From assembly GCA_023244815.1 (NCBI GenBank), contig JAHFLQ010000004.1, positions 1 through 59,259 of the forward strand: a stretch of 59,259 nucleotides of DNA. Direction: 5' to 3'. The notes under the pieces were generated by a model. That model did not search any database. It was not told the origin of the DNA and was given only the letters and a program-made list of their open reading frames with translations. This document shows, one piece after another, positions 1-59,259 of this stretch. The first letter of the stretch is position 1, and each line of letters opens with the position of its first letter. Source of the stretch: a bacterium. GTDB taxonomy: Bacteria > Patescibacteriota > Minisyncoccia > UBA6257 > WO2-44-18. The position numbers were made by a program, and so were the translations under genes.

Positions 1-71
1 TGCCCCCACTAGGAATCGAACCTAGGTCAACTGGTTAAAAGCCAGCTGCTTTACCACTAAGCTATGGGGGC
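1..71 (-). tRNA. tRNA-Lys(UUU)
   Basis: Reverse complement folds as a cloverleaf: acceptor GCCCCCA/TGGGGGC, anticodon loop CTTTTAA, T-loop TTCGATT; no encoded CCA visible (window edge). Confidence 0.95.
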
Positions 72-136
72 AAATTACGAGACCCTTATAATAACTAATT
101 TTAACCCAAGTTTCAACTTTTGGAAATTTTTGACGA

Positions 137-165
137 TTGACAAGCCTTACAGGCTAGTATAGTCT
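137..165 (+). promoter_or_regulatory. sigma70-type promoter for ORF 193..669
   Basis: TTGACA (137-142), 17-bp spacer, TAGTCT (160-165); SD GGAGG at 183-187. Confidence 0.7.
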
Positions 166-192
166 GACAATGGTTCATTGAAGGAGGTTCAG

Positions 193-669
193 ATGAGGGC
201 TGTGCTGAGGAGTGTGTTGTTCGGGATTAGTGGGGGCATAATTGGCATCGCTATAATGCTTTTAGTTCACTACGGCTTTACTGTCGACACCGTGAAAACT
301 GGCAGAACTGGCAGAGCTAGCCTGGAATTGCCGCTTATTGACACGATGGTTTCCATTGTGGAGGACGGTGCGGTTCGATTTGCAGTTTTTGACTATGACA
401 AAAAGGACATTTGCTATTTTTATGTCCCGATGGAAAATGTGAATGTTCTCAAAAGAAGTGACGGCAACGGCCACACATCGGTGATATTCAAAAACCAAAG
501 CCCGCACGGTCTAAACGACAAGTACAAAGACGCTACCATTCTTGCACCATCTGTGGAAGACGTTATTGAATGGAGCATCTGGCTAAAAGAGATTCAAACA
601 AGCAACCAAGAATACCAAGAGTCAAAAAAGAAATTTTCCCCGCGTCGTGTTTTACCGCCTAATAAGTAA
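193..669 (+). CDS. membrane-anchored hypothetical protein, paralog 1 of 3 (C-terminal PRRVLPPN motif)
   Basis: ATG 193 after GGAGG (track start TTG 178 lies upstream of the SD); N-terminal hydrophobic segment; shares RxDG, YTS/HTS, A-x-IL-x-P, W-x2-W/Y-LK and PRRVLPPN motifs with the next two ORFs. Confidence 0.85.
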   Translation: MRAVLRSVLFGISGGIIGIAIMLLVHYGFTVDTVKTGRTGRASLELPLIDTMVSIVEDGAVRFAVFDYDKKDICYFYVPMENVNVLKRSDGNGHTSVIFKNQSPHGLNDKYKDATILAPSVEDVIEWSIWLKEIQTSNQEYQESKKKFSPRRVLPPNK

Positions 670-678
670 ACTAACTAG

Positions 679-752
679 CCCCGCTACATAAGCGGGGTTT
701 TTGTTTTGGTTGACTTTGATTGGCGGGTGTTATAGGCTAACAACGGTTCATT
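679..752 (+). repeat. 74-bp terminator+promoter module, copy 1
   Basis: Identical to 1205-1278; hairpin CCCCGC-tacataa-GCGGGG plus T-tract, then TTGACT (710-715)-17-TAGGCT (733-738). Confidence 0.95.
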
Positions 753-765
753 GAAGGAGGAACGT

Positions 766-1191
766 ATGGGCAGAAAGTGGCAACTTGTTTGGGTCATCTT
801 GCTGGTTGTCTATGTTGCGTTCTTTGGTTGGTTGTTGGCCCCTGGGTTTTTGAAGCCCGACAAGGAATTGCCGATGTTGAGAGCGAACTTTTTTTCGGCT
901 GATGGGGACACATGGGACATTCGCGCTATTCTTGATGGAAAAGAGAAATATTTCTCAGTACCCATAAATAATTTATCTGTCCAATTACGCAACGATGGAC
1001 AGCCGTATACCTCAATCAAGCTTATTAATTCGCTTCATCCGAGTGACTGGAGCTACAAAGCGGCGGTTATTCTGGCGCCAACACCGGATGATCGCGCTGA
1101 TTGGGAAAATTACTTAAAAGCAAGAAAGGAAGCCCACAAGGAATATCAAGATTCAAAGCTTGTGCCGCGCAGAGTTTTACCGCCTAATTAA
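766..1191 (+). CDS. membrane-anchored hypothetical protein, paralog 2 of 3
   Basis: ATG 766 after AAGGAGG; N-terminal TM segment; ends VPRRVLPPN. Confidence 0.85.
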   Translation: MGRKWQLVWVILLVVYVAFFGWLLAPGFLKPDKELPMLRANFFSADGDTWDIRAILDGKEKYFSVPINNLSVQLRNDGQPYTSIKLINSLHPSDWSYKAAVILAPTPDDRADWENYLKARKEAHKEYQDSKLVPRRVLPPN

Positions 1192-1204
1192 ATAAACTAG
1201 CTAA

Positions 1205-1278
1205 CCCCGCTACATAAGCGGGGTTTTTGTTTTGGTTGACTTTGATTGGCGGGTGTTATAGGCTAACAACGGTTCATT
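1205..1278 (+). repeat. 74-bp terminator+promoter module, copy 2
   Basis: Identical to 679-752. Confidence 0.95.
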
Positions 1279-1302
1279 TACGGTTTATTTAAGGAGGTTT
1301 TT

Positions 1303-1767
1303 GTGAAGCTGTGGCTGATCCCGTTGGCACTTGTTTTACTCCTCGGTGTTTGCATTTATGGTGTGTACAATTCTGATAAGCCAACTGATGAGCCAACTTA
1401 TCCGCCCGGCGAAGACCCGCAAACTTTCAACCTTTCAGCTGCTTGGCCCTGGTACGGCTGCGTTGAGTTTTCGACCATCGAAGTTAATCATAGTGGCGAT
1501 CCTTGGAAGCTAATCGTTGATTTGAAGAAGATTGACGTGAAAGCAAGAAGTGATGGACAGTTATATACCAGCGCAACTTTTTTTAAACACAGGCCACCCT
1601 ACGATACTTTCAAGTATCGGCCAGCCTATGAATCCGCGACTATTTTGGTGCCAGCGGAAGATGTTGAGAGTTGGAATCGCTGGATTAAGAAAGAGCTTGT
1701 AGCGGAACAAGCAGCAGAGACAAGAAGGCGAGCAGACTTTCTCCCGCACCGGTTTTTACCAAGATAG
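1303..1767 (+). CDS. membrane-anchored hypothetical protein, paralog 3 of 3
   Basis: GTG after AAGGAGG (1291-1297); N-terminal TM/signal; RSDGQLYTS, ATILVP and PHRFLPR match the paralog motifs. Confidence 0.8.
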   Translation: MKLWLIPLALVLLLGVCIYGVYNSDKPTDEPTYPPGEDPQTFNLSAAWPWYGCVEFSTIEVNHSGDPWKLIVDLKKIDVKARSDGQLYTSATFFKHRPPYDTFKYRPAYESATILVPAEDVESWNRWIKKELVAEQAAETRRRADFLPHRFLPR

Positions 1768-1805
1768 TAAACTAGCTAACCCCGCTACATAAGCGGGGTT
1801 TTGTT
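1768..1805 (+). terminator. third, terminator-only copy of the module
   Basis: TAAACTAGCTAACCCCGCTACATAAGCGGGGTTTTGTT matches 1193-1231 except one T; followed by a different promoter TTGACT (1814-1819)-17-TAATCT. Confidence 0.9.
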
Positions 1806-1870
1806 ACGGACATTTGACTTATTTAATTATATATGTTAATCTCTTTTCAGAATATTGAAAGGAGAAAGCG

Positions 1871-2260
1871 ATGGACAGAGTCCCAGAAACGGACGAAGAG
1901 AAGGAGTGGGCCAACGATGTTTTCGCTGACTTATTGCTCGATGCGGTGAAGCGTCTTACTACCCCAGATCGTTGGGTCACGATTCTTCTTAAGTTTGAGA
2001 AGAAGATACAAGAAGAATCGGGAGCAATTCGTCCGCTTACCAGCTCCGCTCGTGAAAAAAGACACGAAGAAGTGAGGACCATTTTCCAACCTTGGAGGGA
2101 TGCCGAAGTGCCGGAATTTAGAGCACCCACCATCATCACGGAAATGCAGATTCGTGATGCGCTCTTTAAAAAGCTTGAAGAGCTGGTGCCAAAGAAGCAT
2201 TGGAGATTAGCCGTAGCGACTTTTAACGAACACGTTCGGCAAGTGCTGGAATTCTCCTAG
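1871..2260 (+). CDS. hypothetical protein (129 aa, helical)
   Basis: ATG with SD AAAGGAG, own promoter and downstream terminator; no recognisable motif. Confidence 0.75.
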   Translation: MDRVPETDEEKEWANDVFADLLLDAVKRLTTPDRWVTILLKFEKKIQEESGAIRPLTSSAREKRHEEVRTIFQPWRDAEVPEFRAPTIITEMQIRDALFKKLEELVPKKHWRLAVATFNEHVRQVLEFS

Positions 2261-2270
2261 CAGTATTGAT

Positions 2271-2296
2271 CCTCCGCTTGGTGCGGAGGGTTTTTA
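2271..2296 (+). terminator. intrinsic terminator
   Basis: CCTCCGC/GCGGAGG stem followed by T6. Confidence 0.8.
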
Positions 2297-2360
2297 TTTG
2301 CGATTGGCAAATTAAATTATCCGTGGTATTTTTTGGCTAGGACATTGAAGGAGAAATTTG

Positions 2361-2642
2361 ATGGCGAAGATCATCAAGCCAGGTAAAAAGAAGAGAACCA
2401 GCGGTCCGTGGATTGGCAAGAAAATAAAATGCACGGAGTGCGGATGCTGCTTTACATTGGAGAAGGGTGATCGAGTAAGAGAAACTTTTCACAGTATTAT
2501 GGCCAGGTCAGTTCGTTCGGCGGGCCTAGGTATGTCAACTACTTATAGACGTACGATACCTCTGGGCATATTTGTTTTTAACACGACCTGTCCTTATTGC
2601 GGGGATGGGTTTGAGTTCAGATGCAAAGGAGACGTGCGGTGA
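2361..2642 (+). CDS. small Zn-ribbon-like hypothetical protein
   Basis: CTECGC and CPYCG (two CxxC pairs); SD AAGGAG; promoter TTGGCA-17-TATTTT upstream. Confidence 0.7.
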   Translation: MAKIIKPGKKKRTSGPWIGKKIKCTECGCCFTLEKGDRVRETFHSIMARSVRSAGLGMSTTYRRTIPLGIFVFNTTCPYCGDGFEFRCKGDVR

Positions 2643-2724
2643 AAGTTTTTAAATGGCTAGACTGTTTTTTTCTTAAGATTGCTAAGTTCTTACACTTGGA
2701 CTAATATCGTGTGAAAAAAAATTA

Positions 2725-2751
2725 TCCTCGCAAAACCAGCGAGGACTTTTT
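2725..2751 (+). terminator. intrinsic terminator
   Basis: TCCTCGC/GCGAGGA stem plus T-rich tail. Confidence 0.7.
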
Positions 2752-2818
2752 ATTTACTGTACAAATTTAATAGTTGTGTTATCTTAGTCGCAGCACGTTG
2801 ATTTATGGGAGCATTAGC

Positions 2819-4084
2819 ATGTTGGGCCTAGTAATCAATCTTACCTTTCTTGTATCGGTCACCTTTTTTGTCTGTTTTTTAGCGGTTGCCACTTATCGTG
2901 TTGTTTGCGATTCAGAAGAAGTAAAAAATAAGGAAAAACGAGCAAAGCTACTCAAGCCTATTGAAGGCGTCTTTAATCCAAAAGAAGAGTTGATTAGAAT
3001 TCGCCAAACGCCCAAATCGGATCGCAGACAAAAACTGAATGAGTACAAGAAAAAATTAGCCAATCAAATAGCCGGATTAGCTATGGTTCAAACAGAAGTT
3101 ATTCAGGCCATTAGGAAAAATCCAGACAGCTCGCCTAAAGAGCTGATAGAAATGGCAAGGAGTTTAGGCGCAGGGTTTGGAATGAGCAAGAAGCAGTTCT
3201 ATTCGGCCAAAAAGATCTTGCAAAAGTATTGCATAAGACGCGCGAAAATAAGAAAGGCAAGAAGAAGAAGGTATCCTGACGATAAACGAATTTATCGGGC
3301 TGCATTTGGCGAAAATCCATCCAGCGCTGTCAGAGTCATAGAAAGTCCGTTCGTGCTTTATTTTTGTTGCGCGAATTTAGACGACTATGTCCGGATTTAC
3401 TTTTCTGATGCAGGCCCAACGTATCGGAATAAAAATGCAGAGAAAATGAATAAATCCGGTGGCGTATATAAGCCCCAGCTTGTAGTGTTCGGCGCTAAGG
3501 GGATAGTTGCGGCTGAAAAATCAAATGCTGGCCGCTTTAGTCGTGGCGTGTCTCCGCGCGTTTACAAACACGAAGAACAGCACGCCATCAATGCGCTTGT
3601 TGGAAGCAAAACACCGGAAAATTTTCATGAGGAATCCATACCCTACGGTCCAATTGAGCCCCTAACTCTGAAGCTAAAAAGATTTATATGCTCTAGGTGT
3701 CGTATGGTGGAGGCGCAAGCGCATGACGAGTTGCTGGCTTTCTTTACCTGCCCATCGGACGAGGTGGACGAAGTCTTCAGGTGGCTAACCAACACAGCGG
3801 CAGAAGGTGGGTCTTATGATTACTTAGACGAGGAAAGGAAATCACTCTTGGCGTATTTTGATGAGAATGGTGTTTGCTACTACCGGCAAATAGCCAAGGA
3901 AGTAGTTACTAAGGTTCTCCGAGACGAATATCGCGAACTGATTCGTACCGGCCTGAATGCCTTTCAACAGCTCTTAGGGCTTGGTTTTTCCAGAGAAGAG
4001 GCGATTGCTATTCTGGGTCATGAACCGCTAAGGCGATGGAGGAAGCTGGCTAATAGGCTTGCCGATACCGTTAAATCAAATTAA
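2819..4084 (+). CDS. membrane-anchored protein with HExxH motif (putative zincin-like metalloprotease)
   Basis: ATG 2819 after GGAG; N-terminal TM; KHEEQHAIN motif and downstream HDELLAF. Confidence 0.7.
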   Translation: MLGLVINLTFLVSVTFFVCFLAVATYRVVCDSEEVKNKEKRAKLLKPIEGVFNPKEELIRIRQTPKSDRRQKLNEYKKKLANQIAGLAMVQTEVIQAIRKNPDSSPKELIEMARSLGAGFGMSKKQFYSAKKILQKYCIRRAKIRKARRRRYPDDKRIYRAAFGENPSSAVRVIESPFVLYFCCANLDDYVRIYFSDAGPTYRNKNAEKMNKSGGVYKPQLVVFGAKGIVAAEKSNAGRFSRGVSPRVYKHEEQHAINALVGSKTPENFHEESIPYGPIEPLTLKLKRFICSRCRMVEAQAHDELLAFFTCPSDEVDEVFRWLTNTAAEGGSYDYLDEERKSLLAYFDENGVCYYRQIAKEVVTKVLRDEYRELIRTGLNAFQQLLGLGFSREEAIAILGHEPLRRWRKLANRLADTVKSN

Positions 4085-4086
4085 AA

Positions 4087-4110
4087 CCCCGCACAAGCGG
4101 GGGATTTTTT
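4087..4110 (+). terminator. intrinsic terminator
   Basis: CCCCGC-acaa-GCGGGG followed by T-tract, 2 nt after the stop. Confidence 0.85.
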
Positions 4111-4166
4111 ATTTCTGTACAAATTTTAAAGATTATGTTATTTTGGGCACAGTACCTTAACTCTTT

Positions 4167-4895
4167 ATGGAGGTGCGCTTGAAAGATTTAAAGATTTTCC
4201 AAAAGCTGATTGGTTACGAATTCAAGAACCTGAATTTGTTAGAAGAGGCGCTGACGCATAGTTCCTATCCGAACGAACACAAAGATTGGCCCTACAAATC
4301 AAATGAGAGGTTGGAGATGTTGGGTGATTCGGTTCTAGAGCTTGCGGCTACCGACGAGCTATTTAGAAAATTTCCTAAGTTCGCAGAAGGAGATTTAACT
4401 GCCGCTCGGAGCGCTATGGTTAATAACAAAACCCTGTCTAAGATTGCCGAAAAGCTCAACATCGCGGATTGGATATTTGTATCACGCGGTGAAGCTAAGA
4501 GTTCTGAAAAGCCGCGGAACGCTATGGCGGTGAGGGCACTCGAAGCAATTATCGGCGCCATCTATATGGATGCCGGCCACGACATTGCTAAAAAGTTTGT
4601 ACAGGAGCGCGTCCTACGTCAACTTATGAATTACATGGCCTTACTTGGCGGCGGATCCTATCGTGACGCGAAAAGTTATCTTCAAGAAAAGATGCAATCA
4701 GAAAAGGGGATTACATCAACATACCGGACGTTAAAAGAAACAGGACCAGAAAATGAAAAGGTATTTGTGGTGGGCGTTTATGCAGATAGCGAACTGCTAG
4801 GTATGGGGTCCGGTTCTTCCAAGAAAGAAGCGGAACAATGTGCCGCAAAGCATGCCCTTGATCAACTTAGCGCCAAAAAGGAGGCGATGAGATGA
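4167..4895 (+). CDS. rnc: ribonuclease III (divergent)
   Basis: NERLEMLGDSVL signature, LEAIIGAIYMD, C-terminal dsRBD (DAKSYLQE...GSSKKEAEQ); the real start may be TTG 4179 after GGAGG. Confidence 0.92.
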   Translation: MEVRLKDLKIFQKLIGYEFKNLNLLEEALTHSSYPNEHKDWPYKSNERLEMLGDSVLELAATDELFRKFPKFAEGDLTAARSAMVNNKTLSKIAEKLNIADWIFVSRGEAKSSEKPRNAMAVRALEAIIGAIYMDAGHDIAKKFVQERVLRQLMNYMALLGGGSYRDAKSYLQEKMQSEKGITSTYRTLKETGPENEKVFVVGVYADSELLGMGSGSSKKEAEQCAAKHALDQLSAKKEAMR

Positions 4896-5830
4896 AACTA
4901 AGCAAAAAGCTGAACATATTAGAAATGTACTGCTTAGATCTGGAAAAATTTGAAAGAATTTCACCACAAGAAGAAAAAAGGCTAATTGCGGCGATTAGCA
5001 AGGCTCAGAAAGACAACAATCAGCAGCTGGCGATCCGACTTCGTAATGAGCTCGTGGAGATTAATTTAAGATTGGCGCTGATGGTGGGTAAAAGATTCGC
5101 TCGGTATCTTGATATTCGATCGAAAAGTGTGGATGAGTTAGACCTTATCCAAGAAGCAAATCTCGGATTAATCAAGGCAGCTGAATCATTCAATCCAAAA
5201 AGAGGGTTTCGGTTTTCTACTTACGCCTATTCTGTTATAGAGGGTTACGTAAAAAATTTTGTTCGTGACCGTCTTAGATTTATTCGGGTTCCTGCTGATT
5301 GCCAGAGAATGGTTTTCAGGGCGCGTGAAGCGTCGGTTGCCGATAATGGTCGTACGCCTACTTTGCAGGAAATATCTGAAGCGATGAAGATTTCGAAGGA
5401 AGACGCAATGCTTCTCACGGCCATAATTAACACCCGTGTATCGTCCTTGGACACGGAGATTGCTGATGGCATGAAGCTTGTAAATAAAGTTGCTTCCAGG
5501 CGTCTTTCTAGTAGTCAGGTGCTTGAAGCAAAGGAAGCACTGTCGGAAATTTTCCAAGCTATGGGTGGACTACCAGAAGAAGTAGCCAAAGTATCAACTT
5601 TGAAGGAATACCAGATATTTTTTCATCGATACGGCCTTGACGGAAGCCACCAATTTAAAGATACTACAGAAATTGGCAGACGGTTTCGCATAACAAATGA
5701 AAGGGTTCGTCAGATTATTAATGAGGTTTGGAAAAAACTGAAAGAAGCACGCCTTTGGTCTGGCGAAAGTAAACTTTGCGAGTTTCTTAGTCAGTTTGAT
5801 AAACTCGAAGGTATAATTGCCGCAAATTAA
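4892..5830 (+). CDS. sigma-70 family RNA polymerase sigma factor (RpoD/RpoS-like fold, degenerate region 2.3-2.4)
   Basis: DLIQEANLGLIKAAESFNPKRGFRFSTYA (region 2), PTLQEISEAM (region 3), EIGRRFRITNERVRQI (region 4.2); ATGA overlap with rnc. Confidence 0.88.
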   Translation: MKLSKKLNILEMYCLDLEKFERISPQEEKRLIAAISKAQKDNNQQLAIRLRNELVEINLRLALMVGKRFARYLDIRSKSVDELDLIQEANLGLIKAAESFNPKRGFRFSTYAYSVIEGYVKNFVRDRLRFIRVPADCQRMVFRAREASVADNGRTPTLQEISEAMKISKEDAMLLTAIINTRVSSLDTEIADGMKLVNKVASRRLSSSQVLEAKEALSEIFQAMGGLPEEVAKVSTLKEYQIFFHRYGLDGSHQFKDTTEIGRRFRITNERVRQIINEVWKKLKEARLWSGESKLCEFLSQFDKLEGIIAAN

Positions 5831-5857
5831 AATCCCGCAATTGATTGCGGGATTTTT
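5831..5857 (+). terminator. intrinsic terminator
   Basis: AATCCCGCAA/TTGCGGGATT 10-bp stem plus T-tract directly after the stop. Confidence 0.85.
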
Positions 5858-5910
5858 AATCGACAAGAAATGCCTTGTGGGGCAACCGGTCCCGTTTTTA
5901 TTTTAACGGG

Positions 5911-6186
5911 CTATTTTGTGTCGGGCTTTTTCGAATCCTCTTTCTCAACCATTTTATCTAGCCAGAAGAGAAGTCCGGCGATAACGATGAATGCCAAAAG
6001 ACCAATACAGGCGGTGGGCACAGCTTCTTTTTGAGGAGTGCATTTGATTAGTACGACCAGCATAATAATGGTAATCGGAATCAGAAAACAGCCGCTAAGA
6101 ATGCCCACGCCATCTTTTAGGTACAGCCATACGTGCCAAACGATAAAGCCAACGGCAGCTCCAACCAAAACCGAAAACATCACCAT
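5911..6186 (-). CDS. small membrane protein (3 TM)
   Basis: Three hydrophobic segments; SD AGGAG upstream on the minus strand. Confidence 0.7.
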   Translation of the reverse strand: MVMFSVLVGAAVGFIVWHVWLYLKDGVGILSGCFLIPITIIMLVVLIKCTPQKEAVPTACIGLLAFIVIAGLLFWLDKMVEKEDSKKPDTK

Positions 6187-6276
6187 TGCCCAGCTCCTAA
6201 AAACTTTCTAAAAGAAACTTTGCTTAATATACTACATTCAAAATAAATATAAAAGAGGCCAATTAAAAAACCGCGT

Positions 6277-6759
6277 TTAACGCGGTTTTTCTAAAATTTT
6301 GTAGCTTCTTATCTCAAGCCACCAAGTTCCCTTTATGTTAGTTTTTTTACCATCGAGATCTTCCAGGGTAAAACTTTCTAGCGTGTATGTGTACCTATGC
6401 CTGACGTAAAAAGTTACTTCGATAACTGCTCCTCTCGCAAAATCGTTAGTGGTGCCAGGCGTTGCTAGAAAGTAGTTTACGCCGTCGGAATTCACTACAC
6501 AGGTTGTTACGGGTTCTTCTCGGTTCTCGTGTTCCAGCAAGCTCAGACGTCTGGTTGAGGAGCCCACATAAATAAGGCATCCTTTTATGTACTTCTCTGC
6601 CGCCTGCTCAGATTTCAGGATTTTTGGAGTTTCATCTGAAGAACAGCTACGCAACAGGAAACTGCCAAACAACCACAAAAGGATATACAGCACTGCCGTG
6701 ATCGTAAAGCAAATCAAGAGGTCGAATTCTCCTCTTTGCGCCACAAGTTTTCGCGGCAC
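6277..6759 (-). CDS. membrane-anchored hypothetical protein
   Basis: GTG at 6759 after AAAGGA; promoter TTGACA-17-TACATT lies inside the longer track ORF (6277..6837); N-terminal TM; terminator 6265-6290 overlaps the stop. Confidence 0.75.
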   Translation of the reverse strand: MPRKLVAQRGEFDLLICFTITAVLYILLWLFGSFLLRSCSSDETPKILKSEQAAEKYIKGCLIYVGSSTRRLSLLEHENREEPVTTCVVNSDGVNYFLATPGTTNDFARGAVIEVTFYVRHRYTYTLESFTLEDLDGKKTNIKGTWWLEIRSYKILEKPR

Positions 6760-6862
6760 AGTTCGTCCTTTCAATGAACGGTCATTAATGTAATGTAAAT
6801 AATTTAAATTGTCAAGATTGGTTGCTTCAAAAATCAAAATAAGTTATATTCATTTCTATTAA

Positions 6863-8152
6863 ATGAACTCAAGAGGTAAGACCAGTTTTTTTCTATTTTT
6901 AATAATCTTGCTCGCCCTCGTCAGCGGGTTTTTTGTTTTTCCAAAGGGTCTGGGCGGTCGCGCATTGCCGTGGCATCTTGGCCTGGATTTGGTGGGCGGC
7001 AGTTATTTGGTTTACCGAGTAGATATGACAGACGTTGCTTCCGGCGACCGGAGTTCGGTACACGGAGGCATACGGGACGTAATGGAGCGGCGCGTGAATG
7101 TTTTCGGCGTCAGTGAGCCGCGCGTTACTACCGCCAAAGTCGGCGATTCCTATCAGATCATTGTTGAGTTGGCTGGCATCAAGGATGTTGAGCAGGCGAT
7201 TCAGCAAATCGGACGGACGGCACTTTTAGATTTCCGGGAAGTGATTCAGGCTCCTCCGATACCCGGTAGGGAAGCGACGACGCAGAAGTTAAACGAAAAG
7301 CCTTTGTTTGTCCCGACTAAGCTCACCGGCCGTTACCTGAAAAAAGCGGAGATTGGCACCAACCCCAATACCAACCAGCCACTTATTTTAATTACTTTTA
7401 ACGAAGATGGGGCGAAGCTTTTTGAAGAAATGACCGCAAAATTAGTAGGAAAACCGCTGGCAATTTTTCTAGATGATGAACTGATTTCGTCGCCGACCGT
7501 GCGGGAAGCCATTAGCGGCGGCAATGCCCAGATTACCGGCAATTTTACCTTCGACGAAGTCAAGAAACTGGTGAGTTTATTCAATGCCGGCGCTTTACCG
7601 GCCCCGATTTCGCTCATCAGCCAGCAAACCGTTGGAGCGTCGCTTGGATTAGATTCTTTGACCAAAGCAATCGTTGCTGGCCTGATCGGCGCGCTCGCGA
7701 TTATGCTGTTTATGGCTGTTTACTACCGGAAACTTGGCCTGGTCGCGTCGCTGGCGCTTCTATTCTACATAGCGTTTTCTCTCGCGGTTTTTAAACTGTT
7801 TGGCATTACGATGACACTCGCCGGCATTGCCGGATTCGTGCTTTCTATCGGCATGGCGGTGGACGCGAATATTCTGGTTTTTGCCCGCACCAAAGAGGAG
7901 CTGGCTAAAGGAGTTTCCAACACCGGTGCCCTGGAAGAGGGTTTCCGACGCGCCTGGCCATCTATCCGTGACTCCAACATCAGCACCATGATCACCTCGG
8001 CAATTTTGTACTATCTCACCTCGAGTTTCGTCCGCGGTTTCGCGCTGACTTTGTTTCTTGGTGTGATTGTCAGTATGTTCAGCGCCATTACTGTTACCAG
8101 AGTTATTCTGCGAATTTTTACCAAAGACAAACCGCTAGCCACCAGCCGCTAA
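6863..8152 (+). CDS. secD: protein translocase subunit SecD
   Basis: LGLDLVGG, RRVNVFGVSEP, GMAVDANILVFAR, DSNISTMI motifs. Confidence 0.97.
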   Translation: MNSRGKTSFFLFLIILLALVSGFFVFPKGLGGRALPWHLGLDLVGGSYLVYRVDMTDVASGDRSSVHGGIRDVMERRVNVFGVSEPRVTTAKVGDSYQIIVELAGIKDVEQAIQQIGRTALLDFREVIQAPPIPGREATTQKLNEKPLFVPTKLTGRYLKKAEIGTNPNTNQPLILITFNEDGAKLFEEMTAKLVGKPLAIFLDDELISSPTVREAISGGNAQITGNFTFDEVKKLVSLFNAGALPAPISLISQQTVGASLGLDSLTKAIVAGLIGALAIMLFMAVYYRKLGLVASLALLFYIAFSLAVFKLFGITMTLAGIAGFVLSIGMAVDANILVFARTKEELAKGVSNTGALEEGFRRAWPSIRDSNISTMITSAILYYLTSSFVRGFALTLFLGVIVSMFSAITVTRVILRIFTKDKPLATSR

Positions 8153-8159
8153 CAAAAAA

Positions 8160-9026
8160 ATGATGCAAATAATAAAAAATAAATATATCTTTTTGGCGAT
8201 ATCCGGTTTGCTAGTAGTAGCGGGTATTGCCGCGATAGTATTTTTCGGCTTGAAGCCCGGCATCGATTTTTCCGGCGGCGTTTCCTGGCAACTGCATTTC
8301 CAAGGCACCGTTCCCGCCCGCGATGAAATTGCTCCATTGTTTTCCGACGCAGTGATTACTCCCCAAAGCGGCGGCAACTTTTTGATCCGGCTGAAAGATC
8401 TAAGCGAAACCGATCGCAAGGCGCATCTCCAGCAACTGAACGACTCTTTTGGTGCCGTGGAGGAATTGCAGTTCCAAAATATTGGGCCGGTGGTTGGCCA
8501 GGATTTGAAAAATAAATCCGTCTGGGCGTTCATATTGGTGCTATTCGCGATTTCTGTTTATGTTGCTTTCGCTTTCCGGAAAGTCTCACGGCCGGTGAGT
8601 TCCTGGAAATACGGCATTATTACTTTGATAACGCTTTTTCACGACGCGATTATACCCGCCGGGCTGTTTGCGATTTTGGGCAAGTTGTTCAACGCGGAAA
8701 TGGACACTAATTTCGTGGTAGCGATTCTGGTAGTAATGGGCTTTTCTGTACACGACACGATCGTGGTGTTCGACCGAATCCGGGAGAATCTCAGGCTTTC
8801 GCGCGTGGATAAGGTTGATTTCAATGAACTTGTGAACGTGAGCGTTAACCAGACGATGGCCCGATCAATCAACACCTCATTTACGCTTATTTTAACCCTG
8901 CTGGCACTGCTCTTTTTGGGCCCCTCCACCCTGACCTTCTTTGTTTTGACTATCTTAGTAGGCACGATTGTCGGCACCTATTCATCAATTTTTGTTGCTA
9001 GCCCACTATTGACCATTTGGCGGTAG
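8160..9026 (+). CDS. secF: protein translocase subunit SecF
   Basis: GIDFSGG, GFSVHDTIVVFDRIRENL, ARSINTS, GTYSSIFVA. Confidence 0.97.
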   Translation: MMQIIKNKYIFLAISGLLVVAGIAAIVFFGLKPGIDFSGGVSWQLHFQGTVPARDEIAPLFSDAVITPQSGGNFLIRLKDLSETDRKAHLQQLNDSFGAVEELQFQNIGPVVGQDLKNKSVWAFILVLFAISVYVAFAFRKVSRPVSSWKYGIITLITLFHDAIIPAGLFAILGKLFNAEMDTNFVVAILVVMGFSVHDTIVVFDRIRENLRLSRVDKVDFNELVNVSVNQTMARSINTSFTLILTLLALLFLGPSTLTFFVLTILVGTIVGTYSSIFVASPLLTIWR

Positions 9027-9101
9027 TTGTGATATCATTACAGGCAACATAATGTTATAGGTGTTGACACCTATAAAGGCATTGTGTTAATATCTCAACC
9101 A

Positions 9102-10097
9102 ATGATTGAAGTTTCCAAAATCAACAATCTTATTAAATACTGCCTGGCGGGACTTTCGCCGCGGCAAAAAGAAATAATTGATGGCCGCTATGGCCTGACC
9201 AACGCGGAGAGTCTGACGCTCGCCGAGCTTGGCGGCAAATATAACCTGACCCGTGAGCGCGTTCGCCAGATCGAGGCTATTGCCCTGAAAGCCTGCAAAT
9301 CCAAATCTGCAAGTCTGGAACTTTCCGAATTCATAAAAACTGTTGTTGCCAGCTTACGGACTACCGGTGGTTTGAAACGGGAGGATTTGCTTATCCACGA
9401 ACTGGGAGGCGAAGCGCAAGCCAACCGATTTAAATTTCTTTTGGAAATCAGCGGCAAATTTCAATATGCGAAAGACGAAAAAACCTTCTACCCTTATTGG
9501 TATCTTTCTGATGTTGATAAAAAGAGGGCAGAATCTTTTGTGTCCTCTCTAGTGAAAAGCGCGGATCGAGAAAACTTTATGGCGAGTTTTATTTCCGCCG
9601 CGAAAACCTTAGGCCTGTCGGACGCGGTCGCCCGCCATTACGCCTCTGTTTCCAAGAAAATTTCTATGAATACTTACGGCAATATTGGCCTTTCCGATTG
9701 GCCGGAAATTAATCCAAAGACCGCCCGCGATTGGGCTTATTTGGTTTTGAAAAAAGAAAAGCGCCCGCTCCACTTTACCGAAATCGCAGAACGGGTTACC
9801 GGCCTTCGCAAAAAGAGCGCCCACGCTCCGACCGTCCATAACGAATTGATTAAGGATGAGAATTTCGTACTGGTTGGCAAAGGCACCTATACCCTGAAAG
9901 AATTCGGCGTTATTCCGGGTACCGCTCGCCAGCTGATTTCCCACTTTTTGAAAAAGCATGGGCCGATGAAGGCCAACGACGTTGTTAAACTGGTACTCAA
10001 GGAGCGCCTCTTCAAAGAAAATACGGTCTTAATCAATCTCCAGAACCGCCGGAACTTCAAGCGGATGGATGACGGCCGTTATACTACTTTGGTATAA
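9102..10097 (+). CDS. sigma-70 region-4-like HTH plus HARE-HTH (RNAP delta-like) domain protein
   Basis: N-terminal LTLAELGGKYNLTRERVRQIE; C-terminal RPLHFTEIAE...TVHNELIKDENFVLVGKGTYTL; ATG 9102 follows an extended -10. Confidence 0.75.
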   Translation: MIEVSKINNLIKYCLAGLSPRQKEIIDGRYGLTNAESLTLAELGGKYNLTRERVRQIEAIALKACKSKSASLELSEFIKTVVASLRTTGGLKREDLLIHELGGEAQANRFKFLLEISGKFQYAKDEKTFYPYWYLSDVDKKRAESFVSSLVKSADRENFMASFISAAKTLGLSDAVARHYASVSKKISMNTYGNIGLSDWPEINPKTARDWAYLVLKKEKRPLHFTEIAERVTGLRKKSAHAPTVHNELIKDENFVLVGKGTYTLKEFGVIPGTARQLISHFLKKHGPMKANDVVKLVLKERLFKENTVLINLQNRRNFKRMDDGRYTTLV

Positions 10098-10104
10098 TTA
10101 TTGA

Positions 10105-11379
10105 GTGATTGTTCAAGTTCTCCACGGTATTTTAAATAGCATTTTTTCCGTGTTTGCCGTCAGCTGGTGGATTATTTTACCGCTAGCGATGGCTTTTGTT
10201 TTCTGGCAGTTTTGGACCTATTACATCTATGTTCAGTATCTTAGGTCTCAGAAATGGGTTTTATTGGAAATTAAAATTCCGGCTGTTATTGAAAAAACCC
10301 CCAAAGCGATGGAACAGGTTTTTGCCGCTGTTTACGGGACCTATTCTTTCGGGTTCACTTTTCGCCAAAAATATATTGAGGGACACGTGAGAGAAGACTG
10401 GCTGTCTTTTGAGCTGGTCGGTTTTGCCGGCGGCGTTCATTTTTACGTGCGCACTCCGGATTCCTACCGTAACCTGATTGAGGCGGCTATTTATTCGCAG
10501 TATCCGGACGCGGAGGTTCATGAAGCTCAGGATTACCAAGATTTATTTCCCAGGACCCTGCCCAATAAAGTTTATGATATTTTCGGTACCGACTATCATC
10601 TGGTCCGAGAAAATGCCTATCCAATCCGCACCTACGAATTTTTTGAATCTACCGTAGACGAACATCGTTTAGACCCAATTGCCGCTATTACCGAAGCGAT
10701 GTCCAAGTTGAAAAATGACGAAGCGATTTGGATCCAGATTTTCGTGCGGCCCGCCGGACCGGACTGGAAAGAAGAAGCCGAAGAAGTGCTGGACAAGCTT
10801 ATCGGCCGCAAGAAGCCGGCACCGCCGAAGGGCATGCTGAGCAATTTTGGCGAGTTTGCCAGGAATCTTTCGGTAGCCGCCATCGAACATCCGAGCTGGG
10901 AAGAAGCTGCGGTAAAGAAGGAAGAGAAAGAAAAAAATCTTTTGCTGGGCCTTACTCCGGGCGAGCGGGAAATTCTGGAAGCTATCGAAGAAAAAATGGG
11001 CAAGCTTGGGTTTGAAACAAACATCCGATTTGTTTATATAGACAGGCGGGATAGTTTTACCCGATCAAATATTGCCGCGGTAATGTCCACCTTCCATCAA
11101 TACAGCGCGCCGCATCTCAACGCTTTTCGTCCAAACGTGAGTACGCTAACCGTGGTACGCGGTAATTTGAAACTGGCGAAAGACCGCCGACTTTGGTACA
11201 AGAAGCGTCGGATTTGGGATGCTTACCGGAGAATGTACTGGCCTCGCAAGACCTCCATCTTAAACACCGAAGAATTAGCGACCATCTTTCACTTCCCAAG
11301 CATAGTCGTAGAGGCCCCATTACTTCGTCGTTTGGGCGCGAAAAAGGGCGAGCCGCCAGCTGGTTTGCCTGTGGAGTAA
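10105..11379 (+). CDS. conserved membrane protein, probable partner of the downstream coupling-protein-like ATPase
   Basis: N-terminal TM; LLEIKIP...AMEQVF, WLSFELVG, ELATIFHFP motifs resemble N-terminal modules of CPR VirD4-like proteins (recall, not searched). Confidence 0.65.
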   Translation: MIVQVLHGILNSIFSVFAVSWWIILPLAMAFVFWQFWTYYIYVQYLRSQKWVLLEIKIPAVIEKTPKAMEQVFAAVYGTYSFGFTFRQKYIEGHVREDWLSFELVGFAGGVHFYVRTPDSYRNLIEAAIYSQYPDAEVHEAQDYQDLFPRTLPNKVYDIFGTDYHLVRENAYPIRTYEFFESTVDEHRLDPIAAITEAMSKLKNDEAIWIQIFVRPAGPDWKEEAEEVLDKLIGRKKPAPPKGMLSNFGEFARNLSVAAIEHPSWEEAAVKKEEKEKNLLLGLTPGEREILEAIEEKMGKLGFETNIRFVYIDRRDSFTRSNIAAVMSTFHQYSAPHLNAFRPNVSTLTVVRGNLKLAKDRRLWYKKRRIWDAYRRMYWPRKTSILNTEELATIFHFPSIVVEAPLLRRLGAKKGEPPAGLPVE

Positions 11380-11389
11380 AGGGCTTTGT

Positions 11390-11423
11390 CTGAAATTTGG
11401 AGGCAATGCCGAACAAATTTCAG
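11390..11423. repeat. intergenic palindrome
   Basis: CTGAAATTTG (11390-11399) / CAAATTTCAG (11414-11423), perfect 10-bp inverted repeat. Confidence 0.7.
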
Positions 11424-11607
11424 GAACAAAACCTTTACCCCGTTAGATAGCGACCAAACAACCAATAACCAAAATGATAATAAATGTAATCAAAGAAAGT
11501 CGAATCAAGGGTACCCCCGTAGCCTTTTTCGCATCTAACTGGGTGCTCAATTTTGTGGCTAAATTTTCTTCGCTACAGTTGAGCTCGAAAATTTAGACAA
11601 AATTCGC

Positions 11608-13269
11608 ATGGAAATTAATTTTTTTGGAGAAGTAAATTTTCGGGGCTCTACTAAAAAATTTGGCATTAAAACCGATGACCGGCGCCGGCATATGTATTGC
11701 ATTGGCAAAACCGGCATGGGTAAGACGACGCTACTGGAAAACATGGTAGTGAACGATATTCGCGCTGGCAATGGCGTGGGTATTGTGGATCCGCATGGCG
11801 ATTTCGCCGAAAAAATGCTGGAATTTGTACCCAAAGATCGCATTAAAGACGTGATCTATTTTAACCCCGCCGATATCGAATACCCGGTGGCTTTTAATCC
11901 GATCGAAAAAATTTCCGCCGGCTACCGCCACCTGGTGGCCTCCGGCTTAATGGGCGTATTCAAGAAAATTTGGCCAGATGTCTGGTCGGCTCGTATGGAA
12001 TATATCCTAAACAACTCGCTCCTGTCCCTATTGGAATCTCCAGACGCTACTTTGCTTGACGTAATGCGTTTGATGTCCGACAAGGATTACCGAAAGAAAA
12101 TTGTAGACAATCTTCAGGATCCGGTGATGAAGAATTTCTGGGTGAACGAGTTTGCTCGCTACGCGCAGAAATTTGAAACGGAAGCGACCGCCGCCATTCA
12201 AAATAAGATCGGCAAATTCGTCGCCAATCCTTTAGTGCGCCACATTTTGGGCCAGCCAACTTCCGCTTTGGACTTCCGCAAGTCTATGGATGATAAAAAG
12301 ATTATGATTTTCAACCTCTCCAAGGGCCGCATCGGCGAGGATAATTCCGCCCTGCTCGGTTCCATGATTATTACTAAGCTCCAGCTGGCGGCCATGTCGC
12401 GCGTGGATATCGTCAACGAAGCTGACCGCAAAGATTTTTTCCTGTACGTGGATGAATTCCAAAATTTCGCCACCGATTCCTTCGCCAACATTCTTTCGGA
12501 AGCCCGCAAATACCGCCTGTCGCTGATCCTTGCCCATCAGTATATCGGCCAACTGGTGCACGAGATGAATACGAAAGTTCGGGACGCGGTGTTCGGCAAT
12601 GTCGGTACAATGGTGGCTTTCCGCATCGGCGCGGAAGACGCCGAATTTCTGGAAAAAGAATTTGAGCCGGATTTTATGGCGACCGATCTGGTGAACATTC
12701 CCAAGGCTAATTTTTATATCAAACTGATGATTGACGGCGTATCTTCGCGGCCATTTTCCGGGCGGGGCATCGCGCCCGTCCAGCGTCCAGCTAGTGCATT
12801 TGTAAAAGAGATCGTCGAACATAGCCGCAAGACCTATGCTACTCCACTGAAGGCTGTAGAGGAGAAAATTGCGAGTAATTGGGCTATCGCGCCAGAAGAA
12901 GAACGACCAGAAAGGCCTCCGCGAATGAGTGACAGTATGGCGCCCCGTCGCCCAATGGGTAATTACCCACCCAGGCGGCCATCTGGCCCCCTTCAGAGCA
13001 GGCCCATGGATTTTGATACGACACGCCGATCGGAACGAGAATACCGGCCGCCAGCCAGGGAAGTTCGCCCTGAGCCCGCCGGACGTGAGCAGTCTGCTCC
13101 AAGGCCCGTCCCGACTATCTCGCTCAAAGATTTGAAACCGCGCGAGATGCCGCCACAAGCGCCAAGCGAAAAACCGAAAGAACCGGTTAAACCTCCGGCG
13201 CAGGCGGTTGACGTGGGTGAGCTGCGCAAAGCTTTGAAAGAATCACTGGACAAGAAGAACCCGCAGTAA
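11608..13269 (+). CDS. VirD4/TraD/HerA-like ATPase (type IV coupling protein-like)
   Basis: Walker A GKTGMGKT, Walker B LYVDEFQNF, LSEARKYRLSLILAHQ; Pro/Arg-rich C-terminal tail. Confidence 0.88.
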   Translation: MEINFFGEVNFRGSTKKFGIKTDDRRRHMYCIGKTGMGKTTLLENMVVNDIRAGNGVGIVDPHGDFAEKMLEFVPKDRIKDVIYFNPADIEYPVAFNPIEKISAGYRHLVASGLMGVFKKIWPDVWSARMEYILNNSLLSLLESPDATLLDVMRLMSDKDYRKKIVDNLQDPVMKNFWVNEFARYAQKFETEATAAIQNKIGKFVANPLVRHILGQPTSALDFRKSMDDKKIMIFNLSKGRIGEDNSALLGSMIITKLQLAAMSRVDIVNEADRKDFFLYVDEFQNFATDSFANILSEARKYRLSLILAHQYIGQLVHEMNTKVRDAVFGNVGTMVAFRIGAEDAEFLEKEFEPDFMATDLVNIPKANFYIKLMIDGVSSRPFSGRGIAPVQRPASAFVKEIVEHSRKTYATPLKAVEEKIASNWAIAPEEERPERPPRMSDSMAPRRPMGNYPPRRPSGPLQSRPMDFDTTRRSEREYRPPAREVRPEPAGREQSAPRPVPTISLKDLKPREMPPQAPSEKPKEPVKPPAQAVDVGELRKALKESLDKKNPQ

Positions 13270-13282
13270 TCTGCGGTTTTTT

Positions 13283-13858
13283 CTACTCTTTTGATTTTTC
13301 CATCCTCTCCACATATTCTCCAGTTTCGGTGTTTACTCGCACGATATCGCCCGTATTAACGAAAAGAGGAGTGGTGACGACGGCGCCAGTTTCCAAGGTT
13401 ACTGCTTTGCCGCCGCCGGAAGCGGTATCGCCTTTGAATCCCGGGGGTGCCTCCTTGACCACCAGGTCAACTTTAATTGGCGGTTTCACGCTGATGATCT
13501 TGTCGCCGAATTTGTACGCCATTACCAGCGTGTTGGATTTCATGAATTTTCCCGGTGTGCCGATCTGTTCTTCGGTAAGAAAAAAACGGTTGGCCGGATT
13601 GTCTTTGGCGCAGAACCAATACTGCCCTTTTGTGTTGTAGAGATATTTTATTTCTTCTTTGGTCATATCCGCCTCCTCAAAACTTTCACTGGAATGGAAA
13701 GCTTGCTCCACAATTTTGCCGGTAATGAGATTCTTGATCTTGCACTTGGTTACTGGCTTCCTCTGTTGCATGCGTAAAAACTCGTACTCCATTACTTCGT
13801 ACGGCTGTCCATCCATCACGAAAATCGTGCCCTTTTTCAGTTCGTTATAAGCCAACAT
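13283..13858 (-). CDS. efp: elongation factor P
   Basis: ELKKGTIFVMDGQPYEV, KGDTASGGGK, TLETGAVV, PLFVNTGDIVRVNTETGEYVER; ATG 13858. Confidence 0.95.
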   Translation of the reverse strand: MLAYNELKKGTIFVMDGQPYEVMEYEFLRMQQRKPVTKCKIKNLITGKIVEQAFHSSESFEEADMTKEEIKYLYNTKGQYWFCAKDNPANRFFLTEEQIGTPGKFMKSNTLVMAYKFGDKIISVKPPIKVDLVVKEAPPGFKGDTASGGGKAVTLETGAVVTTPLFVNTGDIVRVNTETGEYVERMEKSKE

Positions 13859-13932
13859 GTTGTTGATTTTACATAATTGACCCGTTAAAATCAACTTTTG
13901 CTAAATCGGTTATTTTCTTGTATTCTATCGTC

Positions 13933-14991
13933 ATGCGAAAGTCGAAGGGAAGGGTTTTTGTTGCTATGTCTGGCGGGGTTGATTCCAGTGTCGCTGCAGC
14001 GCTCTTAAAAGAGCGCGGCTTTGACGTGGTTGGCGCGCACTTGAAGTGCTTTAACGTGGACGGATGCGCCGCGCAGGATGCCGAGGACGCCCGCCGTGCC
14101 GCCGAGCACTTAGGCATTCCTTTTTACACGTTTGATTTTGAAAAAGAATACAAAGACCAAGTGGTTCAATATATGATCGATGGCTACAAGAAAGGCATCA
14201 CGCCTAATCCGGACGTGATGTGCAACAAGGAAATTAAATTCGGGCTTTTTTATAAAAAAGCAATGGAAATGGGCGCGGATTTTGTAGCGACCGGGCATTA
14301 TGTCCGGTTGATGAAAAAATCCGGTAAACCAATTCTGGCTATCGCGCGGGATAGCAAGAAAGACCAGTCCTACTTTCTCTGGGCCATCAAGCCCGAACAG
14401 TTAGAGAAGTGTTTGTTCCCGATTGGAAATCTGAAAAAGCCGCAGGTAAGAAAGCTGGCCGTGAAATTTGGCTTACACAACGCCGCTAAAAAAGACTCCC
14501 AGGGCATTTGTTTCCTGGGACAGGTTTCACTGCCGGACTTTTTAAAAAAGTACATCAAGCCGAAAGTCGGCGCGATTGTAAATGAAGCGGGTGAAGTGAT
14601 TGGTGAACATAATGGCGCGCATTTTTATACCATAGGCCAACGGCACGGGTTGAACATCGGCGGATTTGAAAAGCCGCTTTATGTTGCTGATAAAGATATG
14701 AAGAAAAATATTGTTGTCGTCGCCGAAGGTGATGACGCTAAGGCGTTATACAAAAAAGAAGCTGACTTAACGTCTTTAAATATTTTTAATATTGAAATAT
14801 TTAAATCTTGCAAAACCATTCCGGTTTTGGCGCGAGTCCGCTACCGCCAGCCGGTTGCCAAAGCGACCTTTGTGAAAAATAAATTAGTATTCGCGAAGCC
14901 AATGAAGTTTGTCGCCGAAGGTCAGTCAGCGGTGTTTTATGACACGAAGGGCATAATGCTCGGTGGTGGTGTTATTGCCAAAGTGAAGTAG
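13933..14991 (+). CDS. mnmA: tRNA-specific 2-thiouridylase MnmA
   Basis: AMSGGVDSSV, PNPDVMCNKEIKF, ATGHY, KDQSYFL, DSQGICF. Confidence 0.97.
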   Translation: MRKSKGRVFVAMSGGVDSSVAAALLKERGFDVVGAHLKCFNVDGCAAQDAEDARRAAEHLGIPFYTFDFEKEYKDQVVQYMIDGYKKGITPNPDVMCNKEIKFGLFYKKAMEMGADFVATGHYVRLMKKSGKPILAIARDSKKDQSYFLWAIKPEQLEKCLFPIGNLKKPQVRKLAVKFGLHNAAKKDSQGICFLGQVSLPDFLKKYIKPKVGAIVNEAGEVIGEHNGAHFYTIGQRHGLNIGGFEKPLYVADKDMKKNIVVVAEGDDAKALYKKEADLTSLNIFNIEIFKSCKTIPVLARVRYRQPVAKATFVKNKLVFAKPMKFVAEGQSAVFYDTKGIMLGGGVIAKVK

Positions 14992-15031
14992 AAGGCGTAA
15001 GTTTGTGGTAGTTGTTTGAAAGGGGTGCAAT

Positions 15032-15946
15032 TTGACAGGATACATCGGCCTCGTGTTTTTCGCGGCACTTTCGTGGGTTGCGGCGATCTTTCTCTACAAG
15101 TATTGCCATGGTGTCTACGAAGGCCAAAAGAATACTTGGAAATTGAAATTTGTCGGCATTTTCATTCTTTCGTTTATGGTTAATATCCTGCTGGTGAAGA
15201 CCATGAGCGGGGTGACAGCAGGTCCCGGAGCTAAGCCGGTGCCTATCGCGTATGGGCTAAGTTATGGACAAATTTTGTTTATTGGAATTCTGGGAACGCT
15301 GCTGTTTCTCGGGTTTTCCGGAATGCTGGCTCAGGTCCTTCTTTATCTACTGAAGGGTCGCAAGCAAGCGTTGAGCGTGCTGCCATCCCTGATTCTCGGG
15401 CCGTTGCTGATTATGAAGATGCTCTACAATCCTACGATTGTCGGCAATATCCTTGTTTTTCTTGTGCTGCTAATTTCACTCAACTTTGCTACCCGTCTTA
15501 CTAAATCCGCGTTCATCTCGATTTTCATCGTGATTATATTGCTAGACATTTACCTCGTCTGGTGTACAAGCGTCACCGCGTCGGCCTTGCCATCCTCTAG
15601 AGCTGAGGTCGCGGATGAGTTGGACGCCGGCTGGTATATCGCCATGTTCCGGAGCAACTTCATGCAGCATTTCCCATTTCCGGTAGGATTTCGCTTTGCC
15701 GACCATCTGCTTGGCAATGGCGACATCTTTTTTATGGGAGTGACGGTAATGTATGCGATGCGCGTCTGGAGTATGCGCGCGGCGGTAACGGCGGGTGTCT
15801 TGATGACGCTACCGCTTCTGCTCCTGCCATTCGCGCACCTGGTTCTGAAAACACCGCCGATGGCCTGGCCTTACACGATCTTCATCGCTCCGGTCGCGCT
15901 CTGTATCGCTATCTTCGCTCCGAAAAATCTAAAACGAAACCAATAA
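15032..15946 (+). CDS. polytopic membrane protein, presenilin/signal-peptide-peptidase-like GxGD aspartyl protease
   Basis: About 9 TM segments; ILLDIYLVW (first Asp), LGNGDIFF (GxGD), PMAWP near the C-terminus (PAL-like). Confidence 0.7.
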   Translation: MTGYIGLVFFAALSWVAAIFLYKYCHGVYEGQKNTWKLKFVGIFILSFMVNILLVKTMSGVTAGPGAKPVPIAYGLSYGQILFIGILGTLLFLGFSGMLAQVLLYLLKGRKQALSVLPSLILGPLLIMKMLYNPTIVGNILVFLVLLISLNFATRLTKSAFISIFIVIILLDIYLVWCTSVTASALPSSRAEVADELDAGWYIAMFRSNFMQHFPFPVGFRFADHLLGNGDIFFMGVTVMYAMRVWSMRAAVTAGVLMTLPLLLLPFAHLVLKTPPMAWPYTIFIAPVALCIAIFAPKNLKRNQ

Positions 15947-15951
15947 AATAC

Positions 15952-15979
15952 AAACCCGTGGTTAAGCCACGGGTTTTTT
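15952..15979 (+). terminator. intrinsic terminator
   Basis: AAACCCGTGG/CCACGGGTTT stem plus T-tract. Confidence 0.85.
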
Positions 15980-16004
15980 GTTAAAATGCGCCCATTCATT
16001 TCAA

Positions 16005-17330
16005 ATGAGAATTCACGACATTTTCTTTTGGGCATCTGTGTTTTTTCTCGCCGGTGTGCTGATAGCTAGCGCTACCGGCAATATTTTAACCGCTGCCATA
16101 TTAATTTTATTGACCCTAGCGACTCTGCCTTTTCTATCATTGAAGTTTTTACCACTACCCCGCGGGGTAGTGGCGCTTGGTTTGGTTATGTTTCTGGGTG
16201 CCAGCTATTATTTCGCTTACGACTATTACACGCAGGATCGGCAGATCATTTTCGATAAGAAGGTTGAGTTCACGGGAATCGTTAGCGCGACGGAAAACGG
16301 GATCAGGGGACAGAAAGTAGTTGTAGATGACATCCAGCTTTCTGTGCCGCAGTATCCGGTCTATGAATATGGCGACCGGGTAAAAATCACGGGAAAAATT
16401 CAGCACGTACCGGATCAGTTAAAAAATTATTTCACGAAAGAAGGAATTTTCGGTTTGATGCTTCGGCCGGAAGTGGCGGTGCTCACTAAAAATCAGGGCT
16501 ATCTAATCAAGGCGCGGCTGCTCAAAATAAAAGATTTTTTTGAGGCGACTTTCCAAAAAGTTTTGCCATTTAACCAAGCGACATTTATGTCCGGGCTGAT
16601 CCTCGGAGATACCTCCATGTTCACCGATGATTTTAAAGAAGCAATGCGCTTGAGTGGCACCAGCCACCTGGTCGCGCTGTCCGGATTCAATATTTCTATA
16701 ATCGTAAAAACTATTTTGGGTATTTTAGGCACCTGGTGGGTAACGAAACGATTCAGATTTCCGATTGCGGTTTTATTTATAGTCAGCTTTGTAATCATGA
16801 CCGGAGCGCAGGCGTCGGTTGTGCGAGCGGCGATTATGGCCGGACTGGTATTGCTTGCCGACAAAACCGGCCGGGTTTTTTATTTCCGCAATGCCGTGGC
16901 CGCCGCGGCATTGGTGATGGTACTGATTAATCCGCTTATTTTAGTTTTTGACGTCGGTTTTCAACTATCCTTCGCGGCGCTATTGGGCATAGTTTATCTC
17001 CGGCCGTTTATTCAAAAGTGGCTGAATTTGAAAGACGAGCCGGGAATTTTCCAGTGGCGGGAGCATTTCCTGAATACCAGTTCCGCTCAGCTCGCCGTCC
17101 TGCCGTTGCTTCTTTACCAATTTGGCTATTTTTCACCAATAGGCATTATTTCCAACATTTTAATTTTGGAGTTTATACCGCTTACTATGGCGCTGGGCTT
17201 TTTTATCGGCTTTGCGGCAATTTTTTCCATGACACTTACTTGGATAATCAGTTGGCCCACCAGCGTGTTTCTCGGCTATGAACTTGGCGTGATTCACTGG
17301 TGCTCTAGGATAATAAACTATATCCTGTGA
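16005..17330 (+). CDS. comEC: ComEC/Rec2 competence protein, membrane (channel) part
   Basis: GTSHLVALSGFNI, ASVVRAAIMA, DVGFQLSFAA motifs; no MBL domain. Confidence 0.93.
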   Translation: MRIHDIFFWASVFFLAGVLIASATGNILTAAILILLTLATLPFLSLKFLPLPRGVVALGLVMFLGASYYFAYDYYTQDRQIIFDKKVEFTGIVSATENGIRGQKVVVDDIQLSVPQYPVYEYGDRVKITGKIQHVPDQLKNYFTKEGIFGLMLRPEVAVLTKNQGYLIKARLLKIKDFFEATFQKVLPFNQATFMSGLILGDTSMFTDDFKEAMRLSGTSHLVALSGFNISIIVKTILGILGTWWVTKRFRFPIAVLFIVSFVIMTGAQASVVRAAIMAGLVLLADKTGRVFYFRNAVAAAALVMVLINPLILVFDVGFQLSFAALLGIVYLRPFIQKWLNLKDEPGIFQWREHFLNTSSAQLAVLPLLLYQFGYFSPIGIISNILILEFIPLTMALGFFIGFAAIFSMTLTWIISWPTSVFLGYELGVIHWCSRIINYIL

Positions 17331-17375
17331 TATAACACTTAATGTCCGTTCGGCCAGTAAATGTTATAAAATCTA

Positions 17376-17927
17376 ATGATTAAAAGAAAATTTGGAATAG
17401 TAACTATCGCGCTTCTTAAACTAATCACCGAGCGGGGTAAGTTGCTTATCAATGAGATTTTAGCGAATCCAAGAAAGACACTTGGACAGAGTTTACGCGC
17501 TATAGCGGACGCCAAAGATTTCGACCAGCACTACGAAGCGCTAGAAAATCTGAAGGACTCAAATGTCCGCATGATAATTTCCCGACTTAAAAGTAGAGGC
17601 TTGATAGCTCGGTATGGTAAGCACTACATCCCTACTAAAACGGGAGAGTGGGTGATTAATAAATTAAAGTCAAAAGAAAAATTGGCATGGGATAAAAAAT
17701 GGAGGGTTGTATTTTTCGATATTCCGGAATCTAGGCGGGGTGATCGAAAGTGGCTAGTAGCAAACTTATTGAGCGAGGGATTTCGCTCTCTCCAAAAAAG
17801 CGTTTTTCTTGGCAAGAATCCATTAGATCAAGACTTAGCCGAGACATTAGTTAGAAAAAATCTTTATCGATTTGTCAGAATAATAACAATAGGTGAAATC
17901 GATGACGACAATATTTTAGAAATATAA
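17376..17927 (+). CDS. PaaX-like regulator (winged helix plus Cas2-like ferredoxin fold)
   Basis: NVRMIISRLKSRGLI (wHTH); WDKKWRVVFFDIPESRRGDR...GFRSLQKSVF (PaaX/Cas2-like). No CRISPR array or other cas genes in the window. Confidence 0.8.
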   Translation: MIKRKFGIVTIALLKLITERGKLLINEILANPRKTLGQSLRAIADAKDFDQHYEALENLKDSNVRMIISRLKSRGLIARYGKHYIPTKTGEWVINKLKSKEKLAWDKKWRVVFFDIPESRRGDRKWLVANLLSEGFRSLQKSVFLGKNPLDQDLAETLVRKNLYRFVRIITIGEIDDDNILEI

Positions 17928-17967
17928 CAGTTGCCAGCCGAACGGCCGATAAATGTTATAAATTATA

Positions 17968-18837
17968 ATGGAAACAAAAACTGATAAAAAATCAAATCAA
18001 CTTATCACGCCAGCCATTTTAATTTTAATTGCGGCGAATATTTTTATTTGGCGGTCGGTGGCTTTTAGCGCCGATTCCGGCAAGACGCAACTTTACTTTC
18101 TTAGCGTCGGGCAGGGGGACAGTGAGCTGGTGGTTTTGCCGGGCAACGTGAAAATTTTAATTGATGGCGGGCCGCCGAACGGCATGGTGCTGGACGAACT
18201 CGGTAAGATTCTGCCGCCGTTCGATCGTTACATCGATCTTGTGATTTTGAGCCATCCTCATCTGGATCATTATGGCGGGCTGATTGACGTGCTGAAAAGC
18301 TATCAGGTTGGCGCGATTATTGATAACGGCAATTCGGCTCCGATCAGCGCTTACGCGGATTTTGTGAACGCAATTAACAAAAACGGGGCGAAGCATTTGG
18401 TTTTGGAAGAAGGCGATGCGATTAAATATGGCGACGCGAGATTTGACGTGATTTCTCCCAATGCGAAAGATTTGGCGAGTTCGGTTGTCCACGATGGCTG
18501 TATCGTAATGATGTTTCGGGAAAAAGGTTTGCGCGCGCTTTATACCGGCGACATCGGTCGGGACACAGAAGACGAATTAATTCAGCGGTACAATCTTTCG
18601 GCGCAGATTTTGAAGGTTGGGCACCATGGCTCCAAGACCTCCAGTTCGCCGGAGTTTCTTCGGGCCGTTCACCCGCAATTTTCAGTTATTGAGGCTGGTT
18701 TACACAACACCTACGGCCATCCGACTAAACGGACGCTTGAGAATCTCGCTGATATCGGCGCGCAGATTTTCCGCACCGACCAGGGCGGTACGGTGAAATT
18801 TATTTTTGACGGCGGCAATCTTAAGGTTTTTAACTAA
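17968..18837 (+). CDS. metallo-beta-lactamase-fold protein (separate ComEC C-terminal domain)
   Basis: SVGQGDS, LIDGG, SHPHLDHYGG, TGDI, LKVGHHGSKTSS, NTYGHP, FRTDQGG. Confidence 0.92.
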   Translation: METKTDKKSNQLITPAILILIAANIFIWRSVAFSADSGKTQLYFLSVGQGDSELVVLPGNVKILIDGGPPNGMVLDELGKILPPFDRYIDLVILSHPHLDHYGGLIDVLKSYQVGAIIDNGNSAPISAYADFVNAINKNGAKHLVLEEGDAIKYGDARFDVISPNAKDLASSVVHDGCIVMMFREKGLRALYTGDIGRDTEDELIQRYNLSAQILKVGHHGSKTSSSPEFLRAVHPQFSVIEAGLHNTYGHPTKRTLENLADIGAQIFRTDQGGTVKFIFDGGNLKVFN

Positions 18838-18879
18838 CTTTACAAAAATAGAGAAGTATCGTTAATATAGGAATGTTCT

Positions 18880-19107
18880 TTGAGTGAGGGACTTGCTATG
18901 GCAATCATCATTATCTTAGTAGTGGTCACCATTGTCGCGAGCTTTTTCTGGGGGCGTTCCAGTAAGATTTATAAGGTTACGAGTGATTGCTTAGAACTAG
19001 TTGAGATCTATAAGGACTGCCTTGGAAAATATGAATTGGCAAACGCGAAGTCTCGGGAAGTAATAGAGATGCAAAAAAAACAATCGCGACATATAAACAG
19101 ATACTAA
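18880..19107 (+). CDS. small membrane-anchored coiled-coil protein (possibly frameshifted; -1 frame stays open to 19175)
   Basis: N-terminal TM; A8 run at 19073-19080; terminator 19184-19210. Confidence 0.6.
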   Translation: MSEGLAMAIIIILVVVTIVASFFWGRSSKIYKVTSDCLELVEIYKDCLGKYELANAKSREVIEMQKKQSRHINRY

Positions 19108-19241
19108 AGAATGGGGTGGGTGGGGATTACAATCATGGTAAAAAGCACCCTGAAGACGAACATGACTTTACCTAAAGACTTCTAATCTGCCACTGAAGTG
19201 GCAGATTTTTATTTTTAGTTTCTTGTGATAATATTTTATTC

Positions 19242-20621
19242 ATGCGGACTCTTATTGCGGATATAGTAAAACACGAGGGCAAAGAGGTGGAGCTGATGGG
19301 ATGGGTGGATGTCCGGCGGGATCACGGGAAGATTATTTTTATTGATTTGCGGGACCGGAGCGGGATTGCCCAGATTGTTTTTGCCGGAAAAGAAATGTAC
19401 GCGGCGTGCGACAAGCTGCGGCCCGAGTGGGTAGTGAAAATTTCCGGTAAGGTCGCCAAGCGCCCGGCGAGCATGGTAAATCCTAATTTACCCACCGGCG
19501 AATATGAAGTCCAGGCGACTGCGTTGGAAGTTTTTACCGAAGCGCAAACGCCGCCGATCGATGTTACCAGCGATGGCCGCGAAATTGGCGAGGAAAACCG
19601 GATGAAGTATCGCTATCTGGATTTGCGGCGCGCCCGTATGCAGAAGAATCTTCGCGCCCGTTCCAAAACGCTGGCATTTGTGGACGAGTATTTTAAAAAG
19701 CACGATTTCGTTGAGGTGGAGACGCCGATTCTCGGCAAGTCCACGCCGGAAGGAGCGCGTGATTATCTCGTGCCGTCACGATTGTATCCGGGAAAATTCT
19801 ACGCGTTGCCGCAGGCGCCCCAGCAGTATAAACAACTGCTTATGGTGGCCGGTCTGGAGCGTTATTTCCAGATCGCCCGCTGTTTCCGTGATGAAGACAC
19901 GCGCGGTGATCGCCAGCCGGAATTTACCCAGATTGATTTTGAAATGAGTTTTGTGGAACGCGAAGACGTGATGAATTATCTTGAGAGCTTTATCGTGGAG
20001 CTGGTAAAAAATGTTTATCCCGAAAAGCACATTACTGCCGTGCCGTTCCCGCGTTTAAACCACGCGGAGGCGATGAAGAAATATAAGAGCGACAAACCGG
20101 ATCTACGCAAAGACAAAAATGATGCAAACGAACTCTCCCTCACCTGGATCGTGGATTTTCCATTTTATGAATACGACGAGAATACAAAGGCATGGGATTT
20201 TGGCCACAACCCATTCAGTATGCCGGAGGGCGGAAATTTACCCGACAGTGAGGAAGATTTGAGCGGTGTCAAGGCAATGCAATACGACCTCATTCTTAAT
20301 GGTTTTGAGATCGCCGGCGGCAGTATCCGTAACCACAAGCCGGAATTATTAAAGAAAGCCTTCGAACTTTTAGGCTATAAGAACAATGTTATTATGGATA
20401 AGTTCGGCCATATGATTGAGGCGTTTTCCTACGGTGTGCCGCCGCACGGAGGCGCGGCGGTCGGCTTTGACCGCCTGATGATGCTTTTGCTCAACGAGCC
20501 GAACATCCGCGAAGTAATTGCGTTTACGAAAACCGGCGACGGACGAGACTTGATGAGCAACGCGCCGTCGGAAGTTGATGAGAAGCAGCTGAAAGAATTA
20601 CATATCAAGATCAGTAAATAA
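19242..20621 (+). CDS. aspS: aspartate--tRNA ligase (short form, without GAD insertion domain)
   Basis: RRDHGKIIFIDLRDRSG, PEGARDYLVPSR, ALPQAPQQYKQLLM, RQPEFTQID, PPHGG; 459 aa. Confidence 0.96.
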   Translation: MRTLIADIVKHEGKEVELMGWVDVRRDHGKIIFIDLRDRSGIAQIVFAGKEMYAACDKLRPEWVVKISGKVAKRPASMVNPNLPTGEYEVQATALEVFTEAQTPPIDVTSDGREIGEENRMKYRYLDLRRARMQKNLRARSKTLAFVDEYFKKHDFVEVETPILGKSTPEGARDYLVPSRLYPGKFYALPQAPQQYKQLLMVAGLERYFQIARCFRDEDTRGDRQPEFTQIDFEMSFVEREDVMNYLESFIVELVKNVYPEKHITAVPFPRLNHAEAMKKYKSDKPDLRKDKNDANELSLTWIVDFPFYEYDENTKAWDFGHNPFSMPEGGNLPDSEEDLSGVKAMQYDLILNGFEIAGGSIRNHKPELLKKAFELLGYKNNVIMDKFGHMIEAFSYGVPPHGGAAVGFDRLMMLLLNEPNIREVIAFTKTGDGRDLMSNAPSEVDEKQLKELHIKISK

Positions 20622-20643
20622 CTAATAGTAAAATCGCAATTTT

Positions 20644-21231
20644 ATGAAACTCAAAGAAGAGCAGACGTTGGTATTAATAAAGCCCGATGGTGTTAAAAGA
20701 GGGCTGATCGGGGAAATTATTCGGCGAATTGAACAGCGCGGCTTAAAGATTATTGCCTTGCAAATGTTCCAGGCCACCAAAGACGAACTGGGCAAGCATT
20801 ATTCCGATTCGTCGGAAAATCTGAAAGCGATGGGCGAAAAAACGCTCGCGACTTATCAAAAGCATGGATTGGACGCCGAAAAAGAAATTGGCACGGACGA
20901 TCCGGTGAAGATCGGCAAGATGGTGCATGGCTGGATCGTGGATTTTATGGCCGAGTCGCCGGTAGTAAAGATGGTAGTACAGGGCTTACACGCGGTAGAA
21001 ATGGTGAGAAAGCTTGTCGGCAACACGATGCCGTCGCAGGCGGAAATGGGTACGATCCGCGGCGATTATTCGGTAGATTCCGCCGTTCTCGCCAACGCCC
21101 AGAAGCGCGGCATTCGTAACCTGGTACACGCTTCCGGAAATGTTGCCGAAGCCGAAGCGGAAATAAAACTGTGGTTCAAGGATTCGGAAATTCATGCGTA
21201 CAAGAGAGCGGAAGAAGATATCATGTTTTAA
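20644..21231 (+). CDS. ndk: nucleoside diphosphate kinase
   Basis: TLVLIKPDGVKRGLIGEII, GTIRGDY, NLVHASG (catalytic His); carries an internal insertion. Confidence 0.95.
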   Translation: MKLKEEQTLVLIKPDGVKRGLIGEIIRRIEQRGLKIIALQMFQATKDELGKHYSDSSENLKAMGEKTLATYQKHGLDAEKEIGTDDPVKIGKMVHGWIVDFMAESPVVKMVVQGLHAVEMVRKLVGNTMPSQAEMGTIRGDYSVDSAVLANAQKRGIRNLVHASGNVAEAEAEIKLWFKDSEIHAYKRAEEDIMF

Positions 21232-21235
21232 GTGT

Positions 21236-21415
21236 CTTTGGCTCTCAAGCCGGACTGCCCTGCGTCACCAGAATAAATTTTTTCCTGCGAAAAATTTTTC
21301 TTCACCCTCGCCGAGCTATGGTTGATTAAGAGAATAATTATAATCAACCAACCAAGCTAGCTCGCCTGCGGGATGTGCCGCAGACCAATCCGGCTTGCGC
21401 CAAAGTTTATTCTGG
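21236..21415. repeat. structured intergenic element, family copy A
   Basis: Nested inverted repeats (21246-54/21389-97, 21312-18/21358-64, 21319-28/21341-50, 21268-77/21406-15); homologous to 27969-28139. Confidence 0.85.
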
Positions 21416-21470
21416 ACTTTTAACTGTAGGCGTGTTATTTTCTTGTCAGAACTTTTTATAAGGAGGATTT

Positions 21471-22169
21471 GTGCTGGAAACTGCCAAGCAAGCGATCTTG
21501 TCCACAGCGATTTCCTTGACGCTACACCGCTTTGAGCGGTTAAATAAGGGAGAGGAAGACGCGAAATGTAATTTTATGGCGAAGCTCAACATCCCAAAGA
21601 GGAAGACAAAAAATCCCGTCATTGTCGCGATGGTTGGTTTGGTTGGCTCTGGAAAGACTTCTGTTGCCAAGACGATCGCTCCTCTACTTGGCGCTACCAT
21701 TATCACTGGCGACGACATTCGTCTGGAATTGCATGCGAAGGGAGAACGTTACGACAAAGCGCGCATGATTGCCGAGGATGTTGCGATGGAGGCCATCAAG
21801 AAAGGTAGTAACGTGGTTTTGGATTCCGACGCGATTGATGCCAAGAAGCGAGCGAGTTTGCAGGCAAAAGCCAAAAAAAATGGCACAAAGGTTTTGTATG
21901 TGCGAGTTTATGCCGAGCGGGACGTGATGATCGAACGTCTGCTTTCCGCTAAGTACAGCCCGGAAAGTTTTTTCAAAAGCGCGACGATTGCTATTCGCGA
22001 GATGTGGCGGCGAACGCCCAATCATTATCGCTGGAATTCCAAAAATGGCGGAACATTCGAGTTGAAGAAGCTGTCTTTCCATATTTTCGCCACGACTGAT
22101 ACCACGGATTCCACCAAGTGGCCGGTTGAGGCTCACCGAACCGCGGAGAAAATCGCCAGTCAGTTTTAA
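21471..22169 (+). CDS. P-loop nucleotide kinase-like protein (AAA_33/gluconate-kinase type)
   Basis: Walker A GLVGSGKT, ITGDDIR, VVLDS; SD AGGAGG before GTG; terminator 22178-22203. Confidence 0.8.
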   Translation: MLETAKQAILSTAISLTLHRFERLNKGEEDAKCNFMAKLNIPKRKTKNPVIVAMVGLVGSGKTSVAKTIAPLLGATIITGDDIRLELHAKGERYDKARMIAEDVAMEAIKKGSNVVLDSDAIDAKKRASLQAKAKKNGTKVLYVRVYAERDVMIERLLSAKYSPESFFKSATIAIREMWRRTPNHYRWNSKNGGTFELKKLSFHIFATTDTTDSTKWPVEAHRTAEKIASQF

Positions 22170-22260
22170 GATCAATCAAGCGACCCATAACGGGTCGCTT
22201 TTGTTACAATGTTATAATAAAAAGTATCGCGAAAGGTCGCCTCTAATTTTTAAAATTATT

Positions 22261-22470
22261 ATGAACCAACATTGGAAATGTAGGATTTGGAAGAAGCTGT
22301 GGGGTTTGAGCCTGCTGGCTTCGGTGGTCGGCTGGGTGGCAGTTTTGCAAAACAGCCCGGTACTCGGTTTGCAGGGCGTTTACTGGTTTTTGACCGCCTT
22401 GTCGCTCGGTGTCTTGGCGATACCGATAAAGATGGATTGCCAGAATTGTGGAGTTTGCCAAGTCAAGTAA
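22261..22470 (+). CDS. small 2-TM membrane protein with C-terminal CxxCxxC
   Basis: ATG 22261; two hydrophobic segments; ends DCQNCGVCQVK. Confidence 0.65.
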   Translation: MNQHWKCRIWKKLWGLSLLASVVGWVAVLQNSPVLGLQGVYWFLTALSLGVLAIPIKMDCQNCGVCQVK

Positions 22471-22473
22471 AAT

Positions 22474-22501
22474 AAAAAAAGCGGCTTCACGCCGCTTTTT
22501 T
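22474..22501. terminator. bidirectional intrinsic terminator
   Basis: A7-GCGGC-ttcac-GCCGC-T6. Confidence 0.85.
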
Positions 22502-22502
22502 A

Positions 22503-22904
22503 GTCTCGCGTAAGATCCTCGGAAAGAATGTATCCGCCAGCCCCTGTACTTCACATATCCCACCAGAATTTGATAGCGGAAAAATGAGACGAGTTCGCGA
22601 AGCTGAGGCGTAAGTGTAGATTCTACTCTACGCCGAAAGCGACAATGAAATCGGCCATTTTTCCGCTACCCCGAAGGGGCGGGTAAATTTTGGCCAGCTC
22701 CTTTGTTGCGCTCGCCGGCAATAGAGTCTATTGCTCGGCTCGCGCGTCGCGGATCTGTCTAAAAATTTTCTCCGTCAAACTGCTGCGATATGTGAAGTAC
22801 ATGGGGACAGCATAGTGGGCGGGTTCATCGTTCCGACCAAAGCCGGAAGAGCTATTACCTTGCCCTGAATAAAGTATTTGATCCGGAATCTTAACAGCGG
22901 GACT
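22503..22904 (-). ncRNA. candidate long-hairpin ncRNA (6S-like?) with palindromic inserts in its apical region
   Basis: Extended -10 TGcTATACT (22911-22919, minus strand) just upstream; 5'/3' ends pair; 15-bp perfect stem 22545-59/22787-801; ends at a terminator; no credible ORF. Confidence 0.5.
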
Positions 22905-22938
22905 AATTTCAGTATAGCACAAAAGTTCAAAACTTAGC

Positions 22939-25251
22939 CTATGGCTTCAGTTTTAGCAAGATTCGTTTTATCAGTGCTTCAGCGGCGCCTTCGTGGCCGC
23001 GGACAATCATCAACGACGTATTGACGTCTTTAGCGAGAACCTCCGCCACGCTGCCTAATTTAAAGTGAGAAAGAAATTTCGGACGGGCGGAGCCGATAAT
23101 AATCAGATCATGATTTTTCTTCCGCGCCTCTTCCAAAATACTGCCGGCTATCGAGCGTCCAGAAACAAGATTGATTTCATCAAAATCCTTTTTCTTCAGT
23201 CCCATAGCATTCAGCATCACACTCGGGTCAGGCTTGAGGTAAGTCGGGATTTCCTGCCTGATTACGCTGAAGAGCTCCATCGTTGGTTTGAAGTAGTCGC
23301 GAAGGCCGCCGGCAATTTCTCCGATCAGTTCCAAATAAGGCCCCCGCGCTGATGGATGAGCAGAAACCAGAACGGATTTAAAGGGCTTGGCATCTTGCAC
23401 AACCAAGAGACCGCACTTGGATTCCCGCAGAATGCGATCAATTTTACTAGATAAAATAACGCCCTGAGTCTGGGTGTAGCCATACCAATTGAGAATCAGG
23501 AGGTCGCAGTCCTCTTGCTTAACCACGTCCAAAATTACATCCACCACATCGCGTCCGATGAGAATAAAACTGTGGAAATTAATATCTTTTATTTCAGGGC
23601 CAGTTCTTTGATTGTACTCGGCAACCAGCAAAGTAAGCTGATCGAAGAATTTCTTTTCTTCCTCCAATACCTCGGGTTTTATCGTCGATTGATTGAGTGG
23701 AAGTGCCGGCGGAATTTCATGGATGCGCACAATAACCAATTCGCCATCGAATTTACTGGTTAAGGCGAAAGCAGTTTCGCTCAAGTTTTTTATTTCTTCC
23801 CAAGAAAGATTTGGAGCAAGGGGCAAAAGAATCCGCTTGCCGGTTTTCGGGCCGATTCGGGCGGCTTGCTCATAAACGATGCCGGTTTCAAAAATTTCGC
23901 GGCTCTGGGTTTGGGCGTAAGCAAAATAGTTTACAAATCCGAGCAAGACCCAGAAGGCGGCGATTACCCAAGCGGTCAGATTAACCTGAATCAACGTGAA
24001 TCCCAAAACTACATAAACAGCAATAGCAATCAGCGGCAAGACCGGAAAAAGGGGGATTTTGTAATACCACGGCGTGTCCGGCCACTTGTAGTGAATATTA
24101 ATGCCGGCGATGTTCAACTGAAGAAAGAGCAGAATAAAGAGCAGGCTGGCAAGACTGGCGACATCGAAAAGCGGCAAGAAAGCCACCATCGCGACGATAA
24201 GCAGGATGGAAGCGATAACAGCTAAGTGCGGCGTCAGATTACGAAGGTGAATTGAGGAAAGCCGCGACCAGACGTTCTTGTCCCTCGCCAGGGCGTAGGA
24301 AACCCGGCTTGAAGAGTAGATGGTAGCGTTTAGGGCGGCGAGGTTAGCGAGCAACCCGCCGACTACCATGATGAAATGCCCGAACGGCATAAAGCTTTGA
24401 GCGGCCCTGGTGACGGCGCCCTCGCCCCAACCAGCCACAACCTGCCAAATCGGCCCTCCATCGCGAGTGGCCGCCATAATAATCAATGAAGTCAAAAGAT
24501 AGATTGCGCTGACTATGCCCCACGAGGCAATCAACCCAACCTTGATAGTTCGTTTAGGATCTCTTGTTTCCTCACCTGCCTGTACCTGAATCTCCGAACC
24601 TTCAAAGGCGATGTAAAAAAAACTAGCCGCGGCCAAGACCCCCAAAATTCCTGACGGCAGAAGCGGAGTGAAGTTGCCGAGTGATTGCGCCGGTTCGGTA
24701 AAAACTTTAAAAGCTCCGAACACAATAAACAAACCGAGGATTACTAAAAGGAATACGGCGATGACGTTGCCGGCTTGCCCGCTGGTTTTCGCCCCTTTCC
24801 ATTGAAAGTATCCAAAAACGAGAACTACCAAAGCGCCCACTATTTTTTCTATGGAAAAAAGCTCCAGGCCAAAATCATTGCCGGTCACTATTTTTACGAG
24901 TTCATAGGCATAGAACCCAAAGCTAAGCGCGTACAATCCAGCGGCTGCCGAGTGGGCAAACCAACTCATCCAGCCGGCCAGAAACCCCTGGAATTTCCCG
25001 AGTCCCTTACTTACCCAGAGGTATCCGCCGCCAGCCTCCGGGAAAGTCGTGCCGAGAGCGATATACATCTGAAGATTTAAGAAAGCGACGCCGGCTCCTA
25101 ACAGCATGGCGAGAAATAGTCCGGGACCAGCCAAGCCGGCGGCCGGTCCCAGTAAGGTAAAAATGCCGCCGCCGAGTAAAGCGCCGACACCTAGCAAAAT
25201 AATTGACCCTAACCCAAGAGTTCTGGCCAGTTTTACTTCTCCTTGTTCCAT
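22939..25251 (-). CDS. APC-family amino acid permease fused to universal stress protein (USP) domains
   Basis: LARTLGLGSIILLGVG, TFPEAGGGY, AFEGSE...EET, 12 TM; C-terminal CDLLILNW and DLIIIGSA...LGSVAEVLAK. Confidence 0.9.
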   Translation of the reverse strand: MEQGEVKLARTLGLGSIILLGVGALLGGGIFTLLGPAAGLAGPGLFLAMLLGAGVAFLNLQMYIALGTTFPEAGGGYLWVSKGLGKFQGFLAGWMSWFAHSAAAGLYALSFGFYAYELVKIVTGNDFGLELFSIEKIVGALVVLVFGYFQWKGAKTSGQAGNVIAVFLLVILGLFIVFGAFKVFTEPAQSLGNFTPLLPSGILGVLAAASFFYIAFEGSEIQVQAGEETRDPKRTIKVGLIASWGIVSAIYLLTSLIIMAATRDGGPIWQVVAGWGEGAVTRAAQSFMPFGHFIMVVGGLLANLAALNATIYSSSRVSYALARDKNVWSRLSSIHLRNLTPHLAVIASILLIVAMVAFLPLFDVASLASLLFILLFLQLNIAGINIHYKWPDTPWYYKIPLFPVLPLIAIAVYVVLGFTLIQVNLTAWVIAAFWVLLGFVNYFAYAQTQSREIFETGIVYEQAARIGPKTGKRILLPLAPNLSWEEIKNLSETAFALTSKFDGELVIVRIHEIPPALPLNQSTIKPEVLEEEKKFFDQLTLLVAEYNQRTGPEIKDINFHSFILIGRDVVDVILDVVKQEDCDLLILNWYGYTQTQGVILSSKIDRILRESKCGLLVVQDAKPFKSVLVSAHPSARGPYLELIGEIAGGLRDYFKPTMELFSVIRQEIPTYLKPDPSVMLNAMGLKKKDFDEINLVSGRSIAGSILEEARKKNHDLIIIGSARPKFLSHFKLGSVAEVLAKDVNTSLMIVRGHEGAAEALIKRILLKLKP

Positions 25252-25306
25252 AAAAAACCGCCTTTTAACAGCGATAGGTTTTATTATATACTATTTGGGA
25301 CTCTTT

Positions 25307-27076
25307 ATGAGCAACATCCGAAATTTTGTAATTACTGCCCACGTTGACCATGGAAAATCTACTTTAGCAGATCGGTTGCTGGAAATTACCGGTACCGTGG
25401 AAAAACGGCTGATGAAACCGCAGTTTTTGGATCAAATGGAGCTGGAAAGGGAACGGGGAATTACCATTAAGATGGCGCCAGTGAGAATGACCTATACCCT
25501 GAACGGGCAGAATTACATTTTGAATTTAATTGATACACCCGGCCATTCCGACTTCGCTTATGAAGTTTCCCGCGCGCTGGCCGCCGTGGAGGGGGCGGTG
25601 CTTTTAGTGGACGCGACGCAGGGAATTCAGGCACAGACACTCGCAAATTATGAAAGCGCTCGCCGGGCCGGACTAAAAATTATTGGCGCTGTGAATAAGA
25701 TTGACGTTGCCCAGCCGGAGCAGATACAAGATTCGCTGACGGACTTGGCAGATTTAATCAGCGTTGACACCGAAGAAATTTTGAAAGTTTCCGGGAAAAC
25801 AGGCGAAGGAGTGGATAAATTACTGGAAGCGATAGCGAGTAAGGTGCCGCCGCCGAAGGGTTCACAAGAGAAAATCGGACGCGGTCTAATTTTTGATTCG
25901 CTGTATGACGAACACAAGGGCGTTATTGCGTTCATTCGGGTATTTGACGGAGAGTTTGTTACCAACCAAGACGTCTACCTTCTCGCCACTAAAGCTCTTG
26001 CCAAAGCGAAAGAGATTGGATATTTTTTACCTCAATTAAAACCAGCGGAAAAATTGAAAACCGGTGAGATTGGCTATGTTGCGACGGGTCTGAAAGATCC
26101 GGGAAAATTGAAAATAGGCGACACTCTTTCCATAAGCCCAGCTGTGAAACAGTTGGCCGGCTATGCCGAACCCAATCCAGTAGTTTTCGTGTCCTTTTAT
26201 CCGGAAGAGGGCGATCAATATGACGAGCTTAAGCAAGCGTTAGGGAAATTGCGACTAACCGATGCTTCACTGACCATTGAGCCGGATGCGAGCGAGGTAC
26301 TGGGCCGGGGATTCAAAGGAGGATTTTTGGGACGACTTCATTTTGAAATTATTGCTGAGCGTTTGGCGCGCGAATTCAAGGTGGAAACCGTCCACAGCTT
26401 CCCTTCGGTGGCTTATAGAGTGGACGGCCAGTTAATTACCAACCCGAAGGACTTCCCCAACGATTACCGGAGTGCCGAAGAGCCGATGACGCGAACGGAA
26501 ATCGTCACGCCGCCGGAATATTTGGGAGCGATTATCCGGCTAAAAGAAATTTTTCGGTTTTCCGCAATGACCACTGAGACGCGCAAAAATAAAGTAGTGG
26601 TCAAAGCCGATCTGCCGCTCGCCGATCTCATCCGCGACCTTGACGATAAATTAAAATCCGTTTCTCAGGGATTCGCGTCGTTTTATTACGAGCTAACTGG
26701 CTACGCGTCGGCGGATGTGGCAAAATTGGAGATTCATGTCGCGGAAAATGTCGTTCCGGGATTAACCCGCATTTTACCTAAAAAAGACATCGAACGGGAA
26801 GCGCGCTCAACTTGTGAAAAATTAAAAGAACTTTTGCCTAAACAACAATTTATTCAGGCTATCCAGGGAGTTGTTGGTGGGAAAATTATCGCTCGCGAGA
26901 CGATTCCGGCAATGCGGAAACTTTTAGGCAGTTTTGGAAAAACTGGCGGTGACCGGACGCGCAAGATGAAACTTTGGAAAAAGCAGCAGCGCGGCAAGGA
27001 GCGCCTGAAGGAGCGCGGCACTAGTACCAACATCAAGATCTCGGCGCGTATCTTTAAGGAGCTGTTGAAGAAATGA
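25307..27076 (+). CDS. lepA: elongation factor 4
   Basis: IRNFVITAHVDHGKSTLADRLLE, ERERGITIK, DTPGHSDF, NKID, GFLGRLH; ATG 25307. Confidence 0.97.
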   Translation: MSNIRNFVITAHVDHGKSTLADRLLEITGTVEKRLMKPQFLDQMELERERGITIKMAPVRMTYTLNGQNYILNLIDTPGHSDFAYEVSRALAAVEGAVLLVDATQGIQAQTLANYESARRAGLKIIGAVNKIDVAQPEQIQDSLTDLADLISVDTEEILKVSGKTGEGVDKLLEAIASKVPPPKGSQEKIGRGLIFDSLYDEHKGVIAFIRVFDGEFVTNQDVYLLATKALAKAKEIGYFLPQLKPAEKLKTGEIGYVATGLKDPGKLKIGDTLSISPAVKQLAGYAEPNPVVFVSFYPEEGDQYDELKQALGKLRLTDASLTIEPDASEVLGRGFKGGFLGRLHFEIIAERLAREFKVETVHSFPSVAYRVDGQLITNPKDFPNDYRSAEEPMTRTEIVTPPEYLGAIIRLKEIFRFSAMTTETRKNKVVVKADLPLADLIRDLDDKLKSVSQGFASFYYELTGYASADVAKLEIHVAENVVPGLTRILPKKDIEREARSTCEKLKELLPKQQFIQAIQGVVGGKIIARETIPAMRKLLGSFGKTGGDRTRKMKLWKKQQRGKERLKERGTSTNIKISARIFKELLKK

Positions 27077-27117
27077 GCCACTAGCCACTAGCGACTTGGC
27101 ACTAGTATACTGAAAGC

Positions 27118-27375
27118 ATGAAAGCATTGGCGTGGCTTGCGGCAGTTGTTATCTTAGGCGGTTTAAGCGTCCAGCTTTACCATTTGTATAAAAACAACAC
27201 TGAGGTCGGTGCTCGGTTGGAAGCGACGCGTGTCGAGGTGAAAAACCTAAGCGCGGACAAGGACCAACTCGAGGCCGATCTTGGCTATTTTTCCGAGACC
27301 GAGAATTTAGCAAAAGAGCTGAAAGCCAAATTTGACTACAAGCGGCCGGGCGAAAAACTTATTAAAATACAGTAA
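27118..27375 (+). CDS. FtsB/DivIC-like septum formation protein (TM plus coiled coil)
   Basis: TM followed by a coiled coil; ends ...DYKRPGEKLIKI, like the DivIC PGE motif. Confidence 0.6.
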   Translation: MKALAWLAAVVILGGLSVQLYHLYKNNTEVGARLEATRVEVKNLSADKDQLEADLGYFSETENLAKELKAKFDYKRPGEKLIKIQ

Positions 27376-27968
27376 TGAAAGAGCATATACACAAATTCCA
27401 ATGGTTTTACCTGACCTTTTTGCTGGCAGTTTTTATAGGTGTCGGATTTTATTACTTTATTCACCTGGGACATTATCCAATAGCGACCGTAAATGGAAAG
27501 TGGATCGCCGCGAAGGATTTTAATAACGAATACTCGGTGGCGTTCCAGTATTACGCGAAAACACTTGCCAAACAAAAGCAGATTGACTTAAGAAGCGCGG
27601 ATTTTCAAAAAGAATTGCGTCGCGCGGCGCTCAACGATCTGATCGACAAATCTCTGATTAATGCGGAACTTAAACAAAGGACTGGCAGTGACTTTGATTC
27701 GATTTTGGACAATAAAATTGGGGAACAAAAAATGGACAGTAAAGCTCTCGCTGACGCGGCCAGACTTTTATATGGCATGAACGTGGACGATTTCAAAGTT
27801 CTGGTCCTGATTCCGCAGGCGGAAAAGGAATTGTTGGATGGGCGCCTATTTTTAGAGCAACGGAAACTTGACGAGTGGCTGGCAGACGCGGAAAAAATGG
27901 CTCACGTTATCATTTTGACACCGGAGTTTGGCTGGGCTACAAATAAAGTTGTTTTAAGCACACAATAG
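27375..27968 (+). CDS. SurA N-terminal-domain-like membrane-anchored chaperone
   Basis: TM followed by PIATVNGKWI...ALNDLIDKSLINAELK pattern. Confidence 0.65.
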   Translation: MKEHIHKFQWFYLTFLLAVFIGVGFYYFIHLGHYPIATVNGKWIAAKDFNNEYSVAFQYYAKTLAKQKQIDLRSADFQKELRRAALNDLIDKSLINAELKQRTGSDFDSILDNKIGEQKMDSKALADAARLLYGMNVDDFKVLVLIPQAEKELLDGRLFLEQRKLDEWLADAEKMAHVIILTPEFGWATNKVVLSTQ

Positions 27969-28139
27969 CTTTGGCGGGCCTGGTATTCTGGAAACACAAT
28001 AACTTTTCTCCTGCGGAAAAGTTTTCTTCACCCTCGGCGATTTTGCGGTTCGTTAAGGAAAAATTATAACGAACCAGCCAAGCCAAATCGCCTGCGGGAC
28101 GTTCCAAAATACCAAGCCCGCCTTCGCCTAGAGTTTGTG
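27969..28139. repeat. structured intergenic element, family copy B
   Basis: Stems 27973-79/28116-22, 28001-08/28016-23, 28036-43/28085-92, 28047-55/28067-75; shares CTTTGG, TTCTTCACCCTCG, AATTATAA, CCAAGC and TCGCCTGCGGGA with copy A. Confidence 0.85.
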
Positions 28140-28171
28140 CGCTTTGGTGTGGTAGGTTAGAGGGTGGGTAT

Positions 28172-28245
28172 GCGGGTGTGGTTCAGTGGTAGAATGCGAC
28201 CTTCCCAAGGTTGAGACACGGGTTCGATTCCCGTCATCCGCTCCA
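28172..28245 (+). tRNA. tRNA-Gly(CCC)
   Basis: Acceptor GCGGGTG/CATCCGC, anticodon loop TTCCCAA, GGTTCGATTCC, encoded CCA. Confidence 0.95.
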
Positions 28246-28260
28246 ATAAAAAATTCCCGA

Positions 28261-28503
28261 CTAGCGGGAATTTTGGAATTTTTCAATAAACGTCCGGTAG
28301 ACCGCTCGACGCATTGCGGGAAGCGGAGCATTTGCACCGCTTATCCATCTGCGGGTGGTGGAGTACGAAGTGTCGAATTCATGAGCCAGAGATTTTTCAT
28401 TCCACAGGCCCATATCAGATCCTGTCATCAGGATTTCATGAAATTGATGAAAGTCATTGGGGTCAGCGCTGCGTATTTTCTTGATCAATTCATTGCGCGT
28501 CAT
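28261..28503 (-). CDS. small XRE/Cro-like HTH protein (80 aa)
   Basis: ATG 28503 after TTCATTGAAAGGAG; EKSLAHEFDTSYSTTRRWISG fits an HTH; terminator AAAATTCCCG/CGGGAATTTT at 28248-28272. Confidence 0.7.
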   Translation of the reverse strand: MTRNELIKKIRSADPNDFHQFHEILMTGSDMGLWNEKSLAHEFDTSYSTTRRWISGANAPLPAMRRAVYRTFIEKFQNSR

Positions 28504-28589
28504 ACAAACTCCTTTCAATGAAGAACTGATAGCAATATAACACATTTTCCTTTGAAAAATAAGCCCAAATGCGATAATATAACAGAAGC

Positions 28590-28665
28590 GCCACCTTAGC
28601 TCAGCTGGTAGAGCAATGCTTTCGTAAAGCAGAGGTCCCCGGTTCGAATCCGGGAGGTGGCTCCA
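28590..28665 (+). tRNA. tRNA-Thr(CGU)
   Basis: Acceptor GCCACCT/AGGTGGC, anticodon loop TTCGTAA, GGTTCGAATCC, encoded CCA. Confidence 0.95.
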
Positions 28666-28671
28666 ACGATC

Positions 28672-29397
28672 ATGTTCAAGGCACTAACAGGAAAATACGA
28701 TAACGGCCCGGCGCACCTGACGATCTACGCGGGCGTGGGTGGGGATGACGCCAAAGATTGGGCAGGTATGCTTTTCCGCATGTATATTAAGTACGCGCAA
28801 AAACGCGGTTGGAAAGTGGTGCAGACAGAAGATTTGGGCATGGAAGTCTACGGCGAATTTGTTTATGGGACACTGAAACACGAGATGGGCGTGCATCGTT
28901 TGGTGCGCATCTCGCCATTTTCTTCTAAACAATTACGTCACACTTCTTTCGCGCTGTTGGAGGTGGTGCCGATTTTTCAAGACATTGAGCATAAAAAATT
29001 GATAATTCCACCGGAAGATTTGAAGGTGGAGTTTTCGCGTTCCAGCGGTCCCGGCGGGCAAAATGTTAATAAAAGGGAGACGGCAGTGCGCGTCGTTCAT
29101 TTACCAACAGGCATCAGTGCGGCTTCCCAGCAAGAGCGCTCCCAGCTCCAGAACAAAGAAAAGGCGGTGTCGCTTCTGAAGTCTAAGTTAATGGCGCTGA
29201 TGATTGCCCAGCAGAAACAACAGCTCTCCGATTTGCGCACCAAAGTAAAGCCGGAGTGGGGAAACCAGATCCGCTCTTACGTGCTCAATCCGTATAAAAA
29301 AGTGAAAGATCATCGGACTAATGTAGAATCATCCCAGCCGGATAAAGTGCTGGCTGGCGAACTTGATAAGTTCATCGAAGCAGAGCTACAATTGTAA
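28672..29397 (+). CDS. prfB: peptide chain release factor 2, lacking N-terminal domain 1
   Basis: YAGVGGDDAKDW, GVHRLVRISPF (SPF = RF2), GPGGQNVNK, WGNQIRSYV; only 241 aa. Confidence 0.9.
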   Translation: MFKALTGKYDNGPAHLTIYAGVGGDDAKDWAGMLFRMYIKYAQKRGWKVVQTEDLGMEVYGEFVYGTLKHEMGVHRLVRISPFSSKQLRHTSFALLEVVPIFQDIEHKKLIIPPEDLKVEFSRSSGPGGQNVNKRETAVRVVHLPTGISAASQQERSQLQNKEKAVSLLKSKLMALMIAQQKQQLSDLRTKVKPEWGNQIRSYVLNPYKKVKDHRTNVESSQPDKVLAGELDKFIEAELQL

Positions 29398-29404
29398 GAA
29401 GTAG

Positions 29405-29466
<62 letters not shown>

Positions 29467-29471
29467 ATTTT

Positions 29472-30149
29472 ATGATTGCGTTCAACAATGTTTCAAAACA
29501 ATATGGCGACACAGCTGTCTTAAGTGACATTACCTTCAAAGTGGCGCCGGGGGAATTTATTTCCATTGTCGGAAAATCCGGTGCCGGCAAGTCCACTATT
29601 ATAAAACTTCTCATTGGTGAGGACCAACCGACCAGGGGGAGGGTGCTGGTCGGTTCTTACGAAGTAAATAAACTGAAACCAGACGAACTCCCCCAGTTGC
29701 GAAGAAAGGTGGGAATTGTTTTTCAGGATTTTAAATTACTGCCGACCAAGACAGCTTATGAAAACATCGCTTTTGCCTTAGAGGTAGAGGGGCGAGCCCA
29801 AGAAGAAATCGAAGAACTAGTGCCGCAGATGCTGGACCTGGTGGGACTTGCAGATAAAAAAGATAATTTTCCGGACGAACTTTCCGGCGGCATGAAACAG
29901 CGAGTGGCGATCGCGCGGGCGATGATCCACCGGCCGGCCGTGATAGTTGCCGACGAGCCGACTGGCAATCTGGACCACGTGAACGCGAATGAAATCATGA
30001 ATTTGCTTCTGAAAATTAACGAACTGGGCACGACCGTCGTGCTGGCCACGCACAGCAAGGATATTGTCAATAAACTGCGGAAAAGAGTTGTCGCGCTCGA
30101 AAATGGTAAAATTATAAGAGATGACGCTCGCGGAAATTATGAACTGTAG
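29472..30149 (+). CDS. ftsE: cell division ATP-binding protein FtsE
   Basis: GKSGAGKST, VGIVFQDFKLL, LSGGMKQRVAIARA, ADEPTGNLD; upstream of ftsX. Confidence 0.93.
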   Translation: MIAFNNVSKQYGDTAVLSDITFKVAPGEFISIVGKSGAGKSTIIKLLIGEDQPTRGRVLVGSYEVNKLKPDELPQLRRKVGIVFQDFKLLPTKTAYENIAFALEVEGRAQEEIEELVPQMLDLVGLADKKDNFPDELSGGMKQRVAIARAMIHRPAVIVADEPTGNLDHVNANEIMNLLLKINELGTTVVLATHSKDIVNKLRKRVVALENGKIIRDDARGNYEL

Positions 30150-30158
30150 CTAACGTTT

Positions 30159-31067
30159 ATGGCCACCACATTTTTTAGAATTCTAAAATTCGGTTTGCAA
30201 AACTTCTCCCGCAACGGGCTGCTTTCCGCTACCACCACGGTGATTATGGTGCTGGCTATCCTGGTATTTAACGGCCTGACCATTTTTGGCGTAATTTCCA
30301 ACTCGGCGGTGGCTTCTTTGCAGGATAAAATTGATATTAGCGTTTATTTCAAATCTGCTGCTCCGGAGGACGATATCGTTAAACTCGAACACGCGTTGCA
30401 ATCGCTTTCGGAGGTGAGGGCGGTAGAATATATTTCTTCCGAAAAGGCTCTGGCGATTTTTAAACAAAACCACGATAGCGACGACACTATTTCTCAGGCC
30501 CTTGCCGAACTACAGACCAACCCACTGCTCGCTTCTCTAAACATTAAAGCTAAAGATCCGAATATGTATCCAACCATTGCCGGCTATCTCGAAACCGATC
30601 AGCTTAAGCCCATTATTGAAAAAGTTACTTACGGAGAAAATAAAGAAGCCATTGACCGATTGGCGCGAATTATCGATACAGTAAGGGTCGCCGGCGTAGG
30701 GATAACGATTTTTCTGGCCCTAGTCGCAGTGCTGGTAACTTTCAACACCATTCGGCTGGCGATTTATTCCAACCGCGAAGAACTGGGAGTCATGCGGCTG
30801 GTAGGCGCTTCCAATAAATTTATTAATGGGCCGTATGTTGTTGCCGGGGTTATCTACGGACTACTCGCCGCTTTGGCCGGTATTATTGTTTCCACGCCGC
30901 TGATAGTGTTTATTTCGCCCTATGTCCACGCTTTCATACCGGATTTGTCGCTGTCCGCCTATCTTGGCAGCCATGTTCCTCAATTTGTTTTTTATCAGCT
31001 CTTTTTCGGTGTTGCGCTGGGCGCCACTTCAGCGGCAGTGGCAGTTAGGCGCTATCTGAAAATCTAG
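30159..31067 (+). CDS. ftsX: cell division permease FtsX
   Basis: 4 TM; NTIRLAIYSNREELGVMRLVGASNKFI. Confidence 0.93.
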   Translation: MATTFFRILKFGLQNFSRNGLLSATTTVIMVLAILVFNGLTIFGVISNSAVASLQDKIDISVYFKSAAPEDDIVKLEHALQSLSEVRAVEYISSEKALAIFKQNHDSDDTISQALAELQTNPLLASLNIKAKDPNMYPTIAGYLETDQLKPIIEKVTYGENKEAIDRLARIIDTVRVAGVGITIFLALVAVLVTFNTIRLAIYSNREELGVMRLVGASNKFINGPYVVAGVIYGLLAALAGIIVSTPLIVFISPYVHAFIPDLSLSAYLGSHVPQFVFYQLFFGVALGATSAAVAVRRYLKI

Positions 31068-31079
31068 ATTAGGATTTAA

Positions 31080-33122
31080 ATGGTTTACACATGCCCAATG
31101 CATCCGGACATACGCCGGGATTCTCCAGGTATTTGCCCGGAATGCGGGATGGGTTTGGTTATGAGCCATAATAAGCCGTCTGGCGAAGCGCCGGATAAAC
31201 ACACTGGCCACAGCGTCGCGATGTTCCGGAATAAATTTTTAGTAAGTTTGTTGCTGACTATTCCGGTGATTGTGATCAAGTTAGCGCCGTCTTTGCCCGG
31301 CGTGCAATACGCCGAACTAGTCTTGGGTTCGGCGATATTTTTTTATGGCGGCTGGATATTTTTAACCAGCGCAGTCCGGGAGCTGAGAGCGAAAATGCCT
31401 GGAATGATGACGCTGGTCGCTCTCGCGATCTCCACTGCTTATCTGTACAGTGTTTACGGTTTTTTTGCCGGCAAAGATAACCTATTTTGGGAATTGACCA
31501 CGTTAATTACCGTAATGCTGTTGGGCCACTGGATAGAGATGCGGGCGGTACAGAGAGCGCAGGGCGCGCTTAAAGAGCTTTCCAAACTTTTACCGGATAC
31601 CGCGGAGGTTATCCATAGCGGCGAAATAAAGACCGTTTCGATATCGGAGCTAAAAGCTGGAGATGTAGTTCTGGTCCGTCCCGGCGGCAGAATTCCAGCT
31701 GACGGAAAAGTAATCAAGGGCAGTGCTGACGTCAACGAATCAATGATCACTGGAGAGTCGGCTCCGGTTGGTAAAACTATCGGAAGCAAGGCGCTCGCCG
31801 GGACGATTAATGAAGATGGCGCTTTGGAAATTAAAATCACCGAAGTCGGCGAAAATACATTTCTGGCCGGCGTAATGCGTTTGGTTGCCGAGGCCCAGGC
31901 TTCCAAATCGAAACTCCAGATACTTTCCGACCGCGCGGCTTTTTATCTTACACTGATCGCTATAACCAGCGGCGTCGCCACCTTTATTTTGTGGGCGTTT
32001 TCGAAGGCTGGCGTGGGTTTTGCTTTTGAGAGAATGGTATCAGTGTTAGTGATTGCCTGCCCGCACGCTTTGGGACTTGCCATCCCGCTGGTGGCGACTA
32101 TCTCAACTACCATGGCGGCGCGGCAAGGTTTTTTGGTGAAACAGCGCCTGGCGCTGGAACTGGCTCGTAAAATTGACGTGGTTTTGTTCGATAAAACCGG
32201 TACGTTGACGAAAGGCGAATATGGCGTGACCGATATCTTGGCCGTTAAGCCGGCAACCGAAAAGGAAGTTTTGCAATTTGCCGCCTCAGTTGATTCCCGC
32301 TCGGAACATTTTATTTCCAAAGCGATTATGGCAAAATCCCGCCAGGACAAATTGGCAATCTTAGATATCCAAGAATTTATCCGCCTCGCTGGAAAAGGAG
32401 TTAAAGGGAAAATTGGCGGTGAGGAAATATTGGTTGGCGGGCAGGCAATCCTGGAAGGAGCGGGTGTTCCGATAGAAATTGAAAGATTTGCCGAAACAGA
32501 AGGCAAAAAAGGGAAAACTATTATCTATGTCCTGAAAAATAAAAAAATTATTGGCGCCATTGCGCTGGCCGATCTTATCCGAGAGGAATCACGGGAGGCC
32601 GTGCGCGGCCTTAAAGAAAAAGGCGTAAAGGTGGCGATGATCACCGGGGATTCGGAAAATGTGGCTGCCTGGGTCGCCGGAGAGCTCAGGATCGACGAGT
32701 ATTTCGCGTGGGTTTTACCGCAAGACAAGTCGTTGAAGGTGAAAGAACTGCAAGCGCGGGGATTAAAAGTGGCAATGGTGGGTGACGGCATCAACGACGC
32801 ACCCGCGCTCACGCAGTCCGACCTCGGCATTGCTATCGGCGCCGGCACCAACGTGGCCGTTGAGTCCGCCGGGATTATCTTGGTAAGAAACGACCCTCGT
32901 GATATAACGAAGATCCTCCGCCTTTCTGGACTTACCTACGCGAAAATGATTCAGAATCTTTTCTGGGCAACCGGTTATAACATTGTCGCTCTGCCGCTCG
33001 CGGCTGGTGTGCTTGTATCGCGTGGCATTCTTCTCCAGCCGGCGCTAGCGGCGCTGTTCATGTCCATGAGTACTGTAATTGTAGCGGTAAACGCGCTCCT
33101 ATTGCGAAGAAAAAAGTTATAG
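31080..33122 (+). CDS. heavy-metal (copper) P1B-type ATPase, CopB-like
   Basis: N-terminal YTCPMHP...CPECGM, TGES, CPH transmembrane motif, DKTGT, GDGINDAP. Confidence 0.93.
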   Translation: MVYTCPMHPDIRRDSPGICPECGMGLVMSHNKPSGEAPDKHTGHSVAMFRNKFLVSLLLTIPVIVIKLAPSLPGVQYAELVLGSAIFFYGGWIFLTSAVRELRAKMPGMMTLVALAISTAYLYSVYGFFAGKDNLFWELTTLITVMLLGHWIEMRAVQRAQGALKELSKLLPDTAEVIHSGEIKTVSISELKAGDVVLVRPGGRIPADGKVIKGSADVNESMITGESAPVGKTIGSKALAGTINEDGALEIKITEVGENTFLAGVMRLVAEAQASKSKLQILSDRAAFYLTLIAITSGVATFILWAFSKAGVGFAFERMVSVLVIACPHALGLAIPLVATISTTMAARQGFLVKQRLALELARKIDVVLFDKTGTLTKGEYGVTDILAVKPATEKEVLQFAASVDSRSEHFISKAIMAKSRQDKLAILDIQEFIRLAGKGVKGKIGGEEILVGGQAILEGAGVPIEIERFAETEGKKGKTIIYVLKNKKIIGAIALADLIREESREAVRGLKEKGVKVAMITGDSENVAAWVAGELRIDEYFAWVLPQDKSLKVKELQARGLKVAMVGDGINDAPALTQSDLGIAIGAGTNVAVESAGIILVRNDPRDITKILRLSGLTYAKMIQNLFWATGYNIVALPLAAGVLVSRGILLQPALAALFMSMSTVIVAVNALLLRRKKL

Positions 33123-33134
33123 TAAAATTAGAAT

Positions 33135-33269
33135 ATGTACCAAATGATGCAAGGCTTAGGATACGGAATAGGCAGTGTCGGATTTATGTTTTGGGTCACG
33201 ACGCTGTTGGTCTGGACAGCGTTAATACTGGTGATTATTGCGCTGATTCGTTGGATAAATAAAAAATAA
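33135..33269 (+). CDS. small membrane protein (44 aa)
   Basis: MYQMMQGLGYGIGSVGFMFWVTTLLVWTALILVIIALIRWINKK; below the track size cut-off. Confidence 0.65.
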   Translation: MYQMMQGLGYGIGSVGFMFWVTTLLVWTALILVIIALIRWINKK

Positions 33270-33272
33270 TAA

Positions 33273-33382
33273 TTGTTCCGGGACAGGGAATCGCCCGCGA
33301 CTCGAACTTCGCAAAGTTCGGTCTGGGCACCGCCTCACGATTTTTCCTGCTGGAAAAATCGCTCCGGCGTTCGATTCCTGTC
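33273..33382. mobile_element. tRNA-Gln-associated palindromic mini-element
   Basis: 21-bp direct copy of the tRNA 3' end (33273-33293 = 33402-33422); terminal IR GACAGG(G)AATCG/CGATTCCTGTC; internal hairpins 33303-33320 and 33338-33361. Confidence 0.6.
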
Positions 33383-33404
33383 AGTAATTTTTATTTTTAA
33401 TTTG

Positions 33405-33475
33405 TTCCGGGACAGGGAATCGAACCCCAATTTCATGGTTCAGAGCCATGCGTCCTACCATTAGACGATCCCGGA
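33405..33475 (-). tRNA. tRNA-Gln(CUG)
   Basis: Acceptor TCCGGGA/TCCCGGA, anticodon loop CTCTGAA, GGTTCGATTCC. Confidence 0.95.
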
Positions 33476-33526
33476 TTGCAGCACTATTGTAGTATCGCTT
33501 GACCTATATTATAATAAGTTAAACAT

Positions 33527-33976
33527 ATGAGCAAATACAAAAATACTCTTATCGGTGCCGGTATCGCGGTGTTTTTGCTGGCGTTGTTTATTGTTCCGAG
33601 ATTAGGAAAGCCAAATGAAACCGGTGACGGTTCTGGCGTGCCTTGTCTTGTCCCAAATGTTGACTTGGTGATGCACATCCATGCTGTTTTGACTATTACC
33701 GTGGACGGAAAAGACGAAACGGTGCCTGCCAACATCGGGCTGGGAGGCTCCTGCGAGCATGCTCTTCACACCCATGACACTACCGGCACTTTGCATGTTG
33801 AATCACAAACGATTCGTGACTGGGCCCTCGGCGACTTTTTCCAGCTTTGGGGTAAAACGATCGAGCGTGACGGTTATTCTGTAACAATGACCGTTGATGG
33901 CAAGCCGAGCCAGGAATTGAACAATCTAGTCCTTAAAGACAAGCAGCAAATAAAACTTGCTTACACCAAGCAATAA
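33527..33976 (+). CDS. membrane-anchored His-rich putative metal-binding protein
   Basis: TM, then MHIHAVL...ANIGL...LHTHDTTGTLHVE. Confidence 0.7.
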   Translation: MSKYKNTLIGAGIAVFLLALFIVPRLGKPNETGDGSGVPCLVPNVDLVMHIHAVLTITVDGKDETVPANIGLGGSCEHALHTHDTTGTLHVESQTIRDWALGDFFQLWGKTIERDGYSVTMTVDGKPSQELNNLVLKDKQQIKLAYTKQ

Positions 33977-33981
33977 ACTTA

Positions 33982-34611
33982 ATGCGTAAGGATTTTGCGC
34001 CGGAAAAGAACAAGTTTGCGAAAGATCTCCCGGGCATAACCCTCAAGATGCTCAACGAGCACTTCAAGCTCTACGAGGGGTACGTCAAAAAAACTAACGA
34101 GATCCAGACGAAGTTGGAATCGGCCGACAAGTCCGAAGCCAACGGAGTTTTTAGTTATATCGGCGAATTGAAACGCCAGGAAACCTTTGCCGTTAACGGC
34201 ATGAAACTACACGAAGTTTATTTCGGCCACCTCGGCGGCGACCCTTCGGCGGGCTCAGGGCAAGTCGGTCAGCCGAAGGGGGATTTAGTGAAGATGATTG
34301 AGAAGGATTTTGGTTCATTAGCTGCCTGGAAATTGGATATGGTTGCCACCGGTCTCGCTTCGCGCGGCTGGGCGGTGCTCGCCTTTGATTTTAAAGACAA
34401 TCGTTTGCACAACTATGGCGCGGATGCTCACAATGTCGGCGCGGTTTGGGGGGCGATTCCGATAATTGTTTTAGATGTTTACGAACACGCCTACTTTATG
34501 GACTACGGGGTAAATCGCAAGGACTACGTCAACTCATTTTTCGCCAATTTGGATTGGGATTTTGCGGCCAAAATTGTCCAGGAGCACAAGCTCGTAGAAA
34601 AACAAGCCTAA
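33982..34611 (+). CDS. sod: Fe/Mn superoxide dismutase
   Basis: Metal ligands in LNEHFKLYEGYV, KLHEVYF and LDVYEHAY. Confidence 0.93.
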   Translation: MRKDFAPEKNKFAKDLPGITLKMLNEHFKLYEGYVKKTNEIQTKLESADKSEANGVFSYIGELKRQETFAVNGMKLHEVYFGHLGGDPSAGSGQVGQPKGDLVKMIEKDFGSLAAWKLDMVATGLASRGWAVLAFDFKDNRLHNYGADAHNVGAVWGAIPIIVLDVYEHAYFMDYGVNRKDYVNSFFANLDWDFAAKIVQEHKLVEKQA

Positions 34612-35927
34612 ATACCAACAGCTGGCTCTAGGTTTATGTCCCAAGTTATCAAACCAGCTCTGCTTAAGGTGGCTGGCTGGGAGGTGTACGGCTGGTAGCC
34701 GTTTTTAACACAGGTTATATAATAACTGCCGGCAGTAACCAGAAATTTAAACCGGCCGTCTTTGCCCGTAACTCGGGTAGTTAACAGCCAATTCTTTTCC
34801 GCGTCAAAGATCCGGACAATCGCCAACTCCAGAGGCATTTTCGTCCTATTGTCTAAGGCCGTGCCAAATGATTTTAAAGTATTGCTCGCCATGCTTAATT
34901 TTAATAAGTCTATAAAAATATAGGCGCCCAGAACCACGGCGTTAAAAGTGTTCGGCAAGGTGATTGTTACAAACAAACTAAAAAGAGTGCCCAGCAGCAA
35001 CAACAATGGATTTATTTTGTTGATGAACTTAACAACCGCGAACAAAAATTTTAAAAACGGTTTTACCTGCGGAAGAAAGCCGGTTTCCGAAAACATAGGA
35101 ATTTCCAGATTCACCATTTCTTCGCCTTCTTTTCTTGTGATCAAATCCGTTTTTACTTCTTTGAAGCCGTTGCGGGACACGGTCAGATAATAGGTTCCCG
35201 GCGAGACAGTGAACCCGAACCTTCCTTCAGCGTCGGCGTACTGGGTATCTTTCACTTTTTGGAAGGCAAAATCAAAAATCTTTACAGTAGCTCCCCGTAT
35301 CGGCCGTCCCGTCAACTGGTTGTAAACTCGGCCCCAAGGCTTTGAACGGCGCCAGGAGAAAAGCCCAAAACCGATAAAGCGTAACGCCTGAAGAAAGTTG
35401 ATAGCCAAGTTCGCGTTTGTGGAAACGGCGTTGGCGGCTAAAGCGCCGGCGCCGACTGCTCCCAACGCGGCCACCGCCGGCGCGGCCACGTTGTTCAAAG
35501 CGTCAGCCACCCCGGGAATACTCCGGAGTCTTTCGGTGACCGTTTCTTTAACCAGTCCTTTTATCTCTACTTCGGTGGTGATCAGGTCGCTTTCAAAAGT
35601 TTGCCCGATCTGCGTCCATTGGCCGGTTAGTTTCCCTTGGATTTTATATTTGCCGGGCTGTCCCAACACCGTTACCGGAATGCTGACTTTTTCATAGGAG
35701 CCCATTTTAGCAATGCTGATGGACAAGGTGCGATTAGGCTCGTTCCAGACCATTGCCGGCGTTAAGTTGGCCGGATTGATTTCTTTAGGGAGGTAGACAA
35801 AAAAAGTCACGGCGTTAACCGGATTGCCTCCATTGGAAATAGAAAAGACTATTTCTTGCGTGACTGCTTGCGCGAAAGCGCTCAGGGCCAAAGTCAGCCC
35901 CAACAGTACAATTATCAATTTAACCAT
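34608..35927 (-). CDS. membrane protein with Ig-like and two carboxypeptidase-regulatory-like domains
   Basis: Signal peptide; GRVYNQLTGRPIRGATVKIFD...ADAEGRFGF...PGTYYLTVSRNGF, with a second similar module. Confidence 0.75.
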   Translation of the reverse strand: MVKLIIVLLGLTLALSAFAQAVTQEIVFSISNGGNPVNAVTFFVYLPKEINPANLTPAMVWNEPNRTLSISIAKMGSYEKVSIPVTVLGQPGKYKIQGKLTGQWTQIGQTFESDLITTEVEIKGLVKETVTERLRSIPGVADALNNVAAPAVAALGAVGAGALAANAVSTNANLAINFLQALRFIGFGLFSWRRSKPWGRVYNQLTGRPIRGATVKIFDFAFQKVKDTQYADAEGRFGFTVSPGTYYLTVSRNGFKEVKTDLITRKEGEEMVNLEIPMFSETGFLPQVKPFLKFLFAVVKFINKINPLLLLLGTLFSLFVTITLPNTFNAVVLGAYIFIDLLKLSMASNTLKSFGTALDNRTKMPLELAIVRIFDAEKNWLLTTRVTGKDGRFKFLVTAGSYYITCVKNGYQPYTSQPATLSRAGLITWDINLEPAVGI

Positions 35928-36053
35928 TACTAATTAATTTTAGCATTTACCTGTGAAAAATATATAGGCGTTGAGTTATACACAGCTCCCGAATATTTCC
36001 GCTTAGTTTTTAAGCTATAATTTAACGTATGGGCCCAATAGCCCATAAGTAGA

Positions 36054-39000
36054 ATGAATAAGCCCAGAACGGCGTTTTTTTGGATTTTTATTGGCCTGTT
36101 TTTAGGTTTTACTTTTGGTTTAGCCTATTCAGTTCGTGCCAGCTTGGTTAGTGAAGATATTTTTACAAAAAGTTTTTTCAGTCAAGCGGTAGGTGAATTA
36201 AACAAAATAGAAAAACAGCCTTCGTATGTCAGCGAAGGTTTTCATAAAATTCAGGACTTTGCTCAGATAAATTTCAGCGTTCCCCAGCCGCCCTCTAATG
36301 CCGACTTGCCGAAAGTGACCATCACCATTACTTCGGAAGGGCCGCCGGTATACAACGAAGATTTATTGCAAAGGACTGTAAACAACCTACAGCACACGTC
36401 CCGTTCTTTGCAGGAGTTTATTTCCAGCATCCAGCCGACCATGTTAGTTGTGCCTCAAGGAGTTGAGGTGTCCATTACCGTTCCTCAGCCGCAAGGAGCG
36501 GCGCCGCCTCCGCAGGTAGTACGGGAGGTTGTCACGGAAAGAGTTGTCCAACAGACGCCGGTGATTCAGGAAATTCGGCTTATTCTTCCGCCGGCGCCTG
36601 CTGGGTATTTTGCCCAATTCGGACAGCAATCGGTGGGCGGCTCTAATGTCACTAACATTACCAACCCGGTGATCCGCGAAACCATTGTGCAGACCTCGGT
36701 GGATAATTCGGCTGTTAACGCTCTTAGCCAATCCATCCAGCTCCAGTTGGCCGATTTGCAAAGAGTGATTGCCCAGTCAGCGCCCACTCTTGATGACGCC
36801 CACATTCCAGACAACATTACTGTCAGTAACTACCTTACGTTGGCCGGCGGCAGTATCACAGGCGGCCTGACCGGATCATCATTTACGGCAGTTACTTCCG
36901 GCACCTCCACTTTCGCCGGCGGTTTACTGGTTGCGACCAGCACCGGCAACTTTGGTGTTGCGACTGCTACTCCGGCTTCGCTTTTGTCGGTTGGCGGCAG
37001 CGCCCTGATCAAGGGTAATTTTACGGTTGAGGGAACGGTGGATTTTCAAGGCGCTTGTGTTGCTTGCACCCAGTGGGTTACTACCGGAAATGATATTTAC
37101 TACACCACCGGCAACGTCGGCATCGGCACCACCACGCCGATGGAGAAATTGACATTGACGGGAGGGAATTTCTTGAACCAGATTAGTGCCAGCCCCACAT
37201 CCAGGAGCGGAGTGGATCTCAGTGGTGCCTCCCCTGACCGCATATTTGTGGTAGGCCGATACGCCTATATCGTAAAAGATAATAATTCTGCCACTTGTTC
37301 CGGTACCACCGAGCCCAAAGGCTGTGAGCTGCAAATTTACGACACCGGTACCGCTTCCACTACTTATCTTGGCGGTATCGCCATCGGATCCTCCGACGAT
37401 GTTTATGGGCTTTATGTTTCCGGCCGATACGCCTATACCACCAAAACTGCCAACGGCGGCACCTGTTCCGGTACCACTCTTACCGGCTGTGAACTTTCCA
37501 TCTATGACATTTCCAATCCCTCCTCCATCACGGCGGCGGGTGGAATCGATCTCGGCGATGTTAACGCCCAAAGCGTTTTTGTTTCCGGCCGCTATGCCTA
37601 TGTTGTCAAGAGTGACTCGGATAGTGCTACCTGTTCCGGAACAGCCATCAACGGTTGCCAATTCGCGATTATTGACATTTCCAATCCAGCCGCCCCGGTG
37701 GCAGTAAGCGGCGCCCGGTTAGGCGGGGCCATTGTAACCGCCTATAGCATTTATGTTTCCGGCCGTTACGCCTACATAACTAATGGTTCCGATAACCATA
37801 ATCAATTCGTTATTTATGACGTATCCAACACCGCTTCTACGACCGAAGTAGGAGGTGTGAATGTAGGGTCTTCCGTATCGGAGGTTCAAGTCGATGGCCG
37901 ATACGCTTACATACTTAAGGGCAACACCAGCGGCACCTGTTCCGGCACCACTCTGACCGGCTGTGAGTTTTCTATTTACGACATTTCCAATCCGGCTTCC
38001 CCGTCAGCGGTTGCCGGCCTTGATCTGGCCGTTGGCAGTAATGCCTACCCCGGCCCGGAACTGTTTCTTGCCGGCCGCTATGCTTATATTGCCCAACTTA
38101 GCCGGGCGGGCGCCTGCTCCACCACTTCGGTGTCAGCATCAGGATGCGAAGTTCTTTTTATTGATATTTTCAATCCGGCGTCGCCGGTGATTGCCGGCGG
38201 CCTGGATATGGCAGATGACAATACAAACGGAATTTTTGTTTCTGGGAAATATGCTTATGTAATCAAAAATGCGAATACCGGCACCTGTTCCGGCACCACT
38301 CTTACCGGCTGTGAGTTTACCATCTACGACCTCGGGGGCTCCGAAATCGGCACTGCCAACATCGGCTCCCTGGAAGCCGGCCAACTCCAGGTACGTAATA
38401 ATCTGACTGTTTCCGGCCAAGCCAACATCGCTTCCAGTTTAAACGTGGGGGGTGGCGGAGTGAAAACCGACGGTTCGTTGTCCGTGGCTTCGACATCTAT
38501 CTTGTATGCCGGTCTGGGCACCGGCACTACCAGCTTATGGGGGCAACTCTCTCTTGATCCTCTGGCCGGCACCGTTAATTACCGCACCCCTGCCTTCGCT
38601 ATTCAGGATGCCGGCACCTCCACCCCCTCCCTACTGGTAGACGGCGGATACGGCAGAGTCGGTATCGGCACCTCCTCCCCCTACGGACAGTTCTCTATTG
38701 AAATCACCGGTGAACCGGCCAACTTAACCAATGAGGGCCTGCCCGCCTTTGTAGTCAGCTCTCGCGGCACTTCCACTCCATCTTTGTATGTGAGGAGCGA
38801 TAACGGTAATGTCGGTTTCGGTTCTTCTTCTCCCGGCGCCGCTCTTGCTGTGACTGGCGCTGCGGTAATTTCTGACAATACCACCCTCAACACCCTGGAT
38901 ATCCAGGGCACCAGTCTTTTAGAAGGTAATGTCACTATAGCGGGCAATGTAGTTAGTAGCGTAACTGTCACTAACACTGCCAGCGGCGGCGGTTTTAGCA

Positions 39001-42000
39001 GCGCCGGGATTTCTGTGACAAATTTGGATACGAACATAGCGGGTCTTACGATCAACGAACTTCTAGCTTCGGGAAACGGCTCGGGGCAAATAGTTATTAC
39101 TCCCAGAGATACCTCGATCGGATCCGGTATTGGCCCTTTGATTACTATAACCGGCAACAGTTTTCAGGGAGGCTCCGGTGCCACTTTTTACCTTAAAATA
39201 AACCAGAACGGGAATGACGCCAATACCCTTTTGCTGGGGACGCTCCTTCAGACAAGCAGCGGACCGATCATTCTAAACCCGAACTCGGATCTTATTGTCC
39301 AATCCAACGCTACGGTGCGCGCCCGCTTCACCTCCACCGCTCTTGATGTGGTCGGCACTACCACCACTTCCAGAGGCATCAACATTCTTGGCAACCAACT
39401 TTATATCGGCAATGGCATAACAGCTACCTCATCAATTTATGGCCAATACGGCAATCTAGGATTTGGCTCCACCACTCCCTACGGCCAGGTATCCATTGAA
39501 GCTCAACAGGGCATAGTCGGTTCATCCACGCCGATATTTGTAGTTGGAGACCAGGGCTCCTCTACACCCTTCATATATGTAAGCGGAATAAACGGGAACG
39601 TGGGCATCGGCACCAGTAGCCCAGCCGCTCCTCTTGCAGTGGCCGGAAACGGCACTGCTCCCGCAGTTCTCATCAGTCAGGCTTCTACCGGCGATCTCTT
39701 GGACGTTATTGACGCGAGCAACGGGGCTCCTGCGCTCGTTGTCAAAGATGGGGGAAACATTGGTATTGGGGTAGCGAATCCTGATTTTCCTCTGCATATT
39801 CGCAAAGACCAGAATAATGGCAACACGATAGTATATGTGGAGAACCAAACCAACGATACGGCTTCCGAAACGAGATTTATGGCTCAAGCCGGTACTTTAA
39901 CAACCGATAGAATTATCCTCAGTATAACCTCTCCCAGCTTTACCGCTAGCGGGTTGGACGCGCCCAGCCAGGCCAGGTTCATTTCATCCAGACCACTTTT
40001 ACTTAAAACCGATAACTATATCCGGTTTGGGGTATCCAGCACGGAAATTGCCCGCATTACCAGCTCGGCCTTGGAAATAGGCGCGGGAGATTATGGCAGT
40101 TCACCGGCGATCCGGTTTATTAATACTCCAGGCGGTACAATTCAATCTTTTATTGGCAGCGAAGGCACGGCTTCTTGGAACGTCTCCGGCTCGGCAGTGG
40201 GCGACTTAATTCTAAGAGAAACGACTAGCGGCGGCAGGATTCTACTCTCGGCTAATGATGGTGGCGCTATTCACCTGGCGGTCACCAGCGGCGGCAATGT
40301 CGGCATTGACCGCAGCAATCCTTCAACTGCTTTGGAAGTGGTCGGCACTACCACCACTTCCAGAGGCATCAACATTCTTGGCAACCAACTTTATATCGGC
40401 AACGGCCTCGTTGCCACCTCATCAATTTATGGCCAATACGGTAATCTCGGTTTCGGCTCCACCACTCCCTACGGCCAGGTATCCATTGAAGCTCAACAGG
40501 GCATAGTCGGTTCATCCACGCCGATATTTGTAGTTGGAGACCAGGGCTCCTCTACACCCTCTCTATATGTCAGCGGAATAAACGGCAACGTGGGCATTGG
40601 TTCTTCTTCTCCACTGGGCCAGTTCGCTATTGAAGTTAACAGGGACAAGAATCGCAATCCTGACGGTACGGATAATGTTCCGGCATTTTTCATAGGCTCT
40701 AATGGAACCACTACTCCAATATTGGCAGTTACCCGCTCTAACGAGGGGAGAGTCGGTTTCGGCACTACTTCACCATATGGCCAAGTTGCGATTGAAATCA
40801 GGGGCGAGCCATCTAACATCGCCAACGAAGGGTTGCCGGCTTTTGTTATCTCATCAAGAGGCACCGGCACTCCAAGCCTTTTTGTGAGTAATAATAATGG
40901 CTTCACCGGTTTTGGTTCATCCAGCCCGTGGGGTCAGCTTTCAGTTGAAATATTAGATCAGGGAGATGAATCTGTTCCGTCATTCATAGTAGGCGATACC
41001 GGCACCTCCACCCCCGCCCTGGCGGTCTATTCCAGCGGGATCACGACTATCGAAAACCTCCAAACCGGCGTTCTAAGTTTTGACACCAACGCCGGAGCGG
41101 TTACCTGGGTTGATTTGCCGGTTACTACAGCCGCAACCTGGGCAACTATCGAGTCCTATACGGCCCAAAACGGCGCCTCCTCCACCCTAACTGTTTATTC
41201 GGAAAGTAATGGCAAGGGAGGCGTTTTCCGCCAGCGCATAGGTATCGGCACCACATCTCCCGGTTCCACGCTTACAATTTCTACCGCGACTACTTCCCAA
41301 GCCGCTTTCTTTGTTGAGGGGAACGCCGATCGGGATTTCGTGATCAATGAAAATCTTTTTGTCGGCATAGCTACTTCGGTGCCCAGGGGATTGTTCGCCA
41401 TAGATGTCCCTTCGGCCGCTGACAATATACCGGTTGACGCCAAAACTCCCGCCTTTGTTGTTCAAGACTCCGGCACCTCCACCCCCTCCCTGCTGGTAGA
41501 CGGCGGATACGGCAGAGTCGGTATCGGCACCTCCTCCCCCTACGGACAGTTCTCTATTGAAATCACCGGTGAACCGGCCAACTTAACCAATGAGGGCCTG
41601 CCCGCCTTCGTCATCTCCTCCAGAGGAACCAGTACTCCAAGCTTTTTTGTCAGCGGCACTAATGGGAATGTCGGTATCGGCACATCTTCGCCGCAGGCGT
41701 CCCTTGCTATAGATAACATTAATACCGGCAATACTTTCCCCGCGCTGCTTGTTAGGGCGAGTGGTTCTGGCCAGGGCAATGTCGCTATCGCTGTTGATGG
41801 TGATGACGTTTGCAAATCTGGCACGGTTATAGCCGCTACTTGCTTGTTGACTGACTTGGCTGAGCTATATCCTACGTCTGAAAGTCTTGGCGGGGGAGAT
41901 GTTGTTATGTTTGACAATGACGACCCTATTCACATCAAGAAAGCCACATACGAAGAACGCGATAAACTTGGCGGCGTTATTTCCACCGCTCCGGCCATCG

Positions 42001-42725
42001 TTTTTGAAGGGCCCAGTATCAAGATTTTAGGCGGCCAGTATTCCGCGCAAGACAAAAAAGCGCCTATCGCTCTTTCTGGCCGAATTCCGGTAAAAGTTAA
42101 ATTGGACAACGGTCCAATTCGTATCGGTGACCCGATTACAGTTTCTACCACGACTCCAGGCGTCGGCGTTAAAGCGGTTGATTCCGGAAAAATTATCGGT
42201 TTTGCGATTGATAACCTAGAAACTGCGACCACTGCCCCAGGGATCTATGATCAGGTGATGGTTTTTGCTAACTTAACCTACTGGACCGATCCTAAACACG
42301 AAACCAACGAAGGCCTGTTGGCGCGGGTAGTAGATGCGATTGCTGATTGGCTGAAAACTGCCGCGATTAAGATAAAAGACCTTGTTGTTGATACTTTGAA
42401 GATTGGCACTCAAGATCAACCAAGCGGTATTACCACTTACGATGTTAGGACGCATAATCCTTACTGCATCGTCGTGGACAACGGCCAGACAACTTCTATA
42501 CCCGGCGTTTGTACCGCGGAATTGATTAATAATTATCTGACTCCGCCCGGATCTTCCGGCGGTGGAAGTTCTCCCGCGCCAGTTTCTGAACCCACGCCTG
42601 AACCAACTCCTACGCCCGAACCCACGCCTGAACCAACTCCTGAGCCATCGCCAACCCCCGCTCCTGAATCCGCGCCCGCGCCAATCGCTCCAACAAACGA
42701 TCAGACTACCCAACCGGCGCCATGA
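36054..42725 (+). CDS. giant surface/adhesin-like protein (2223 aa): LVIVD-type beta-propeller, GIGTTSP repeats, tailspike-type autoproteolytic chaperone domain, PEPT tail
   Basis: N-terminal TM/signal; 7 repeats of VSGRYAY...IYDISNP; many GNVGIGTSSP units; DLAELY...GVIS...PIALSGRIPVKV...GD..PG; (PTPE)n. Confidence 0.85.
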   Translation: MNKPRTAFFWIFIGLFLGFTFGLAYSVRASLVSEDIFTKSFFSQAVGELNKIEKQPSYVSEGFHKIQDFAQINFSVPQPPSNADLPKVTITITSEGPPVYNEDLLQRTVNNLQHTSRSLQEFISSIQPTMLVVPQGVEVSITVPQPQGAAPPPQVVREVVTERVVQQTPVIQEIRLILPPAPAGYFAQFGQQSVGGSNVTNITNPVIRETIVQTSVDNSAVNALSQSIQLQLADLQRVIAQSAPTLDDAHIPDNITVSNYLTLAGGSITGGLTGSSFTAVTSGTSTFAGGLLVATSTGNFGVATATPASLLSVGGSALIKGNFTVEGTVDFQGACVACTQWVTTGNDIYYTTGNVGIGTTTPMEKLTLTGGNFLNQISASPTSRSGVDLSGASPDRIFVVGRYAYIVKDNNSATCSGTTEPKGCELQIYDTGTASTTYLGGIAIGSSDDVYGLYVSGRYAYTTKTANGGTCSGTTLTGCELSIYDISNPSSITAAGGIDLGDVNAQSVFVSGRYAYVVKSDSDSATCSGTAINGCQFAIIDISNPAAPVAVSGARLGGAIVTAYSIYVSGRYAYITNGSDNHNQFVIYDVSNTASTTEVGGVNVGSSVSEVQVDGRYAYILKGNTSGTCSGTTLTGCEFSIYDISNPASPSAVAGLDLAVGSNAYPGPELFLAGRYAYIAQLSRAGACSTTSVSASGCEVLFIDIFNPASPVIAGGLDMADDNTNGIFVSGKYAYVIKNANTGTCSGTTLTGCEFTIYDLGGSEIGTANIGSLEAGQLQVRNNLTVSGQANIASSLNVGGGGVKTDGSLSVASTSILYAGLGTGTTSLWGQLSLDPLAGTVNYRTPAFAIQDAGTSTPSLLVDGGYGRVGIGTSSPYGQFSIEITGEPANLTNEGLPAFVVSSRGTSTPSLYVRSDNGNVGFGSSSPGAALAVTGAAVISDNTTLNTLDIQGTSLLEGNVTIAGNVVSSVTVTNTASGGGFSSAGISVTNLDTNIAGLTINELLASGNGSGQIVITPRDTSIGSGIGPLITITGNSFQGGSGATFYLKINQNGNDANTLLLGTLLQTSSGPIILNPNSDLIVQSNATVRARFTSTALDVVGTTTTSRGINILGNQLYIGNGITATSSIYGQYGNLGFGSTTPYGQVSIEAQQGIVGSSTPIFVVGDQGSSTPFIYVSGINGNVGIGTSSPAAPLAVAGNGTAPAVLISQASTGDLLDVIDASNGAPALVVKDGGNIGIGVANPDFPLHIRKDQNNGNTIVYVENQTNDTASETRFMAQAGTLTTDRIILSITSPSFTASGLDAPSQARFISSRPLLLKTDNYIRFGVSSTEIARITSSALEIGAGDYGSSPAIRFINTPGGTIQSFIGSEGTASWNVSGSAVGDLILRETTSGGRILLSANDGGAIHLAVTSGGNVGIDRSNPSTALEVVGTTTTSRGINILGNQLYIGNGLVATSSIYGQYGNLGFGSTTPYGQVSIEAQQGIVGSSTPIFVVGDQGSSTPSLYVSGINGNVGIGSSSPLGQFAIEVNRDKNRNPDGTDNVPAFFIGSNGTTTPILAVTRSNEGRVGFGTTSPYGQVAIEIRGEPSNIANEGLPAFVISSRGTGTPSLFVSNNNGFTGFGSSSPWGQLSVEILDQGDESVPSFIVGDTGTSTPALAVYSSGITTIENLQTGVLSFDTNAGAVTWVDLPVTTAATWATIESYTAQNGASSTLTVYSESNGKGGVFRQRIGIGTTSPGSTLTISTATTSQAAFFVEGNADRDFVINENLFVGIATSVPRGLFAIDVPSAADNIPVDAKTPAFVVQDSGTSTPSLLVDGGYGRVGIGTSSPYGQFSIEITGEPANLTNEGLPAFVISSRGTSTPSFFVSGTNGNVGIGTSSPQASLAIDNINTGNTFPALLVRASGSGQGNVAIAVDGDDVCKSGTVIAATCLLTDLAELYPTSESLGGGDVVMFDNDDPIHIKKATYEERDKLGGVISTAPAIVFEGPSIKILGGQYSAQDKKAPIALSGRIPVKVKLDNGPIRIGDPITVSTTTPGVGVKAVDSGKIIGFAIDNLETATTAPGIYDQVMVFANLTYWTDPKHETNEGLLARVVDAIADWLKTAAIKIKDLVVDTLKIGTQDQPSGITTYDVRTHNPYCIVVDNGQTTSIPGVCTAELINNYLTPPGSSGGGSSPAPVSEPTPEPTPTPEPTPEPTPEPSPTPAPESAPAPIAPTNDQTTQPAP

Positions 42726-44857
42726 GCTACTTCAATAAAATTTTCAGAATATTTGCCGTTCTTGCGGTAGCGTTGATTATAGTTTTAGGCTGGCGGCCGA
42801 CAAAAGCAGGTATCTTTACTGCCAAAAATCCCACCACCAACGGCCTCATCGGCTACTGGAATTTTGAAGAAGGCGACCCCAACGCTACCGCGACCGACCG
42901 TAGCGGCAGTGGAAACAACGGAACTCTGACTAACGGCCCAACCGTCACATCCGGTATCATCGGCCAGGCGCTGAAGTTTGACGGGAGTAATGATTACGTG
43001 GAGATTGCTGACAATAACGCGCTCGACCTTACCACGAGTGGGACAATTTCCGCCTGGATTAACGTGACCAGCCAGCCGGCTGGCAACGGATTCATTGTCA
43101 ACAAAGCAATCAATGAGAGTACCACTCCTAATGGCTACTCTATCTCATATATTGCCAATGGCGGATGTAGCAGTGGTTATCAGATCCGTATCGATATCGG
43201 CAATGGAACCAGTTATAACGCACCCGGTCTTTGCGGAACTCTTTCCCTAAACCGGTGGTACCACCTGGCAGGTACCTGGTCTTCGGGTGGAACAGTTGTG
43301 GTATATCTTGATGGCGCGCAGGCTGGATCCGTTGCAAATACGGTTACTCCTACCAACAATGCCACTACCTTAACGATAGGCGCCGGGCGTAACACCGGAT
43401 CAATTGATGATTTTTTCACCGGCAAGATAGACGAAGTCCGCCTCTACAACCGTGCCTTGAGCGCCGCGGAGATAGCTGCAATTTACCAAACAACGACGCA
43501 CAGAACTATTATGAAATCCCCCCCGCTGAACAACGGCCTCATCGGCTACTGGAATTTTGAAGAAGGTTCCGGCACTACCGCCAACGATAGAAGCGGCAAC
43601 GGAAACAACGGTTCTATTGAGGGCGGAGCGCCATTTACTGACGGTAAAATCGGACAGGCTCTGGACCTTGACGGTACCGATGATCGGGTTTTAGTTACTA
43701 CTAATAGCGGATTGGAAACTAATACTAATGTAACTGTGGCTCTTTGGATTAATCCTGATGATGCCGCCAAAGCTACAAGCCAACAATTGGCTTCGAAATA
43801 TAGCTCCACCCCCCAAAACGGCTATGTCTTATACATTCCGGCGTCGGTCAACACTATCAAGTGGGAGCTTAGACTTGGTTCGTGTTGCCAAGCGGTTCAG
43901 GCCCTCACTGCTCTAGTTAATGGGACGTGGCAGCATGTCGTGGCCACCTACGACGGCGCGACTTTAAAGGTTTATATTAACGGTGTTTTGGAGAATAGCT
44001 CAGCATCATCCGGGACATTGACTAGTACAAATAATTTAGCGCTTGGTGCTGATTGGAGTGGTGCCACCGTTCAGCCATTTGATGGCAGGATGGATGAAGT
44101 CCGCCTCTATAACCGGGCCTTGAGCGCCGGGGAAATAGCCGCGCTTTACCAGTCGACGGCTGTTTTCCGGCCAACGCGAAAAGCAACCATCAACACCTCC
44201 CAAAACACCCGCTTTAATAACAGTCTAGTCGGCCTTTGGTCTTTCAACGGTCCGGATGTAAGCGGTACTACGGCCACTGACATCAGCGGTAACGGAAATA
44301 CTGGCACGCTGACTAACGGCCCGACGGTAGTTCCCGGCATTATCGGCCAAGCGCTGAATTTTGATGGGGTGAATGATTATGTGAATGTAGGAAATGCATC
44401 AGGACTGAATCCATCGACCGCCATTACGCTCGCCGGATGGATCAAGATCGTTGACACCACGAGTCAATTACCTATCGTCGCGAGGTGGGCAGCCTCATCC
44501 TTTCGGTACATGATTGATGTATTTAACAAGAACGCTCGATTCTTCATACGCGATTCTGCAGGTACACAAGGACTCGTAACAGGATCTACAGCACTGGAGC
44601 CAGGCACTTGGTACCATGTCGCGGGCGTCTACAATGGAACCACCATGACATTGTATGTCAATGCTGTTTCGGAGGGGGCGCTGAGCGGATCAATACCTGC
44701 GTCTATGGATGCTGGCACAGCAGCAACGCTTATAGGGACAAAAGGAGATGCGACTACCGAGTACTTTAACGGCCCCATCGACGAACTCCGCATTTACAAT
44801 CGGGCGTTAAGCTCCTCTGAAATTACAGAAATATACAATGCGGGCAAGCGCCAGTAA
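42722..44857 (+). CDS. secreted protein with three LamG/concanavalin-A-like domains
   Basis: Three repeats of GLIGYWNFEE...D.SGNGN.G...GQALxFDG...W.H.A.TY...G.IDEVRLYNRALS; ATGA overlap with the giant gene. Confidence 0.9.
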   Translation: MSYFNKIFRIFAVLAVALIIVLGWRPTKAGIFTAKNPTTNGLIGYWNFEEGDPNATATDRSGSGNNGTLTNGPTVTSGIIGQALKFDGSNDYVEIADNNALDLTTSGTISAWINVTSQPAGNGFIVNKAINESTTPNGYSISYIANGGCSSGYQIRIDIGNGTSYNAPGLCGTLSLNRWYHLAGTWSSGGTVVVYLDGAQAGSVANTVTPTNNATTLTIGAGRNTGSIDDFFTGKIDEVRLYNRALSAAEIAAIYQTTTHRTIMKSPPLNNGLIGYWNFEEGSGTTANDRSGNGNNGSIEGGAPFTDGKIGQALDLDGTDDRVLVTTNSGLETNTNVTVALWINPDDAAKATSQQLASKYSSTPQNGYVLYIPASVNTIKWELRLGSCCQAVQALTALVNGTWQHVVATYDGATLKVYINGVLENSSASSGTLTSTNNLALGADWSGATVQPFDGRMDEVRLYNRALSAGEIAALYQSTAVFRPTRKATINTSQNTRFNNSLVGLWSFNGPDVSGTTATDISGNGNTGTLTNGPTVVPGIIGQALNFDGVNDYVNVGNASGLNPSTAITLAGWIKIVDTTSQLPIVARWAASSFRYMIDVFNKNARFFIRDSAGTQGLVTGSTALEPGTWYHVAGVYNGTTMTLYVNAVSEGALSGSIPASMDAGTAATLIGTKGDATTEYFNGPIDELRIYNRALSSSEITEIYNAGKRQ

Positions 44858-44890
44858 CTTGTATGCTATAATATTTTTATGGACGAGGAA

Positions 44891-45703
44891 CTACTTCGAT
44901 TTTAAAAATTCAATAGAGTCCTTAACTTTACGCGGCTTGCCGCCTTCATACTGGATTGTTTGAGCGTCAAGAATTTTTACGCGCTTTTCATCTTTGATAA
45001 CGTAAACGCCAGGCTCCGGATTGAGCGCGCGAATCTTTTTTTCTATCGTCGCCTCATCTTCCTTTCCTAAATCCACCAGGCCGTCCTCGGCCTTAAATTT
45101 TTTGGTAAGAGTTGCCAGATTTTCGTCTTGGGTCTGCAAATCTATTGTTCCTTGCGCAAATTTTGGCAATGTTTCTACCAGTAACTCGCCGGAAAGGTTT
45201 GCCAGCTTTTCCAGTAAAGTTTCATATGTATCCTGATTTGCAATTTGCAACACACATTGAGCGAGGATTGCCCCGTGGTCTACTTTTTCATCCAATAGGA
45301 ATAAAGTAGTGCCGGTTTCCGCTTCGCCGGCGAGGATCGCGCTCTGAATTGGCGTCGTGCCGCGATATTTAGGCAAGAGCGACGGGTGAACGCCAACCAT
45401 TCCTAGTCGGGGGAGTTTTAAAATTTCCAACGGCAAAATTTTCGCGTAGGCGGCCACTATCGCAAAATCTAATTCTTCCATATTTAAACGTTTAAATACC
45501 TCCGTATTTAAAGTGTCTGGTTGAGCAACTGGAATGCCGTGTTTTTGGGCCATCGCTTTCGCCGGAGGAGGGGTGATAACTTGCTTACGGCCGACCGGCT
45601 TATCCGGGTTGCAGATAACCAGCGCGGGCGGCATTTTCGCTGCGATTAATTTTTCTAGAATAATTGCCGCGAATTTAGGGGTTCCAAAGAAGGCGTACCT
45701 CAT
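44891..45703 (-). CDS. fmt: methionyl-tRNA formyltransferase
   Basis: FFGTPKFA, PDKPVGRKQ, VHPSLLPKYRG, GETGTT. Confidence 0.95.
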   Translation of the reverse strand: MRYAFFGTPKFAAIILEKLIAAKMPPALVICNPDKPVGRKQVITPPPAKAMAQKHGIPVAQPDTLNTEVFKRLNMEELDFAIVAAYAKILPLEILKLPRLGMVGVHPSLLPKYRGTTPIQSAILAGEAETGTTLFLLDEKVDHGAILAQCVLQIANQDTYETLLEKLANLSGELLVETLPKFAQGTIDLQTQDENLATLTKKFKAEDGLVDLGKEDEATIEKKIRALNPEPGVYVIKDEKRVKILDAQTIQYEGGKPRKVKDSIEFLKSK

Positions 45704-46179
45704 TTTACTACGGGAACTCTCTCAACCTGTTTCGCTTTATCTACAAAAAGTTTGCCGTTGAGGTGGTCTACTTCGTGTTGAAAAACGCGCGCCAACAATC
45801 CCCAGGCCTTCACCTTGATTGATTTGCCTGCCTGGTCAAAGCCTTTCAGCGTAACCCGCGCTGGCCGTTCTACCGCGCCGTAAACACCCGGAACACTCAG
45901 ACAGCCTTCGTCCAGGACAATTGTTTCTTTAGAAAGCTGGGCCAGCTCCGGATTAAAAACGGCGTAGAATTTATTCTCCACTTTGGCGACAAAAACTTTG
46001 ATATCCAAACCGACCTGATTAGCGGAAAGCCCGATGCCATCGGCCTCCTGCATTTTCTGGCGCATAGTTTTAATCAGCGCCCGAATCTCTTGTTTTTTGT
46101 ATTTGGAAAAATCAAACTCCCGCGTTTTGGCACGCAGAAACTTTTCATCCTTTTTATTTTCCGTGGTGACTATATTCAT
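45700..46179 (-). CDS. def: peptide deformylase
   Basis: GIGLSANQVG, EGCLSVPG, QHEVDHLNG. Confidence 0.97.
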   Translation of the reverse strand: MNIVTTENKKDEKFLRAKTREFDFSKYKKQEIRALIKTMRQKMQEADGIGLSANQVGLDIKVFVAKVENKFYAVFNPELAQLSKETIVLDEGCLSVPGVYGAVERPARVTLKGFDQAGKSIKVKAWGLLARVFQHEVDHLNGKLFVDKAKQVERVPVVK

Positions 46180-46445
46180 TAGGGATCTCCATAAAAAACT
46201 TTCATAAAATACGCGCCTTTGTTGTCTATTTTTTTGTTTTCGGCGACCGCTTTTGCTATGCGGAATACTTTGGCTTCGCCGTGCTCTTTGGCCAATTTAA
46301 TATAGAGCGACCGATGTTCCCAGTCATCTAAAATATCCGCAATTTCGAGTCCGGTCAACTGATATGATTTGGAAATTCTGGATAAGCCGGCGCGCCGTTT
46401 AAGCTCGACAAAGTAATCTTTGCTGGACGACGGCAACAACTTCAT
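46179..46445 (-). CDS. conserved hypothetical protein (88 aa)
   Basis: ATG 46445 is 6 nt after TATAAT; 1-bp overlap with def; the upstream part of track ORF 46179..46865 is a shadow of thpR. Confidence 0.75.
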   Translation of the reverse strand: MKLLPSSSKDYFVELKRRAGLSRISKSYQLTGLEIADILDDWEHRSLYIKLAKEHGEAKVFRIAKAVAENKKIDNKGAYFMKVFYGDP

Positions 46446-46463
46446 AATAGAATTATAACTTAA

Positions 46464-47039
46464 ATGACCAAAAAACGGGTTTTTGTCGCCATTAATTTGC
46501 CGGACGATGTAAAAAACGAGCTGGCCGCGATTATCAGCAAGATTGGAGATAATTACAACGAAAACGTTCGGTTTATTTCTCGCGACAACTGGCACCTGAC
46601 CATTTCCTTTCTGGGTGAACAGACGGACGACAATATTAGTTCCGCCAATCAGGCGATTGAAGGGACGGCGAAAAAGTTCATGCCGCCGAACATTCAATTT
46701 GAAAAAATTATTTACGGGCCGATCGGCAAGACACCCCGAATGATCTGGCTGGTAGCGAGCCGTCGGACTTCCGACCGACTGGGGGAAATTAAGGCCGACC
46801 TGGAAAAGGGCCTTTTCGAAGCTGGAATAAATTTTGAACAGGAGCATCGGCAATATAACGCGCATCTTACGTTGGCGCGGTTTTCAGCGGTCGGGCGGGA
46901 GTCTTTGCCGCCTCTCGATATTGAATTTGATCGGCAATTTCAGCCGGCATCGCTGGTTCTAACGGAGTCGCATTTAAAGCGAAGCGGAGCCGAATACGAG
47001 CCACTGGCGCAATTTGATTTTGAGGGTGATTCCGAATAA
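46464..47039 (+). CDS. thpR: RNA 2',3'-cyclic phosphodiesterase
   Basis: RVFVAI, two HxT motifs (WHLTISF, AHLTLAR), S.LKRSGAEY. Confidence 0.92.
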   Translation: MTKKRVFVAINLPDDVKNELAAIISKIGDNYNENVRFISRDNWHLTISFLGEQTDDNISSANQAIEGTAKKFMPPNIQFEKIIYGPIGKTPRMIWLVASRRTSDRLGEIKADLEKGLFEAGINFEQEHRQYNAHLTLARFSAVGRESLPPLDIEFDRQFQPASLVLTESHLKRSGAEYEPLAQFDFEGDSE

Positions 47040-47049
47040 ACTTATATAA

Positions 47050-48270
47050 ATGCTCAATCTTAAAAAGCCCATTGTAATTTGGATTGCCGGCGCCGTACTC
47101 GCCATTCTTGCCATCGGCGGTTCTTTATATACAGGCTATCGGCTTGGCCAACAGGACCCTCACGTTGTTACCGTTAAAAACATAACCAACATTGACGACC
47201 CGGAGGCGAAGGCCGACTTCGGTCTTTTTTGGCAGGTTTGGGAAAAGCTTAAGGAGTTTCATGTAGACGGCGGATCGGTGCCGGACAAACAGTTGATCTA
47301 CGGTTCGGTAGCCGGCCTGGTAAACTCGCTTAAAGATCCTTACACAATATTTTTCCCGCCGACCGAAGCGAAGAAGTTTGAGGAAGATGTGAAGGGAGTT
47401 TTCGGCGGAATCGGCGCGGAAATCGGTATTCGCGACGAGCAGTTAGTGGTAATCGCGCCGCTGAAAGATTCGCCCGCGGAAAAAGCTGGACTGAAAGCCA
47501 AGGACAAAATTTTGGCGATTGACAGAGCGCCAACTGACGGAGTGAGCATCACTGACGCGGTTTCCAAAATTCGGGGCGAGATTGGCACCAAGATTACGCT
47601 GACGATTTTACGAAACGGCTGGGAAAAGCCGCAAGAATTCGCGATTGTCCGTGACGTGATCAAGGTCCCGACGCTTGATTGGGACGTGAAGGACGGGATT
47701 CTCCACGTCAAGTTTTACGCATTCAACGAGAACGCCCCGCACCTTTTCTATAAGGCAGTGCTAGACGGGTCTGACAAGGGAGCGAAAGGGATGATTTTAG
47801 ACATGCGGAATAATCCCGGCGGATATTTGGACGTGGCGGTTCATCTTGCCGGTTGGTTCTTGCCAAAAGGAGCGTTGGTGGTGAAAGAAGACGTTCGCAC
47901 CGGAGAAGACCAGCTTTTCCAAGCGGATGGAAGCGCGGCGCTTAAGGATTTTCCGACAGTGGTGCTGGTTAACGGCGGATCGGCCTCCGCTTCGGAAATT
48001 TTAGCCGGAGCGCTTCGCGACGATCGTGGCATCAAGCTAATCGGCGAGAAGACTTTTGGCAAAGGAACGGTTCAGGAACTTCAGAGCCTCAAGGATGGTT
48101 CCAGTCTGAAGATTACGATCGCGCGTTGGCTGACGCCCAAAGGCATCACCATAGACAACAACGGCCTAGCGCCGGATTATGAAGTTAAGATTACCGAAGC
48201 GAACGCGGCCAAAGGGATTGACCCGCAACTCGACAAAGCGTTTGCAGTTTTGAAAGCACAGATAAAATAG
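47050..48270 (+). CDS. C-terminal processing peptidase S41 (CtpA/Prc)
   Basis: TM, PDZ (GGIGAEIG), LDMRNNPGG, SASASEILAGAL, TFGKGTVQ. Confidence 0.93.
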   Translation: MLNLKKPIVIWIAGAVLAILAIGGSLYTGYRLGQQDPHVVTVKNITNIDDPEAKADFGLFWQVWEKLKEFHVDGGSVPDKQLIYGSVAGLVNSLKDPYTIFFPPTEAKKFEEDVKGVFGGIGAEIGIRDEQLVVIAPLKDSPAEKAGLKAKDKILAIDRAPTDGVSITDAVSKIRGEIGTKITLTILRNGWEKPQEFAIVRDVIKVPTLDWDVKDGILHVKFYAFNENAPHLFYKAVLDGSDKGAKGMILDMRNNPGGYLDVAVHLAGWFLPKGALVVKEDVRTGEDQLFQADGSAALKDFPTVVLVNGGSASASEILAGALRDDRGIKLIGEKTFGKGTVQELQSLKDGSSLKITIARWLTPKGITIDNNGLAPDYEVKITEANAAKGIDPQLDKAFAVLKAQIK

Positions 48271-48292
48271 TTGGCCATAGGCATTTAACCGC

Positions 48293-48721
48293 ATGAAGGT
48301 TTTATTACTACAGGATGTAAAAAAGGTAGGAAAGAAACATGAGGTAAAAGAAGTAAGCGACGGCTATGCGCGGAATTTTTTGTTATCTAAAAAGCTGGCA
48401 GTGATCGCTGATGCCGGTGCGATGAAGCTGAAAGCGGGGACAGAAGCTAAGGAGAAAGAGCTGGTGGAACGCTATCAAAACTTTTCGAAAAAACTGGCGA
48501 AAGAGACTCTGGTTTTCAAAGTAAAATCTGGCACGCGCGGGGAAGTTTTTGGTTCGGTAAAGGCGGAACAGATCCAGCAGGCCCTGCAGGAGAAGGGGTT
48601 TGATGGGGCAGAGCCGGAATTGGATAAGCCCATAAAGTCTAGCGGCCAGCATGAGGTTCCGATCAAGTTTCCTCGCGGAATTACGAGTAAAGTATTAGTT
48701 GTTATTGAGCCACAACCCTAA
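48293..48721 (+). CDS. rplI: 50S ribosomal protein L9
   Basis: [14 protein letters not shown]...[11 protein letters not shown]; FGSV. Confidence 0.95.
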
Positions 48722-48980
48722 CGGTCTTGACGTAACGCTTGGTGCGGTCAAAGCGGACCTTCCTACTTTGCGCGAATTTCACCGTGCCGGATTTTGCCGC
48801 GTACAAAGTATCGTCGCCGGCCTGTTTTACATTTTCACCGGCCAAATAATGGCTGCCGCGCTGGCGAATAATAATCTCGCCCGCTTTGACGGCCTCGTTA
48901 TCGTTAATTTTTATACCTAACCGCTTGCTGGCGGAGTCGCGGCCTAATCTGGTAGAGCCGCCTGATTTAGTATGGGCCAT
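48702..48980 (-). CDS. rpmA: 50S ribosomal protein L27
   Basis: [33 protein letters not shown]. Confidence 0.97.
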
Positions 48981-49020
48981 AGTCTAGAATATACGGTAAG
49001 AGTAGGGTATAATCGCTCGG

Positions 49021-49152
49021 ATGTCAAATCTAATAAAGTATTCAGTTATTACGGCAGTCACCCTATTGTTAATTGGGCTCGGCTTTGGGCTCGGCTACCT
49101 TACCCGAGGCGATGTTCAGCGCGCTCCGATTGTTATTGAAAAAGCTAAATAA
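49021..49152 (+). CDS. small membrane protein (43 aa)
   Basis: MSNLIKYSVITAVTLLLIGLGFGLGYLTRGDVQRAPIVIEKAK; TATAAT 7 nt upstream. Confidence 0.6.
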   Translation: MSNLIKYSVITAVTLLLIGLGFGLGYLTRGDVQRAPIVIEKAK

Positions 49153-49219
49153 CGGCCTATTGACAAAATTATATTTTGTGATAGAGTCAAACAGTTATGA
49201 AATGAAAGGTGGTGACTGT

Positions 49220-49381
49220 ATGGGTAACATGCGCAGTCTTGGTCAGCTCCATAAGAAAGGAGCGGCGCGGCGGGCTTGGCGAAACAGACACCGGGAGCAG
49301 TCAGCCATCGCGCGCAAGTTGCGGCGGGCGGTCAGGGAGGACGAGGCGGCGGCGCGCTCAGCCCTTGTGAATCCCCGCTGA
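49220..49381 (+). CDS. small Arg-rich protein (53 aa)
   Basis: Promoter TTGACA (49160)-16-TAGAGT, SD AAAGGTGGTG, downstream terminator 49397-49448. Confidence 0.65.
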   Translation: MGNMRSLGQLHKKGAARRAWRNRHREQSAIARKLRRAVREDEAAARSALVNPR

Positions 49382-49448
49382 TCTTCCAAGCAGTTTATGC
49401 CCCCAATGTACCTGCCTACCGGCAGGCATCTGGGGGCATTTTTATTTT

Positions 49449-50729
49449 TTAGCCCAGCCGGTCGTTTTGAATAAAAATCCAGAGTCCCCTTAGCCAGGCT
49501 TTGATGGCTTTCCAAAATGGGAGAATCATCCGCAAATAATTTATTTCCACCAAGATTTTTAAGGCCCATCCCCCAAACCCCCAAATAACAATCGGACCAA
49601 GTTTGGCAATGGCCCACTTGCCGCCGATCGGAATTATATAAGGATATTCCATCGGACGGTATTGCCAGTGATCTTTTCGCCCCTGGATATCGCAGATGAT
49701 ATTGTGGGCGACTATTTTTGCCTGAGACATAGCCGCGCGGGCAACGCCGGGAATAGGACGGCCGCCTTGATCATAAAAGCAAACTGCGTCGCCGATCGCG
49801 TAAATTTTCCCGTAGAGCTTCAGATCCGGGCTTTGCGGCAGACATTCCATTTCACCGGCTACCTCGACCCGGCCCCTCTTCTCCAATTTTAGCGGCATAG
49901 TGCCCATTAAGGACGCGGCTTTCACGCCGCCGGCCCAAACCAAGAGATCGTAGGGGAGTTCTCGTTTACCATTTAATAAAATTTTCTCCTGAGCAACCTT
50001 TTCTATCGGGTGATTAGCAATAATTTCCGCACCTAAACTTTTCAAACGTTTTTGAACTCTATTAATAATGGCGGCTGGAAATCCCAATAAGATAGAAGGA
50101 CCGGCTTCGATGATAGTAATTTTGAATTTGCACTGACGATGTTTCTGTTCCTCAATCTCCACTTCCATTTCAGCCAGCCAGCCCTGGAGTTCGCCGGCAA
50201 ATTCCACGCCGGTGGATCCGCCGCCACCGATGACAATCCGGATTTCCTCCTTGCCGGATTGCGCTAACTCTAGAACCCGATCGCGAATTTTCAGAGCATC
50301 CGTAAACCACTTGAGCGGCGCAGAATTTTCTTTCAAGCCAGGTATGTCGAAATAGTTGGTTTCCGCACCGAGCGCCAGAACCAAATAATCAAATTTAATC
50401 ACACCGCTATTTTTTAGATGGACGTCGCCGTCTTTCAAATCCAGCGATTCAATTTCGGCCTGGATAAAGCGGCCGCCGAGTTTTTTAACAATTTTCTCTA
50501 TTGGGAAAGTAACAATGCTTTTGAGATTGACATAGTCAGCGGTTTCTTTGGAGGTGGTAGCAACTTCGTAAAGCGTCGGGGTATAAGTATGGTAGGCGTT
50601 ACGATCAACTACAACAACCTGGCAGGAATTTTCCATTCCGGAACGGCGGATATATTTCCCCAGCAACATAGCGGCCCGCAAACCGCCGAATCCGGCACCG
50701 AGAATCACAATCTGCTTCTTTTGTTCCAT
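49449..50729 (-). CDS. type II NADH dehydrogenase-like FAD-dependent oxidoreductase
   Basis: VILGAGFGG, DYLVLALGA, IGGGGSTGVEFAGEL, YAIGDA. Confidence 0.9.
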   Translation of the reverse strand: MEQKKQIVILGAGFGGLRAAMLLGKYIRRSGMENSCQVVVVDRNAYHTYTPTLYEVATTSKETADYVNLKSIVTFPIEKIVKKLGGRFIQAEIESLDLKDGDVHLKNSGVIKFDYLVLALGAETNYFDIPGLKENSAPLKWFTDALKIRDRVLELAQSGKEEIRIVIGGGGSTGVEFAGELQGWLAEMEVEIEEQKHRQCKFKITIIEAGPSILLGFPAAIINRVQKRLKSLGAEIIANHPIEKVAQEKILLNGKRELPYDLLVWAGGVKAASLMGTMPLKLEKRGRVEVAGEMECLPQSPDLKLYGKIYAIGDAVCFYDQGGRPIPGVARAAMSQAKIVAHNIICDIQGRKDHWQYRPMEYPYIIPIGGKWAIAKLGPIVIWGFGGWALKILVEINYLRMILPFWKAIKAWLRGLWIFIQNDRLG

Positions 50730-50770
50730 AACTTACATTTTATCACGCTGTGATATAATTTTATAAACAC

Positions 50771-51775
50771 ATGAAGTTTTTGGGTGATGTCAGGAAAAAA
50801 GACCTAGCCGGCAAAACCTGCCTTTTGCGGGCGGATTTTAACGTGGAGAGCGCCAAGGACGCGCTACGGGTAGAGGCGACCATTCCTACCGTAAAATTTT
50901 TATTGAAAAACGGTGCGCGGATTTTGATACTGAGCCACCGAGGGCGTCCGAAGGGCGTGGATGAAAAATTATCCTTGAAAGTATTTATTCCGTTTCTCAA
51001 AAAGAATCTCAAACAGGAAATTCATTTTCTAGCCGGCCTACCGGCAAAACTCGGCGCGGGAAAAATATTTTTGATGGAAAATCTGCGTTTCTGGCCGGAA
51101 GAAGAAGTAGACGGCAAAGATTTTGCCAGGCACCTAGCGAAACTCGGCGATTTTTACGTGAACGACGCTTTTGCGGTTTCTCATCGCGCCAATGCTTCCA
51201 TTACTCAACTACCGCAACTTTTACCGGCTTATGCCGGACTCCTTTTACAAAAAGAAATAAAAACATTATCGCTGGTAATGAAGAAACCCAAAAAGCCTCT
51301 GGTTTTAATCTTCGGCGGCTCGAAGGTGGACGACAAGGCGCCGGTAATAAAATATTTATTGCCAAAAGCGAACAAGGTTTTGCTGGGCAGCAGTGTTTTG
51401 AATAATTCCGCCACCTTACCCAAATCGTCCAAAATTGAAAGACCGATTGACTGGCTGGCAGAGGGGAGTCTGGCTATGGACATCGGTTCGCTGACTGTTG
51501 AGCGGTATGGAGCAGAAATCCAGAAAGCGAAAACGATCGTTTGGAATGGGCCCGTCGGGAAGTTTGAAGATAAAAAATACGCCGGCGGATCGGCGGCGCT
51601 GGCGAAATTAGTAGCAAAAAGCGGGGCCTTTTCGGTAATTGGCGGAGGCGAAACGACACAATTGATTTTATCCCTCGGGCTTCGCAAGAAGATTGGTTTT
51701 CTTTCCACCGGCGGCGGCGCAATGCTGGAATTTTTGGCAGGAAAAAAACTGCCCGGCATAGAGGCGCTAAAATAA
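50771..51775 (+). CDS. pgk: phosphoglycerate kinase (compact)
   Basis: LLRADFNV, LSHRGRP, LMENLRF, VNDAFAVSHR, GGSKVDDK, STGGGAMLEFL. Confidence 0.96.
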   Translation: MKFLGDVRKKDLAGKTCLLRADFNVESAKDALRVEATIPTVKFLLKNGARILILSHRGRPKGVDEKLSLKVFIPFLKKNLKQEIHFLAGLPAKLGAGKIFLMENLRFWPEEEVDGKDFARHLAKLGDFYVNDAFAVSHRANASITQLPQLLPAYAGLLLQKEIKTLSLVMKKPKKPLVLIFGGSKVDDKAPVIKYLLPKANKVLLGSSVLNNSATLPKSSKIERPIDWLAEGSLAMDIGSLTVERYGAEIQKAKTIVWNGPVGKFEDKKYAGGSAALAKLVAKSGAFSVIGGGETTQLILSLGLRKKIGFLSTGGGAMLEFLAGKKLPGIEALK

Positions 51776-51776
51776 T

Positions 51777-52625
51777 ATGAAAAAATTCGTAGTCTTATTT
51801 CACGGCGAGTGTTGGGACGGATTCGGCGGGGGATATGCCGCTTGGAAAAAATTTGGCAATAAAGCCGAATATTACCCGTTGAAACACGGCGGTGATCTGC
51901 CGAAAGATTTAAAAGGACGCCAAATTTATCTGATTGACTTTAGTTTTCAGGAATCGGCTATGAAGAAACTGGTGGAAGATAATTACGTAGTCGCCCTGGA
52001 TCACCATGTTTCTGCCGAGAAGACGGTCAAAATGGCGGACGAGTGGGTATATGCTTTGAAAAATTCCGGCGCGGTGATCGCGTGGAATTATTTTCATCCC
52101 CATAAGCCGGTGCCGAAACTTTTGAGGCATATCCAAGACGTGGATCTGTGGAATTGGAAACTGCCGCGCACAGCCGAATTGATGGCCTATATGGGACTGG
52201 TGGAATATGATTTTAAAATTTGGGATAAGATCGCGCGCGACTGGGAGAATCCGAAAAAGCTGAAATTTTATATCGATCGCGGCCAGTATATTTTGAAATA
52301 TGAAAATCAGATGGTGGGACGATTGTTAGAGGCAGCCGAAGTAGCAAAATTTGAAAATTATAAAACTTTAGTTGTAAATTCTCCGGTGCTTCATTCAGAA
52401 GTCGGAAACCGGTTAACGGAGATGTTGCCGCCAATCGCGATTGTCTGGAGCGAGAAGAACGGCATCCGGCGGGTTTCGCTACGATCCAATGGCAAAGTGG
52501 ATGTGGCCAAATTGGCGGAAAAATACGGCGGCGGCGGGCACAAAGCAGCAGCCGGATTCTCGGTTTCCCTAAAGAAACCGGTGCCGTGGAAAATTATTAA
52601 ACCAAGTTTTGATGGCAAAAAATAA
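51777..52625 (+). CDS. DHH/DHHA1 phosphoesterase
   Basis: FHGECWDGFGG, LIDFS, LDHH, GGGHKAAAGF. Confidence 0.9.
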   Translation: MKKFVVLFHGECWDGFGGGYAAWKKFGNKAEYYPLKHGGDLPKDLKGRQIYLIDFSFQESAMKKLVEDNYVVALDHHVSAEKTVKMADEWVYALKNSGAVIAWNYFHPHKPVPKLLRHIQDVDLWNWKLPRTAELMAYMGLVEYDFKIWDKIARDWENPKKLKFYIDRGQYILKYENQMVGRLLEAAEVAKFENYKTLVVNSPVLHSEVGNRLTEMLPPIAIVWSEKNGIRRVSLRSNGKVDVAKLAEKYGGGGHKAAAGFSVSLKKPVPWKIIKPSFDGKK

Positions 52626-53262
52626 ACAAGGCACCCTTGGTCTTAAAAGCGTAAAGTACTACGCCTGCTTTGTGCCGAGAACCGGCCGTCAGCTGATAAC
52701 CAAAATTTGGGCTGACTGCGCGAGTCTGATAAAGGGACAAAGCGGTGCCCGGTATAAAAGTTTTAAAACAAAAAACGAGGCGGAAGCGTGGCTTGCGGCT
52801 GGCGCGGTATATGGGCCATCGCGCGCGGAACGCAAAGAAAAACTAGCAAAGGGCATTTACTTTGACGCCGGTACCGGACGGGGAGAAGGGGTGGAAATCA
52901 GCGTAACGGACGAGCGGGGGAAAAATCTTTTACACAAAGCGTTTTCGCGCGAAGAGCTCAATAAACACGGCAAGCGTTTGTTGGACGATCCGGAAGCTAC
53001 TAACAACTATGGCGAACTACTTGCTTGTCGCTATGCTCTGCAAATCGCGATTAGCAACGATATTAAGCAAGTTTTCGGCGATAGCAAGCTGGTGATTGAT
53101 TACTGGTCCAGGGGATATATAAAAAAGAAAGAAGTGGCGATGGCAACAGTGAAGCTGGCGGAAGAGGTGATGAAGAGCCGTAACGCATTTGAATTGAGTG
53201 GCGGCGCTCTTAGTCGCGTCTCCGGCGACGTGAACCCGGCAGACCTTGGTTTTCACCGCTAA
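52609..53262 (+). CDS. ribonuclease HI with N-terminal viroplasmin-like hybrid-binding domain
   Basis: KYYA...W..C...IKG..A.YKSF.T..EAEAWL; YFDAGTGRG, TNNYGEL, GDSKLVIDYW. Confidence 0.88.
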   Translation: MMAKNKQGTLGLKSVKYYACFVPRTGRQLITKIWADCASLIKGQSGARYKSFKTKNEAEAWLAAGAVYGPSRAERKEKLAKGIYFDAGTGRGEGVEISVTDERGKNLLHKAFSREELNKHGKRLLDDPEATNNYGELLACRYALQIAISNDIKQVFGDSKLVIDYWSRGYIKKKEVAMATVKLAEEVMKSRNAFELSGGALSRVSGDVNPADLGFHR

Positions 53263-53279
53263 CTTTATTGCTCATTGTC

Positions 53280-53541
53280 GGCCGCAGTCGAACATTCTCG
53301 CAAACACGCTATCAAGGTGGTGCTCGGCTACCCAAAAAATTCCTCGGGAACCGGGTGTCCGTTTTGCTCCAGCGGCAAAACGGCACCGCTTAGCTCTCGC
53401 CGATTTGCCAGGCACCCTTAGCGCTGACTCGGTCTATGAGTCAGGCTAGCCAAATCGGCTCCGAGATATTCCCTGCGGAATTTCTTGGATATCCTCGCTG
53501 AAGTTGTTCGAGGAGGTTTGCTCAAAAATTCGCCTGCGGCC
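53280..53541. repeat. 262-bp nested palindromic element (C)
   Basis: Terminal IR GGCCGCAG/CTGCGGCC; inner stems 53332-50/53469-88, 53359-67/53375-83, 53399-407/53451-59, 53424-30/53438-44. Confidence 0.75.
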
Positions 53542-53604
53542 TCTCCGGTTCGTAACATTAGCGGGTGGTTAACCAGATTTGCGCTAAAATTATTTATATA
53601 AATA

Positions 53605-53643
53605 AAAAAGCCCGTTCGCGACACGAATGTCGGAACGGGCTTT
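53605..53643 (-). terminator. intrinsic terminator with inner mini-hairpin
   Basis: AAGCCCGTTC/GAACGGGCTT stem enclosing CGACA-cgaa-TGTCG; U-tract on the minus strand. Confidence 0.75.
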
Positions 53644-53647
53644 GGGG

Positions 53648-53923
53648 TTACTTGCGCTTGGTCACGGCCAGGTACCTAGCTCCCAAACCGTCAGGGTAAT
53701 TGGCGACTAGAGAGACCAATTCGTAGCCCTTTGCAAGCAGATCGTTCAGCGCTTGCTGAAGAGCCGTTGTTAGAGAGTGGCCGGAGTTGCTGCCAGTTTC
53801 GATCGTGATGGTCGGCTTGAGGCTCGTCCCGTAGTCGTACATTTTAGGACGCTCTCGCACCGGCCTCACTTCAACAAAGCTACCATGCGCGATCGTCATG
53901 TCTATTTCGAAAAGCTGATACAT
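53648..53923 (-). CDS. hypothetical protein (91 aa)
   Basis: SD GAAGGAGG; ends LLAKGYELVS...YLAVTKR (DUF4177-like pattern, weak). Confidence 0.7.
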   Translation of the reverse strand: MYQLFEIDMTIAHGSFVEVRPVRERPKMYDYGTSLKPTITIETGSNSGHSLTTALQQALNDLLAKGYELVSLVANYPDGLGARYLAVTKRK

Positions 53924-53935
53924 GGGATTCCTCCT

Positions 53936-54526
53936 TCACTTCAGAATCTTCACCTCCAGCCACCGCACACCCCATTGGCGTGCCGCACTGTGGCTGGCCA
54001 TGCGGACATCGATGTGAACGATGCCGCGTTTGGCGTCCTGCCGCATCGCGCCCCCAGTGTCGTCCACCTCGCGGAGGCCGACACTGGGGATTTCCAGCAG
54101 GGTGTGATAGGGGAGCAGTTTCGGATCCGCCGCCACCCCGTCACAAACATTGGCGTTTTTACCAATGGACGTCCTGCCGGCGCCACTGAACTTTTCGCAG
54201 CAGATCTCGCAAGTGCAGTATGCCGTTACCAGCATCCGCATCGTCCGATACCGTCTTACCTCGACAGGCGCTGGATCAGCGCGTCGAGGAGCCGGCGCCT
54301 CTGCCTTCTCCACAGCCACCACGGACGAAACCGCATTACGACTGGCCGCTGAAGCTTCATTTGAACCCCCACGCTTCCAGTTTGCGCAAATCCCATTAGA
54401 AGTAGGCCGCCCCGAGGTGGCCGTAGCCACTGCCTGTTCACAGGCAGGGCGACTTCTAACGGGACAAACCCCCAAAACCCCTGCTCCTATCAGCAGCGCA
54501 AGGCCGACGATAGGAGATGCCCGCAT
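53936..54526 (-). CDS. secreted 3D-domain (MltA-like) cell-wall-acting protein
   Basis: ATG 54526 after GAGGAGG; signal peptide; VTAYC...GVAADPKLLP...VDDTGGAM...HIDV (three Asp); promoter TTGACA-17-TATGTT. Confidence 0.85.
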   Translation of the reverse strand: MRASPIVGLALLIGAGVLGVCPVRSRPACEQAVATATSGRPTSNGICANWKRGGSNEASAASRNAVSSVVAVEKAEAPAPRRADPAPVEVRRYRTMRMLVTAYCTCEICCEKFSGAGRTSIGKNANVCDGVAADPKLLPYHTLLEIPSVGLREVDDTGGAMRQDAKRGIVHIDVRMASHSAARQWGVRWLEVKILK

Positions 54527-54649
54527 AAATCCTCCTCTTTCTTCAAAGTACAAAAAACACCTCAATAACATAGCACAAACAAAAACTCCTGTCAATAGAC
54601 AGGAGTTTTTGATGCCCGCCTGCCGCGCTATGCGCAGCATTGCGGGCAG

Positions 54650-55003
54650 GGCTGGCAATCTATAAGCGGGATTCTGTGATGCCGGCAATATTGCCGAGCA
54701 CGACGTCCATTTATCTGGGATCAACATCGCTGTTAACCTCTAGCGGCACTCTCCTCTTGGAGTACGGCCTTGCACCCAGTAAGGAATTTAGCCGTTTCAC
54801 CCCAACCTTTTATCCCTATAGTTGAGTTAAGCCGTCTAGCTTGGGATAGGGCTTTTCGGGCCGTTTCCAACCCGAACGTTTCTGTTCGCACCTCTACATT
54901 GCTGTTGGCAGTTGTTAACTGCTACTTTCTCCGACTTGCGCCGGAGAGGAGTCCCGACTTTCCTGTCCGATGAACATCAGACCGGGCGTCTGGATTACCA
55001 GCC
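54650..55003 (-). ncRNA. rnpB: RNase P RNA
   Basis: P1 GGCTGGTAATC/GATTGCCAGCC; CAGGAAAGTCGGG and ACAGAATCCCGCTTAT (covarying P4); GGTGAAACGG, TGCAAG and CCCAGATAAATG conserved blocks. Confidence 0.93.
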
Positions 55004-55009
55004 AAAAGC

Positions 55010-55060
55010 AGCGTAACACAAAGAACTTAACTTGACAAGCAGACAAGCTTCTGTTACATT
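55010..55060. promoter_or_regulatory. two divergent promoters with overlapping -35 boxes
   Basis: Plus strand: TTGACA 55032-37, 17 bp, TACATT 55055-60. Minus strand: TTGTCA (55038-33), 17 bp, TACGCT (55015-10). Confidence 0.7.
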
Positions 55061-55090
55061 GCGGTTAGTGCTAGTTGAGGAGGTGGCTTA

Positions 55091-55432
55091 ATGGGCGGAA
55101 TGATTCTGGAAGTCGAGTGCGTGAAGAGAGTCTGTCCCCCGACCTGCCCGGCCAACGAAACCAAGAATCGCGAAGATTGCCGGTGTACGACAAGCGCCAA
55201 GATCATCGCCCACGTAGTATTGGTTGCGAAATGGGATGGCATCCGGCGGTACCGGGCATGGTTCAAGCCGAGCCGAACCAACTCCGGGCCTCCTAAAATC
55301 TTCAATAAGGAGCGATTTAACGAGCAGGGGTGCTTCGAGGTGGCAAACATTAATATTCCGGACGGCATTTACTTACAAATGCGCGCCAAAGCAGCGGCAA
55401 TTATCTTGTCGGGATCAGCGGCCGGGTCGTAA
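55091..55432 (+). CDS. Cys-rich hypothetical protein (113 aa)
   Basis: SD GAGGAGG; own promoter; terminator CCGGGTC-gtaa-GACCCGG overlapping the stop. Confidence 0.65.
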   Translation: MGGMILEVECVKRVCPPTCPANETKNREDCRCTTSAKIIAHVVLVAKWDGIRRYRAWFKPSRTNSGPPKIFNKERFNEQGCFEVANINIPDGIYLQMRAKAAAIILSGSAAGS

Positions 55433-55486
55433 GACCCGGTTTTTTATTGTGGATAGTTTATTAGAGAGTTGTGTTAAAATAATACA

Positions 55487-56785
55487 ATGGTAACCAAAAC
55501 CGCCAAGAAAGAAGCGGATGTCAAAAAAAAGATTCAAAAAGAAGAGAGCCGGCCAGGGACAGCCAGACCCTCGGAGGGGGACGCGGTATCGAAAGAACTC
55601 ACAAAAGGAGGCGAAGAAATTTCTATTATTAAATTAGTGGACAATCTGGTGGAATCCGCCTTTCATTCTCGCGCTTCCGATATTCATATAGACCCGGCGG
55701 AAAAACAGATTTCCGTCCGATTCAGGATTGATGGCGTGCTTCACGATTTTTATACCTTTCCCAAAGAAATCCAGTCCGAAGTCATCAGCCGCGTTAAAGT
55801 TCTTTCCGGTTTGCGCACCGACGAGCACCAGGCCGCGCAAGACGGCCGCTTCCGTCTGACTTTCAGTGGTGTCAATGTGGACGTGCGGGTTTCCGTCGCG
55901 CCAACTTATTACGGTGAAAATACCGTCATGCGTTTGCTGGCTGATCAGGCGGAATCCTACACTCTCGAAACCCTCGGCTTTCAAGGGCGCGATCTGGACG
56001 TGGTAAAGAGAAACATTACAAAGCCCTACGGGATGCTGCTCGCTACCGGACCGACCGGCTCCGGCAAGACCACCACGCTTTACACGATTTTGAAAATGCT
56101 CAACACCAAAGAAGTTTCCATTATTACTATCGAAGATCCGGTGGAATACGCGATTGGAGGTATTGAACAGATTCAGGTGAACACGCGCACTGGACTCACT
56201 TTTGCTAGCGGGCTGCGTTCTATTTTGCGGCAAGACCCGAATATTGTAATGGTTGGTGAGATTCGCGACGAGGAAGCCGCCGGTATCGCGGTCAATGCCG
56301 CCTTGACCGGTCACCTTTTGCTCTCCACCCTTCATACTAATGACGCCGCGACGACTTTGCCGCGCCTGCTGGACATGGGCATCGAACCGTTTTTGATCGC
56401 CTCCACGGTGAATATCGCTATCGGCCAACGTTTGGTAAGAAAAATCTGCGACGGGTGTAAGACCAAAAAAGATATTACCGCCGATGAGCTGAAGAGCCTC
56501 GCTACGGTTTTGCCGGTTAAGGTGCTGGACGATTACAGAACTTTTTATTACGGCGCCGGTTGCGCCCAGTGCGACCATAGCGGCTATAAGGGACGCATCG
56601 GCATTCACGAAGTAATGGAAATTGACGACGAAGTGCGCCTAGCCCTGATGAAAGGCGCCGACGCGAGCGAAATTAAAAAAATTGCCATCAAAAATGGCAT
56701 GACAACGATGGTGGAAGACGGTTTCCGCAAGGCGATTGAGGGAGTTACTACTATTGAGGAAATTCTTCGTGTAATTCACGATTAG
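55487..56785 (+). CDS. pilB: type IV pilus/T2SS assembly ATPase PilB/GspE
   Basis: RASDIHIDP, RFRIDGVL, GPTGSGKTTTLY, TIEDPVEY, LRQDPNIVMVGEIRD, STLHTNDA, CxxC...CxxC. Confidence 0.93.
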   Translation: MVTKTAKKEADVKKKIQKEESRPGTARPSEGDAVSKELTKGGEEISIIKLVDNLVESAFHSRASDIHIDPAEKQISVRFRIDGVLHDFYTFPKEIQSEVISRVKVLSGLRTDEHQAAQDGRFRLTFSGVNVDVRVSVAPTYYGENTVMRLLADQAESYTLETLGFQGRDLDVVKRNITKPYGMLLATGPTGSGKTTTLYTILKMLNTKEVSIITIEDPVEYAIGGIEQIQVNTRTGLTFASGLRSILRQDPNIVMVGEIRDEEAAGIAVNAALTGHLLLSTLHTNDAATTLPRLLDMGIEPFLIASTVNIAIGQRLVRKICDGCKTKKDITADELKSLATVLPVKVLDDYRTFYYGAGCAQCDHSGYKGRIGIHEVMEIDDEVRLALMKGADASEIKKIAIKNGMTTMVEDGFRKAIEGVTTIEEILRVIHD

Positions 56786-56791
56786 CGACGT

Positions 56792-57883
56792 ATGGCAAAA
56801 CTACAGGTCAAAATAAATCTTTTCACCGGCCTGTTTTTCCGGGTGCCGACTCAAGACCAAATTTTATTTGCGCGCCATCTGGCGGTGATGTCAAAAGCCG
56901 GTCTGCCTCTTATAGAAAGTCTCAAGTTGATCCAGAAAGAAACCAAATCCAGGGCCATGCTGAAGATTCTCGATCAAGTTATTAAAGACGTGAGCAACGG
57001 TCAGTTTTTGTCGGCCAGCTTGGATCGTTACAAAGAAATTTTCGGCAGCTTATTTATTAACATTATCCGAGTCGGCGAATCAGCCGGAATTTTATCGGAA
57101 AACCTGAATTATCTGGCTGATGAACTTAAGAAAAAACGGGAGCTTAAGAAAAAAGTCATTGGCGCGCTTATTTATCCGGCGATAATTTTCGTTGCCACTT
57201 TCGGTATCACCGGATTACTGACGGTCTTTATCTTTCCCAAAATACTGCCAGTTTTCAAGAGCTTAAATATTACATTGCCTCTCACCACCCGGATTTTGAT
57301 CTGGTTCAGTAATGCGCTCACTGACTACGGCCCATATGTAATTGCCGCTTTTGGCGTGCTTATAATCAGTCTTTGGTTGTTGGCCCAGCTTAAGAAAATC
57401 CGCTATTTCTTACACTTTTTCCTCCTGAAACTTCCGGTCTTTGGCAATATCGCTCGCGATGTTAATCTTGCCAATTTTTGCCGTACACTTGGTTTGACTA
57501 TCAAAAGTGGCGTGAAAATTGTGGAGGCGCTGGAGATTACCTCCGAATCTCTTTCAAACTTTGTTTATAAAAAGAATATTCTAGCGATAGCGGAAAACGT
57601 AAAAAAAGGAGAAGCCATTGCACAATACCTGATTAAACGGCACAAGCTTTTTCCGGTAGTAGTTTCCCAGATGGTTTCGGTGGGGGAAACGGCCGGAAAT
57701 TTGAGCGAGACCTTGCTCTACCTTTCCGAATTTTATGAAAGCGAGGTTAATGAAGTTACTAAAAACCTTTCCAACATCCTTGAACCGATTTTGATGCTGG
57801 TGATGGGAATAGTAGTAGGCTTTGTGGCAATTTCGATTATTACCCCCATTTATGAAGTCAGTCAAAACATTTCTACTCGCTAA
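56792..57883 (+). CDS. pilC: type IV pilus/T2SS inner membrane platform protein PilC/GspF
   Basis: FARHLAVMSKAGLPL, GESAGIL, ALIYPAII, VGETAGNL, LEPILM. Confidence 0.93.
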   Translation: MAKLQVKINLFTGLFFRVPTQDQILFARHLAVMSKAGLPLIESLKLIQKETKSRAMLKILDQVIKDVSNGQFLSASLDRYKEIFGSLFINIIRVGESAGILSENLNYLADELKKKRELKKKVIGALIYPAIIFVATFGITGLLTVFIFPKILPVFKSLNITLPLTTRILIWFSNALTDYGPYVIAAFGVLIISLWLLAQLKKIRYFLHFFLLKLPVFGNIARDVNLANFCRTLGLTIKSGVKIVEALEITSESLSNFVYKKNILAIAENVKKGEAIAQYLIKRHKLFPVVVSQMVSVGETAGNLSETLLYLSEFYESEVNEVTKNLSNILEPILMLVMGIVVGFVAISIITPIYEVSQNISTR

Positions 57884-57887
57884 AATA

Positions 57888-58373
57888 ATGCGCGGATTTA
57901 TCCCGTCACCTTTTCAAGAGAATTGCAGGCTGCAAAGCAGCCCTCGGAAAGGTGCGGGATTTACGGTGTTCGAGTTACTGATAGTGATGGGTATTTTCGC
58001 GCTGATTATCGCGGTCGCGACCCCCGTGGGCATTACTTTTTACCTCAGCTATCAATTCGATTCCGAGTCTAATCTTTTAACCGCCCTTCTCCGGCACGCC
58101 AGGAATTTGTCTATGGTTAATTATAGCGAATCGGATCACGGCCTGCACGTGCTTAGCGACAAGTATGTAGTTTTCGAGGGAGCGAGCTACGCCACCCGCA
58201 TTCAGGCAAATGACAAAAAATTTCCCAGAGATACCGTTATTACGTTGACGGGTCCAACGGAATTAGTTTTTGCCGCTCTTTCCGGTCAAGCCGCATCCAG
58301 CACATTCAGTTTTTCCGGTAGTAATAAAAGTCGGGATATTTTTGTAAATCCTGAAGGGCTGGTTTATGAATAA
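57888..58373 (+). CDS. prepilin-type protein (FimT/GspH-like minor pilin)
   Basis: G|FTVFELLIVMGIFALII class III signal; LRHARNLSM. Confidence 0.88.
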   Translation: MRGFIPSPFQENCRLQSSPRKGAGFTVFELLIVMGIFALIIAVATPVGITFYLSYQFDSESNLLTALLRHARNLSMVNYSESDHGLHVLSDKYVVFEGASYATRIQANDKKFPRDTVITLTGPTELVFAALSGQAASSTFSFSGSNKSRDIFVNPEGLVYE

Positions 58374-59259
58374 ATTTTCAACCAAGGAATCGGGCCAGAG
58401 CGTTTTTGAGGTATTGATCGCCATCGGAATATTCGCGATTTCCGCAACGGCGGCGTTTCAGATATTCTTCGGCGGCCAGAAACTTTCTATCGACAGCGCG
58501 AACAGCAATTTGGCCAATGATTACGGTCGCGAGGCAGTAGAGGCAATCCGCAATATCCGCGCCCGCAACTGGAGCGAGCTGACGGATGGCGCTCACGGAC
58601 TGGTTTTTAAAAATAATGAATGGATGTTCGGTTCTTCCAGTGTCAGTGAGTCGCAAGATATTTTTACCCGCACCGTTACTGTTGGCACCGTGGACGCCAA
58701 CACCAAGATCGCCACCACCACCATTACCTGGCAGTCCGGCGACAACCGAATTCAGACGCAGGAGATTGTGGAGAAAATTACCAATTGGGAAAGCTATAGC
58801 CAGAGTAGCTGTAAGAATGAGCCGTTGACCGGTAATTGGGCCGCTCCGGTATTGCTCGGTTCGGGCGATATCGGCTCCGGCAATTCCGGAACGGATGTGG
58901 TGGTTCGGTTACCTTACGCCTTTGTGAGTGGTACCGCTTCGACCGCTTCCAAGCCGGACATTTTTGTTTTTGATGTTTCGAATCCCGCTCTTCCGTTATT
59001 AGTTCAATCCTTAAATATTGGCGCCAATGGCATCAGCTCGCTTTATATAAGCGGAAATTACCTATACGCGGCCTCGCCAAACGACAGCAAGGAGTTGATT
59101 GTTTTTGATATCACGAATCCGACTAGCCTGACTGAAATCGGGTCATACAATCTGTCCGGGTCAGCCGACGCCTTATCGGTTATTGTTTTCGGCAATACCG
59201 CCGCGGTTGGGAGGACCGATGGCGCCACCAATGAAATTGCCTTTTTGAATATTTCCACT
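58366..59259 (+). CDS. prepilin-type protein with C-terminal LVIVD-type beta-propeller repeats (runs off the window end)
   Basis: Translated by hand: MNKFSTKESG|QSVFEVLIAIGIF...; FVFDVSNP, YISGNYLYAA, IVFDITNP; no stop before 59259, so it is absent from the track. Confidence 0.85.
   Translation, partial: MNKFSTKESGQSVFEVLIAIGIFAISATAAFQIFFGGQKLSIDSANSNLANDYGREAVEAIRNIRARNWSELTDGAHGLVFKNNEWMFGSSSVSESQDIFTRTVTVGTVDANTKIATTTITWQSGDNRIQTQEIVEKITNWESYSQSSCKNEPLTGNWAAPVLLGSGDIGSGNSGTDVVVRLPYAFVSGTASTASKPDIFVFDVSNPALPLLVQSLNIGANGISSLYISGNYLYAASPNDSKELIVFDITNPTSLTEIGSYNLSGSADALSVIVFGNTAAVGRTDGATNEIAFLNIST

Follow-up and report, generated by a model that had tools for sequence, protein, structure and literature searches.

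Two styles of gene start in a 59-kb stretch of a Patescibacteria contig

Many genes in the window, by which we mean the whole stretch of 59,259 nucleotides analysed here, have a -10-like box directly before the start codon and no SD, and others come as small units with a promoter, SD and terminator of their own. This raises the question of whether two expression designs are maintained side by side, or whether one set of genes has been brought in from elsewhere. The contig originates from a groundwater metagenome, and its closest AspS relatives are 'Harrisonbacteria', 'Yanofskybacteria' and other Patescibacteria MAGs. The split into two styles is genuine and is found again in related genomes, as seen in motifs, spacings, statistics, synteny and the conservation of both start classes, and it is not simply one of native versus imported genes. 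We consider it probable that the window belongs to a Parcubacteria/Paceibacteria (CPR) chromosome on which two expression designs are maintained.

Under this reading, the first class would consist of conserved syntenic genes whose promoters are made up of a -10 box alone or of a TGn-extended -10. The distance from box to start codon is 5-8 nt in about 15 genes and 9-17 nt in about 7, which would put the 5' end of the mRNA at the AUG or GUG or a few bases upstream of it, with translation proceeding without an SD. Operon-internal genes of this class, starting 0-12 nt past the previous stop or overlapping it, would presumably rely on coupling or re-initiation. The second class would comprise small genes that evolve fast and mostly lack a Pfam match, many of them encoding a membrane or signal segment at the N-terminus; they would form autonomous and mostly monocistronic units in recurrent variable slots between core genes. 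Each such unit would combine a promoter of the sigma-70 type with -35 and -10, a leader of 20-30 nt, a strong AAGGAGG-like SD placed 4-8 nt before the start codon, and a terminator made of a GC hairpin and a T-run.

The SD-led cassettes

The first-pass annotation had credited ten orphan genes (193, 766, 1303, 1871, 2361, 6759 on the minus strand, 21471, 49220, 54526 on the minus strand, and 55091) with SDs and near-consensus promoters with a 16-17 bp spacer. All ten have an SD (dG -5.6 to -12.8) and a -10 box 27-33 nt upstream, with an exact TTGACA -35 in 193, 6759, 49220, 54526 and 55091, but the spacer is 15 nt in 193, 766 and 1303. The hairpins described as following most of these genes lie directly 3' of the stop in 193, 766, 1303, 1871, 6759, 21471 and 55091, and also in 2819, and 77-83 nt past it in 18898 and 2361; they probably terminate transcription.

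The left cluster (193-6759) is bounded by a tRNA gene (1-71, minus strand; Rfam tRNA, 78 bits), and on the source contig (L085) the end of a large serine recombinase gene lies 122 nt outside the window, past position 1. Three tandem paralogues on the plus strand come first, namely o193 (137-707; TTGACA 137-142, N15, TATAGT 158-163, SD AAGGAGG 181-187, CDS 193-669, terminator 677-699 with a T-run), o766 (710-1233; TTGACT 710-715, TATAGG 731-736 with TGn, SD 754-760, CDS 766-1191, terminator 1203-1225) and o1303 (1236-1805; promoter module as in o193, SD 1291-1297, GTG at 1303, CDS to 1767, terminator about 1779-1799). They share one duplicated regulatory module and are thus not independent cases; they arose via duplication within the genome. 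On the same strand follow o1871 (1815-2300; TTGACT-N17-TAATCT, SD AAGGAG, CDS 1871-2260, terminator 2268-2292), whose product had no match in Pfam, PHROG or PADLOC, and o2361 (2304-2753; TTGGCA-N17-TATTTT at 2304-2332, SD AAGGAG, CDS 2361-2642, terminator 2725-2745), which encodes a Cys-rich, zinc-ribbon-like protein. Next on the plus strand is o2819 (2746-4110; SD GGGAG, CDS 2819-4084, terminator 4087-4102), a true orphan of 421 aa for which 5.8e9 proteins yielded no more than 3 distant homologues. Its promoter module is common to rnc, which lies with a sigma-70-family gene at 4104-5860 (plus strand, terminator after 5830). Both belong to conserved families and yet are SD-led (rnc: TTG 4179, SD GGAGGTG; sigma-70-family gene: start 4892, SD AAGGAGG), and their low GC3 (0.47 and 0.38, respectively) resembles that of the adjacent orphans. 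The cluster closes on the minus strand at 5911-6815 with o6186 (5911-6186, SD AGGAG) and o6759 (6277-6759, GTG start, SD AAAGGA, promoter TTGACA-N17-TACATT at 6815-6787, terminator about 6262-6290).

Elsewhere, the cassettes on the plus strand include the 69-aa o18898 (18898-19207; SD GAGGGA, terminator 19184-19207), an AAA_33/zeta-like kinase gene in the variable ndk>permease slot (21471-22200; SD AAGGAGG-N4-GTG 21471, alternative ATG 21576, terminator 22178-22200) and o49220 (49160-49370; TTGACA-N16-TAGAGT at 49160-49187, SD AAAGGTGGTGA, CDS 49220-49370 with GC 0.66), 3' of whose CDS no terminator was detected. The 80-aa o28503, absent from the first-pass list, lies on the minus strand between tRNA-Gly and tRNA-Thr (28250-28503; extended -10 TGTGTTATATT, SD AAAGGAG-N5-ATG, terminator 28250-28274). 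The RNase P RNA gene rnpB (54648-55001, minus strand; Rfam RF00010, 94.5 bits, E=6e-29; terminator 54580-54611) has cassettes on both sides. One is a two-gene SD-led unit on the minus strand (53605-54595) with the promoter TTGACA-N17-TATGTT (54595-54567), whose -35 sits in the rnpB terminator loop; it comprises o54526 (53936-54526, SD AGGAGG), encoding a 3D-domain wall hydrolase-like protein, and o53923 (53648-53923, SD AAGGAGG), and the two share one terminator (about 53605-53640), as had been proposed. The other is o55091 on the plus strand (55032-55441; TTGACA-N17-TACATT at 55032-55060, SD GAGGAGGTG, CDS 55091-55432, terminator 55420-55441). In metatranscriptomes of the same study, the sole match to the window was a conserved piece of rnpB.

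The anti-SD dG distribution of the window genes is bimodal. Strong anti-SD pairing is found in 15 of 16 orphan or accessory genes versus 7 of 42 other genes (p=8e-8) and, outside the left island, in 7/8 versus 5/40 (p=8e-5). Terminators (10/16 versus 5/42, p=2.5e-4) and -10 boxes at N26-35 (12/16 versus 14/42) are distributed likewise, and the SD and terminator associations survive both the collapsing of paralogues and exclusion of the left island.

Recurrence in relatives and the origin of the cassettes

That the two start classes track conservation, as the first-pass annotation had it, is seen both in the window and in 33 related Patescibacteria loci. These loci hold 43 SD-led ORF starts against a chance expectation of 5-10, the number obtained with non-SD-like decoy motifs (an SD-like GGTGG set gave 20). 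With conservation judged by Pfam matches and this limited set of loci rather than whole genomes, a homologue in another genome is found for 8 of the 43 SD-led ORFs versus 58/104 (p=4.5e-5) and, among ORFs of at most 200 aa, for 1/29 versus 27/55; about 13 of the 43 SD-led proteins match Pfam, versus 120 families over 104 proteins. Of the SD-led ORFs, 15/43 have a terminator no more than 60 nt past the stop, versus 9/119.

The first-pass annotation had taken the accessory genes for plug-in units from phages or other donors. Read strictly, this would mean that the SD-led cassettes were acquired recently, from phages, mobile elements or donors that use SDs, each arriving with its own promoter, SD and terminator and able to sit between any genes of a natively leaderless core, an explanation that we regard as possible but rather unlikely. 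The variable slots and the recombinase-flanked island do speak for it. The same slots between syntenic core genes hold small, terminated SD-led ORFs that are unrelated between genomes; the MBL>aspS slot, for example, measures 14 nt in one locus (L025), 405 nt in the window, where it holds o18898, and 757 nt in another locus (L004), where it holds two SD-led ORFs with terminators. Homologues in other genomes are rare for SD-led ORFs, o2819 has just the 3 distant ones, and only two gene products match PHROG families (21471, polynucleotide kinase; 54526, L-Ala-D-Glu peptidase). The left cluster, with a GC3 of 0.38-0.52 versus 0.53±0.05 in the core, adjoins the tRNA, the recombinase, a type I R-M system and a KAP NTPase gene. 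It resembles tRNA-linked genomic islands in this placement, with the R-M system on the far side, and in its content of unknown small genes with slightly atypical GC3; it differs from them in having no phage or conjugation genes and in holding rnc and a sigma factor, and the other SD-led cassettes are scattered singly with no recombinase nearby.

Against import as a general explanation, the rnpB-flanking cassettes are inherited, since relatives carry SD-led versions of o54526 and o55091, 48-68% identical, in synteny around rnpB. The position of rnpB is unchanged in two related loci (L087, L089), the former of which carries an SD-led, 48% identical o55091 homologue in the same place. The orthologues of g15032 likewise retain an SD-like element. 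The o54526 family, a 3D-domain family widespread in Paceibacteria, has a GC of 0.60-0.63 in three genomes, so that its high GC is a family trait and does not signal transfer. A search of IMG/VR viral contigs gave no relatives of o2819, o54526 or o1871, PADLOC gave no matches, and contigs from other samples were 100% identical, with no presence/absence polymorphism seen; 193, 766 and 1303, moreover, are products of duplication within the genome. In the two-design reading, the cassettes would be partly turned over, given that slot contents differ between genomes and that a recombinase adjoins one cluster, and partly inherited, given that the SD of g15032 and of the rnpB-flanking cassettes is retained in relatives; the latter also implies that the SD is used by the ribosome of the clade and is not merely a scar of the donor.

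Promoter-like boxes at core gene starts

Boxes were read directly from the sequence and then recomputed. Six of the seven -10 boxes quoted in the first-pass annotation are exact, and their genes lack an SD (anti-SD duplex dG >= -1.5 kcal/mol). On the plus strand these are mnmA (13921-14991; TATTCT 13921-13926, N6, ATG 13933), aspS, encoding an archaeal-type AspRS (19226-20621; TGA-TAATAT, hexamer 19229-19234, N7, ATG 19242, with the TGn extension), the weakly DivIC-like g27118 (27106-27375; TATACT 27106-27111, N6, ATG) and pilB (55472-56785; TGT-TAAAAT, hexamer 55475-55480, N6, ATG 55487). On the minus strand they are efp (13283-13894; TTGATT-N17-TAAAAT, hexamer 13871-13866, N7, ATG 13858), whose start is backed by the Pfam EFP_N register, and ndh (49449-50742; TGA-TAAAAT, hexamer 50742-50737, N7, ATG 50729). 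A heptamer array occupies 27076-27105, before the g27118 box. The seventh box, TATAAT-N6 at 46445, does not exist; the true gene encodes a 2'-5' RNA ligase on the plus strand, starts at 46464 and has TAGAAT-N10 or TATAAC-N4 upstream. The antisense ORF at 46179-46865 is spurious.

Further boxes, beyond those first listed, precede the sigma-r4/HARE-HTH gene sigr4 and the DUF8128 gene (both plus strand, region 9064-10107; TTGACA-N18-TAATAT 9088-9093, N8, ATG 9102, and TATAAT 10093-10098, N6, GTG 10105), the second box overlapping the sigr4 stop codon. They are also found at a surA-like gene (27375, N6), at ctpA (47050, N7) and at both genes of a divergent leaderless-type pair (48702-49152), rpmA (minus strand, ATG 48980, TATATT-N7) and a 43-aa ORF (plus strand, 49021-49152, TATAAT-N7-ATG).

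At curated non-orphan starts, TANNNT at N6-7 occupies 11 of 84 gene-positions versus a 3.6% background (p=2e-4), and an annotation-free test gave 13 observed versus 3.8 expected in the window plus flanks (p=1.7e-4), 12 versus 5.6 in close relatives and 53 versus 16 in relatives with about 60% AspS identity (p=2.5e-13). The -10-at-start-codon layout persists in orthologues despite unalignable flanks: aspS has TANNNT at N6-8 in 14 of 17 related genomes, g27118 its box at N6 in 5/5, and the position is kept for efp in 4/6 and mnmA in 3/4; the DUF8128 gene has TATAAT-N6/7-GTG in 3/3 and retains it in L004 and L006. That the layout carries the TGn extension typical of promoters is supported, with TGn preceding 24 of 78 hexamers at N6-7 versus 40/393 elsewhere (p=1.3e-5). 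These patterns suggest that the near-start boxes are active promoters, with transcription starting at the start codon.

Leaderless initiation is thus a plausible mode for core genes, and the broader statement that the core uses it fits about 15 of the 42 non-orphan genes, strict box spacing being found in only about a third. A further 7 genes have a -10 box 9-17 nt upstream, implying a short leader, 11 operon-internal genes have neither box nor SD, and an SD precedes rnc, the sigma-70 gene, def and g15032.

The boxes could instead be A/T-rich, unstructured initiation regions as in SD-poor Bacteroidota, with the core genes leadered, transcribed from further upstream and translated without an SD; we consider this improbable. 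Operon-internal core genes without SD do have A/T-rich upstream sequence (secF, aacaaaaaaATG; sod, aataaacttaATG), which means that an SD-independent mechanism on leadered mRNA must exist here, and several core genes have their -10-like hexamer at N9-17 rather than N6-7. The signal is nevertheless a phased TANNNT peak at N6-7 instead of a broad A/T enrichment, TGn is three times commoner at N6-7 hexamers than elsewhere, efp, sigr4 and pgk have a -35 at 16-18 nt, and the 40-75 nt intergenic spaces of efp/mnmA, ndh/pgk and rpmA/49021 hold no other candidate promoter. Chance and annotation bias (TANNNT being common in A/T-rich DNA, starts picked to fit, the SD used to choose orphan starts) are a most improbable and already largely refuted explanation: although the peak in the window alone is indistinguishable from noise with uncurated starts, several starts are ambiguous (rnc 4167/4179; 21471/21576; DUF8128 10105/10150; g15032 15032/15176) and 3 of the 10 orphans are paralogues, the annotation-free tests, the conserved box positions, the decoys, the surviving associations and the fact that Pfam domain register and independent gene calls fix where efp and mnmA start all stand against it.

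Relation to known start systems

The overall design, two maintained start styles in one genome, is the known leaderless-plus-SD dual type (Zheng et al. 2011, PMC3160421; GeneMarkS-2 group C, PMC6028130). A TANNNT box some 12 nt upstream of the start is the published hallmark of leaderless genes in bacteria, as in Mycobacterium, Deinococcus and Streptomyces, and TGn-extended -10 boxes with a weak -35 are reported for low-GC genomes (PMC3160421). The window genes share with them TANNNT ending 6-8 nt before ATG or GTG, the absence of an SD, the TGn-extended -10 with weak -35 and a position conserved among orthologues; they differ in belonging to CPR/Parcubacteria, in that their transcription starts are predicted from sequence, and in the many genes with a box 9-17 nt away, which points to very short leaders rather than none. 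In the literature searched, we found no report of leaderless genes in CPR/Parcubacteria and no description of the leaderless-plus-SD dual design in CPR. GeneMarkS-2 group C models gene starts in two ways, by a promoter box in first genes and by an SD RBS in all others (PMC6028130). In the window, likewise, about 40% of first genes are of the leaderless type and stand alongside SD-led leadered genes, both signals being placed 6-8 nt before the start. Two features are out of the ordinary: operon-internal genes, which use the RBS in group C, are here also without an SD in 11 of 13 cases, and SD use falls mainly to small lineage-specific, even genome-specific, genes.

The anti-SD motif occurs in only 48% of Parcubacteria 16S genes, and bS21 is often absent from their reduced ribosomes (Tsurumaki et al. 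2022, PMC9297842), a study whose scope does not extend to mRNA start signals. The near absence of an SD signal in the core and in the loci with about 60% AspS identity fits a clade where SD pairing is marginal, and no 16S rRNA turned up in the DNA searched. In contrast to SD-poor lineages, however, the window and its close relatives have a set of strong, correctly spaced SDs conserved on orthologues, which argues that the anti-SD is present here, and the 16S rRNA of this organism accordingly may be expected to carry CCUCC.

Initiation signals of conserved and orphan genes

Anti-SD pairing energy is bimodal across the window, reaching -5.5 kcal/mol or lower in 15/16 orphan or accessory genes vs 7/42 other genes (Fisher test, p=8e-8 for the full set, p=5e-7 with paralogues collapsed and p=8e-5 with the whole left island at 193-6759 excluded). 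The seven exceptions among the other genes are rnc, the sigma-70-family gene, g15032 (the gene starting at 15032), def, a permease gene, dhh (weak) and prfB, for which the apparent SD is the acceptor stem of tRNA-Thr. Terminators were predicted by an automated rule after 10/16 orphans vs 5/42 other genes (p=2.5e-4), and after 13/16 orphans by eye. Mean GC3 is equal in both classes (p=0.5) and its spread alone differs.

In a tally of all 58 genes, 15 are leaderless-type, meaning that a -10 box stands right before the start codon and no SD is present, and another seven have a -10 box at N9-17 and no SD (Nx being the number of nucleotides between hexamer and start codon). The remainder consists of 17 leadered genes with and three without SD, two operon-internal genes with SD, 11 operon-internal genes with neither signal, and three others. 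The first-pass annotation had proposed that the core uses leaderless initiation, which applies to about 40% of first genes and not to the remaining ones; the general statement is that conserved genes are SD-poor, operon-internal genes included. The two-class observation itself is confirmed, with one item wrong, while the interpretation placed on it is partly supported.

The source is a groundwater metagenome, in which the window matches about 9024-68282 of a 139.6-kb contig, and the G+C content of the 59-kb window is 47-50%. Its gene content is typical of CPR/Patescibacteria: rnc, the sigma-70-family gene, secDF, efp, mnmA, comEC, aspS (archaeal-type), ndk, lepA, prfB (short, RF2-like), ftsEX, sod, def-fmt, ligT, ctpA, rplI, rpmA, ndh, pgk, pilBC and genes for a P-type ATPase and a 2223-aa surface protein. 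The closest AspS sequences belong to uncultured Patescibacteria MAGs (L003, L004 and L005, 82-87% identity), with 78% identity to a 'Candidatus Harrisonbacteria' MAG and about 60% to 'Yanofskybacteria' and others, and the secD-to-sod gene order is kept in the five closest loci. No rRNA genes, including 16S, were found in the window or in about 90 further loci. The AspRS itself (19242-20621) is of the archaeal, non-discriminating type, and its best matches after Patescibacteria are DPANN archaea (Woesearchaeota, Nanoarchaeota and Pacearchaeota; 46-50% identity).

The contrast was also scanned in 33 Patescibacteria loci (about 565 kb), considering non-nested ORFs of at least 50 aa and strong SD motifs at N3-9. 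A strong SD opens 43 ORFs in these loci, compared with 5-10 for decoy motifs that are not SD-like, which are 4-9 times rarer, and 20 for the SD-like GGTGG set, while TANNNT-N6/7-ATG opens 119. The median SD-led ORF is 125 aa long vs 227 aa for the leaderless-type, and a homologue in the locus of any other genome exists for 8/43 SD-led vs 58/104 leaderless-type ORFs (p=4.5e-5), or 1/29 vs 27/55 when only ORFs of 200 aa or less are considered (p=8e-6). Predicted terminators follow 15/43 SD-led vs 9/119 leaderless-type ORFs in the relatives (p=6e-5). SD-led ORFs match few Pfam families, and none of eight strong-SD ORFs from L004, L005 and L006 that were checked one by one had a significant match, whereas leaderless-type ORFs match FtsW, DivIC, TyrS/TrpS, LepA, EF-P, RuvA, MnmA and similar families. 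SD and terminator frequencies, expected from the first reading to separate core from orphan genes, differ in the window, and in the 33 loci the two types of start likewise track conservation.

Leaderless-type starts

The -10 boxes originally read before the starts of mnmA, efp, aspS, g27118 (DivIC-like), ndh and pilB are exact. The seventh, TATAAT-N6 at 46445, is wrong: the true gene, which encodes a 2'-5' RNA ligase, lies on the + strand with its start at 46464 and is preceded by TAGAAT (N10) or TATAAC (N4), and the long antisense ORF at this locus was rejected as spurious. Further leaderless-type starts lie at 9102, 10105 (GTG), 27375, 47050, 48980(-) and 49021.

With curated starts, TANNNT stands at N6-7 in 11/84 gene-positions of the non-orphan genes vs a background of 3.6% (p=2e-4); with uncurated starts and the window only, the spacing profile was too noisy for a peak to be visible. 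An annotation-free test was based on ATGs that open at least 100 codons and have an in-frame stop at most 25 codons upstream. It gave 13 observed vs 3.8 expected cases for the window and its flanks (p=1.7e-4), 12 vs 5.6 for five close relatives, and 53 vs 16 for fourteen loci with about 60% AspS identity (p=2.5e-13). The N6-7 hexamers are preceded by the extended -10 element TGn in 24/78 cases vs 40/393 for hexamers elsewhere (p=1.3e-5), which marks them as a promoter property and not a translational one. Additionally, -35 elements precede the -10 box of efp (TTGATT-N17) and sigr4 (TTGACA-N18). All 15 leaderless-type genes have an anti-SD dG of at least -3.9 kcal/mol, i.e. no SD; for 13 of them it is at least -1.5, the others being the DUF8128 gene (-2.8) and the 43-aa ORF at 49021 (-3.9).

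This layout persists in orthologues despite unalignable flanks. The aspS box is kept in 14/17 genomes with at least 58% identity and in only 2/16 more distant ones, and the start layout is kept in 5/5 orthologues of g27118, 4/6 of efp and 3/4 of mnmA, with TATAAT-N6/7-GTG before the DUF8128 gene in 3/3. A TANNNT box about 12 nt upstream, in TG-extended form in low-GC genomes, was described by Zheng et al. 2011 (PMC3160421), and the genes here resemble those leaderless genes in the enrichment of TANNNT ending 6-8 nt before the start over other spacings, in the TGn and -35 elements, in lacking an SD and in conservation among orthologues. In the literature searched, leaderless genes had not been described for CPR/Patescibacteria. 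Three metatranscriptomes from the same study, compared with positions 40000-59259, gave only short pieces with 90-95% identity, at 54757-54803 (rnpB) and 56045-56079 (a conserved pilB motif), and these short, conserved matches are uninformative on this organism.

Two heptamer arrays, (AGCCACT)x4.3 at 27076-27105 and (CTAGTGG)x4.4 at 29436-29466, consist of the same heptamer in opposite orientation and lie directly 5' of g27118 and ftsE, at the expected -35 position. They could together bind a regulator of division genes; the array upstream of g27118 is not present in relatives. Further, the Cas2-like/PaaX_M gene and the metallo-beta-lactamase (MBL) gene have in common a near-identical promoter-proximal sequence (at 17345-17375 and 17937-17967, respectively), CGGCCnnTAAATGTTATAAA, followed by 5 nt and the ATG.

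SD-led units and their origin

All ten orphans named in the first-pass annotation (193, 766, 1303, 1871, 2361, 6759, 21471, 49220, 54526 and 55091) have the SD ascribed to them, with anti-SD duplexes of -5.6 to -12.8 kcal/mol. Their -10 boxes lie 27-33 nt before the start, and in five of them the -35 is TTGACA exactly. The promoters of 193, 766 and 1303, which are tandem paralogues, are present, with a spacer of 15 nt and not the 16-17 bp claimed. Most orphans, not all, have a GC hairpin and T-run directly 3' of the stop, and, as proposed, the genes at 53923 and 54526 share a single terminator, making up a unit of two genes. Further SD-led units start at 2819, 6186(-), 18898 and 28503(-). With curated starts, a -10 box at N26-35 is found in 12/16 orphans vs 14/42 other genes, and the SD spacing peaks at N5-8 before the start.

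The 54526 gene lies next to rnpB, a class A RNase P RNA gene (54648-55001, - strand; 94.5 bits, E=6e-29, just below the Rfam gathering score of 100) with a predicted terminator at 54580-54611. A naive 263-aa ORF (53936-54727) overlaps this RNA gene, which places the true start at 54526, and the -35 TTGACA of the 54526 promoter sits within the loop of the rnpB terminator hairpin.

The proposal that these genes are plug-in units from phage or other donors finds support in their variable slots and in the left cluster, which occupies the interval between the tRNA (1-71) and secD beside a recombinase. On the source contig past this tRNA (L085, 1-8009) are a large serine recombinase, which ends 122 nt from the tRNA, hsdM and hsdR (type I restriction-modification) and a KAP-family NTPase; the remaining cassettes have no recombinase nearby. 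From one genome to another, unrelated SD-led ORFs with terminators occupy the slots between the MBL gene and aspS, between ndk and permease/lepA, between surA and prfB, and after the 3D-domain gene; the first of these slots is only 14 nt long in L025. The genes at 18898 and 21471 are missing at the syntenic site in close relatives, and the gene at 2819 has three distant homologues among 5.8 billion proteins.

Against import stand the syntenic SD-led units of relatives and the absence of viral kin from the searches made. Close relatives carry the genes at 54526, 55091, 15032 and 22261 in the corresponding position. For the 54526 product, 212 homologues were obtained, annotated as 3D-domain proteins of Paceibacterota or Nealsonbacteria, and in L087 (same MAG as L003) and L089/L090 its homologue is likewise SD-led and stands in the same order as in the window (pilC-pilB-small ORF-rnpB-3D gene-small ORF-rnhN-dhh-pgk). 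The 55091 homologue in L087, 48% identical, has a TTGACA promoter, SD and terminator, g15032 orthologues retain an SD-like element, and the 22261 gene has a homologue in L025. In IMG/VR, no close relatives of the 2819, 54526 and 1871 genes were found, 8/10 proteins tested had no match in PHROG, in which matches were obtained for two genes only, and searches for defence systems gave only weak P-loop matches. No presence/absence variation of cassettes among strains was seen, as other contigs with these genes are 100% identical.

Composition was rejected as a mark of horizontal transfer, given the equal mean GC3 of the classes and the high GC of the 54526 gene, which is a trait of its whole family. 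Integron gene cassettes, in which ORFs that lack promoters and have attC sites follow an intI/Pc platform, were likewise rejected because each unit here has its own promoter, a terminator hairpin and not attC follows the ORFs, and no integron integrase is present.

Judged from the sequences compared, the SD grammar is therefore a maintained design for a gene class, some members of which turn over and some of which are inherited. The SDs conserved on orthologues imply that the ribosome of this clade would read them.

Among the 193, 766 and 1303 paralogues, a 95-nt module of terminator, promoter and 5'UTR (663-757 vs 1189-1283, also 158-187) is 95% identical, whereas the proteins are only 31-36% identical, a pattern suggestive of concerted evolution, or of a regulatory module under strong selection together with a diversifying coding sequence. 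The proteins (193-669, 766-1191 and 1303-1767) end in a conserved PRRVLPPN tail, and an AlphaFold model (pLDDT 68) predicts a membrane helix at the N-terminus, followed by a small beta domain of five strands and a long helix at the C-terminus; compared with the PDB, the model had no significant match (best E-value 0.12, weak PH-like matches). The orphan at 2819 (2735-2773) and rnc (4093-4131) have a common 39-nt terminator-tail/promoter module with 77% identity, CTGTACAAATTT...TGTTATnTT. Since rnc and the sigma-70-family gene also have the low GC3 of the orphan cluster, all of them may form one island. Many SDs are preceded by TTGA, giving TTGAA(A)GGAG (176-187, 749-760, 1855-1863, 2346-2354, 6771-6780(-), 28510-28520(-) and 15015-15025, also in L005 and L006). 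This motif was counted by hand only, the automated SD logo being too noisy for confirmation, and may result from pairing that extends further along a 16S tail with the end ...CCUCCUUUCAA.

Proposed mechanism and implications

In the mechanism we propose, RNA polymerase with the housekeeping sigma factor would initiate 6-8 nt past the -10 or extended -10 box, so that a core-gene transcript would begin at the A/G of the start codon or a few bases earlier. The 5'-terminal AUG would then be bound by 70S or 30S-IF2 with no need for an SD, as established for leaderless mRNAs in other bacteria (PMC9031893, PMC8459731). Operon-internal cistrons, 0-12 nt from or overlapping the prior stop, would be translated by re-initiation. 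Cassette genes would have a leader of 20-30 nt and depend on SD:anti-SD pairing, and their terminators would insulate them from the tightly packed core, in which intergenic spaces of 40-75 nt leave room only for the next promoter.

Starts with a promoter box and starts with an RBS coexist in GeneMarkS-2 group C, reported mainly for Actinobacteria and Deinococcus-Thermus (PMC6028130). As in that group, leadered genes here mostly have an SD (rnc, def, g15032 and the orphans), whereas operon-internal genes, which normally have an RBS in group C genomes, lack an SD in 11/13 cases in the window. The finding is incremental and not categorical, since both modes of initiation are well known, also side by side within a single genome, and its interest, which we regard as moderate, lies in CPR annotation and in the link between the reduced ribosome and small proteins.

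Annotation of CPR genomes relies almost wholly on automatic gene callers that are set to expect either an SD or no motif at all. In this window, the efp start was called at a TTG lying 36 nt 5' of the true one, and several cassettes were overlooked or truncated. Gene starts throughout this very large, uncultured radiation would be called better if a leaderless or short-leader core were taken into account, and the combination of strong SD, own promoter and terminator provides a sequence rule for finding the hypervariable small-protein repertoire, which is thought to mediate host interaction. The split connects this repertoire with SD-independent initiation and the reduced CPR ribosome, with its variable anti-SD and missing bS21, subjects that are mostly treated apart from one another.

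A broader reading, to which we give only a slim chance, is that the type of initiation signal marks gene class: the core, operon-internal genes included, would have dispensed with SD pairing, the anti-SD would be kept mainly for fast-turnover small secreted or membrane proteins as insulated SD-led units, one change in ribosome state could turn the whole accessory set up or down together, and sub-clades reported to be without anti-SD would be those that lost the class. Should this be true, ribosome state might be switched by how available the 16S 3' tail is or by whether bS21 is present. Both vary in Parcubacteria: according to Tsurumaki et al. 2022, just 48% of their 16S genes have the anti-SD motif, and bS21 is often lost (PMC9297842).

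The short prfB genes of the window (28590-29397), L005 (7998-8790) and L018 (18310-19133) encode RF2-like proteins of 241-249 aa in which roughly 90 positions at the beginning of the PCRF domain are missing. They start 6, 5 and 0 nt, respectively, after the 3' end of tRNA-Thr(CGU), so tRNA 3' processing could leave the prfB mRNA with no or almost no leader; in L025, the tRNA and prfB are separated by a GNAT gene. Two stretches without a convincing ORF or Rfam match, 22471-22938 (about 470 nt) and 53263-53647 (about 385 nt), may contain unannotated RNAs or gene remnants. Another ORF-free gap, 229 nt long (11380-11607), separates the DUF8128 gene from a T4SS coupling-protein-like gene, the ATG of which (11608) has no promoter box or SD upstream; the gap is 11-27 nt in L004, L006 and L025. 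The gene for the 2223-aa surface protein has a 32-nt leader (36022-36053) with no SD and with a perfect hairpin, ATGGGC-CCAATA-GCCCAT.

Follow-up and report, generated by a model that had tools for sequence, protein, structure and literature searches.

A terminator-promoter spacer apparently far younger than the three anchored-protein genes that it separates

The locus analysed here raises the question of how three neighbouring genes, diverged to the point where little but scattered motifs relates them, come to be separated by non-coding DNA that is identical to the last base. It lies at the left end of a bacterial contig of 59,259 nucleotides (the whole stretch analysed, called the window below; all coordinates refer to it). 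Gene 1 (193-669, plus strand) encodes a protein of 158 aa with an N-terminal membrane anchor, the family domain and a C-terminal PRRVLPPNK. Gene 2 (766-1191, plus strand; 141 aa) carries an identical 74-mer on both sides, and gene 3 (1303-1767, plus strand; 154 aa) has a GTG start and ends in PHRFLPR. Judged by their matches to a common family profile, each with an E-value in the range 1e-30 to 1e-39 (1.7e-36, 1.3e-39 and 4.1e-30 for genes 1, 2 and 3), the three ORFs are true paralogs. They are also very diverged, as an earlier reading of the same DNA, made from the sequence only, had proposed: amino-acid identity among them is 28-38%, nucleotide identity 43-49% and third-position identity 30-37%, while NG86 dS is either undefined or 2.3, synonymous sites being saturated. 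They are as distant from each other as from family members in other bacteria, and form a clade in 17/100 bootstraps. The protein motifs listed in that reading were found with slight departures (HTS in gene 1, WIK and PHRFLPR in gene 3).

Members of the family share the motifs R-x-D-G...T-S, I-L-x-P-x-x-(E/D)-D...W and P-[RK]-R-[VI]-L-P, and genes 1-3 qualify. The predicted layout consists of the anchor, a six-strand beta domain, a helix and a P-R-R-V-L-P-P tail, and the AlphaFold2 model of the gene 2 product has a pLDDT of 92. Word-indexed protein searches returned few relatives and a full HMMER search was needed to recover the family, which amounts to 113 cluster representatives among 1.84 billion proteins, with one named homologue, from Candidatus Harrisonbacteria; this homologue and the gene content point to CPR/Patescibacteria as the probable lineage of the organism. 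No sequence match was obtained in Pfam, NCBIfam, PHROG, PADLOC or PDB. Foldseek found nothing below E 0.02 in the PDB (TM <=0.34), the weak matches being OB/cold-shock-like, and in BFVD the matches, to small anchored beta-barrel proteins, were weak throughout (TM <0.4). Genes 1-3 join small N-terminally anchored extracytoplasmic proteins of an unnamed widespread family. Relatives have it as a single copy, in conserved neighbourhoods of chaperone and protease genes that include LemA, M48 peptidase, GroEL and ThyX, and this does not bear out the earlier description of the products as variable surface proteins. None of these four neighbours is present in the window, and a synteny comparison revealed no similarity between the window's 129-, 93- and 436-aa ORFs and the relatives' loci. 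Neither did the genome and metagenome collections searched contain a relative with the same three-gene array.

The spacers contrast sharply with this coding divergence. Positions 679-752 and 1205-1278 are identical at 74/74 sites, exactly as first reported, and the next base on each side already differs. This core belongs to a longer, putatively homogenised tract. Its first copy (649-752, plus strand) takes in the five final codons of gene 1 and continues through the stop, terminator and promoter as far as the leader; the second (1174-1278, plus strand) includes the T2 hairpin (1203-1225), a -35 box (1236-1241) and a -10 box (1259-1264). The two align over 105 nt with 96.2% identity (4/105 differences) and constitute direct repeats 526 bp apart. 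On the left, the similarity enters the coding DNA, another observation of the earlier reading that was reproduced: GTTTTACCGCCTAAT is common to the final codons of genes 1 and 2. Synonymous identity spans five codons into both genes and ends at Arg codons, the two Arg codons upstream of GTTTTACCGCCTAAT differing between the genes at synonymous sites. On the right, exact identity ends at 1278, inside an 11-nt tandem duplication in the gene 3 leader (1269-1290, plus strand; ACGGTTCATTT ACGGTTTATTT). A 34-nt piece of the promoter half found no match when the window was shuffled 100 times.

The terminator half of the spacer is present three times. Three sites, 679, 1205 and 1780, carry the stem-loop CCCCGCTACATAAGCGGGG, which is seen nowhere else on either strand of the window; it is an ordinary hairpin, with a GC stem of 8-9 bp and a T-run. 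Terminator T1 (677-705, plus strand), found in a terminator scan, consists of the hairpin at 677-699 followed by the T-run; a second scan also lists T1 and T2. T3 (1768-1805, plus strand; hairpin 1778-1800) is T2 with one T fewer in the T-run (39-nt alignment, 97.4%, one gap), and this T is the single indel noted at the outset. Downstream of T3 lies the unrelated promoter of the 129-aa ORF.

At the level of sequence matches every gene has TTGAC(T/A), a 17-nt spacer, TAG(G/T)CT and GGAGG 5 nt before the start codon, in line with the proposal that each has its own -35/-10, SD and terminator. The promoter-like site and leader of gene 2 (710-765, plus strand) comprise TTGACT (710-715), TAGGCT (733-738) and the SD GGAGG (756-760); the promoter scan did not list this site because TAGGCT matches TATAAT at only 3/6 bases. 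The corresponding site of gene 1, P0 (137-192 with its leader, plus strand), is not preceded by a terminator. It comprises TTGACA (137-142), TAGTCT (160-165) and the leader GGTTCATTGAAGGAGG (172-187). Compared with the spacer between genes 1 and 2 (S1), P0 has 5/6 matches in the -35 box, 7/17 between the boxes, 5/6 in the -10 box and 20/22 from the -10 box to the SD, which suggests that it is an old, diverged counterpart of the spacer promoter. Between S1 and the spacer preceding gene 3 (S2), the inter-box bases are identical at 17/17 positions. The leader motif of the promoter half is GTTCATTGA, and its GTTC(A/G)TTGA is the sole part of the spacer common to single-copy homologues from other genera (L002 and L015).

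With no difference at 74 sites, spacer divergence cannot exceed some 0.04 per site, which is lower than that of the genes by a factor of 50 or more. A recent tandem duplication is ruled out, since synonymous sites saturated in coding DNA of 43-49% identity are found beside these 74 unchanged nucleotides; on this point the earlier argument was right. The common ancestor of the spacers appears far younger than that of the genes they separate, which designates the spacer as a homogenised or recombined unit. That part of the sequence-only reading is retained, while its extension to genes being swapped, added or lost finds no support (see below). P0 provides an internal control, from which it appears that selection cannot account for the identity: with 7/17 matches in P0 despite the kept boxes, the inter-box bases are free to drift, yet they are all the same in S1 and S2. 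The block is near-identical, sharp-edged and flanked by far older divergence, as a gene-conversion tract would be. The halt of synonymous identity at the Arg codons is expected for a tract edge, and the 11-nt duplication at the right end of the identity is probably a slippage footprint.

We therefore favour, with a probability of about 0.55, the reading that in an old tandem family of three probably separately transcribed genes the non-coding terminator-promoter segment was recently homogenised by short-tract gene conversion or template switching. Intrachromosomal gene conversion over short tracts, or replication template switching between direct repeats, would equalise the spacers between genes 1 and 2 and between genes 2 and 3, and all three terminators would likewise be kept alike. 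Purifying selection would maintain two islands in every unit, on the left the last codons V-L-P-P-N with the stop and TAAAC, on the right the -10 box, leader and SD (GGTTCATTGAAGGAGG). These islands, together with any core already identical, might serve as a recombination foothold, so that the unconstrained bases between them would be copied from unit to unit; the tract would be unable to spread into coding DNA because of its low identity. Genes 2 and 3 would share promoter and terminator insulation as a result. At 15-16 nt the anchors fall below the minimal processing segments known for RecA-dependent exchange in E. coli; a RecA-independent route, or a more extended similarity since overwritten, would therefore have been required for the first event. 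As there are three copies and each difference is private to a single copy, they reveal neither how many events took place nor in which direction. For the same reason a mosaic argument based on the three copies (T2 resembling T3 on its left and T1 on its right) was dropped, private differences being no proof of recombination. A single insertion of gene 2 through recombination in a pre-existing spacer would look the same.

Homogenisation of repeated sequence is well known from tufA/tufB and the rrn operons, where non-reciprocal copying keeps the copies identical and it is coding or RNA sequence that is homogenised. The array resembles these cases in its sharp tract edges and in copies that are identical while other sequence diverges. 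It differs in that only the spacer and five terminal codons would be homogenised, the coding parts being saturated. A further parallel is the upstream homology box (UHB) of Borrelia, reportedly a nearly identical upstream promoter region of divergent exported-protein paralogs that is thought to be both regulatory and recombinational. Its copies are said to lie on different cp32 plasmids/prophages and to have no terminator half, and the proteins to be host-interacting lipoproteins. Compared by description, the UHB and the array spacer have in common the near-identical promoter and the divergent exported-protein paralogs, whereas the copies analysed here lie in one tandem array and possess a terminator half. 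For the UHB of the ospE/ospF/elp (erp) family we refer to Marconi et al. (1996, J Bacteriol 178:5615), as cited in PMC10016077.

The spacer also recalls the PeSL cassettes of T4-type phages (Arbiol et al. 2010, PMC2839356; Comeau et al. 2014, PMC4122927), the analogy on which the sequence-only reading relied. A PeSL (promoter-early stem-loop) is an intergenic composite of about 100 bp that runs from the upstream stop codon through a stem-loop terminator and a sigma-70-like promoter to the SD and start of the following gene (PMC2839356). By its sequence the array spacer is such a composite, with a stop, the hairpin at 677-699 and its T-run, TTGACT-17-TAGGCT and GGAGG 5 nt before ATG in a tract of 105 nt, and its copies lie in direct orientation around a short gene that recombination could delete or circularise. 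This invites an alternative that we consider doubtful, in which the spacer is a portable block of homology, a 526-bp circle made of gene 2 and one spacer can be excised, single-gene modules can be inserted and gene 2 is a recent arrival. Besides the anatomy and the approximately 100-bp conserved span, the position of gene 2 between direct repeats that are perfect over 74 nt and near-perfect over 95-105 nt makes it a substrate for deletion or circle formation. In its first 6 kb the window is a succession of short genes, each monocistronic and ending in a terminator of its own, and DNA uptake is conceivable given that ComEC and pilus/T2SS-type ATPase and platform proteins are encoded by the organism. 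The array further adjoins a mobile defence island and a tRNA gene, identified as tRNA-Lys in agreement with the first description (anticodon UUU; 1-71, minus strand; Rfam tRNA, 78 bits). The last 3 nt of this gene lie beyond the window start; on a longer contig (L001, of which position 9024 corresponds to window position 1) ARAGORN places it at 9021-9094.

Several observations go against such shuffling. PeSL are present in about 50 dispersed copies in the hyperplastic regions of the phages, whereas here a single paralog array contains every copy of the module, two of them full and one half, and the other ~75 kb of readable genome has none. A wider search, as advocated for the 74-mer in the earlier reading, yielded no copies beyond the array: among GTDB representative genomes the terminator 23-mer matched only two unrelated Polynucleobacter terminators without flanking similarity, degenerate leader and terminator patterns had no match in JGI metagenomes, nor had the terminator and promoter halves in IMG/VR, and blastn did not find the module in phage and plasmid collections. 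The flanked genes are paralogs and not ORFans as around PeSL, the array hairpin lies upstream of the -35 box with a T-run, and the DNA is not a phage genome but a bacterial chromosome (RNase III, sigma-70, SecDF, EF-P and MnmA are encoded in the window). Relatives with one or two family genes do not have the cassette, their terminators being 70-78% alike. PeSL are also marked by insertions, deletions or replacements that they bound between close relatives and by mini-circles that form when neighbouring cassettes recombine. All assemblies of the organism, from three samples, are 99.9-100% identical and include no presence/absence variant; the comparison of array content proposed earlier revealed no variation among these assemblies, and the collections scanned contained no moderately diverged strain. 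The likeness to PeSL consequently holds for the anatomy, and shuffling, mechanistically possible, is unsupported. Less likely again is its full extension, a bacterial counterpart of PeSL in which a recombinase-free terminator-promoter cassette would allow envelope-protein modules to be circularised, lost, re-inserted or exchanged by transformation, arriving insulated and expressed, in a reduced-genome (probably CPR/Patescibacteria) bacterium.

It is improbable that purifying selection on the entire 74-nt spacer as a functional cis element (operator array, leader or 3'-UTR RNA, tuned insulator) produced the identity. Part of the block is under selection, as shown by the conserved leader, which is kept from the -10 box to the SD between P0 and S1 and has its GTTC(A/G)TTGA conserved in other genera. 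However, P0 does the same job for gene 1 while differing at 10/17 inter-box bases and lacking an upstream terminator, and the L002 and L015 homologues share nothing but the leader motif. The loop and T-run flanks of a terminator are normally free of sequence constraint. In Rfam the spacer had no match above threshold, the sub-threshold Trp-leader matches being caused by the terminator, and beyond the hairpin its fold is not unusual (z = -1.5).

It is very unlikely that the spacers belong to a site-specific or transposable element, as attC-like or MITE-like repeats worked by a recombinase, for instance the neighbouring one. As in integron cassette arrays, short genes on the same strand are each followed by a hairpin repeat and a recombinase gene is nearby: the longer contig carries, about 1.3 kb to the left of the array and outside the window, a gene for a large serine recombinase (Resolvase/Recombinase/Zn_ribbon_recom domains, Ccr/XisF-like) that ends 119 nt from the tRNA-Lys 3' end. 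The absence of a local integrase accordingly holds inside the window but not past the tRNA. This recombinase, the nearest one, belongs to a defence island that also encodes a type I R-M system and a KAP NTPase; the island lies 3' of the tRNA-Lys gene, the usual island side of a tRNA, whereas the array is on the 5' side, and nothing ties the island to the array. The array has no IntI tyrosine recombinase, attI or attC architecture; its hairpin is an intrinsic terminator and not an imperfect long palindrome of attC type, and, unlike integron cassettes, each gene has a promoter-like site. It has no terminal inverted repeats, the sole inverted repeat being the terminator stem, and no dispersed copies, none being found outside the array in 77 kb, which also sets it apart from REP/BIME or MITE-like sequences.

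The least probable explanation, and one already largely refuted, is that repeat collapse or a strain chimera made the spacers identical, a risk also named in the earlier reading. The concern arises because the DNA was assembled from a metagenome, where repeats commonly cause breaks or chimeras, and because one Logan contig breaks inside the repeat. Against it, the repeat (74-105 nt) does not reach the length of the final MEGAHIT k-mer, 141, so that each copy is spanned with unique flanks; contigs of different records agree; and the three ORFs are intact and all score as family members. The 59 kb and 139.6 kb contigs of two records, which end at different positions, are the same at 10,669/10,669 bases, the array sequence is identical in MEGAHIT contig k141_4186903 of another record, and a Logan k=31 contig from a separate run is identical to the window at 6,520/6,520 positions. 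The start of the latter lies k-1 = 30 nt into the repeat, precisely at the branch point that a true repeat gives in a de Bruijn graph.

The array offers a clean natural case in which non-coding DNA appears to have been homogenised between neighbours with saturated coding divergence, with P0 as a control built into the locus that separates selection from recombination. Should modules be gained and lost through the spacer, bacterial chromosomes would share a mechanism described only in T4-type phages, with a bearing on envelope-protein variation in very small genomes. The protein family itself, unnamed and widespread, has a confidently predicted fold without solved relative, and its conserved link in relatives to chaperone and membrane-protease genes makes it a tractable functional target.

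The three tandem genes occupy positions 193-669 (gene 1), 766-1191 (gene 2) and 1303-1767 (gene 3). The first two start with ATG and the third with GTG, in each case 5 nt after GGAGG. Every unit carries a promoter-like site of the form TTGAC(T/A), 17 nt, TAG(G/T)CT and a short leader containing GGTTCATTGAAGGAGG; the stop codon is followed by TAAACTA-CTA- and then by a GC hairpin (8-9 bp GC stem and 5-7 nt loop, depending on the closing pairs counted) with a T-run. Since each has its own promoter-like site, leader and terminator, the units are predicted to be monocistronic. The 59-kb window has five CCCGC...GCGGG hairpins, all within its first 6 kb (679, 1205, 1780, 4087 and 5834; 0.73 expected there), and two of them follow unrelated genes. 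In a relative (locus L019), four consecutive terminators have the stem GCCAGCC in common. Adjacent terminators in this genome and its relatives may tend to look alike.

The spacer following gene 1 (679-752) and that following gene 2 (1205-1278) are identical at 74/74 positions, a match that cannot be extended by one base at either end. A wider tract (649-752 and 1174-1278) shows few differences, with 96.2% identity across 105 aligned positions. The hairpin CCCCGCTACATAAGCGGGG occurs three times (starts 679, 1205 and 1780) and nowhere else on either strand of the 59 kb. The third terminator copy (1768-1805) equals the second minus one T in the T-run, and a 34-nt piece of the promoter half has 0 matches in 100 shuffles. 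The sequence-only reading had therefore described the array, its paralogous genes, the exact spacer match and the terminator recurrence accurately. The left edge of the tract lies five codons into genes 1 and 2, where GTT TTA CCG CCT AAT is identical in both; just upstream, the Arg-Arg codons differ (CGT CGT vs CGC AGA). On the right the tract ends in the leader, at an 11-nt tandem duplication carried by gene 3 (1269-1279 and 1280-1290, copies ACGGTTCATTT and ACGGTTTATTT), and spacer-1 identity stops exactly there. This duplication has the typical form of a slippage footprint.

The gene 1 promoter (137-192), which belongs to the same kind of unit as the spacer promoters, serves as a control. 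Compared with spacer 1, it retains 5/6 bases of the -35 box, 5/6 of the -10 box and 20/22 from the -10 box to the SD, but only 7/17 of the bases between the boxes. These inter-box bases are therefore free to change, yet they are 17/17 identical between the two spacers. The leader motif GTTC(A/G)TTGA, just past the -10 box (172-187, 745-760 and 1282-1297), is the only part that the spacer shares with the single-copy homologues in two other loci (L002, 418-426; L015, 4012-4020, whose SecD is 61% identical to that of the window). This cross-genus conservation concerns what may be an operator or a 5'-UTR element. The spacer contains no Rfam family above threshold and no unusual folding outside the terminator hairpin (z = -1.5). 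Selection accounts for the boxes and the leader, not for the complete 74-mer.

We attribute the homogenised spacers, with a probability of about 0.55, to short-tract gene conversion or template switching anchored in short conserved islands. Selection would keep two such islands alike, one made of the C-terminal V-L-P-P-N codons and the other of the -10/leader/SD segment. Anchored there, exchange between units spaced 526 bp apart would homogenise the unconstrained bases lying between the islands, and the tract would halt at coding DNA that is 50% divergent. On this reading the locus is a further case of concerted evolution by gene conversion, which is already known, and its anatomy resembles that of the promoter-early stem-loop cassettes (PeSLs) of T4-type phages and of the Borrelia upstream homology box (Marconi et al. 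1996, as cited in PMC10016077).

PeSL composites of ~100 bp combine an upstream stop codon, a stem-loop terminator, a sigma-70-like promoter, and an SD with start codon (Arbiol et al., PMC2839356). When they recombine with one another, ORFans are lost or gained and mini-circles arise (PMC2839356, PMC4122927). The spacer anatomy is an apt match, and gene 2, with a perfect direct repeat on either side, is suited to such an event. However, the genes flanked here are paralogs rather than unrelated cargo, and the behaviour that defines PeSLs is unseen at this locus. The module is restricted to the array: the search proposed for the 74-mer found no copy in the other ~75 kb of the genome that were readable (9 kb upstream in L001, the window and 8.6 kb downstream in L020). 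Nor was it found in JGI metagenomes, IMG/VR, phage and plasmid collections or GTDB representatives, where two Polynucleobacter matches were ordinary terminators without flanking similarity. The organism recurs in three other samples or records, 99.9-100% identical each time, a near-identity that is silent on turnover. We regard PeSL-like shuffling as an unlikely explanation of this locus, and a general PeSL-like system, a stronger claim, as slightly less likely still. Of the sequence-only reading, the resemblance in anatomy and the homogenisation hold; gene turnover finds no support, and mobility of the unit is unproven.

Repeat collapse or chimerism is unlikely to have created the identity on which gene conversion is proposed. 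Window bases 1-10,669 recur unchanged in a 139.6-kb MEGAHIT contig spanning the repeat (ERZ27279942 k141_4186903), whose name indicates a final k-mer of 141; this exceeds the repeat length, so that unique flanks were assembled around each copy. A Logan contig (k = 31, run SRR14366791) equals window 1249-7768 (6,520/6,520 identical) and starts exactly 30 nt within the second 74-mer, which is where the de Bruijn graph must branch, given a genuine repeat in that run.

Genes 1-3 are true paralogs, because each matches the family profile (E 1e-30 to 1e-39). Their pairwise codon alignments show 28-38% amino acid and 43-49% nucleotide identity, third positions agreeing at only 30-37% and four-fold sites within identical amino acids at 6/17, 6/19 and 7/15 in the three pairs. 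Nei-Gojobori dS is undefined in two pairs and 2.3 in the third. In a neighbour-joining tree including 29 family members of other organisms, the three form a clade in only 17/100 bootstraps, and their mutual distance is about that to homologues in unrelated bacteria. With 0 changes in 74 sites, spacer divergence is roughly 0.04 per site at most, which makes the common ancestor of the spacer copies at least fifty times younger than that of the genes. A simple recent duplication, for which coding DNA aligning as well as the spacer had been named as the sign, is excluded by genes far older than the identical spacer (43-49% vs 74/74).

The claim that no integrase is present locally holds within the window and fails on the longer contig, where a serine recombinase lies beyond tRNA-Lys. 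Positions 1-9020 of L001, the sequence taken from that contig (ERZ27279942 k141_4186903), directly left of window position 1, encode a KAP-family NTPase (PifA/QatA-like in PADLOC), type I restriction-modification proteins (HsdR and an HsdM-containing 807-aa protein) and the large serine recombinase (397-446 aa, Ccr/XisF-like). The recombinase gene stops 119 nt short of the tRNA-Lys 3' end. Together these genes form a mobile defence island on the usual 3' side of the tRNA. The window contig terminates inside the tRNA-Lys 3' end, a sign that the island junction there may vary between strains. Outside this island, on the 5' side of the tRNA, sits the array, and nothing connects the recombinase with it. 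Within the window, three monocistronic ORFs at 1871-4084 (129 aa, 93 aa with two CxxC pairs, and 436 aa) fall into no family of Pfam, NCBIfam, PHROGs or PADLOC, and the relatives' loci contain nothing that corresponds to them. A sigma-70 region 4/HARE-HTH fusion (9084-10097), a 424-aa ORF (10105-11379; DUF8128 on the longer contig, no Pfam match here), a TrwB/TraG-like coupling-protein ATPase (11608-13269) and a PaaX/Cas2-like protein (17376-17927) fit a CPR-type genome.

Genes 1-3 belong to an unnamed family and have no sequence match in Pfam, NCBIfam, PHROG, PADLOC or PDB. HMMER, run in full against 1.84 billion cluster representatives, identified 113 family members (E <= 1e-3; 113 clusters at 50% identity), mostly of 120-200 aa; most begin with a signal peptide, a lipobox or a membrane anchor. 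The motifs V-x-L-R-x-D-G-x-x-Y-T-S and A-x-I-L-V-P-x-x-E-D-V-x-x-W recur in a domain of ~100 residues, and a strikingly conserved tail, P-[RK]-R-[VI]-L-P-P, lies near the C-terminus of most members. Two domains occur in a few members, and a 1777-aa match (P0008) has 16 matched stretches. Some (P0012, P0022, P0029, P0033, P0037, P0055, P0071, P0095 and P0123) carry a short Cys/His-rich cytoplasmic N-terminus, C-P-H-H-x-D-x-x-C-x-x-C, ahead of the membrane helix, and one (P0068) a prepilin-type N-terminus. The confident AlphaFold2 model of gene 2 (56 sequences, pLDDT 92) comprises a helix (2-24), six strands (33 to 104), a helix (107-131) and an extended tail. It has no convincing relative in PDB by Foldseek (E >= 0.02, TM <= 0.34) and stays at TM < 0.4 in BFVD.

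In other genomes, probably CPR, the family gene is single-copy, with its own promoter-like site and terminator and heat-shock or protease neighbours (L005, L008 and L011-L014, 6001-6444 or equivalent; L015-L017; L002). One conserved neighbourhood reads groES-groEL-dCMP deaminase-thyX (or thyA-DHFR)-[gene]-(lemA)-M48 peptidase, with hrcA-grpE-dnaK within a few genes after the peptidase in L011-L014. The other reads grpE-dnaK-dnaJ-[gene]...M50 peptidase-secD-secF-sigma/HARE-HTH. Its secD-secF-sigma/HARE-HTH segment is common to the window, so that the array is plausibly the positional counterpart of this single gene. Two relatives (L018, L019) have two family genes each, separated by unrelated genes; their terminators have the GCCAGCC stem in common but are only 70-78% alike. 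The family evidence does not support the variable surface proteins previously envisaged; these associations hint at a role in envelope or membrane-protein quality control.

Follow-up and report, generated by a model that had tools for sequence, protein, structure and literature searches.

The rnc-sigma operon and its surroundings

The window, i.e., the whole stretch of 59,259 nucleotides that was analysed, carries two forward-strand genes that overlap by a start/stop ATGA (4892-4895, +): rnc, encoding an RNase III, and a gene of the sigma-70 family (4892..5830, +) encoding 312 aa without sigma1.1. The rnc open reading frame extends over 4167..4895 (+) and, with ATG 4167 as its start codon, would encode 242 aa, but TTG 4179 is the likely start, as a Shine-Dalgarno sequence GGAGG is found at 4169..4173 (+) and the N-terminus then fits the homologue consensus MxDLxxLEKxIG. 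The resulting protein of 238 aa (4179..4895, +), which combines an RIIID with a dsRBD and bears the signature NERLEMLGD (Pfam, TIGR02191), is also the form picked by gene callers on two other contigs. The sigma gene has its own GGAGG (4880..4884, +) within the 3' end of rnc, 7 nt 5' of ATG 4892; translation of rnc from TTG 4179 and of the sigma gene from this overlapping ATG would therefore make both proteins together.

The transcription unit is bounded at its 5' end by the intrinsic terminator of the upstream gene (4087..4109, +), whose stem at 4087-4102 is followed by a U run and folds with -13.2 kcal/mol (z = -3.8; 0/200 shuffles fold equally well). At its 3' end, a perfect inverted repeat of 12-13 bp followed by U's (5829..5857, +; -16.1 kcal/mol, z = -6.1, arms 100% complementary) forms the intrinsic terminator at which the operon transcript would stop. 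The coupled reading frames and flanking terminators proposed in the initial annotation are thus borne out by the ORF coordinates and by the hairpin energies compared with shuffles. The terminator was the sole perfect repeat in an inverted-repeat scan of the operon, and no convincing RNase III target hairpin was found in the operon or its leader (leader fold z = -0.34).

Upstream of rnc lies a promoter-like element (4115..4144, +) with TGTACA (4116-4121), a 17-nt spacer and the extended -10 sequence TG-T-TATTTT (4136-4144). Its 12-mer CTGTACAAATTT at 4115-4126 recurs 5' of the neighbouring ORF at 2757-2768, with three matches at <=1 mismatch (two exact) against 0.29 expected, and for the full bipartite pattern one occurrence was found where 0.02 were expected. 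This sister element (2757..2786, +) has CTGTACAAATTT, 16 nt between TGTACA and TATCTT, and a spacer that ends in TGT, giving the extended -10 TGTTATCTT. It precedes a membrane-anchored orphan ORF of 421 aa (2819..4084), and the sharing of the element suggests that this ORF is co-regulated with the rnc-sigma unit. The ORF matched nothing in Pfam, PDB, PHROG or PADLOC and was rejected as an anti-sigma factor, the common 12-mer being its sole link to the operon; the surroundings of the sigma gene contained no recognisable gene for an anti-sigma or anti-anti-sigma partner. The element at 4115..4144 may function as a promoter, so that transcription would probably begin at a housekeeping-type extended -10 promoter of the form TGTACA-N17-TGTTATTTT. 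Throughout this genome, TGTTATAA-type extended -10 motifs dominate the upstream regions: TGNTAWWWT was counted 7 times over 28 upstream regions compared with 1.0 +/- 1.1 in shuffles, and in 37 upstream regions the hexamers TGTTAT (z = 6.1) and TTATAA (z = 5.4) rank directly after those derived from terminators and repeats. The enrichment, which is based on ~10 sites, indicates that another, canonical sigma factor probably exists in the genome.

The housekeeping genes secDF, efp and mnmA neighbour the operon, and the stretch from 178 to 6837 otherwise consists of orphan genes. The tRNA at window positions 1-71 is flanked directly on its left by a large serine recombinase and a type I R-M system, and its 3' end points to the recombinase side, away from the operon. 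The locus is present in three assemblies, two of them identical and the third differing by 6 mismatches and 1 gap over ~12 kb. The only variant contig found, 448 nt long and reaching from rnc into the sigma gene, of which it covers 54 nt, carries 5 SNPs, which change V122A, V199I and K228R and one synonymous site in rnc and one synonymous site in the sigma gene, and leave Arg123 of the RNase III unaltered. The runs that hold the locus are DNA runs from groundwater metagenomes; no RNA run does.

Residues and folds of the two proteins

The sigma protein starts at region 1.2 and comprises sigma1.2 (residues ~9-40), sigma2 (~44-128), sigma3 (~135-180) and sigma4 (207-285); the 3.2 linker between the last two (181-206) is short and non-acidic, and a further helix (292-310) is added at the C-terminus. 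No relative with more than 36% identity was found among 1.84 billion representatives. The AF2 model is nonetheless confident (mean pLDDT 87.7), all its domains are helical in a sigma1.2-2-3-4 fold, and its closest structural matches are SigA and RpoS; the C-terminal helix consists of blocks with mean pLDDT 88-93, and only its final two residues drop to 61. Among the Pfam models, Sigma70_r2 (54.3 vs 24) and Sigma70_r4 (32.9 vs 24.1) pass their thresholds and Sigma70_r3 stays slightly under its own (22.2 vs 25.3). The protein falls far below the RpoD/RpoS cut-offs, the best score being 115.8 vs 384.5 for TIGR02997, followed by 107.4 vs 354 for RpoD_Cterm and 105.6 vs 572 for PRK09210, and as a whole it also remains under the cut-off of the SigBFG model TIGR02980 (89.8 bits vs 234.35). 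For residues 100-147 (regions 2.3-3.0), the top model is TIGR02980 SigBFG, by the marginal difference of 28.1 bits vs 27.2 for RpoS. In B. subtilis SigF, region 2.4 reads YAVPMIIGEIQRFIRD; a PDB search with a 39-aa peptide for the comparison with group 3 gave no useful match. With a GC3 of 0.377 (mean 0.52, sd 0.05), the sigma gene is the second-lowest of 47 genes.

The sequence FSTYATWWIRQAITR of E. coli, B. subtilis and other primary sigma factors is replaced by FSTYAYSVIEGYVKNF in this one, and its region 4.2 has ITNERVRQI instead of VTRERIRQI. In E. coli numbering, the replacements are W433S, W434V, R436E, Q437G, T440K, R441N, H455D and R584N, and E458 of RpoD falls in an alignment gap; in the numbering of the protein itself, the sites include S114/V115 (codons 5231-5236), G118, N122, D136 (5297-5299) and N269 (5696-5698). 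All residues that the initial annotation had named in regions 2.3-2.4 and in TNERVRQ proved correct by alignment, and T440K, R441N, H455D and the gap at E458 can be added to them. The substitutions are unusual among real relatives too, and not only beside E. coli, because the columns are conserved among 262 sigma relatives (W433 in 226/262, W434 in 252/262, Q437 in 237/262, R441 in 246/262 and R584 in 249/262), and the protein departs from the consensus at 12 of 49 conserved columns compared with a median of 1 in the relatives. By role, the losses comprise the W433/W434 wedge, the readers of -12, the readers of the extended -10 (TG) motif, and R584. D403, Q406, E407, N409, F419, R423, F427, T429, Y430, E585, R586, R588 and Q589 are retained. 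The residues of the -11A pocket and most DNA contacts of region 4.2 are kept, and the core-binding residues of region 2.2 (D403, Q406, E407, N409) all match the consensus of the 262 relatives.

The RNase III passes the equivalog model TIGR02191 (216.1 bits, cut-off 166.25), scores 122.7, 83.1 and 59.2 bits with the Pfam models Ribonucleas_3_3, Ribonuclease_3 and dsrm, respectively, and is 47-53% identical to the RNase III of Parcubacteria/Paceibacteria. Both motifs, NERLEMLGD and ALEAIIGA, are found. Six of the seven acidic residues, all of them invariant among its relatives, are kept (E38, E41, D45, E65, E100 and E117 in E. coli numbering). The protein reads AMAVRALEAIIGA, in which Arg123 (numbering of the 242-aa ORF; codon AGG 4533-4535) is aligned with E. 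coli D114 in place of Asp or Asn. Among the 119 closest relatives, this column holds N in 92, D in 27 and R in none, so Asn, and not Asp, is the norm of the clade; human Drosha likewise has Asn here in RIIIDa, its first RNase III domain. The arginine and the retention of E41, D45 and E117, as seen in the initial annotation, therefore stand, and the arginine is unusual among the relatives and not only beside E. coli. In E. coli RNase III, mutating E41, D45 or E117 abolishes cleavage, and D114 is the sole active-site residue that tolerates mutation ("very low tolerance ... except for D114"): D114R has a fitness of 0.97 and an in-vivo cleavage/functional score near wild type, although it cleaves 17% in vitro compared with 69% for the wild type and 3% for E117K (PMC10037077). 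Since D114R is tolerated in vivo in E. coli, nothing indicates a dead enzyme here, and the RNase III of the operon is probably still active. It would most likely be the ordinary, catalytically competent dsRNA endonuclease of the cell, with a rare Arg at the one acidic site of its active centre where change is tolerated. To read the Arg as the mark of an enzyme that does not cleave, or is not the housekeeping one, is not supported in view of the equivalog score, the Asn norm of the clade and the tolerance of D114R (PMC10037077).

Linkage of rnc to a sigma subfamily

The sigma factor falls into an informal subfamily, apparently of CPR bacteria, that we delimited in alignment A2 (P0241, P0002, P0003, P0004, P0244, P0247, P0249, P0006). 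Its members have in common the region 4 sequence RYGLDGSxxxK...ITxERVRQI..VWxKL and, C-terminal to 4.2, a helix; the sigma factor of the window has this helix and the motif in the form RYGLDGxxxxK..(I/V)T(R/N)ERVRQI..VWxKL. Support for the grouping is weak in terms of scores, with 120-136 bits to members against 108-115 bits to generic primary sigma factors, and the identity of the protein to the individual members is only 29-36%. Unlike it, they keep W434, nearly always W433 and most of the further residues that read the -10 (Q437A occurs in three). A sigma1.1-like N-terminal domain and parB as a neighbour are seen in several of them; P0003 and P0004, like the sigma factor of the window, lack sigma1.1.

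In 4 of 11 subfamily contigs, rnc is located <=~5 kb from the sigma gene, which holds for none of 80 generic sigma loci (Fisher p = 1.2e-4), and this linkage of the sigma subfamily to rnc is a new observation. The linked loci are the operon of the window, where the genes lie on the same strand and share the ATGA overlap, L095 (rnc -> sigma, 25-nt gap), L093 (sigma -> rnc, 48-nt gap) and L086 (5.1 kb apart); rnc was absent near the sigma gene in the seven other subfamily contigs. The three linked rnc genes that were examined are most similar to CPR rnc genes. All four sigma-linked RNase IIIs lack Asp or Asn at position 114 (R, G, S, C), compared with 3 of 194 unlinked ones. Starting from the rnc side, 80 GTDB rnc loci (~35 of them from CPR) had no sigma gene within 6 kb and no common synteny, so the pairing is not general to CPR. 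A scan of JGI metagenomes with the region 4 motif of the subfamily, which was used only as a negative control, gave 80 loci, of which 79 have sigma ORFs closer by score to a generic primary sigma factor and none has rnc nearby.

A probable alternative sigma factor coupled to RNase III

We somewhat favour the view that the locus is a chromosomal two-gene operon of a groundwater Patescibacteria (CPR) bacterium, which couples a functional alternative sigma factor to an ordinary, competent RNase III, and that this sigma factor is more derived than any other member of a small subfamily, loosely defined and apparently of CPR, that tends to adjoin rnc. The sigma factor is most likely a specialised one of narrow specificity rather than a broken RpoD. 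Its conserved region 2.2, together with region 4, would serve for binding to core RNA polymerase, and it would still capture the flipped -11 base, but it would be unable to wedge with W433/W434 or to read T-12 or the TG motif. Consequently it should depend, as group 3 sigma factors do, on promoters of its own type that come close to the consensus. The proposal that it is probably not the housekeeping sigma factor is supported by the loss of the wedge and of the T-12/TG readers, by the extended -10 motifs in the genome, by the GC3 of the gene, and by the recurrence of the pairing in the subfamily contigs. The separate primary sigma factor of the organism is something we infer rather than see, because the ~73 kb of genome covered, part of a contig of 139.6 kb, holds no second full-length sigma factor and besides this one only a protein with region 4 and HARE-HTH.

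This finding is also the starting point of the strongest rival, to which we assign a modest chance, namely that the sigma factor is the primary or only one of the organism, orthologous to the rnc-linked subfamily, and that it conducts housekeeping initiation without the wedge and without the canonical -12/TG readers. The canonical residues are retained in the linked relatives, several of which have a sigma1.1-like domain or lie beside parB, so they may be primary sigma factors, in which case this gene would be their orthologue and not an extra paralogue. The region 4 motif and C-terminal helix shared with these primary-like relatives, three of which are likewise linked to rnc, fit such an orthology, as do the loss of sigma1.1 in P0003 and P0004 and the housekeeping neighbours of the operon. 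However, the TGnTATAAt-type elements that are enriched in the genome require the equivalents of Q437, T440, H455 and E458 to be read, none of which is kept. A GC3 far under the genome norm would be odd for a highly expressed core gene, the deviation at 12 of 49 conserved columns contrasts with the median of 1 in the relatives, and the ~73 kb covered amount to only ~7-10% of a typical CPR genome.

A bolder reading, which appears slightly less probable than the primary sigma factor, takes the operon as a new module, apparently of CPR, in which RNase III and sigma factor are functionally linked. One metal ligand would have been lost from the linked enzymes (R, G, S or C at D114), the RNase III would tune the mRNA or the regulon of the sigma factor, and the partner would here be at its most derived, as a wedge-free primary sigma factor or as a new class of alternative sigma factor built from a group 1 scaffold.

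It is unlikely that the sigma factor does not initiate transcription, acting as a decoy or modulator of RNA polymerase or being a decaying gene, and that the RNase III mainly binds dsRNA instead of cleaving it. Replacement of the melting dyad and of nearly all sequence-specific -10 contacts with retention of the core-binding residues would suit a decoy, as would the short, non-acidic 3.2 finger, and the residues at position 114 of the four sigma-linked RNase IIIs, together with the weaker cleavage by E. coli D114R in vitro (PMC10037077), would suit a binding protein. But the sigma ORF is intact, has a strong Shine-Dalgarno sequence, is present in three assemblies and encodes a confidently predicted fold, and the -11A pocket and most of the region 4.2 contacts, which are kept, would be superfluous in a pure decoy. 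Group 3 sigma factors with similar losses are active, with sigma28 working without the W433/W434 dyad (PMC12784957), and regions 2.3-3.0 score best with SigB/F/G. The terms degenerate and sequester, which the initial annotation had used for the sigma factor, are therefore not upheld, and on the side of the enzyme, E41, D45 and E117 are unchanged and D114R behaves almost like the wild type in vivo (PMC10037077).

Very improbable is a pair that travels as cargo of a mobile or defence element, be it the island of recombinase and type I R-M beside the tRNA or an anti-phage system with an MzaA-like sigma component: the orphan genes, the low GC3 of the sigma gene, and MzaA as its second-best NCBIfam and only PADLOC match speak for it, but the MzaA score is 111.4 bits against a cut-off of 800 and reflects the generic sigma part, no neighbour fits any defence model or matches a defence family, the 3' end of the tRNA is oriented toward the recombinase, and rnc has a normal composition and is similar to typical CPR rnc genes. 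A phage, plasmid or defence origin was likewise rejected, since tblastn showed the sigma factor to be <=30% identical to any phage sigma factor and the PHROGs and PADLOC matches are to the generic sigma family only.

Regulation in CPR bacteria is poorly understood, owing to their tiny genomes and difficult culture. If the favoured reading is true, an alternative sigma factor that combines the scaffold of a primary one with -10 determinants like those of group 3 would offer a natural experiment on the evolution of sigma specificity. If the gene instead encodes the only sigma factor of the cell, the view of W433 as indispensable for promoter melting by sigma-70-type factors would be challenged, and with a wedge-free primary sigma factor the "universally conserved" tryptophan wedge would be dispensable for promoter opening. 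The recurring neighbourhood of sigma gene and rnc and the repeated loss of the D114 ligand hint at an undescribed coupling of transcription and RNA processing.

On the evidence in hand, the rnc-sigma operon is a variant of known systems and not a new kind of system. Sigma factors of groups 1 and 2 (RpoD/SigA, RpoS) are the best overall matches in both sequence and structure, and regions 1.2, 2.1-2.2, 3 and 4.2 are of that type, with NERVRQI resembling RERIRQI; the protein differs from them in lacking sigma1.1, in the replaced residues, in its short and non-acidic 3.2 linker and in having the extra C-terminal helix. With group 3 (SigB/SigF/SigG, TIGR02980; FliA/sigma28), it shares the absence of the tryptophan dyad and the region 2.4 form YAxxxIxGx[IV]xxF[IV]RD, whereas its region 4 and region 1.2 are like those of group 1. 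The RNase III resembles class 1 enzymes (Rnc, TIGR02191; E. coli, Aquifex, Thermotoga) in its single RNase III domain and single dsRBD, in NERLEMLGD and the six acidic residues, and in a score over the equivalog cut-off. It departs from them in having Arg instead of Asp (in CPR mostly Asn) at the D114 metal-ligand position, and in that rnc is followed by a sigma gene and not by era.

The operon and its RNase III

The RNase III gene rnc (4167..4895) and a sigma-70-family gene (4892..5830), both on the forward strand, overlap by ATGA and form a unit bounded on its 5' side (4087-4109) and 3' side (5829-5857) by terminators with a strong hairpin and a U run. The rnc start is probably TTG 4179 rather than ATG 4167, since GGAGG is present at 4169-4173, gene callers picked the 238-aa form on two other contigs, and the N-terminus read from TTG fits the homologue consensus. 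The Shine-Dalgarno sequence of the sigma gene (GGAGG, 4880-4884) lies 7 nt 5' of its ATG. The promoter-like element of the operon, TGTACA-N17-TGTTATTTT, has the 12-mer CTGTACAAATTT in common with that of a neighbouring 421-aa orphan gene (2819..4084; element at 2757-2786), whose product has a transmembrane helix at its N-terminus, contains HEEQH (an HExxH-like motif) and matches nothing in Pfam, PDB, PHROG or PADLOC. The reading we consider likeliest, with moderate confidence, is that the operon co-expresses the RNase III of the cell, which probably retains its activity, and an alternative sigma factor that is specific to the lineage and has a narrow, non-canonical -10 specificity. The initial annotation proposed an accessory module that could reprogramme or sequester RNA polymerase and process or bind dsRNA; its observation stands and its interpretation is borne out in part.

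The first ORF hits the Pfam models Ribonucleas_3_3, Ribonuclease_3 and dsrm and reaches 216 bits with NCBIfam TIGR02191 (cut-off 166). It keeps all acidic active-site residues save the D114 equivalent (E. coli numbering throughout), which is Arg. This is a real and rare substitution. The column holds Asn in 92 and Asp in 27 of the 119 closest relatives, thus Asp is not the clade norm; human Drosha RIIIDa (first RNase III domain) also has Asn at this site, and Thermoflexus RNase III has Arg too. Mutagenesis of the E. coli enzyme found D114 to be the one active-site residue that tolerates change, and D114R, tested individually, had a fitness of 0.97 (wild type 1.00, E117K 0.71), an in-vivo functional score about that of wild type (0, with E117K at -2.18), and an in-vitro cleavage of 17% (wild type 69%, E117K 3%) (PMC10037077). 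The lost metal ligand noted earlier is genuine, but it gives no evidence of a non-cleaving protein, the same change in E. coli being close to wild type in vivo.

Recurrence of the pairing

The idea of a neighbourhood maintained in other genomes failed from the rnc side, where no sigma gene was found within 6 kb in any of 80 GTDB rnc loci and the pairing is not conserved, but gained partial support from the sigma side. The nearest sigma relatives form a loose, apparently CPR subfamily (11 contigs including the window) with a common region 4 motif and C-terminal helix, and rnc was linked on 4 of these contigs versus none of 80 generic sigma loci from a JGI metagenome scan (p = 1.2e-4; p = 1.0e-3 without the window). 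Among the metagenome contigs concerned, on L095 25 nt separate rnc from the sigma gene that follows it, on L093 the sigma gene comes first and the 48 nt before rnc contain a terminator, and on L086 rnc lies 5.1 kb upstream of sigma. The residue at position 114 is Arg in the window (4533-4535), Gly in L086 (2193-2891), Ser in L093 (5231-5953) and Cys in L095 (856-1758), which has Gln at E38 as well. Asp or Asn is thus missing from all four linked RNase IIIs, as against 3 of the 194 that are unlinked (p = 5.6e-7). By similarity these four do not group together, and the rnc genes of the linked loci are most similar to CPR rnc. With so few loci, on contigs that are unbinned, the recurrent linkage joined with D114 loss is a lead, not a result.

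The sigma protein and a probable separate housekeeping sigma

Pfam sigma regions 2 and 4 score above cut-offs and region 3 just below, while the protein falls far under every NCBIfam sigma cut-off (best 115.8 vs 384.5), and no relative above 35-36% identity emerged when 1.84 billion representatives were searched exhaustively. The AlphaFold model is confident (mean pLDDT 87.7), with helical sigma1.2, sigma2, sigma3 and sigma4 domains plus an extra C-terminal helix, and the structures that match it best are those of SigA and RpoS. Compared with 262 relatives, it keeps the core-binding residues D403, Q406, E407 and N409, the -11A pocket (F419, R423, F427, T429, Y430) and most region 4.2 DNA contacts (E585, R586, R588, Q589); replaced are W433S, W434V, R436E, Q437G, T440K, R441N, H455D and R584N, and E458 is an alignment gap. 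Of 49 highly conserved columns, 12 differ in this protein (median in relatives 1). Every residue quoted in the initial annotation for either protein proved correct against the alignments. What has been lost thus lies mainly in the sequence-specific recognition of -10 and extended -10 elements and in the melting wedge, and would leave folding and core binding unaffected. The GC3 of the sigma gene (0.377) is the second lowest among 47 genes (mean 0.52, sd 0.05), and that of rnc is inside the normal range.

Upstream motifs were enriched over shuffled sequence: TGNTAWWWT (7 vs 1.0 +/- 1.1) and TTGAC (8 vs 2.3) in 28 upstream regions, and TGTTAT (10 vs 1.7, z = 6.1) in 37. A de novo hexamer count placed TGTTAT and TTATAA (z = 5.4) just below terminator- or repeat-derived hexamers; the enrichment of TGGCTA is due to repeats in the intergenic region 29398-29459 before ftsE, where TAGCGACTAG occurs twice and TAGTGGC three times. 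Reading T-12 and TG needs residues lost here, thus a canonical sigma probably exists elsewhere in the genome. That the protein is itself the primary sigma of the organism, with unprecedented melting determinants, draws on the absence of a second full sigma from the ~73 kb of contig read, and we consider it unlikely. Less probable still is that the protein is a decoy which does not initiate transcription, or that its gene is decaying.

The sole other sigma-like gene in the window (9084..10097, 337 aa) encodes an N-terminal sigma-70 region 4 and a HARE-HTH domain, with no region 2, and is followed by genes for a DUF8128 protein and a VirD4/TraG-like coupling ATPase. Extended -10 motifs (TGATATAAT, TGTTAAAAT, TGATAATAT) often lie just 15-20 nt 5' of the start codon (e.g., 50751, 55472, 19226), which means that the mRNAs of several genes should have a very short leader or none.

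Genomic setting and relation to known sigma factors

The locus was found on a 139.6-kb contig and shorter contigs from groundwater metagenomes; two further assemblies are identical and a third has six mismatches and one gap over ~12 kb. The RNase III shares 47-53% identity with Parcubacteria/Paceibacteria enzymes. Ordinary chromosomal genes in the window are secDF, efp, mnmA, comEC, ndk, lepA, ftsEX, fmt, def, those for type IV pili and one for a class II aminoacyl-tRNA synthetase. From the tRNA (1-71) to secD (6863) there are, apart from the operon, orphan genes. We consider it very improbable that a mobile or defence element carries the pair as its cargo.

Several other features were observed. 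Left of window position 1, another contig of this region (L001, 1-4988) carries hsdR and hsdM (type I R-M) and a large serine recombinase gene adjoining the tRNA, which may be an integrated island on its far side. Three small paralogous ORFs (178..669, 751..1191, 1303..1767), 29-44% identical, matched no family; each encodes a membrane anchor at the N-terminus and has its own terminator and TTGACT...TGTTATAGG promoter module. A 114-bp direct repeat (640-752 and 1165-1278, 93.9% identity) is present, and one unit seems to be missing from contig L002. A 246-aa release-factor-like ORF (28657..29397) comprises the C-terminal half of PCRF and the RF-1 domain without the usual N-terminal ~100 residues, and is predicted to start inside the 3' end of tRNA-Thr (28590-28665). 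The 2223-aa ORF at 36054..42725 overlaps by 4 nt the next gene (42722..44857), whose 711-aa product contains three Laminin_G_3/sialidase-like lectin domains; both products are likely to be large proteins of the cell surface. The gene at 17376..17927, for a protein of 183 aa that includes a Cas2-like PaaX_M domain, has the lowest GC3 of the window (0.375), and near-identical AAATGTTATAAA elements precede it and the gene after it.

Regarding known sigma factors, the fragment from region 2.3 to 3.0 fits the SigB/F/G model best, narrowly (28.1 bits vs 27.2 for RpoS), and its pattern YAxxxIxGxVxxFVRD is similar to region 2.4 of group 3 sigmas such as SigF. Sigma28 is without W433/W434, yet it initiates transcription (PMC12784957). 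The word degenerate, used for this sigma in the initial annotation, is therefore unsuitable, and the protein has the appearance of an alternative sigma for which a group 1/2 factor served as scaffold.

Follow-up and report, generated by a model that had tools for sequence, protein, structure and literature searches.

A putative presenilin/signal-peptide-peptidase-fold intramembrane protease in a small family of Patescibacteria

Introduction

The locus studied here raises the question of whether a bacterium may encode an intramembrane protease of the presenilin/signal peptide peptidase (SPP) type. The GxGD membrane proteases usually found in bacteria and archaea belong to family A24, which is placed in the same Pfam clan as family A22, and in some bacteria A24 enzymes are linked with competence genes. 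Proteases of the presenilin/SPP type have been treated as eukaryotic and archaeal, and bacteria have been credited only with A24 enzymes (PMC2947513, PMC4343526, PMC9263693).

We have analyzed an open reading frame located in a stretch of 59,259 nucleotides of patescibacterial DNA, hereafter referred to as the window. A first reading of its letters (the original prediction) had proposed a cassette for a rare bacterial A22-like protease lying next to comEC and possibly acquired from archaea. Two predicted structures lead us to propose, with a probability of about 0.65, that the product is a putative nine-transmembrane (TM) GxGD di-aspartyl intramembrane protease of presenilin/SPP fold, which belongs to a small family of Patescibacteria (CPR).

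Results

Gene model and transcription signals

The TTG-initiated ORF, which encodes 304 amino acids, is the first-start ORF of its frame (Table 1). The TTG start, the Shine-Dalgarno-like site and the terminator described in the original prediction were all found in place. Public gene calls of the protease are shorter (256 aa and 297 aa); the long form is nevertheless supported, because residues W15 and Y21 of TM1 are conserved. The GC content of the ORF is 0.50 versus 0.48 for the window, so that its composition is not anomalous. A promoter scan detected no promoter-like site in the 40-bp spacer that separates mnmA from the ORF, and the gene is therefore probably co-transcribed with mnmA rather than forming an independent cassette, as had been suggested. 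The sole candidate able to drive a transcript of both genes is a weak sigma-70-like match upstream of mnmA, which is regarded as tentative because the number of such sites is not above the shuffled expectation.

Table 1. Coordinates of the protease gene, its predicted functional elements and its neighbours in the window.
Feature	Position	Strand	Basis or remark
Weak sigma-70-like promoter match	13863..13891	+	5' of mnmA; 9/12 consensus positions
mnmA, tRNA 2-thiouridylase	13918..14991	+	5' neighbour; Pfam tRNA_Me_trans, E 4e-75
Shine-Dalgarno-like AAAGGGG	15019..15025	+	6 nt 5' of TTG; read from sequence
CDS, predicted nine-TM presenilin/SPP-fold protein, 304 aa	15032..15946	+	Stop codon included
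TTG start codon	15032-15034	+	Read from sequence
TM5 motif G138-N139-I140-L141 (family consensus NNIF)	15443..15454	+	N139 invariant; hhalign and conservation
Codon GAC of D172, predicted first catalytic Asp, mid TM6	15545..15547	+	Invariant, n=21; helix 158-184
Predicted beta-hairpin, residues 219-228, just before GxGD	15686..15715	+	DSSP, both models
G228-N-G230-D231, GxGD with predicted second catalytic Asp, start of TM7	15713..15724	+	G228, G230 and D231 invariant
A278-W279-P280, counterpart of A-L-P of presenilin PALP, TM8-TM9 junction	15863..15871	+	Profile alignments
TAA stop codon	15944-15946	+	Read from sequence
Intrinsic-terminator-like hairpin followed by a T-run	15952..15976	+	Gap between protease gene and comEC; 11 pairs, 6 GC; terminator scan
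comEC, membrane-channel part (DUF4131 and Competence domains)	16005..17330	+	3' neighbour; Pfam Competence, E 2e-47

A small family found in Patescibacteria

To identify the protein, several collections of models and sequences were searched. The window protein had no Pfam match at E-values up to 10, and over the same range 16 family members matched no A22 family, no family of clan AD and no Peptidase_A24 (PF01478). The sole NCBIfam match was unrelated (E 7.2), none of the PHROGs and PADLOC models recognised the protein, and PDB sequences gave no match either with single-sequence phmmer or with hmmsearch of the family profile. A phmmer scan of all representatives of 1.84 billion clusters led to the recovery of 18 family representatives, and 5 family loci were present in 185,579 species genomes; a new search with a profile of the 21-sequence alignment yielded no further relatives. 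All members found belong to Patescibacteria/CPR. The protein thus represents a small, previously unannotated patescibacterial family, and its description as rare among bacteria was borne out by these counts.

The proposed acquisition from archaea fared differently. The scan of 1.84 billion representatives returned the family itself and no archaeal relatives, and the base composition carries no signal of recent horizontal transfer. Both a recent transfer and an archaeal origin were rejected on these grounds, the latter having no support.

Conserved residues at the presumed positions of the A22 functional motifs

Nine helices are predicted in the protein, and the three motifs on which the original prediction was based were located in the announced order, as L170-L-D172-I-Y-L-V-W177, L227-G-N-G-D231-I-F-F234 and P276-M-A-W-P280. 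Although identity to the query is only 26-44% in the set of 21 homologues, N139, D172, G228, G230, D231, P261, P280 and Y281-I285 are invariant (21/21). Conservation is concentrated in TM6-TM9 and in the second half of loop 6-7, where the predicted beta-hairpin is preceded by a conserved HFPFPxGF stretch with invariant P215 and P217. At such divergence the invariance of D172, G228, G230, D231, P280 and YTIFI-P indicates that the ORF and its motifs are more than chance. The gene is under purifying selection, with a dN/dS of 0.23 for the closest pair.

Two of the motifs correspond in part to the canonical ones. For YD, the Asp is retained as an invariant residue in the middle of TM6, whereas the Tyr is replaced, by Leu in the window protein and in most members and by Ala or Met in a few. 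For PAL, the residues A278-W279-P280 pair with A-L-P of PALP and stand ahead of YTIFI-AP, an invariant run in TM9, the family motif being (P)-x-A-W-P-Y-T-I-F-I-A-P; the canonical first Pro, which is obligatory in presenilin-1, falls on a position that is variable across the family and is Met in the window protein.

Predicted structures match presenilin, PSH and SPPL2a

Template-free AlphaFold models were obtained for the window protein (pLDDT 85.5, pTM 0.85) and for a 29%-identical member (pLDDT 82.8), the pTM of the two spanning 0.80-0.85, from a shallow alignment of 16 rows and with a network whose training had included presenilin structures. In the window protein, nine long helices were modelled (residues 2-32, 38-59, 78-106, 112-132, 135-155, which is kinked, 158-184, 229-245, 248-272 and 282-294). 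When this model was compared with the PDB by Foldseek, its 17 best matches were all presenilin-1/2, the archaeal presenilin homologue PSH (4hyg, 4hyc, 4y6k) or SPPL2a (9k92). The best 16 had a probability of 1.00 and query TM-scores of 0.51-0.65, reaching 0.72 when normalised on PSH, and the best E-value was obtained with presenilin 6lr4_B (7e-4, TM 0.63). Beyond this A22 block, probability fell to 0.10 or less and query TM-score to 0.20 or less. The second model gave SPPL2a first (9k93 and 9k92), then presenilin-1 and PSH, followed by a sharp drop.

For both models the matches of probability 1.00 extended over the whole length (294-337 alignment columns), no structure outside A22 exceeded a probability of 0.23, and TM-scores normalised on the target were highest for PSH (0.72 and 0.69). 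The lists of the 50 best fold matches contained no A24 structure for either model. The fold search therefore agrees with the presenilin/SPP-like rather than A24 layout that had been proposed, the best match being neither an A24 enzyme nor a non-protease.

Sequence comparison with presenilin and SPP

No statistically significant sequence similarity was found between the family and the profiles or structures of presenilin, SPP and PSH, and the case therefore rests on the predicted structures. Alignments by hhalign against presenilin-1 and SPP were sensible and not significant (E 0.04-0.14, probability about 1%). With weak statistics, a single co-linear alignment paired NNIF with NNLF, D172 with D219 of SPP, D231 with D265 of SPP, and AW with AL of PAL. 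In the equally non-significant comparison with presenilin-1, D231 was paired with D385 and AWP with ALP of PALP. The SPP profile used was a vertebrate one of low diversity, because its search had returned only vertebrate HM13. For scale, human SPP matches presenilin-2 with an E-value of only 0.08 by phmmer, and PSH in the PDB is not reached by phmmer from either PS1 or SPP.

Active site or scaffold

In the proposed enzyme, the intramembrane catalytic pair would consist of D172, within TM6, and D231, where TM7 begins, and the hairpin before GNGD together with the A-W-P turn before TM9 may shape the substrate cleft, as their equivalents do in presenilin and SPP. The models superpose along their full length on presenilin and SPPL2a structures of active enzymes, an indirect indication that the two Asp residues may face a common cavity in the membrane. 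A protein with the same fold could also have no proteolytic function and act as a pseudo-enzyme, a scaffold or a cation-leak channel, a possibility to which the missing canonical Tyr of YD and first Pro of PAL, the fast evolution and the repeated loss of the gene (see below) would lend themselves, and ion conduction by presenilin-like GxGD proteins has been reported (Kuo et al. 2015, as cited in PMC7997004). Against this, the invariance of both Asp residues and of both GxGD glycines at 26-44% identity is the pattern expected of a retained active site, and the activity of PSH requires the Asp of YD as well as that of GxGD, their mutation abolishing it (PMC2947513). We consider a non-proteolytic role unlikely.

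It could also be argued that an unrelated polytopic protein, such as a transporter or a lipid enzyme, carries these motifs by chance and that AlphaFold was drawn to a known fold. The shallow alignment (16 rows) and the non-significance of every sequence-based comparison would fit such an over-reading. However, models of two different targets (pLDDT 83-86, pTM 0.80-0.85) matched A22 structures exclusively and over their whole length, and the invariant residues coincide exactly with the A22 functional positions, each in the expected helix and in the correct order, which makes this explanation rather improbable.

Predicted topology and candidate substrates

The distribution of charged residues was examined in 16 sequences. 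Lys and Arg account for 160 of the 705 residues (0.23) in loops 1-2, 3-4, 5-6 and 7-8 and in the C-terminal tail, versus 60/1141 (0.05) in the loops of the opposite side. This bias predicts that the N-terminus and the TM6-TM7 loop lie outside and that the C-terminus is cytoplasmic, an orientation opposite to that of presenilin and corresponding to the N-out/C-in topology of SPP (PMC2947513).

The substrates of such an enzyme would be helices that span the membrane N-in/C-out. Given the predicted SPP orientation, N-in helices, for example leftover signal peptides, would therefore be the expected substrates. The commonest bacterial helices of this kind would be the signal peptides left by signal peptidase and short N-in membrane anchors. 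From this we infer, as the preferred function, a clearing or releasing role like that of SPP. In its fullest form, the proposal is that a working SPP-type enzyme clears spent signal peptides or releases N-in anchored surface proteins in one CPR clade with reduced genomes, either replacing SppA- or RseP-type proteases or acting beside them; so specific a scenario is, for the moment, not a likely one.

Genomic neighbourhood and relation to comEC

As announced in the original prediction, comEC adjoins the protease gene directly downstream, its ATG at 16005 fitting the N-termini of homologues better than the TTG at 15978. The same arrangement was observed in 9/10 of the distinct related contexts examined, the exception being L009, in which the protease gene lies beside secD and thyX. 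In L006 and L007 the terminator hairpin is missing and the stop codon of the protease gene abuts the ATG of comEC. Such a disposition could point to a dedicated partner of ComEC, for instance a protease that serves the maturation or quality control of ComEC or of other competence proteins. Yet mnmA, a gene without a link to DNA uptake, accompanies the protease gene just as constantly, being found upstream in each related locus in which that flank is covered (L001, L002, L005, L007, L008 and L010), and the protease gene of the window is set apart from comEC by a terminator hairpin.

The relation was further analyzed by comparing 80 loci, including 51 comEC loci with mnmA upstream on the same strand. 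The block efp-mnmA-comEC-MBL is widely conserved, also without the protease gene. In the 51 mnmA-comEC slots, the two genes abut in 20 cases, the protease gene is present in 3 and other content in 28, with occupants as unrelated as corrinoid adenosyltransferase-like, SPFH-like and kinase-like proteins. In the ComEC tree all 9 loci with the protease gene fall into one clade of 19 (SH-aLRT 98), in which 8 loci, close ComEC relatives, are devoid of it; outside this clade it was found in 0/39 judged loci. The protease is also the fastest-evolving among all neighbours (28-45% identity, versus 47-60% for ComEC and 64-79% for MnmA).

This pattern suggests an accessory gene in a variable slot, which would have been gained once in one ComEC clade and lost repeatedly; a role that can be lost so often would be dispensable. 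The adjacency to comEC thus looks like a chance of position and not a shared function, and the link that the original prediction implied is reduced to position. A dedicated partnership was rejected on the evidence of the 80 loci and of the ComEC tree; we regard it as very unlikely.

PilB, PilC and five pilin genes are also present in the window, and the 10 kb around them contain no A24 gene. Together with the GxGD motif and the adjoining competence gene, this could recall a type IV prepilin peptidase (A24, PilD/ComC-like) that has diverged and serves pilus or competence pseudopilus genes. Such an identity is extremely improbable and a replacement of PilD was rejected, since none of the 16 members matches Peptidase_A24, every confident fold match is an A22 enzyme, the protein itself has nine predicted TM helices with the Asp residues in TM6 and TM7, and the predicted active site is nearer the outer face of the membrane, whereas A24 enzymes cleave prepilin leaders on the cytoplasmic side.

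Discussion

The closest counterparts of the putative CPR protease are found among SPP and SPPL proteins (MEROPS A22B, PF04258; human HM13, SPPL2a), which share its predicted nine-TM fold, provide the top fold match of the second model and rank among the top matches of the first. Common to both are the D-[IV]-[FY]-x-V-[FW] context of the TM6 Asp, GxGD at the start of TM7, an NN[IL]F motif of TM5 that precedes the first Asp by about 32 residues, where NNIF of the CPR family aligns with ANNLF of SPP, and, ahead of TM9, an A-[WL] turn. In orientation, too, the CPR protein is predicted to resemble SPP (N-out/C-in), and no partner subunits are encoded near the CPR gene. In contrast to SPP, the CPR protein is bacterial and not eukaryotic, has LD for YD and x-A-W-P for P-A-L, shows no significant sequence similarity and is much smaller than SPPL2a.

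Archaeal PSH/MCMJR1 (PF06550; 4hyc, 4hyg, 4y6k) is likewise a prokaryotic, stand-alone protein of about 300 aa with nine TM helices. The CPR protein differs from it by its deviating motifs (LD, AWP), by the lack of a PF06550 match and by the failure of the family profile to find PSH. With presenilin-1/2, the catalytic subunit of gamma-secretase (A22A, PF01080), likeness is seen in LGLGDFIFY, which resembles LGNGDIFF of the CPR protein, in A-L-P/A-W-P and in a beta-strand directly before GxGD. The CPR protein nevertheless has the opposite predicted orientation and is without the long cytosolic loop, any sign of partner subunits and the conserved first Pro of PALP. Type IV prepilin peptidases and the preflagellin peptidase FlaK (A24, PF01478) are GxGD aspartyl membrane proteases as well, but differ in helix number and Asp placement, and their active site lies at the cytoplasmic face.

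A bacterial family of this fold would widen the known range of the presenilin/SPP class and provide a small, stand-alone enzyme for mechanistic work. Were the CPR protein indeed a working enzyme of SPP type, it would show that such proteases also occur beyond eukaryotes and archaea, and presenilin/SPP catalysis could be studied in a bacterial model that is minimal and needs no partners. The value of such a family is tempered by evidence that is all computational and by the dispensability of the gene among close relatives. It would also raise the question of the substrates of such an enzyme in a bacterium whose genome is so strongly reduced. The host is an ultra-small groundwater CPR bacterium, and the public sequencing runs that contain the stretch are groundwater DNA runs only.

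Predicted fold of the nine-helix protein

A template-free AlphaFold2 model of the 304-aa window protein, built on a 16-sequence alignment, had a mean pLDDT of 85.5 and a pTM of 0.85. It consists of nine long helices, with a beta-hairpin (219-228) immediately ahead of G228-N-G-D231. The 17 best Foldseek matches in the PDB were exclusively presenilin-1/2 (in gamma-secretase), the archaeal presenilin homologue PSH (4hyg, 4hyc, 4y6k) and human SPPL2a. The top 16 had a probability of 1.00 and query TM-scores of 0.51-0.65 (up to 0.72 when normalised on PSH), and later matches fell to probabilities of at most 0.10 and query TM-scores of at most 0.20. A second model, targeted on a 29%-identical member (pLDDT 82.8), ranked SPPL2a at the top (9k93, E 7.5e-4), ahead of presenilin-1 and PSH, and after these its matches dropped off just as steeply. 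The original prediction had opposed a presenilin/signal peptide peptidase (SPP) type to the A24 prepilin peptidases. The leading matches of both models favour the presenilin type, since no A24 enzyme appeared among the 50 best fold matches listed for either model and no family member matched Pfam Peptidase_A24; an A24 identity was accordingly excluded.

Predicted active-site signature

The YD/GxGD/PAL motifs of the original prediction were recovered in part. Profile-profile alignments to vertebrate SPP and presenilin-1 were statistically not significant (E 0.04-0.14), and were co-linear and mutually consistent. In a single, non-significant 139-column alignment with the SPP profile, NNIF of TM5 pairs with NNLF of SPP, D172 (LLDIYLVW) lies opposite D219 (IYDVFWVF), G-N-G-D231 opposite G-L-G-D265, and A278-W279 opposite A-L of the PAL motif. 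In the presenilin-1 alignment, likewise not significant, D231 faces D385 and A-W-P280 faces A-L-P436 of PALP. The canonical signature differs in having a Tyr ahead of the first Asp, where the window protein has Leu, and a first PAL proline, which is a variable position in the family and Met in the window protein. Branches of this superfamily normally lack sequence significance, as human SPP against presenilin-2 gives only E 0.08 (phmmer). As a check, the presenilin-1 reference matched the PDB over its full length (1049 bits), and the HM13 (human SPP) reference was 100% identical to a Pongo isoform among the HM13 proteins in the database.

Among 21 full-length members (26-44% identity to the query), the invariant residues were N139, D172, V176, W177, S208, P215, P217, G228, G230, D231, A251, P261, P280, Y281-I285 and P287. 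The best-conserved parts were TM6-TM9 and the latter half of the loop joining TM6 to TM7, and the least conserved were TM2-TM4. A predicted fold and active-site signature of presenilin/SPP type hold and A24 is excluded; the implied link to comEC is positional, and an archaeal origin was not supported. We put at about two in three the probability that the window protein works as a GxGD intramembrane protease with a presenilin/SPP-type fold.

A small family from groundwater metagenomes

The window protein matched nothing in Pfam, PDB sequences, PHROGs or PADLOC, and its sole NCBIfam match was unrelated (E 7.2); a 16-member family profile matched nothing relevant either. Scanned in full with phmmer, a set of 1.84 billion cluster representatives yielded 18 family proteins, and a word-indexed search 17, all without Pfam domain or name; a profile search for further members added nothing. 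One genome per species from 185,579 species gave five loci in four MAGs, each bearing the title 'uncultured Candidatus Saccharibacteria bacterium'. The reads came from groundwater metagenomes. We treat the family as new and isolated in sequence, of a known enzyme kind. GxGD enzymes of presenilin/SPP type have been described from eukaryotes and archaea, those of bacteria being assigned to the A24 prepilin peptidases (PMC2947513, PMC4343526, PMC9263693), and we found no literature connecting presenilin homologues with Patescibacteria.

Acquisition from archaea, suggested originally, was not supported: the phmmer pass, at its sensitivity, found no archaeal or other relatives, and the gene's composition (GC 0.50, GC3 0.61) is near that of its neighbours and the window (0.48). 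Any transfer would be old.

Gene start and transcription

Reading of the sequence confirmed the predicted ORF with its TTG start, AAAGGGG element and own hairpin with T-run; the product is strongly hydrophobic. Public calls are shorter, the 256-aa form (later ATG; Logan/ENA) lacking all of TM1 and part of TM2, the 297-aa form (P0148; NCBI) only the first seven residues. Homologues (286-332 aa) align from their first residues, and W15 and Y21 of the first helix are nearly invariant, so the 304-aa form is the better call; its TTG start agrees with the homologues and carries the Shine-Dalgarno sequence. A promoter scan gave no promoter-like match in the spacer behind mnmA. From the sequence, the gene of this putative protease (below, the protease gene) probably comes second in a transcript that also carries mnmA and terminates at the hairpin.

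Coordinates of the features in the window and in L092
Feature	Position	Strand	Remarks
VirD4/TrwB-like region	10105-11379 and 11608-13269		424-aa protein, then VirD4/TrwB-like coupling ATPase with long Pro/Arg/Glu-rich tail
Weak promoter-like match	13863-13891	+	Upstream of mnmA; nearest to protease ORF
mnmA	13918-14991	+	Upstream neighbour of protease ORF; 40-bp spacer between
mnmA-comEC junction	14992-16004		Behaves as insertion slot
AAAGGGG, Shine-Dalgarno	15019-15025	+	6 nt ahead of TTG
Predicted presenilin/SPP-type protein ORF	15032-15946	+	TTG start, TAA stop, 304 aa
Hairpin (11 pairs, 6 GC), then T-run	15952-15976	+	Six bases past ORF end
Split ComEC	15978-18837		Two separate genes
PaaX_M/Cas2-like gene	17376-17927		Pfam E 2e-14
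Type IV pilus cluster	55487-59259		Continues in L092 11097-14471

A variable slot between mnmA and comEC

The order mnmA, protease gene, comEC (Competence domain), metallo-beta-lactamase (MBL) gene was found in related loci L001, L002, L005, L008 and L010, and was kept as far as the shorter flanks reach in L006, L007, L011, L013 and L020; in L006 and L007 the protease stop codon lies directly against the comEC ATG. The member in L009 is located between secD and thyX. The efp-mnmA-comEC-MBL block is widely conserved in these CPR genomes. Adjacency to comEC, noted in the original prediction, is a recurrent position, but mnmA is as constant a neighbour, and a functional tie did not emerge.

In 80 metagenomic comEC loci (L012-L091, 40-57% identity), the protease gene occurred in three (two distinct). 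Where mnmA lay upstream on the same strand (51 loci), it abutted comEC in 20, and the slot held other content in 28. With 20 empty and 28 carrying unrelated genes, the junction behaves as an insertion slot. Judged by eye from their N-terminal motifs, two kinds of filler resemble corrinoid adenosyltransferases, namely P-loop proteins of CobO-like type and proteins of PduO-like type. Other fillers include an SPFH-like and a histidine-kinase-like protein and, in L019, a Pro/Ala-rich single-TM protein. A ComEC tree built from 71 loci placed the nine carriers together inside one 19-locus clade (SH-aLRT 98), mixed with eight loci without the gene, which was absent from all 39 judged loci outside that clade. 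This distribution needs at least two changes, and most parsimoniously six. In the simplest history, the gene entered a variable slot within a conserved block once and was then lost from that slot repeatedly, which makes it an accessory gene and leaves a functional tie to ComEC unsupported.

The product of the protease gene is 28-45% identical to its relatives; the corresponding ranges are 47-60% (ComEC), 45-55% (MBL protein), 64-79% (MnmA) and 66-94% (EF-P). In the closest locus pair (L006/L007), dN/dS was 0.23 for the protease gene and 0.11 for comEC. Together with the invariant residues, these values indicate that the gene is functional yet the fastest-evolving of the block. L006 (160-1158) and L007 (1145-2143) are variant locus copies on two contigs of one MAG; dS was 0.80 for the protease gene, about twice that of the adjacent comEC (0.39), and dN was also higher, which hints at recombination or a separate history of the protease gene among strains.

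ComEC itself was split in every locus examined, with the DUF4131+Competence part and the metallo-beta-lactamase part as separate genes, overlapping in some loci and with an intervening gene in others. In the window, a PaaX_M/Cas2-like gene of GC 0.38, well below its neighbours' 0.46-0.50, lies between the two. L019 has a homologue at the same site (41% identity), and in L038 a weaker one follows the MBL gene; this position looks like a second variable slot.

Membrane orientation and possible role

Lys+Arg were counted on the two sides of the membrane in 16 members: 160 among the 705 residues of the C-tail and the loops that follow TM1, TM3, TM5 and TM7, against 60 among the 1141 residues of the N-terminus and the loops that follow TM2, TM4, TM6 and TM8. 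The positive-inside rule then predicts that the N-terminus and TM6-TM7 loop are outside and the C-terminus inside. SPP cuts type II (N-in) helices, and the oppositely oriented presenilin cuts type I proteins (PMC2947513). The predicted orientation is that of SPP and opposite to that of presenilin. In bacteria, the helices that most obviously lie N-in are short anchors and signal peptides that stay behind in the membrane, and we favour an SPP-like role in which the protein would clear or release such helices. A prepilin-peptidase role is disfavoured by this predicted geometry, since A24 enzymes cleave at the cytoplasmic face.

The window also contains a type IV pilus cluster with PilB (T2SSE), PilC (T2SSF) and five pilin-like genes, one with LVIVD repeats and one with an N_methyl motif; neither the cluster nor the 10 kb beyond it contained an A24 prepilin peptidase gene. 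The 424-aa protein preceding the VirD4/TrwB-like ATPase had no Pfam match, and the ATPase is conserved in L005 (77% identity) and L008 (66%), where it lies upstream of efp.
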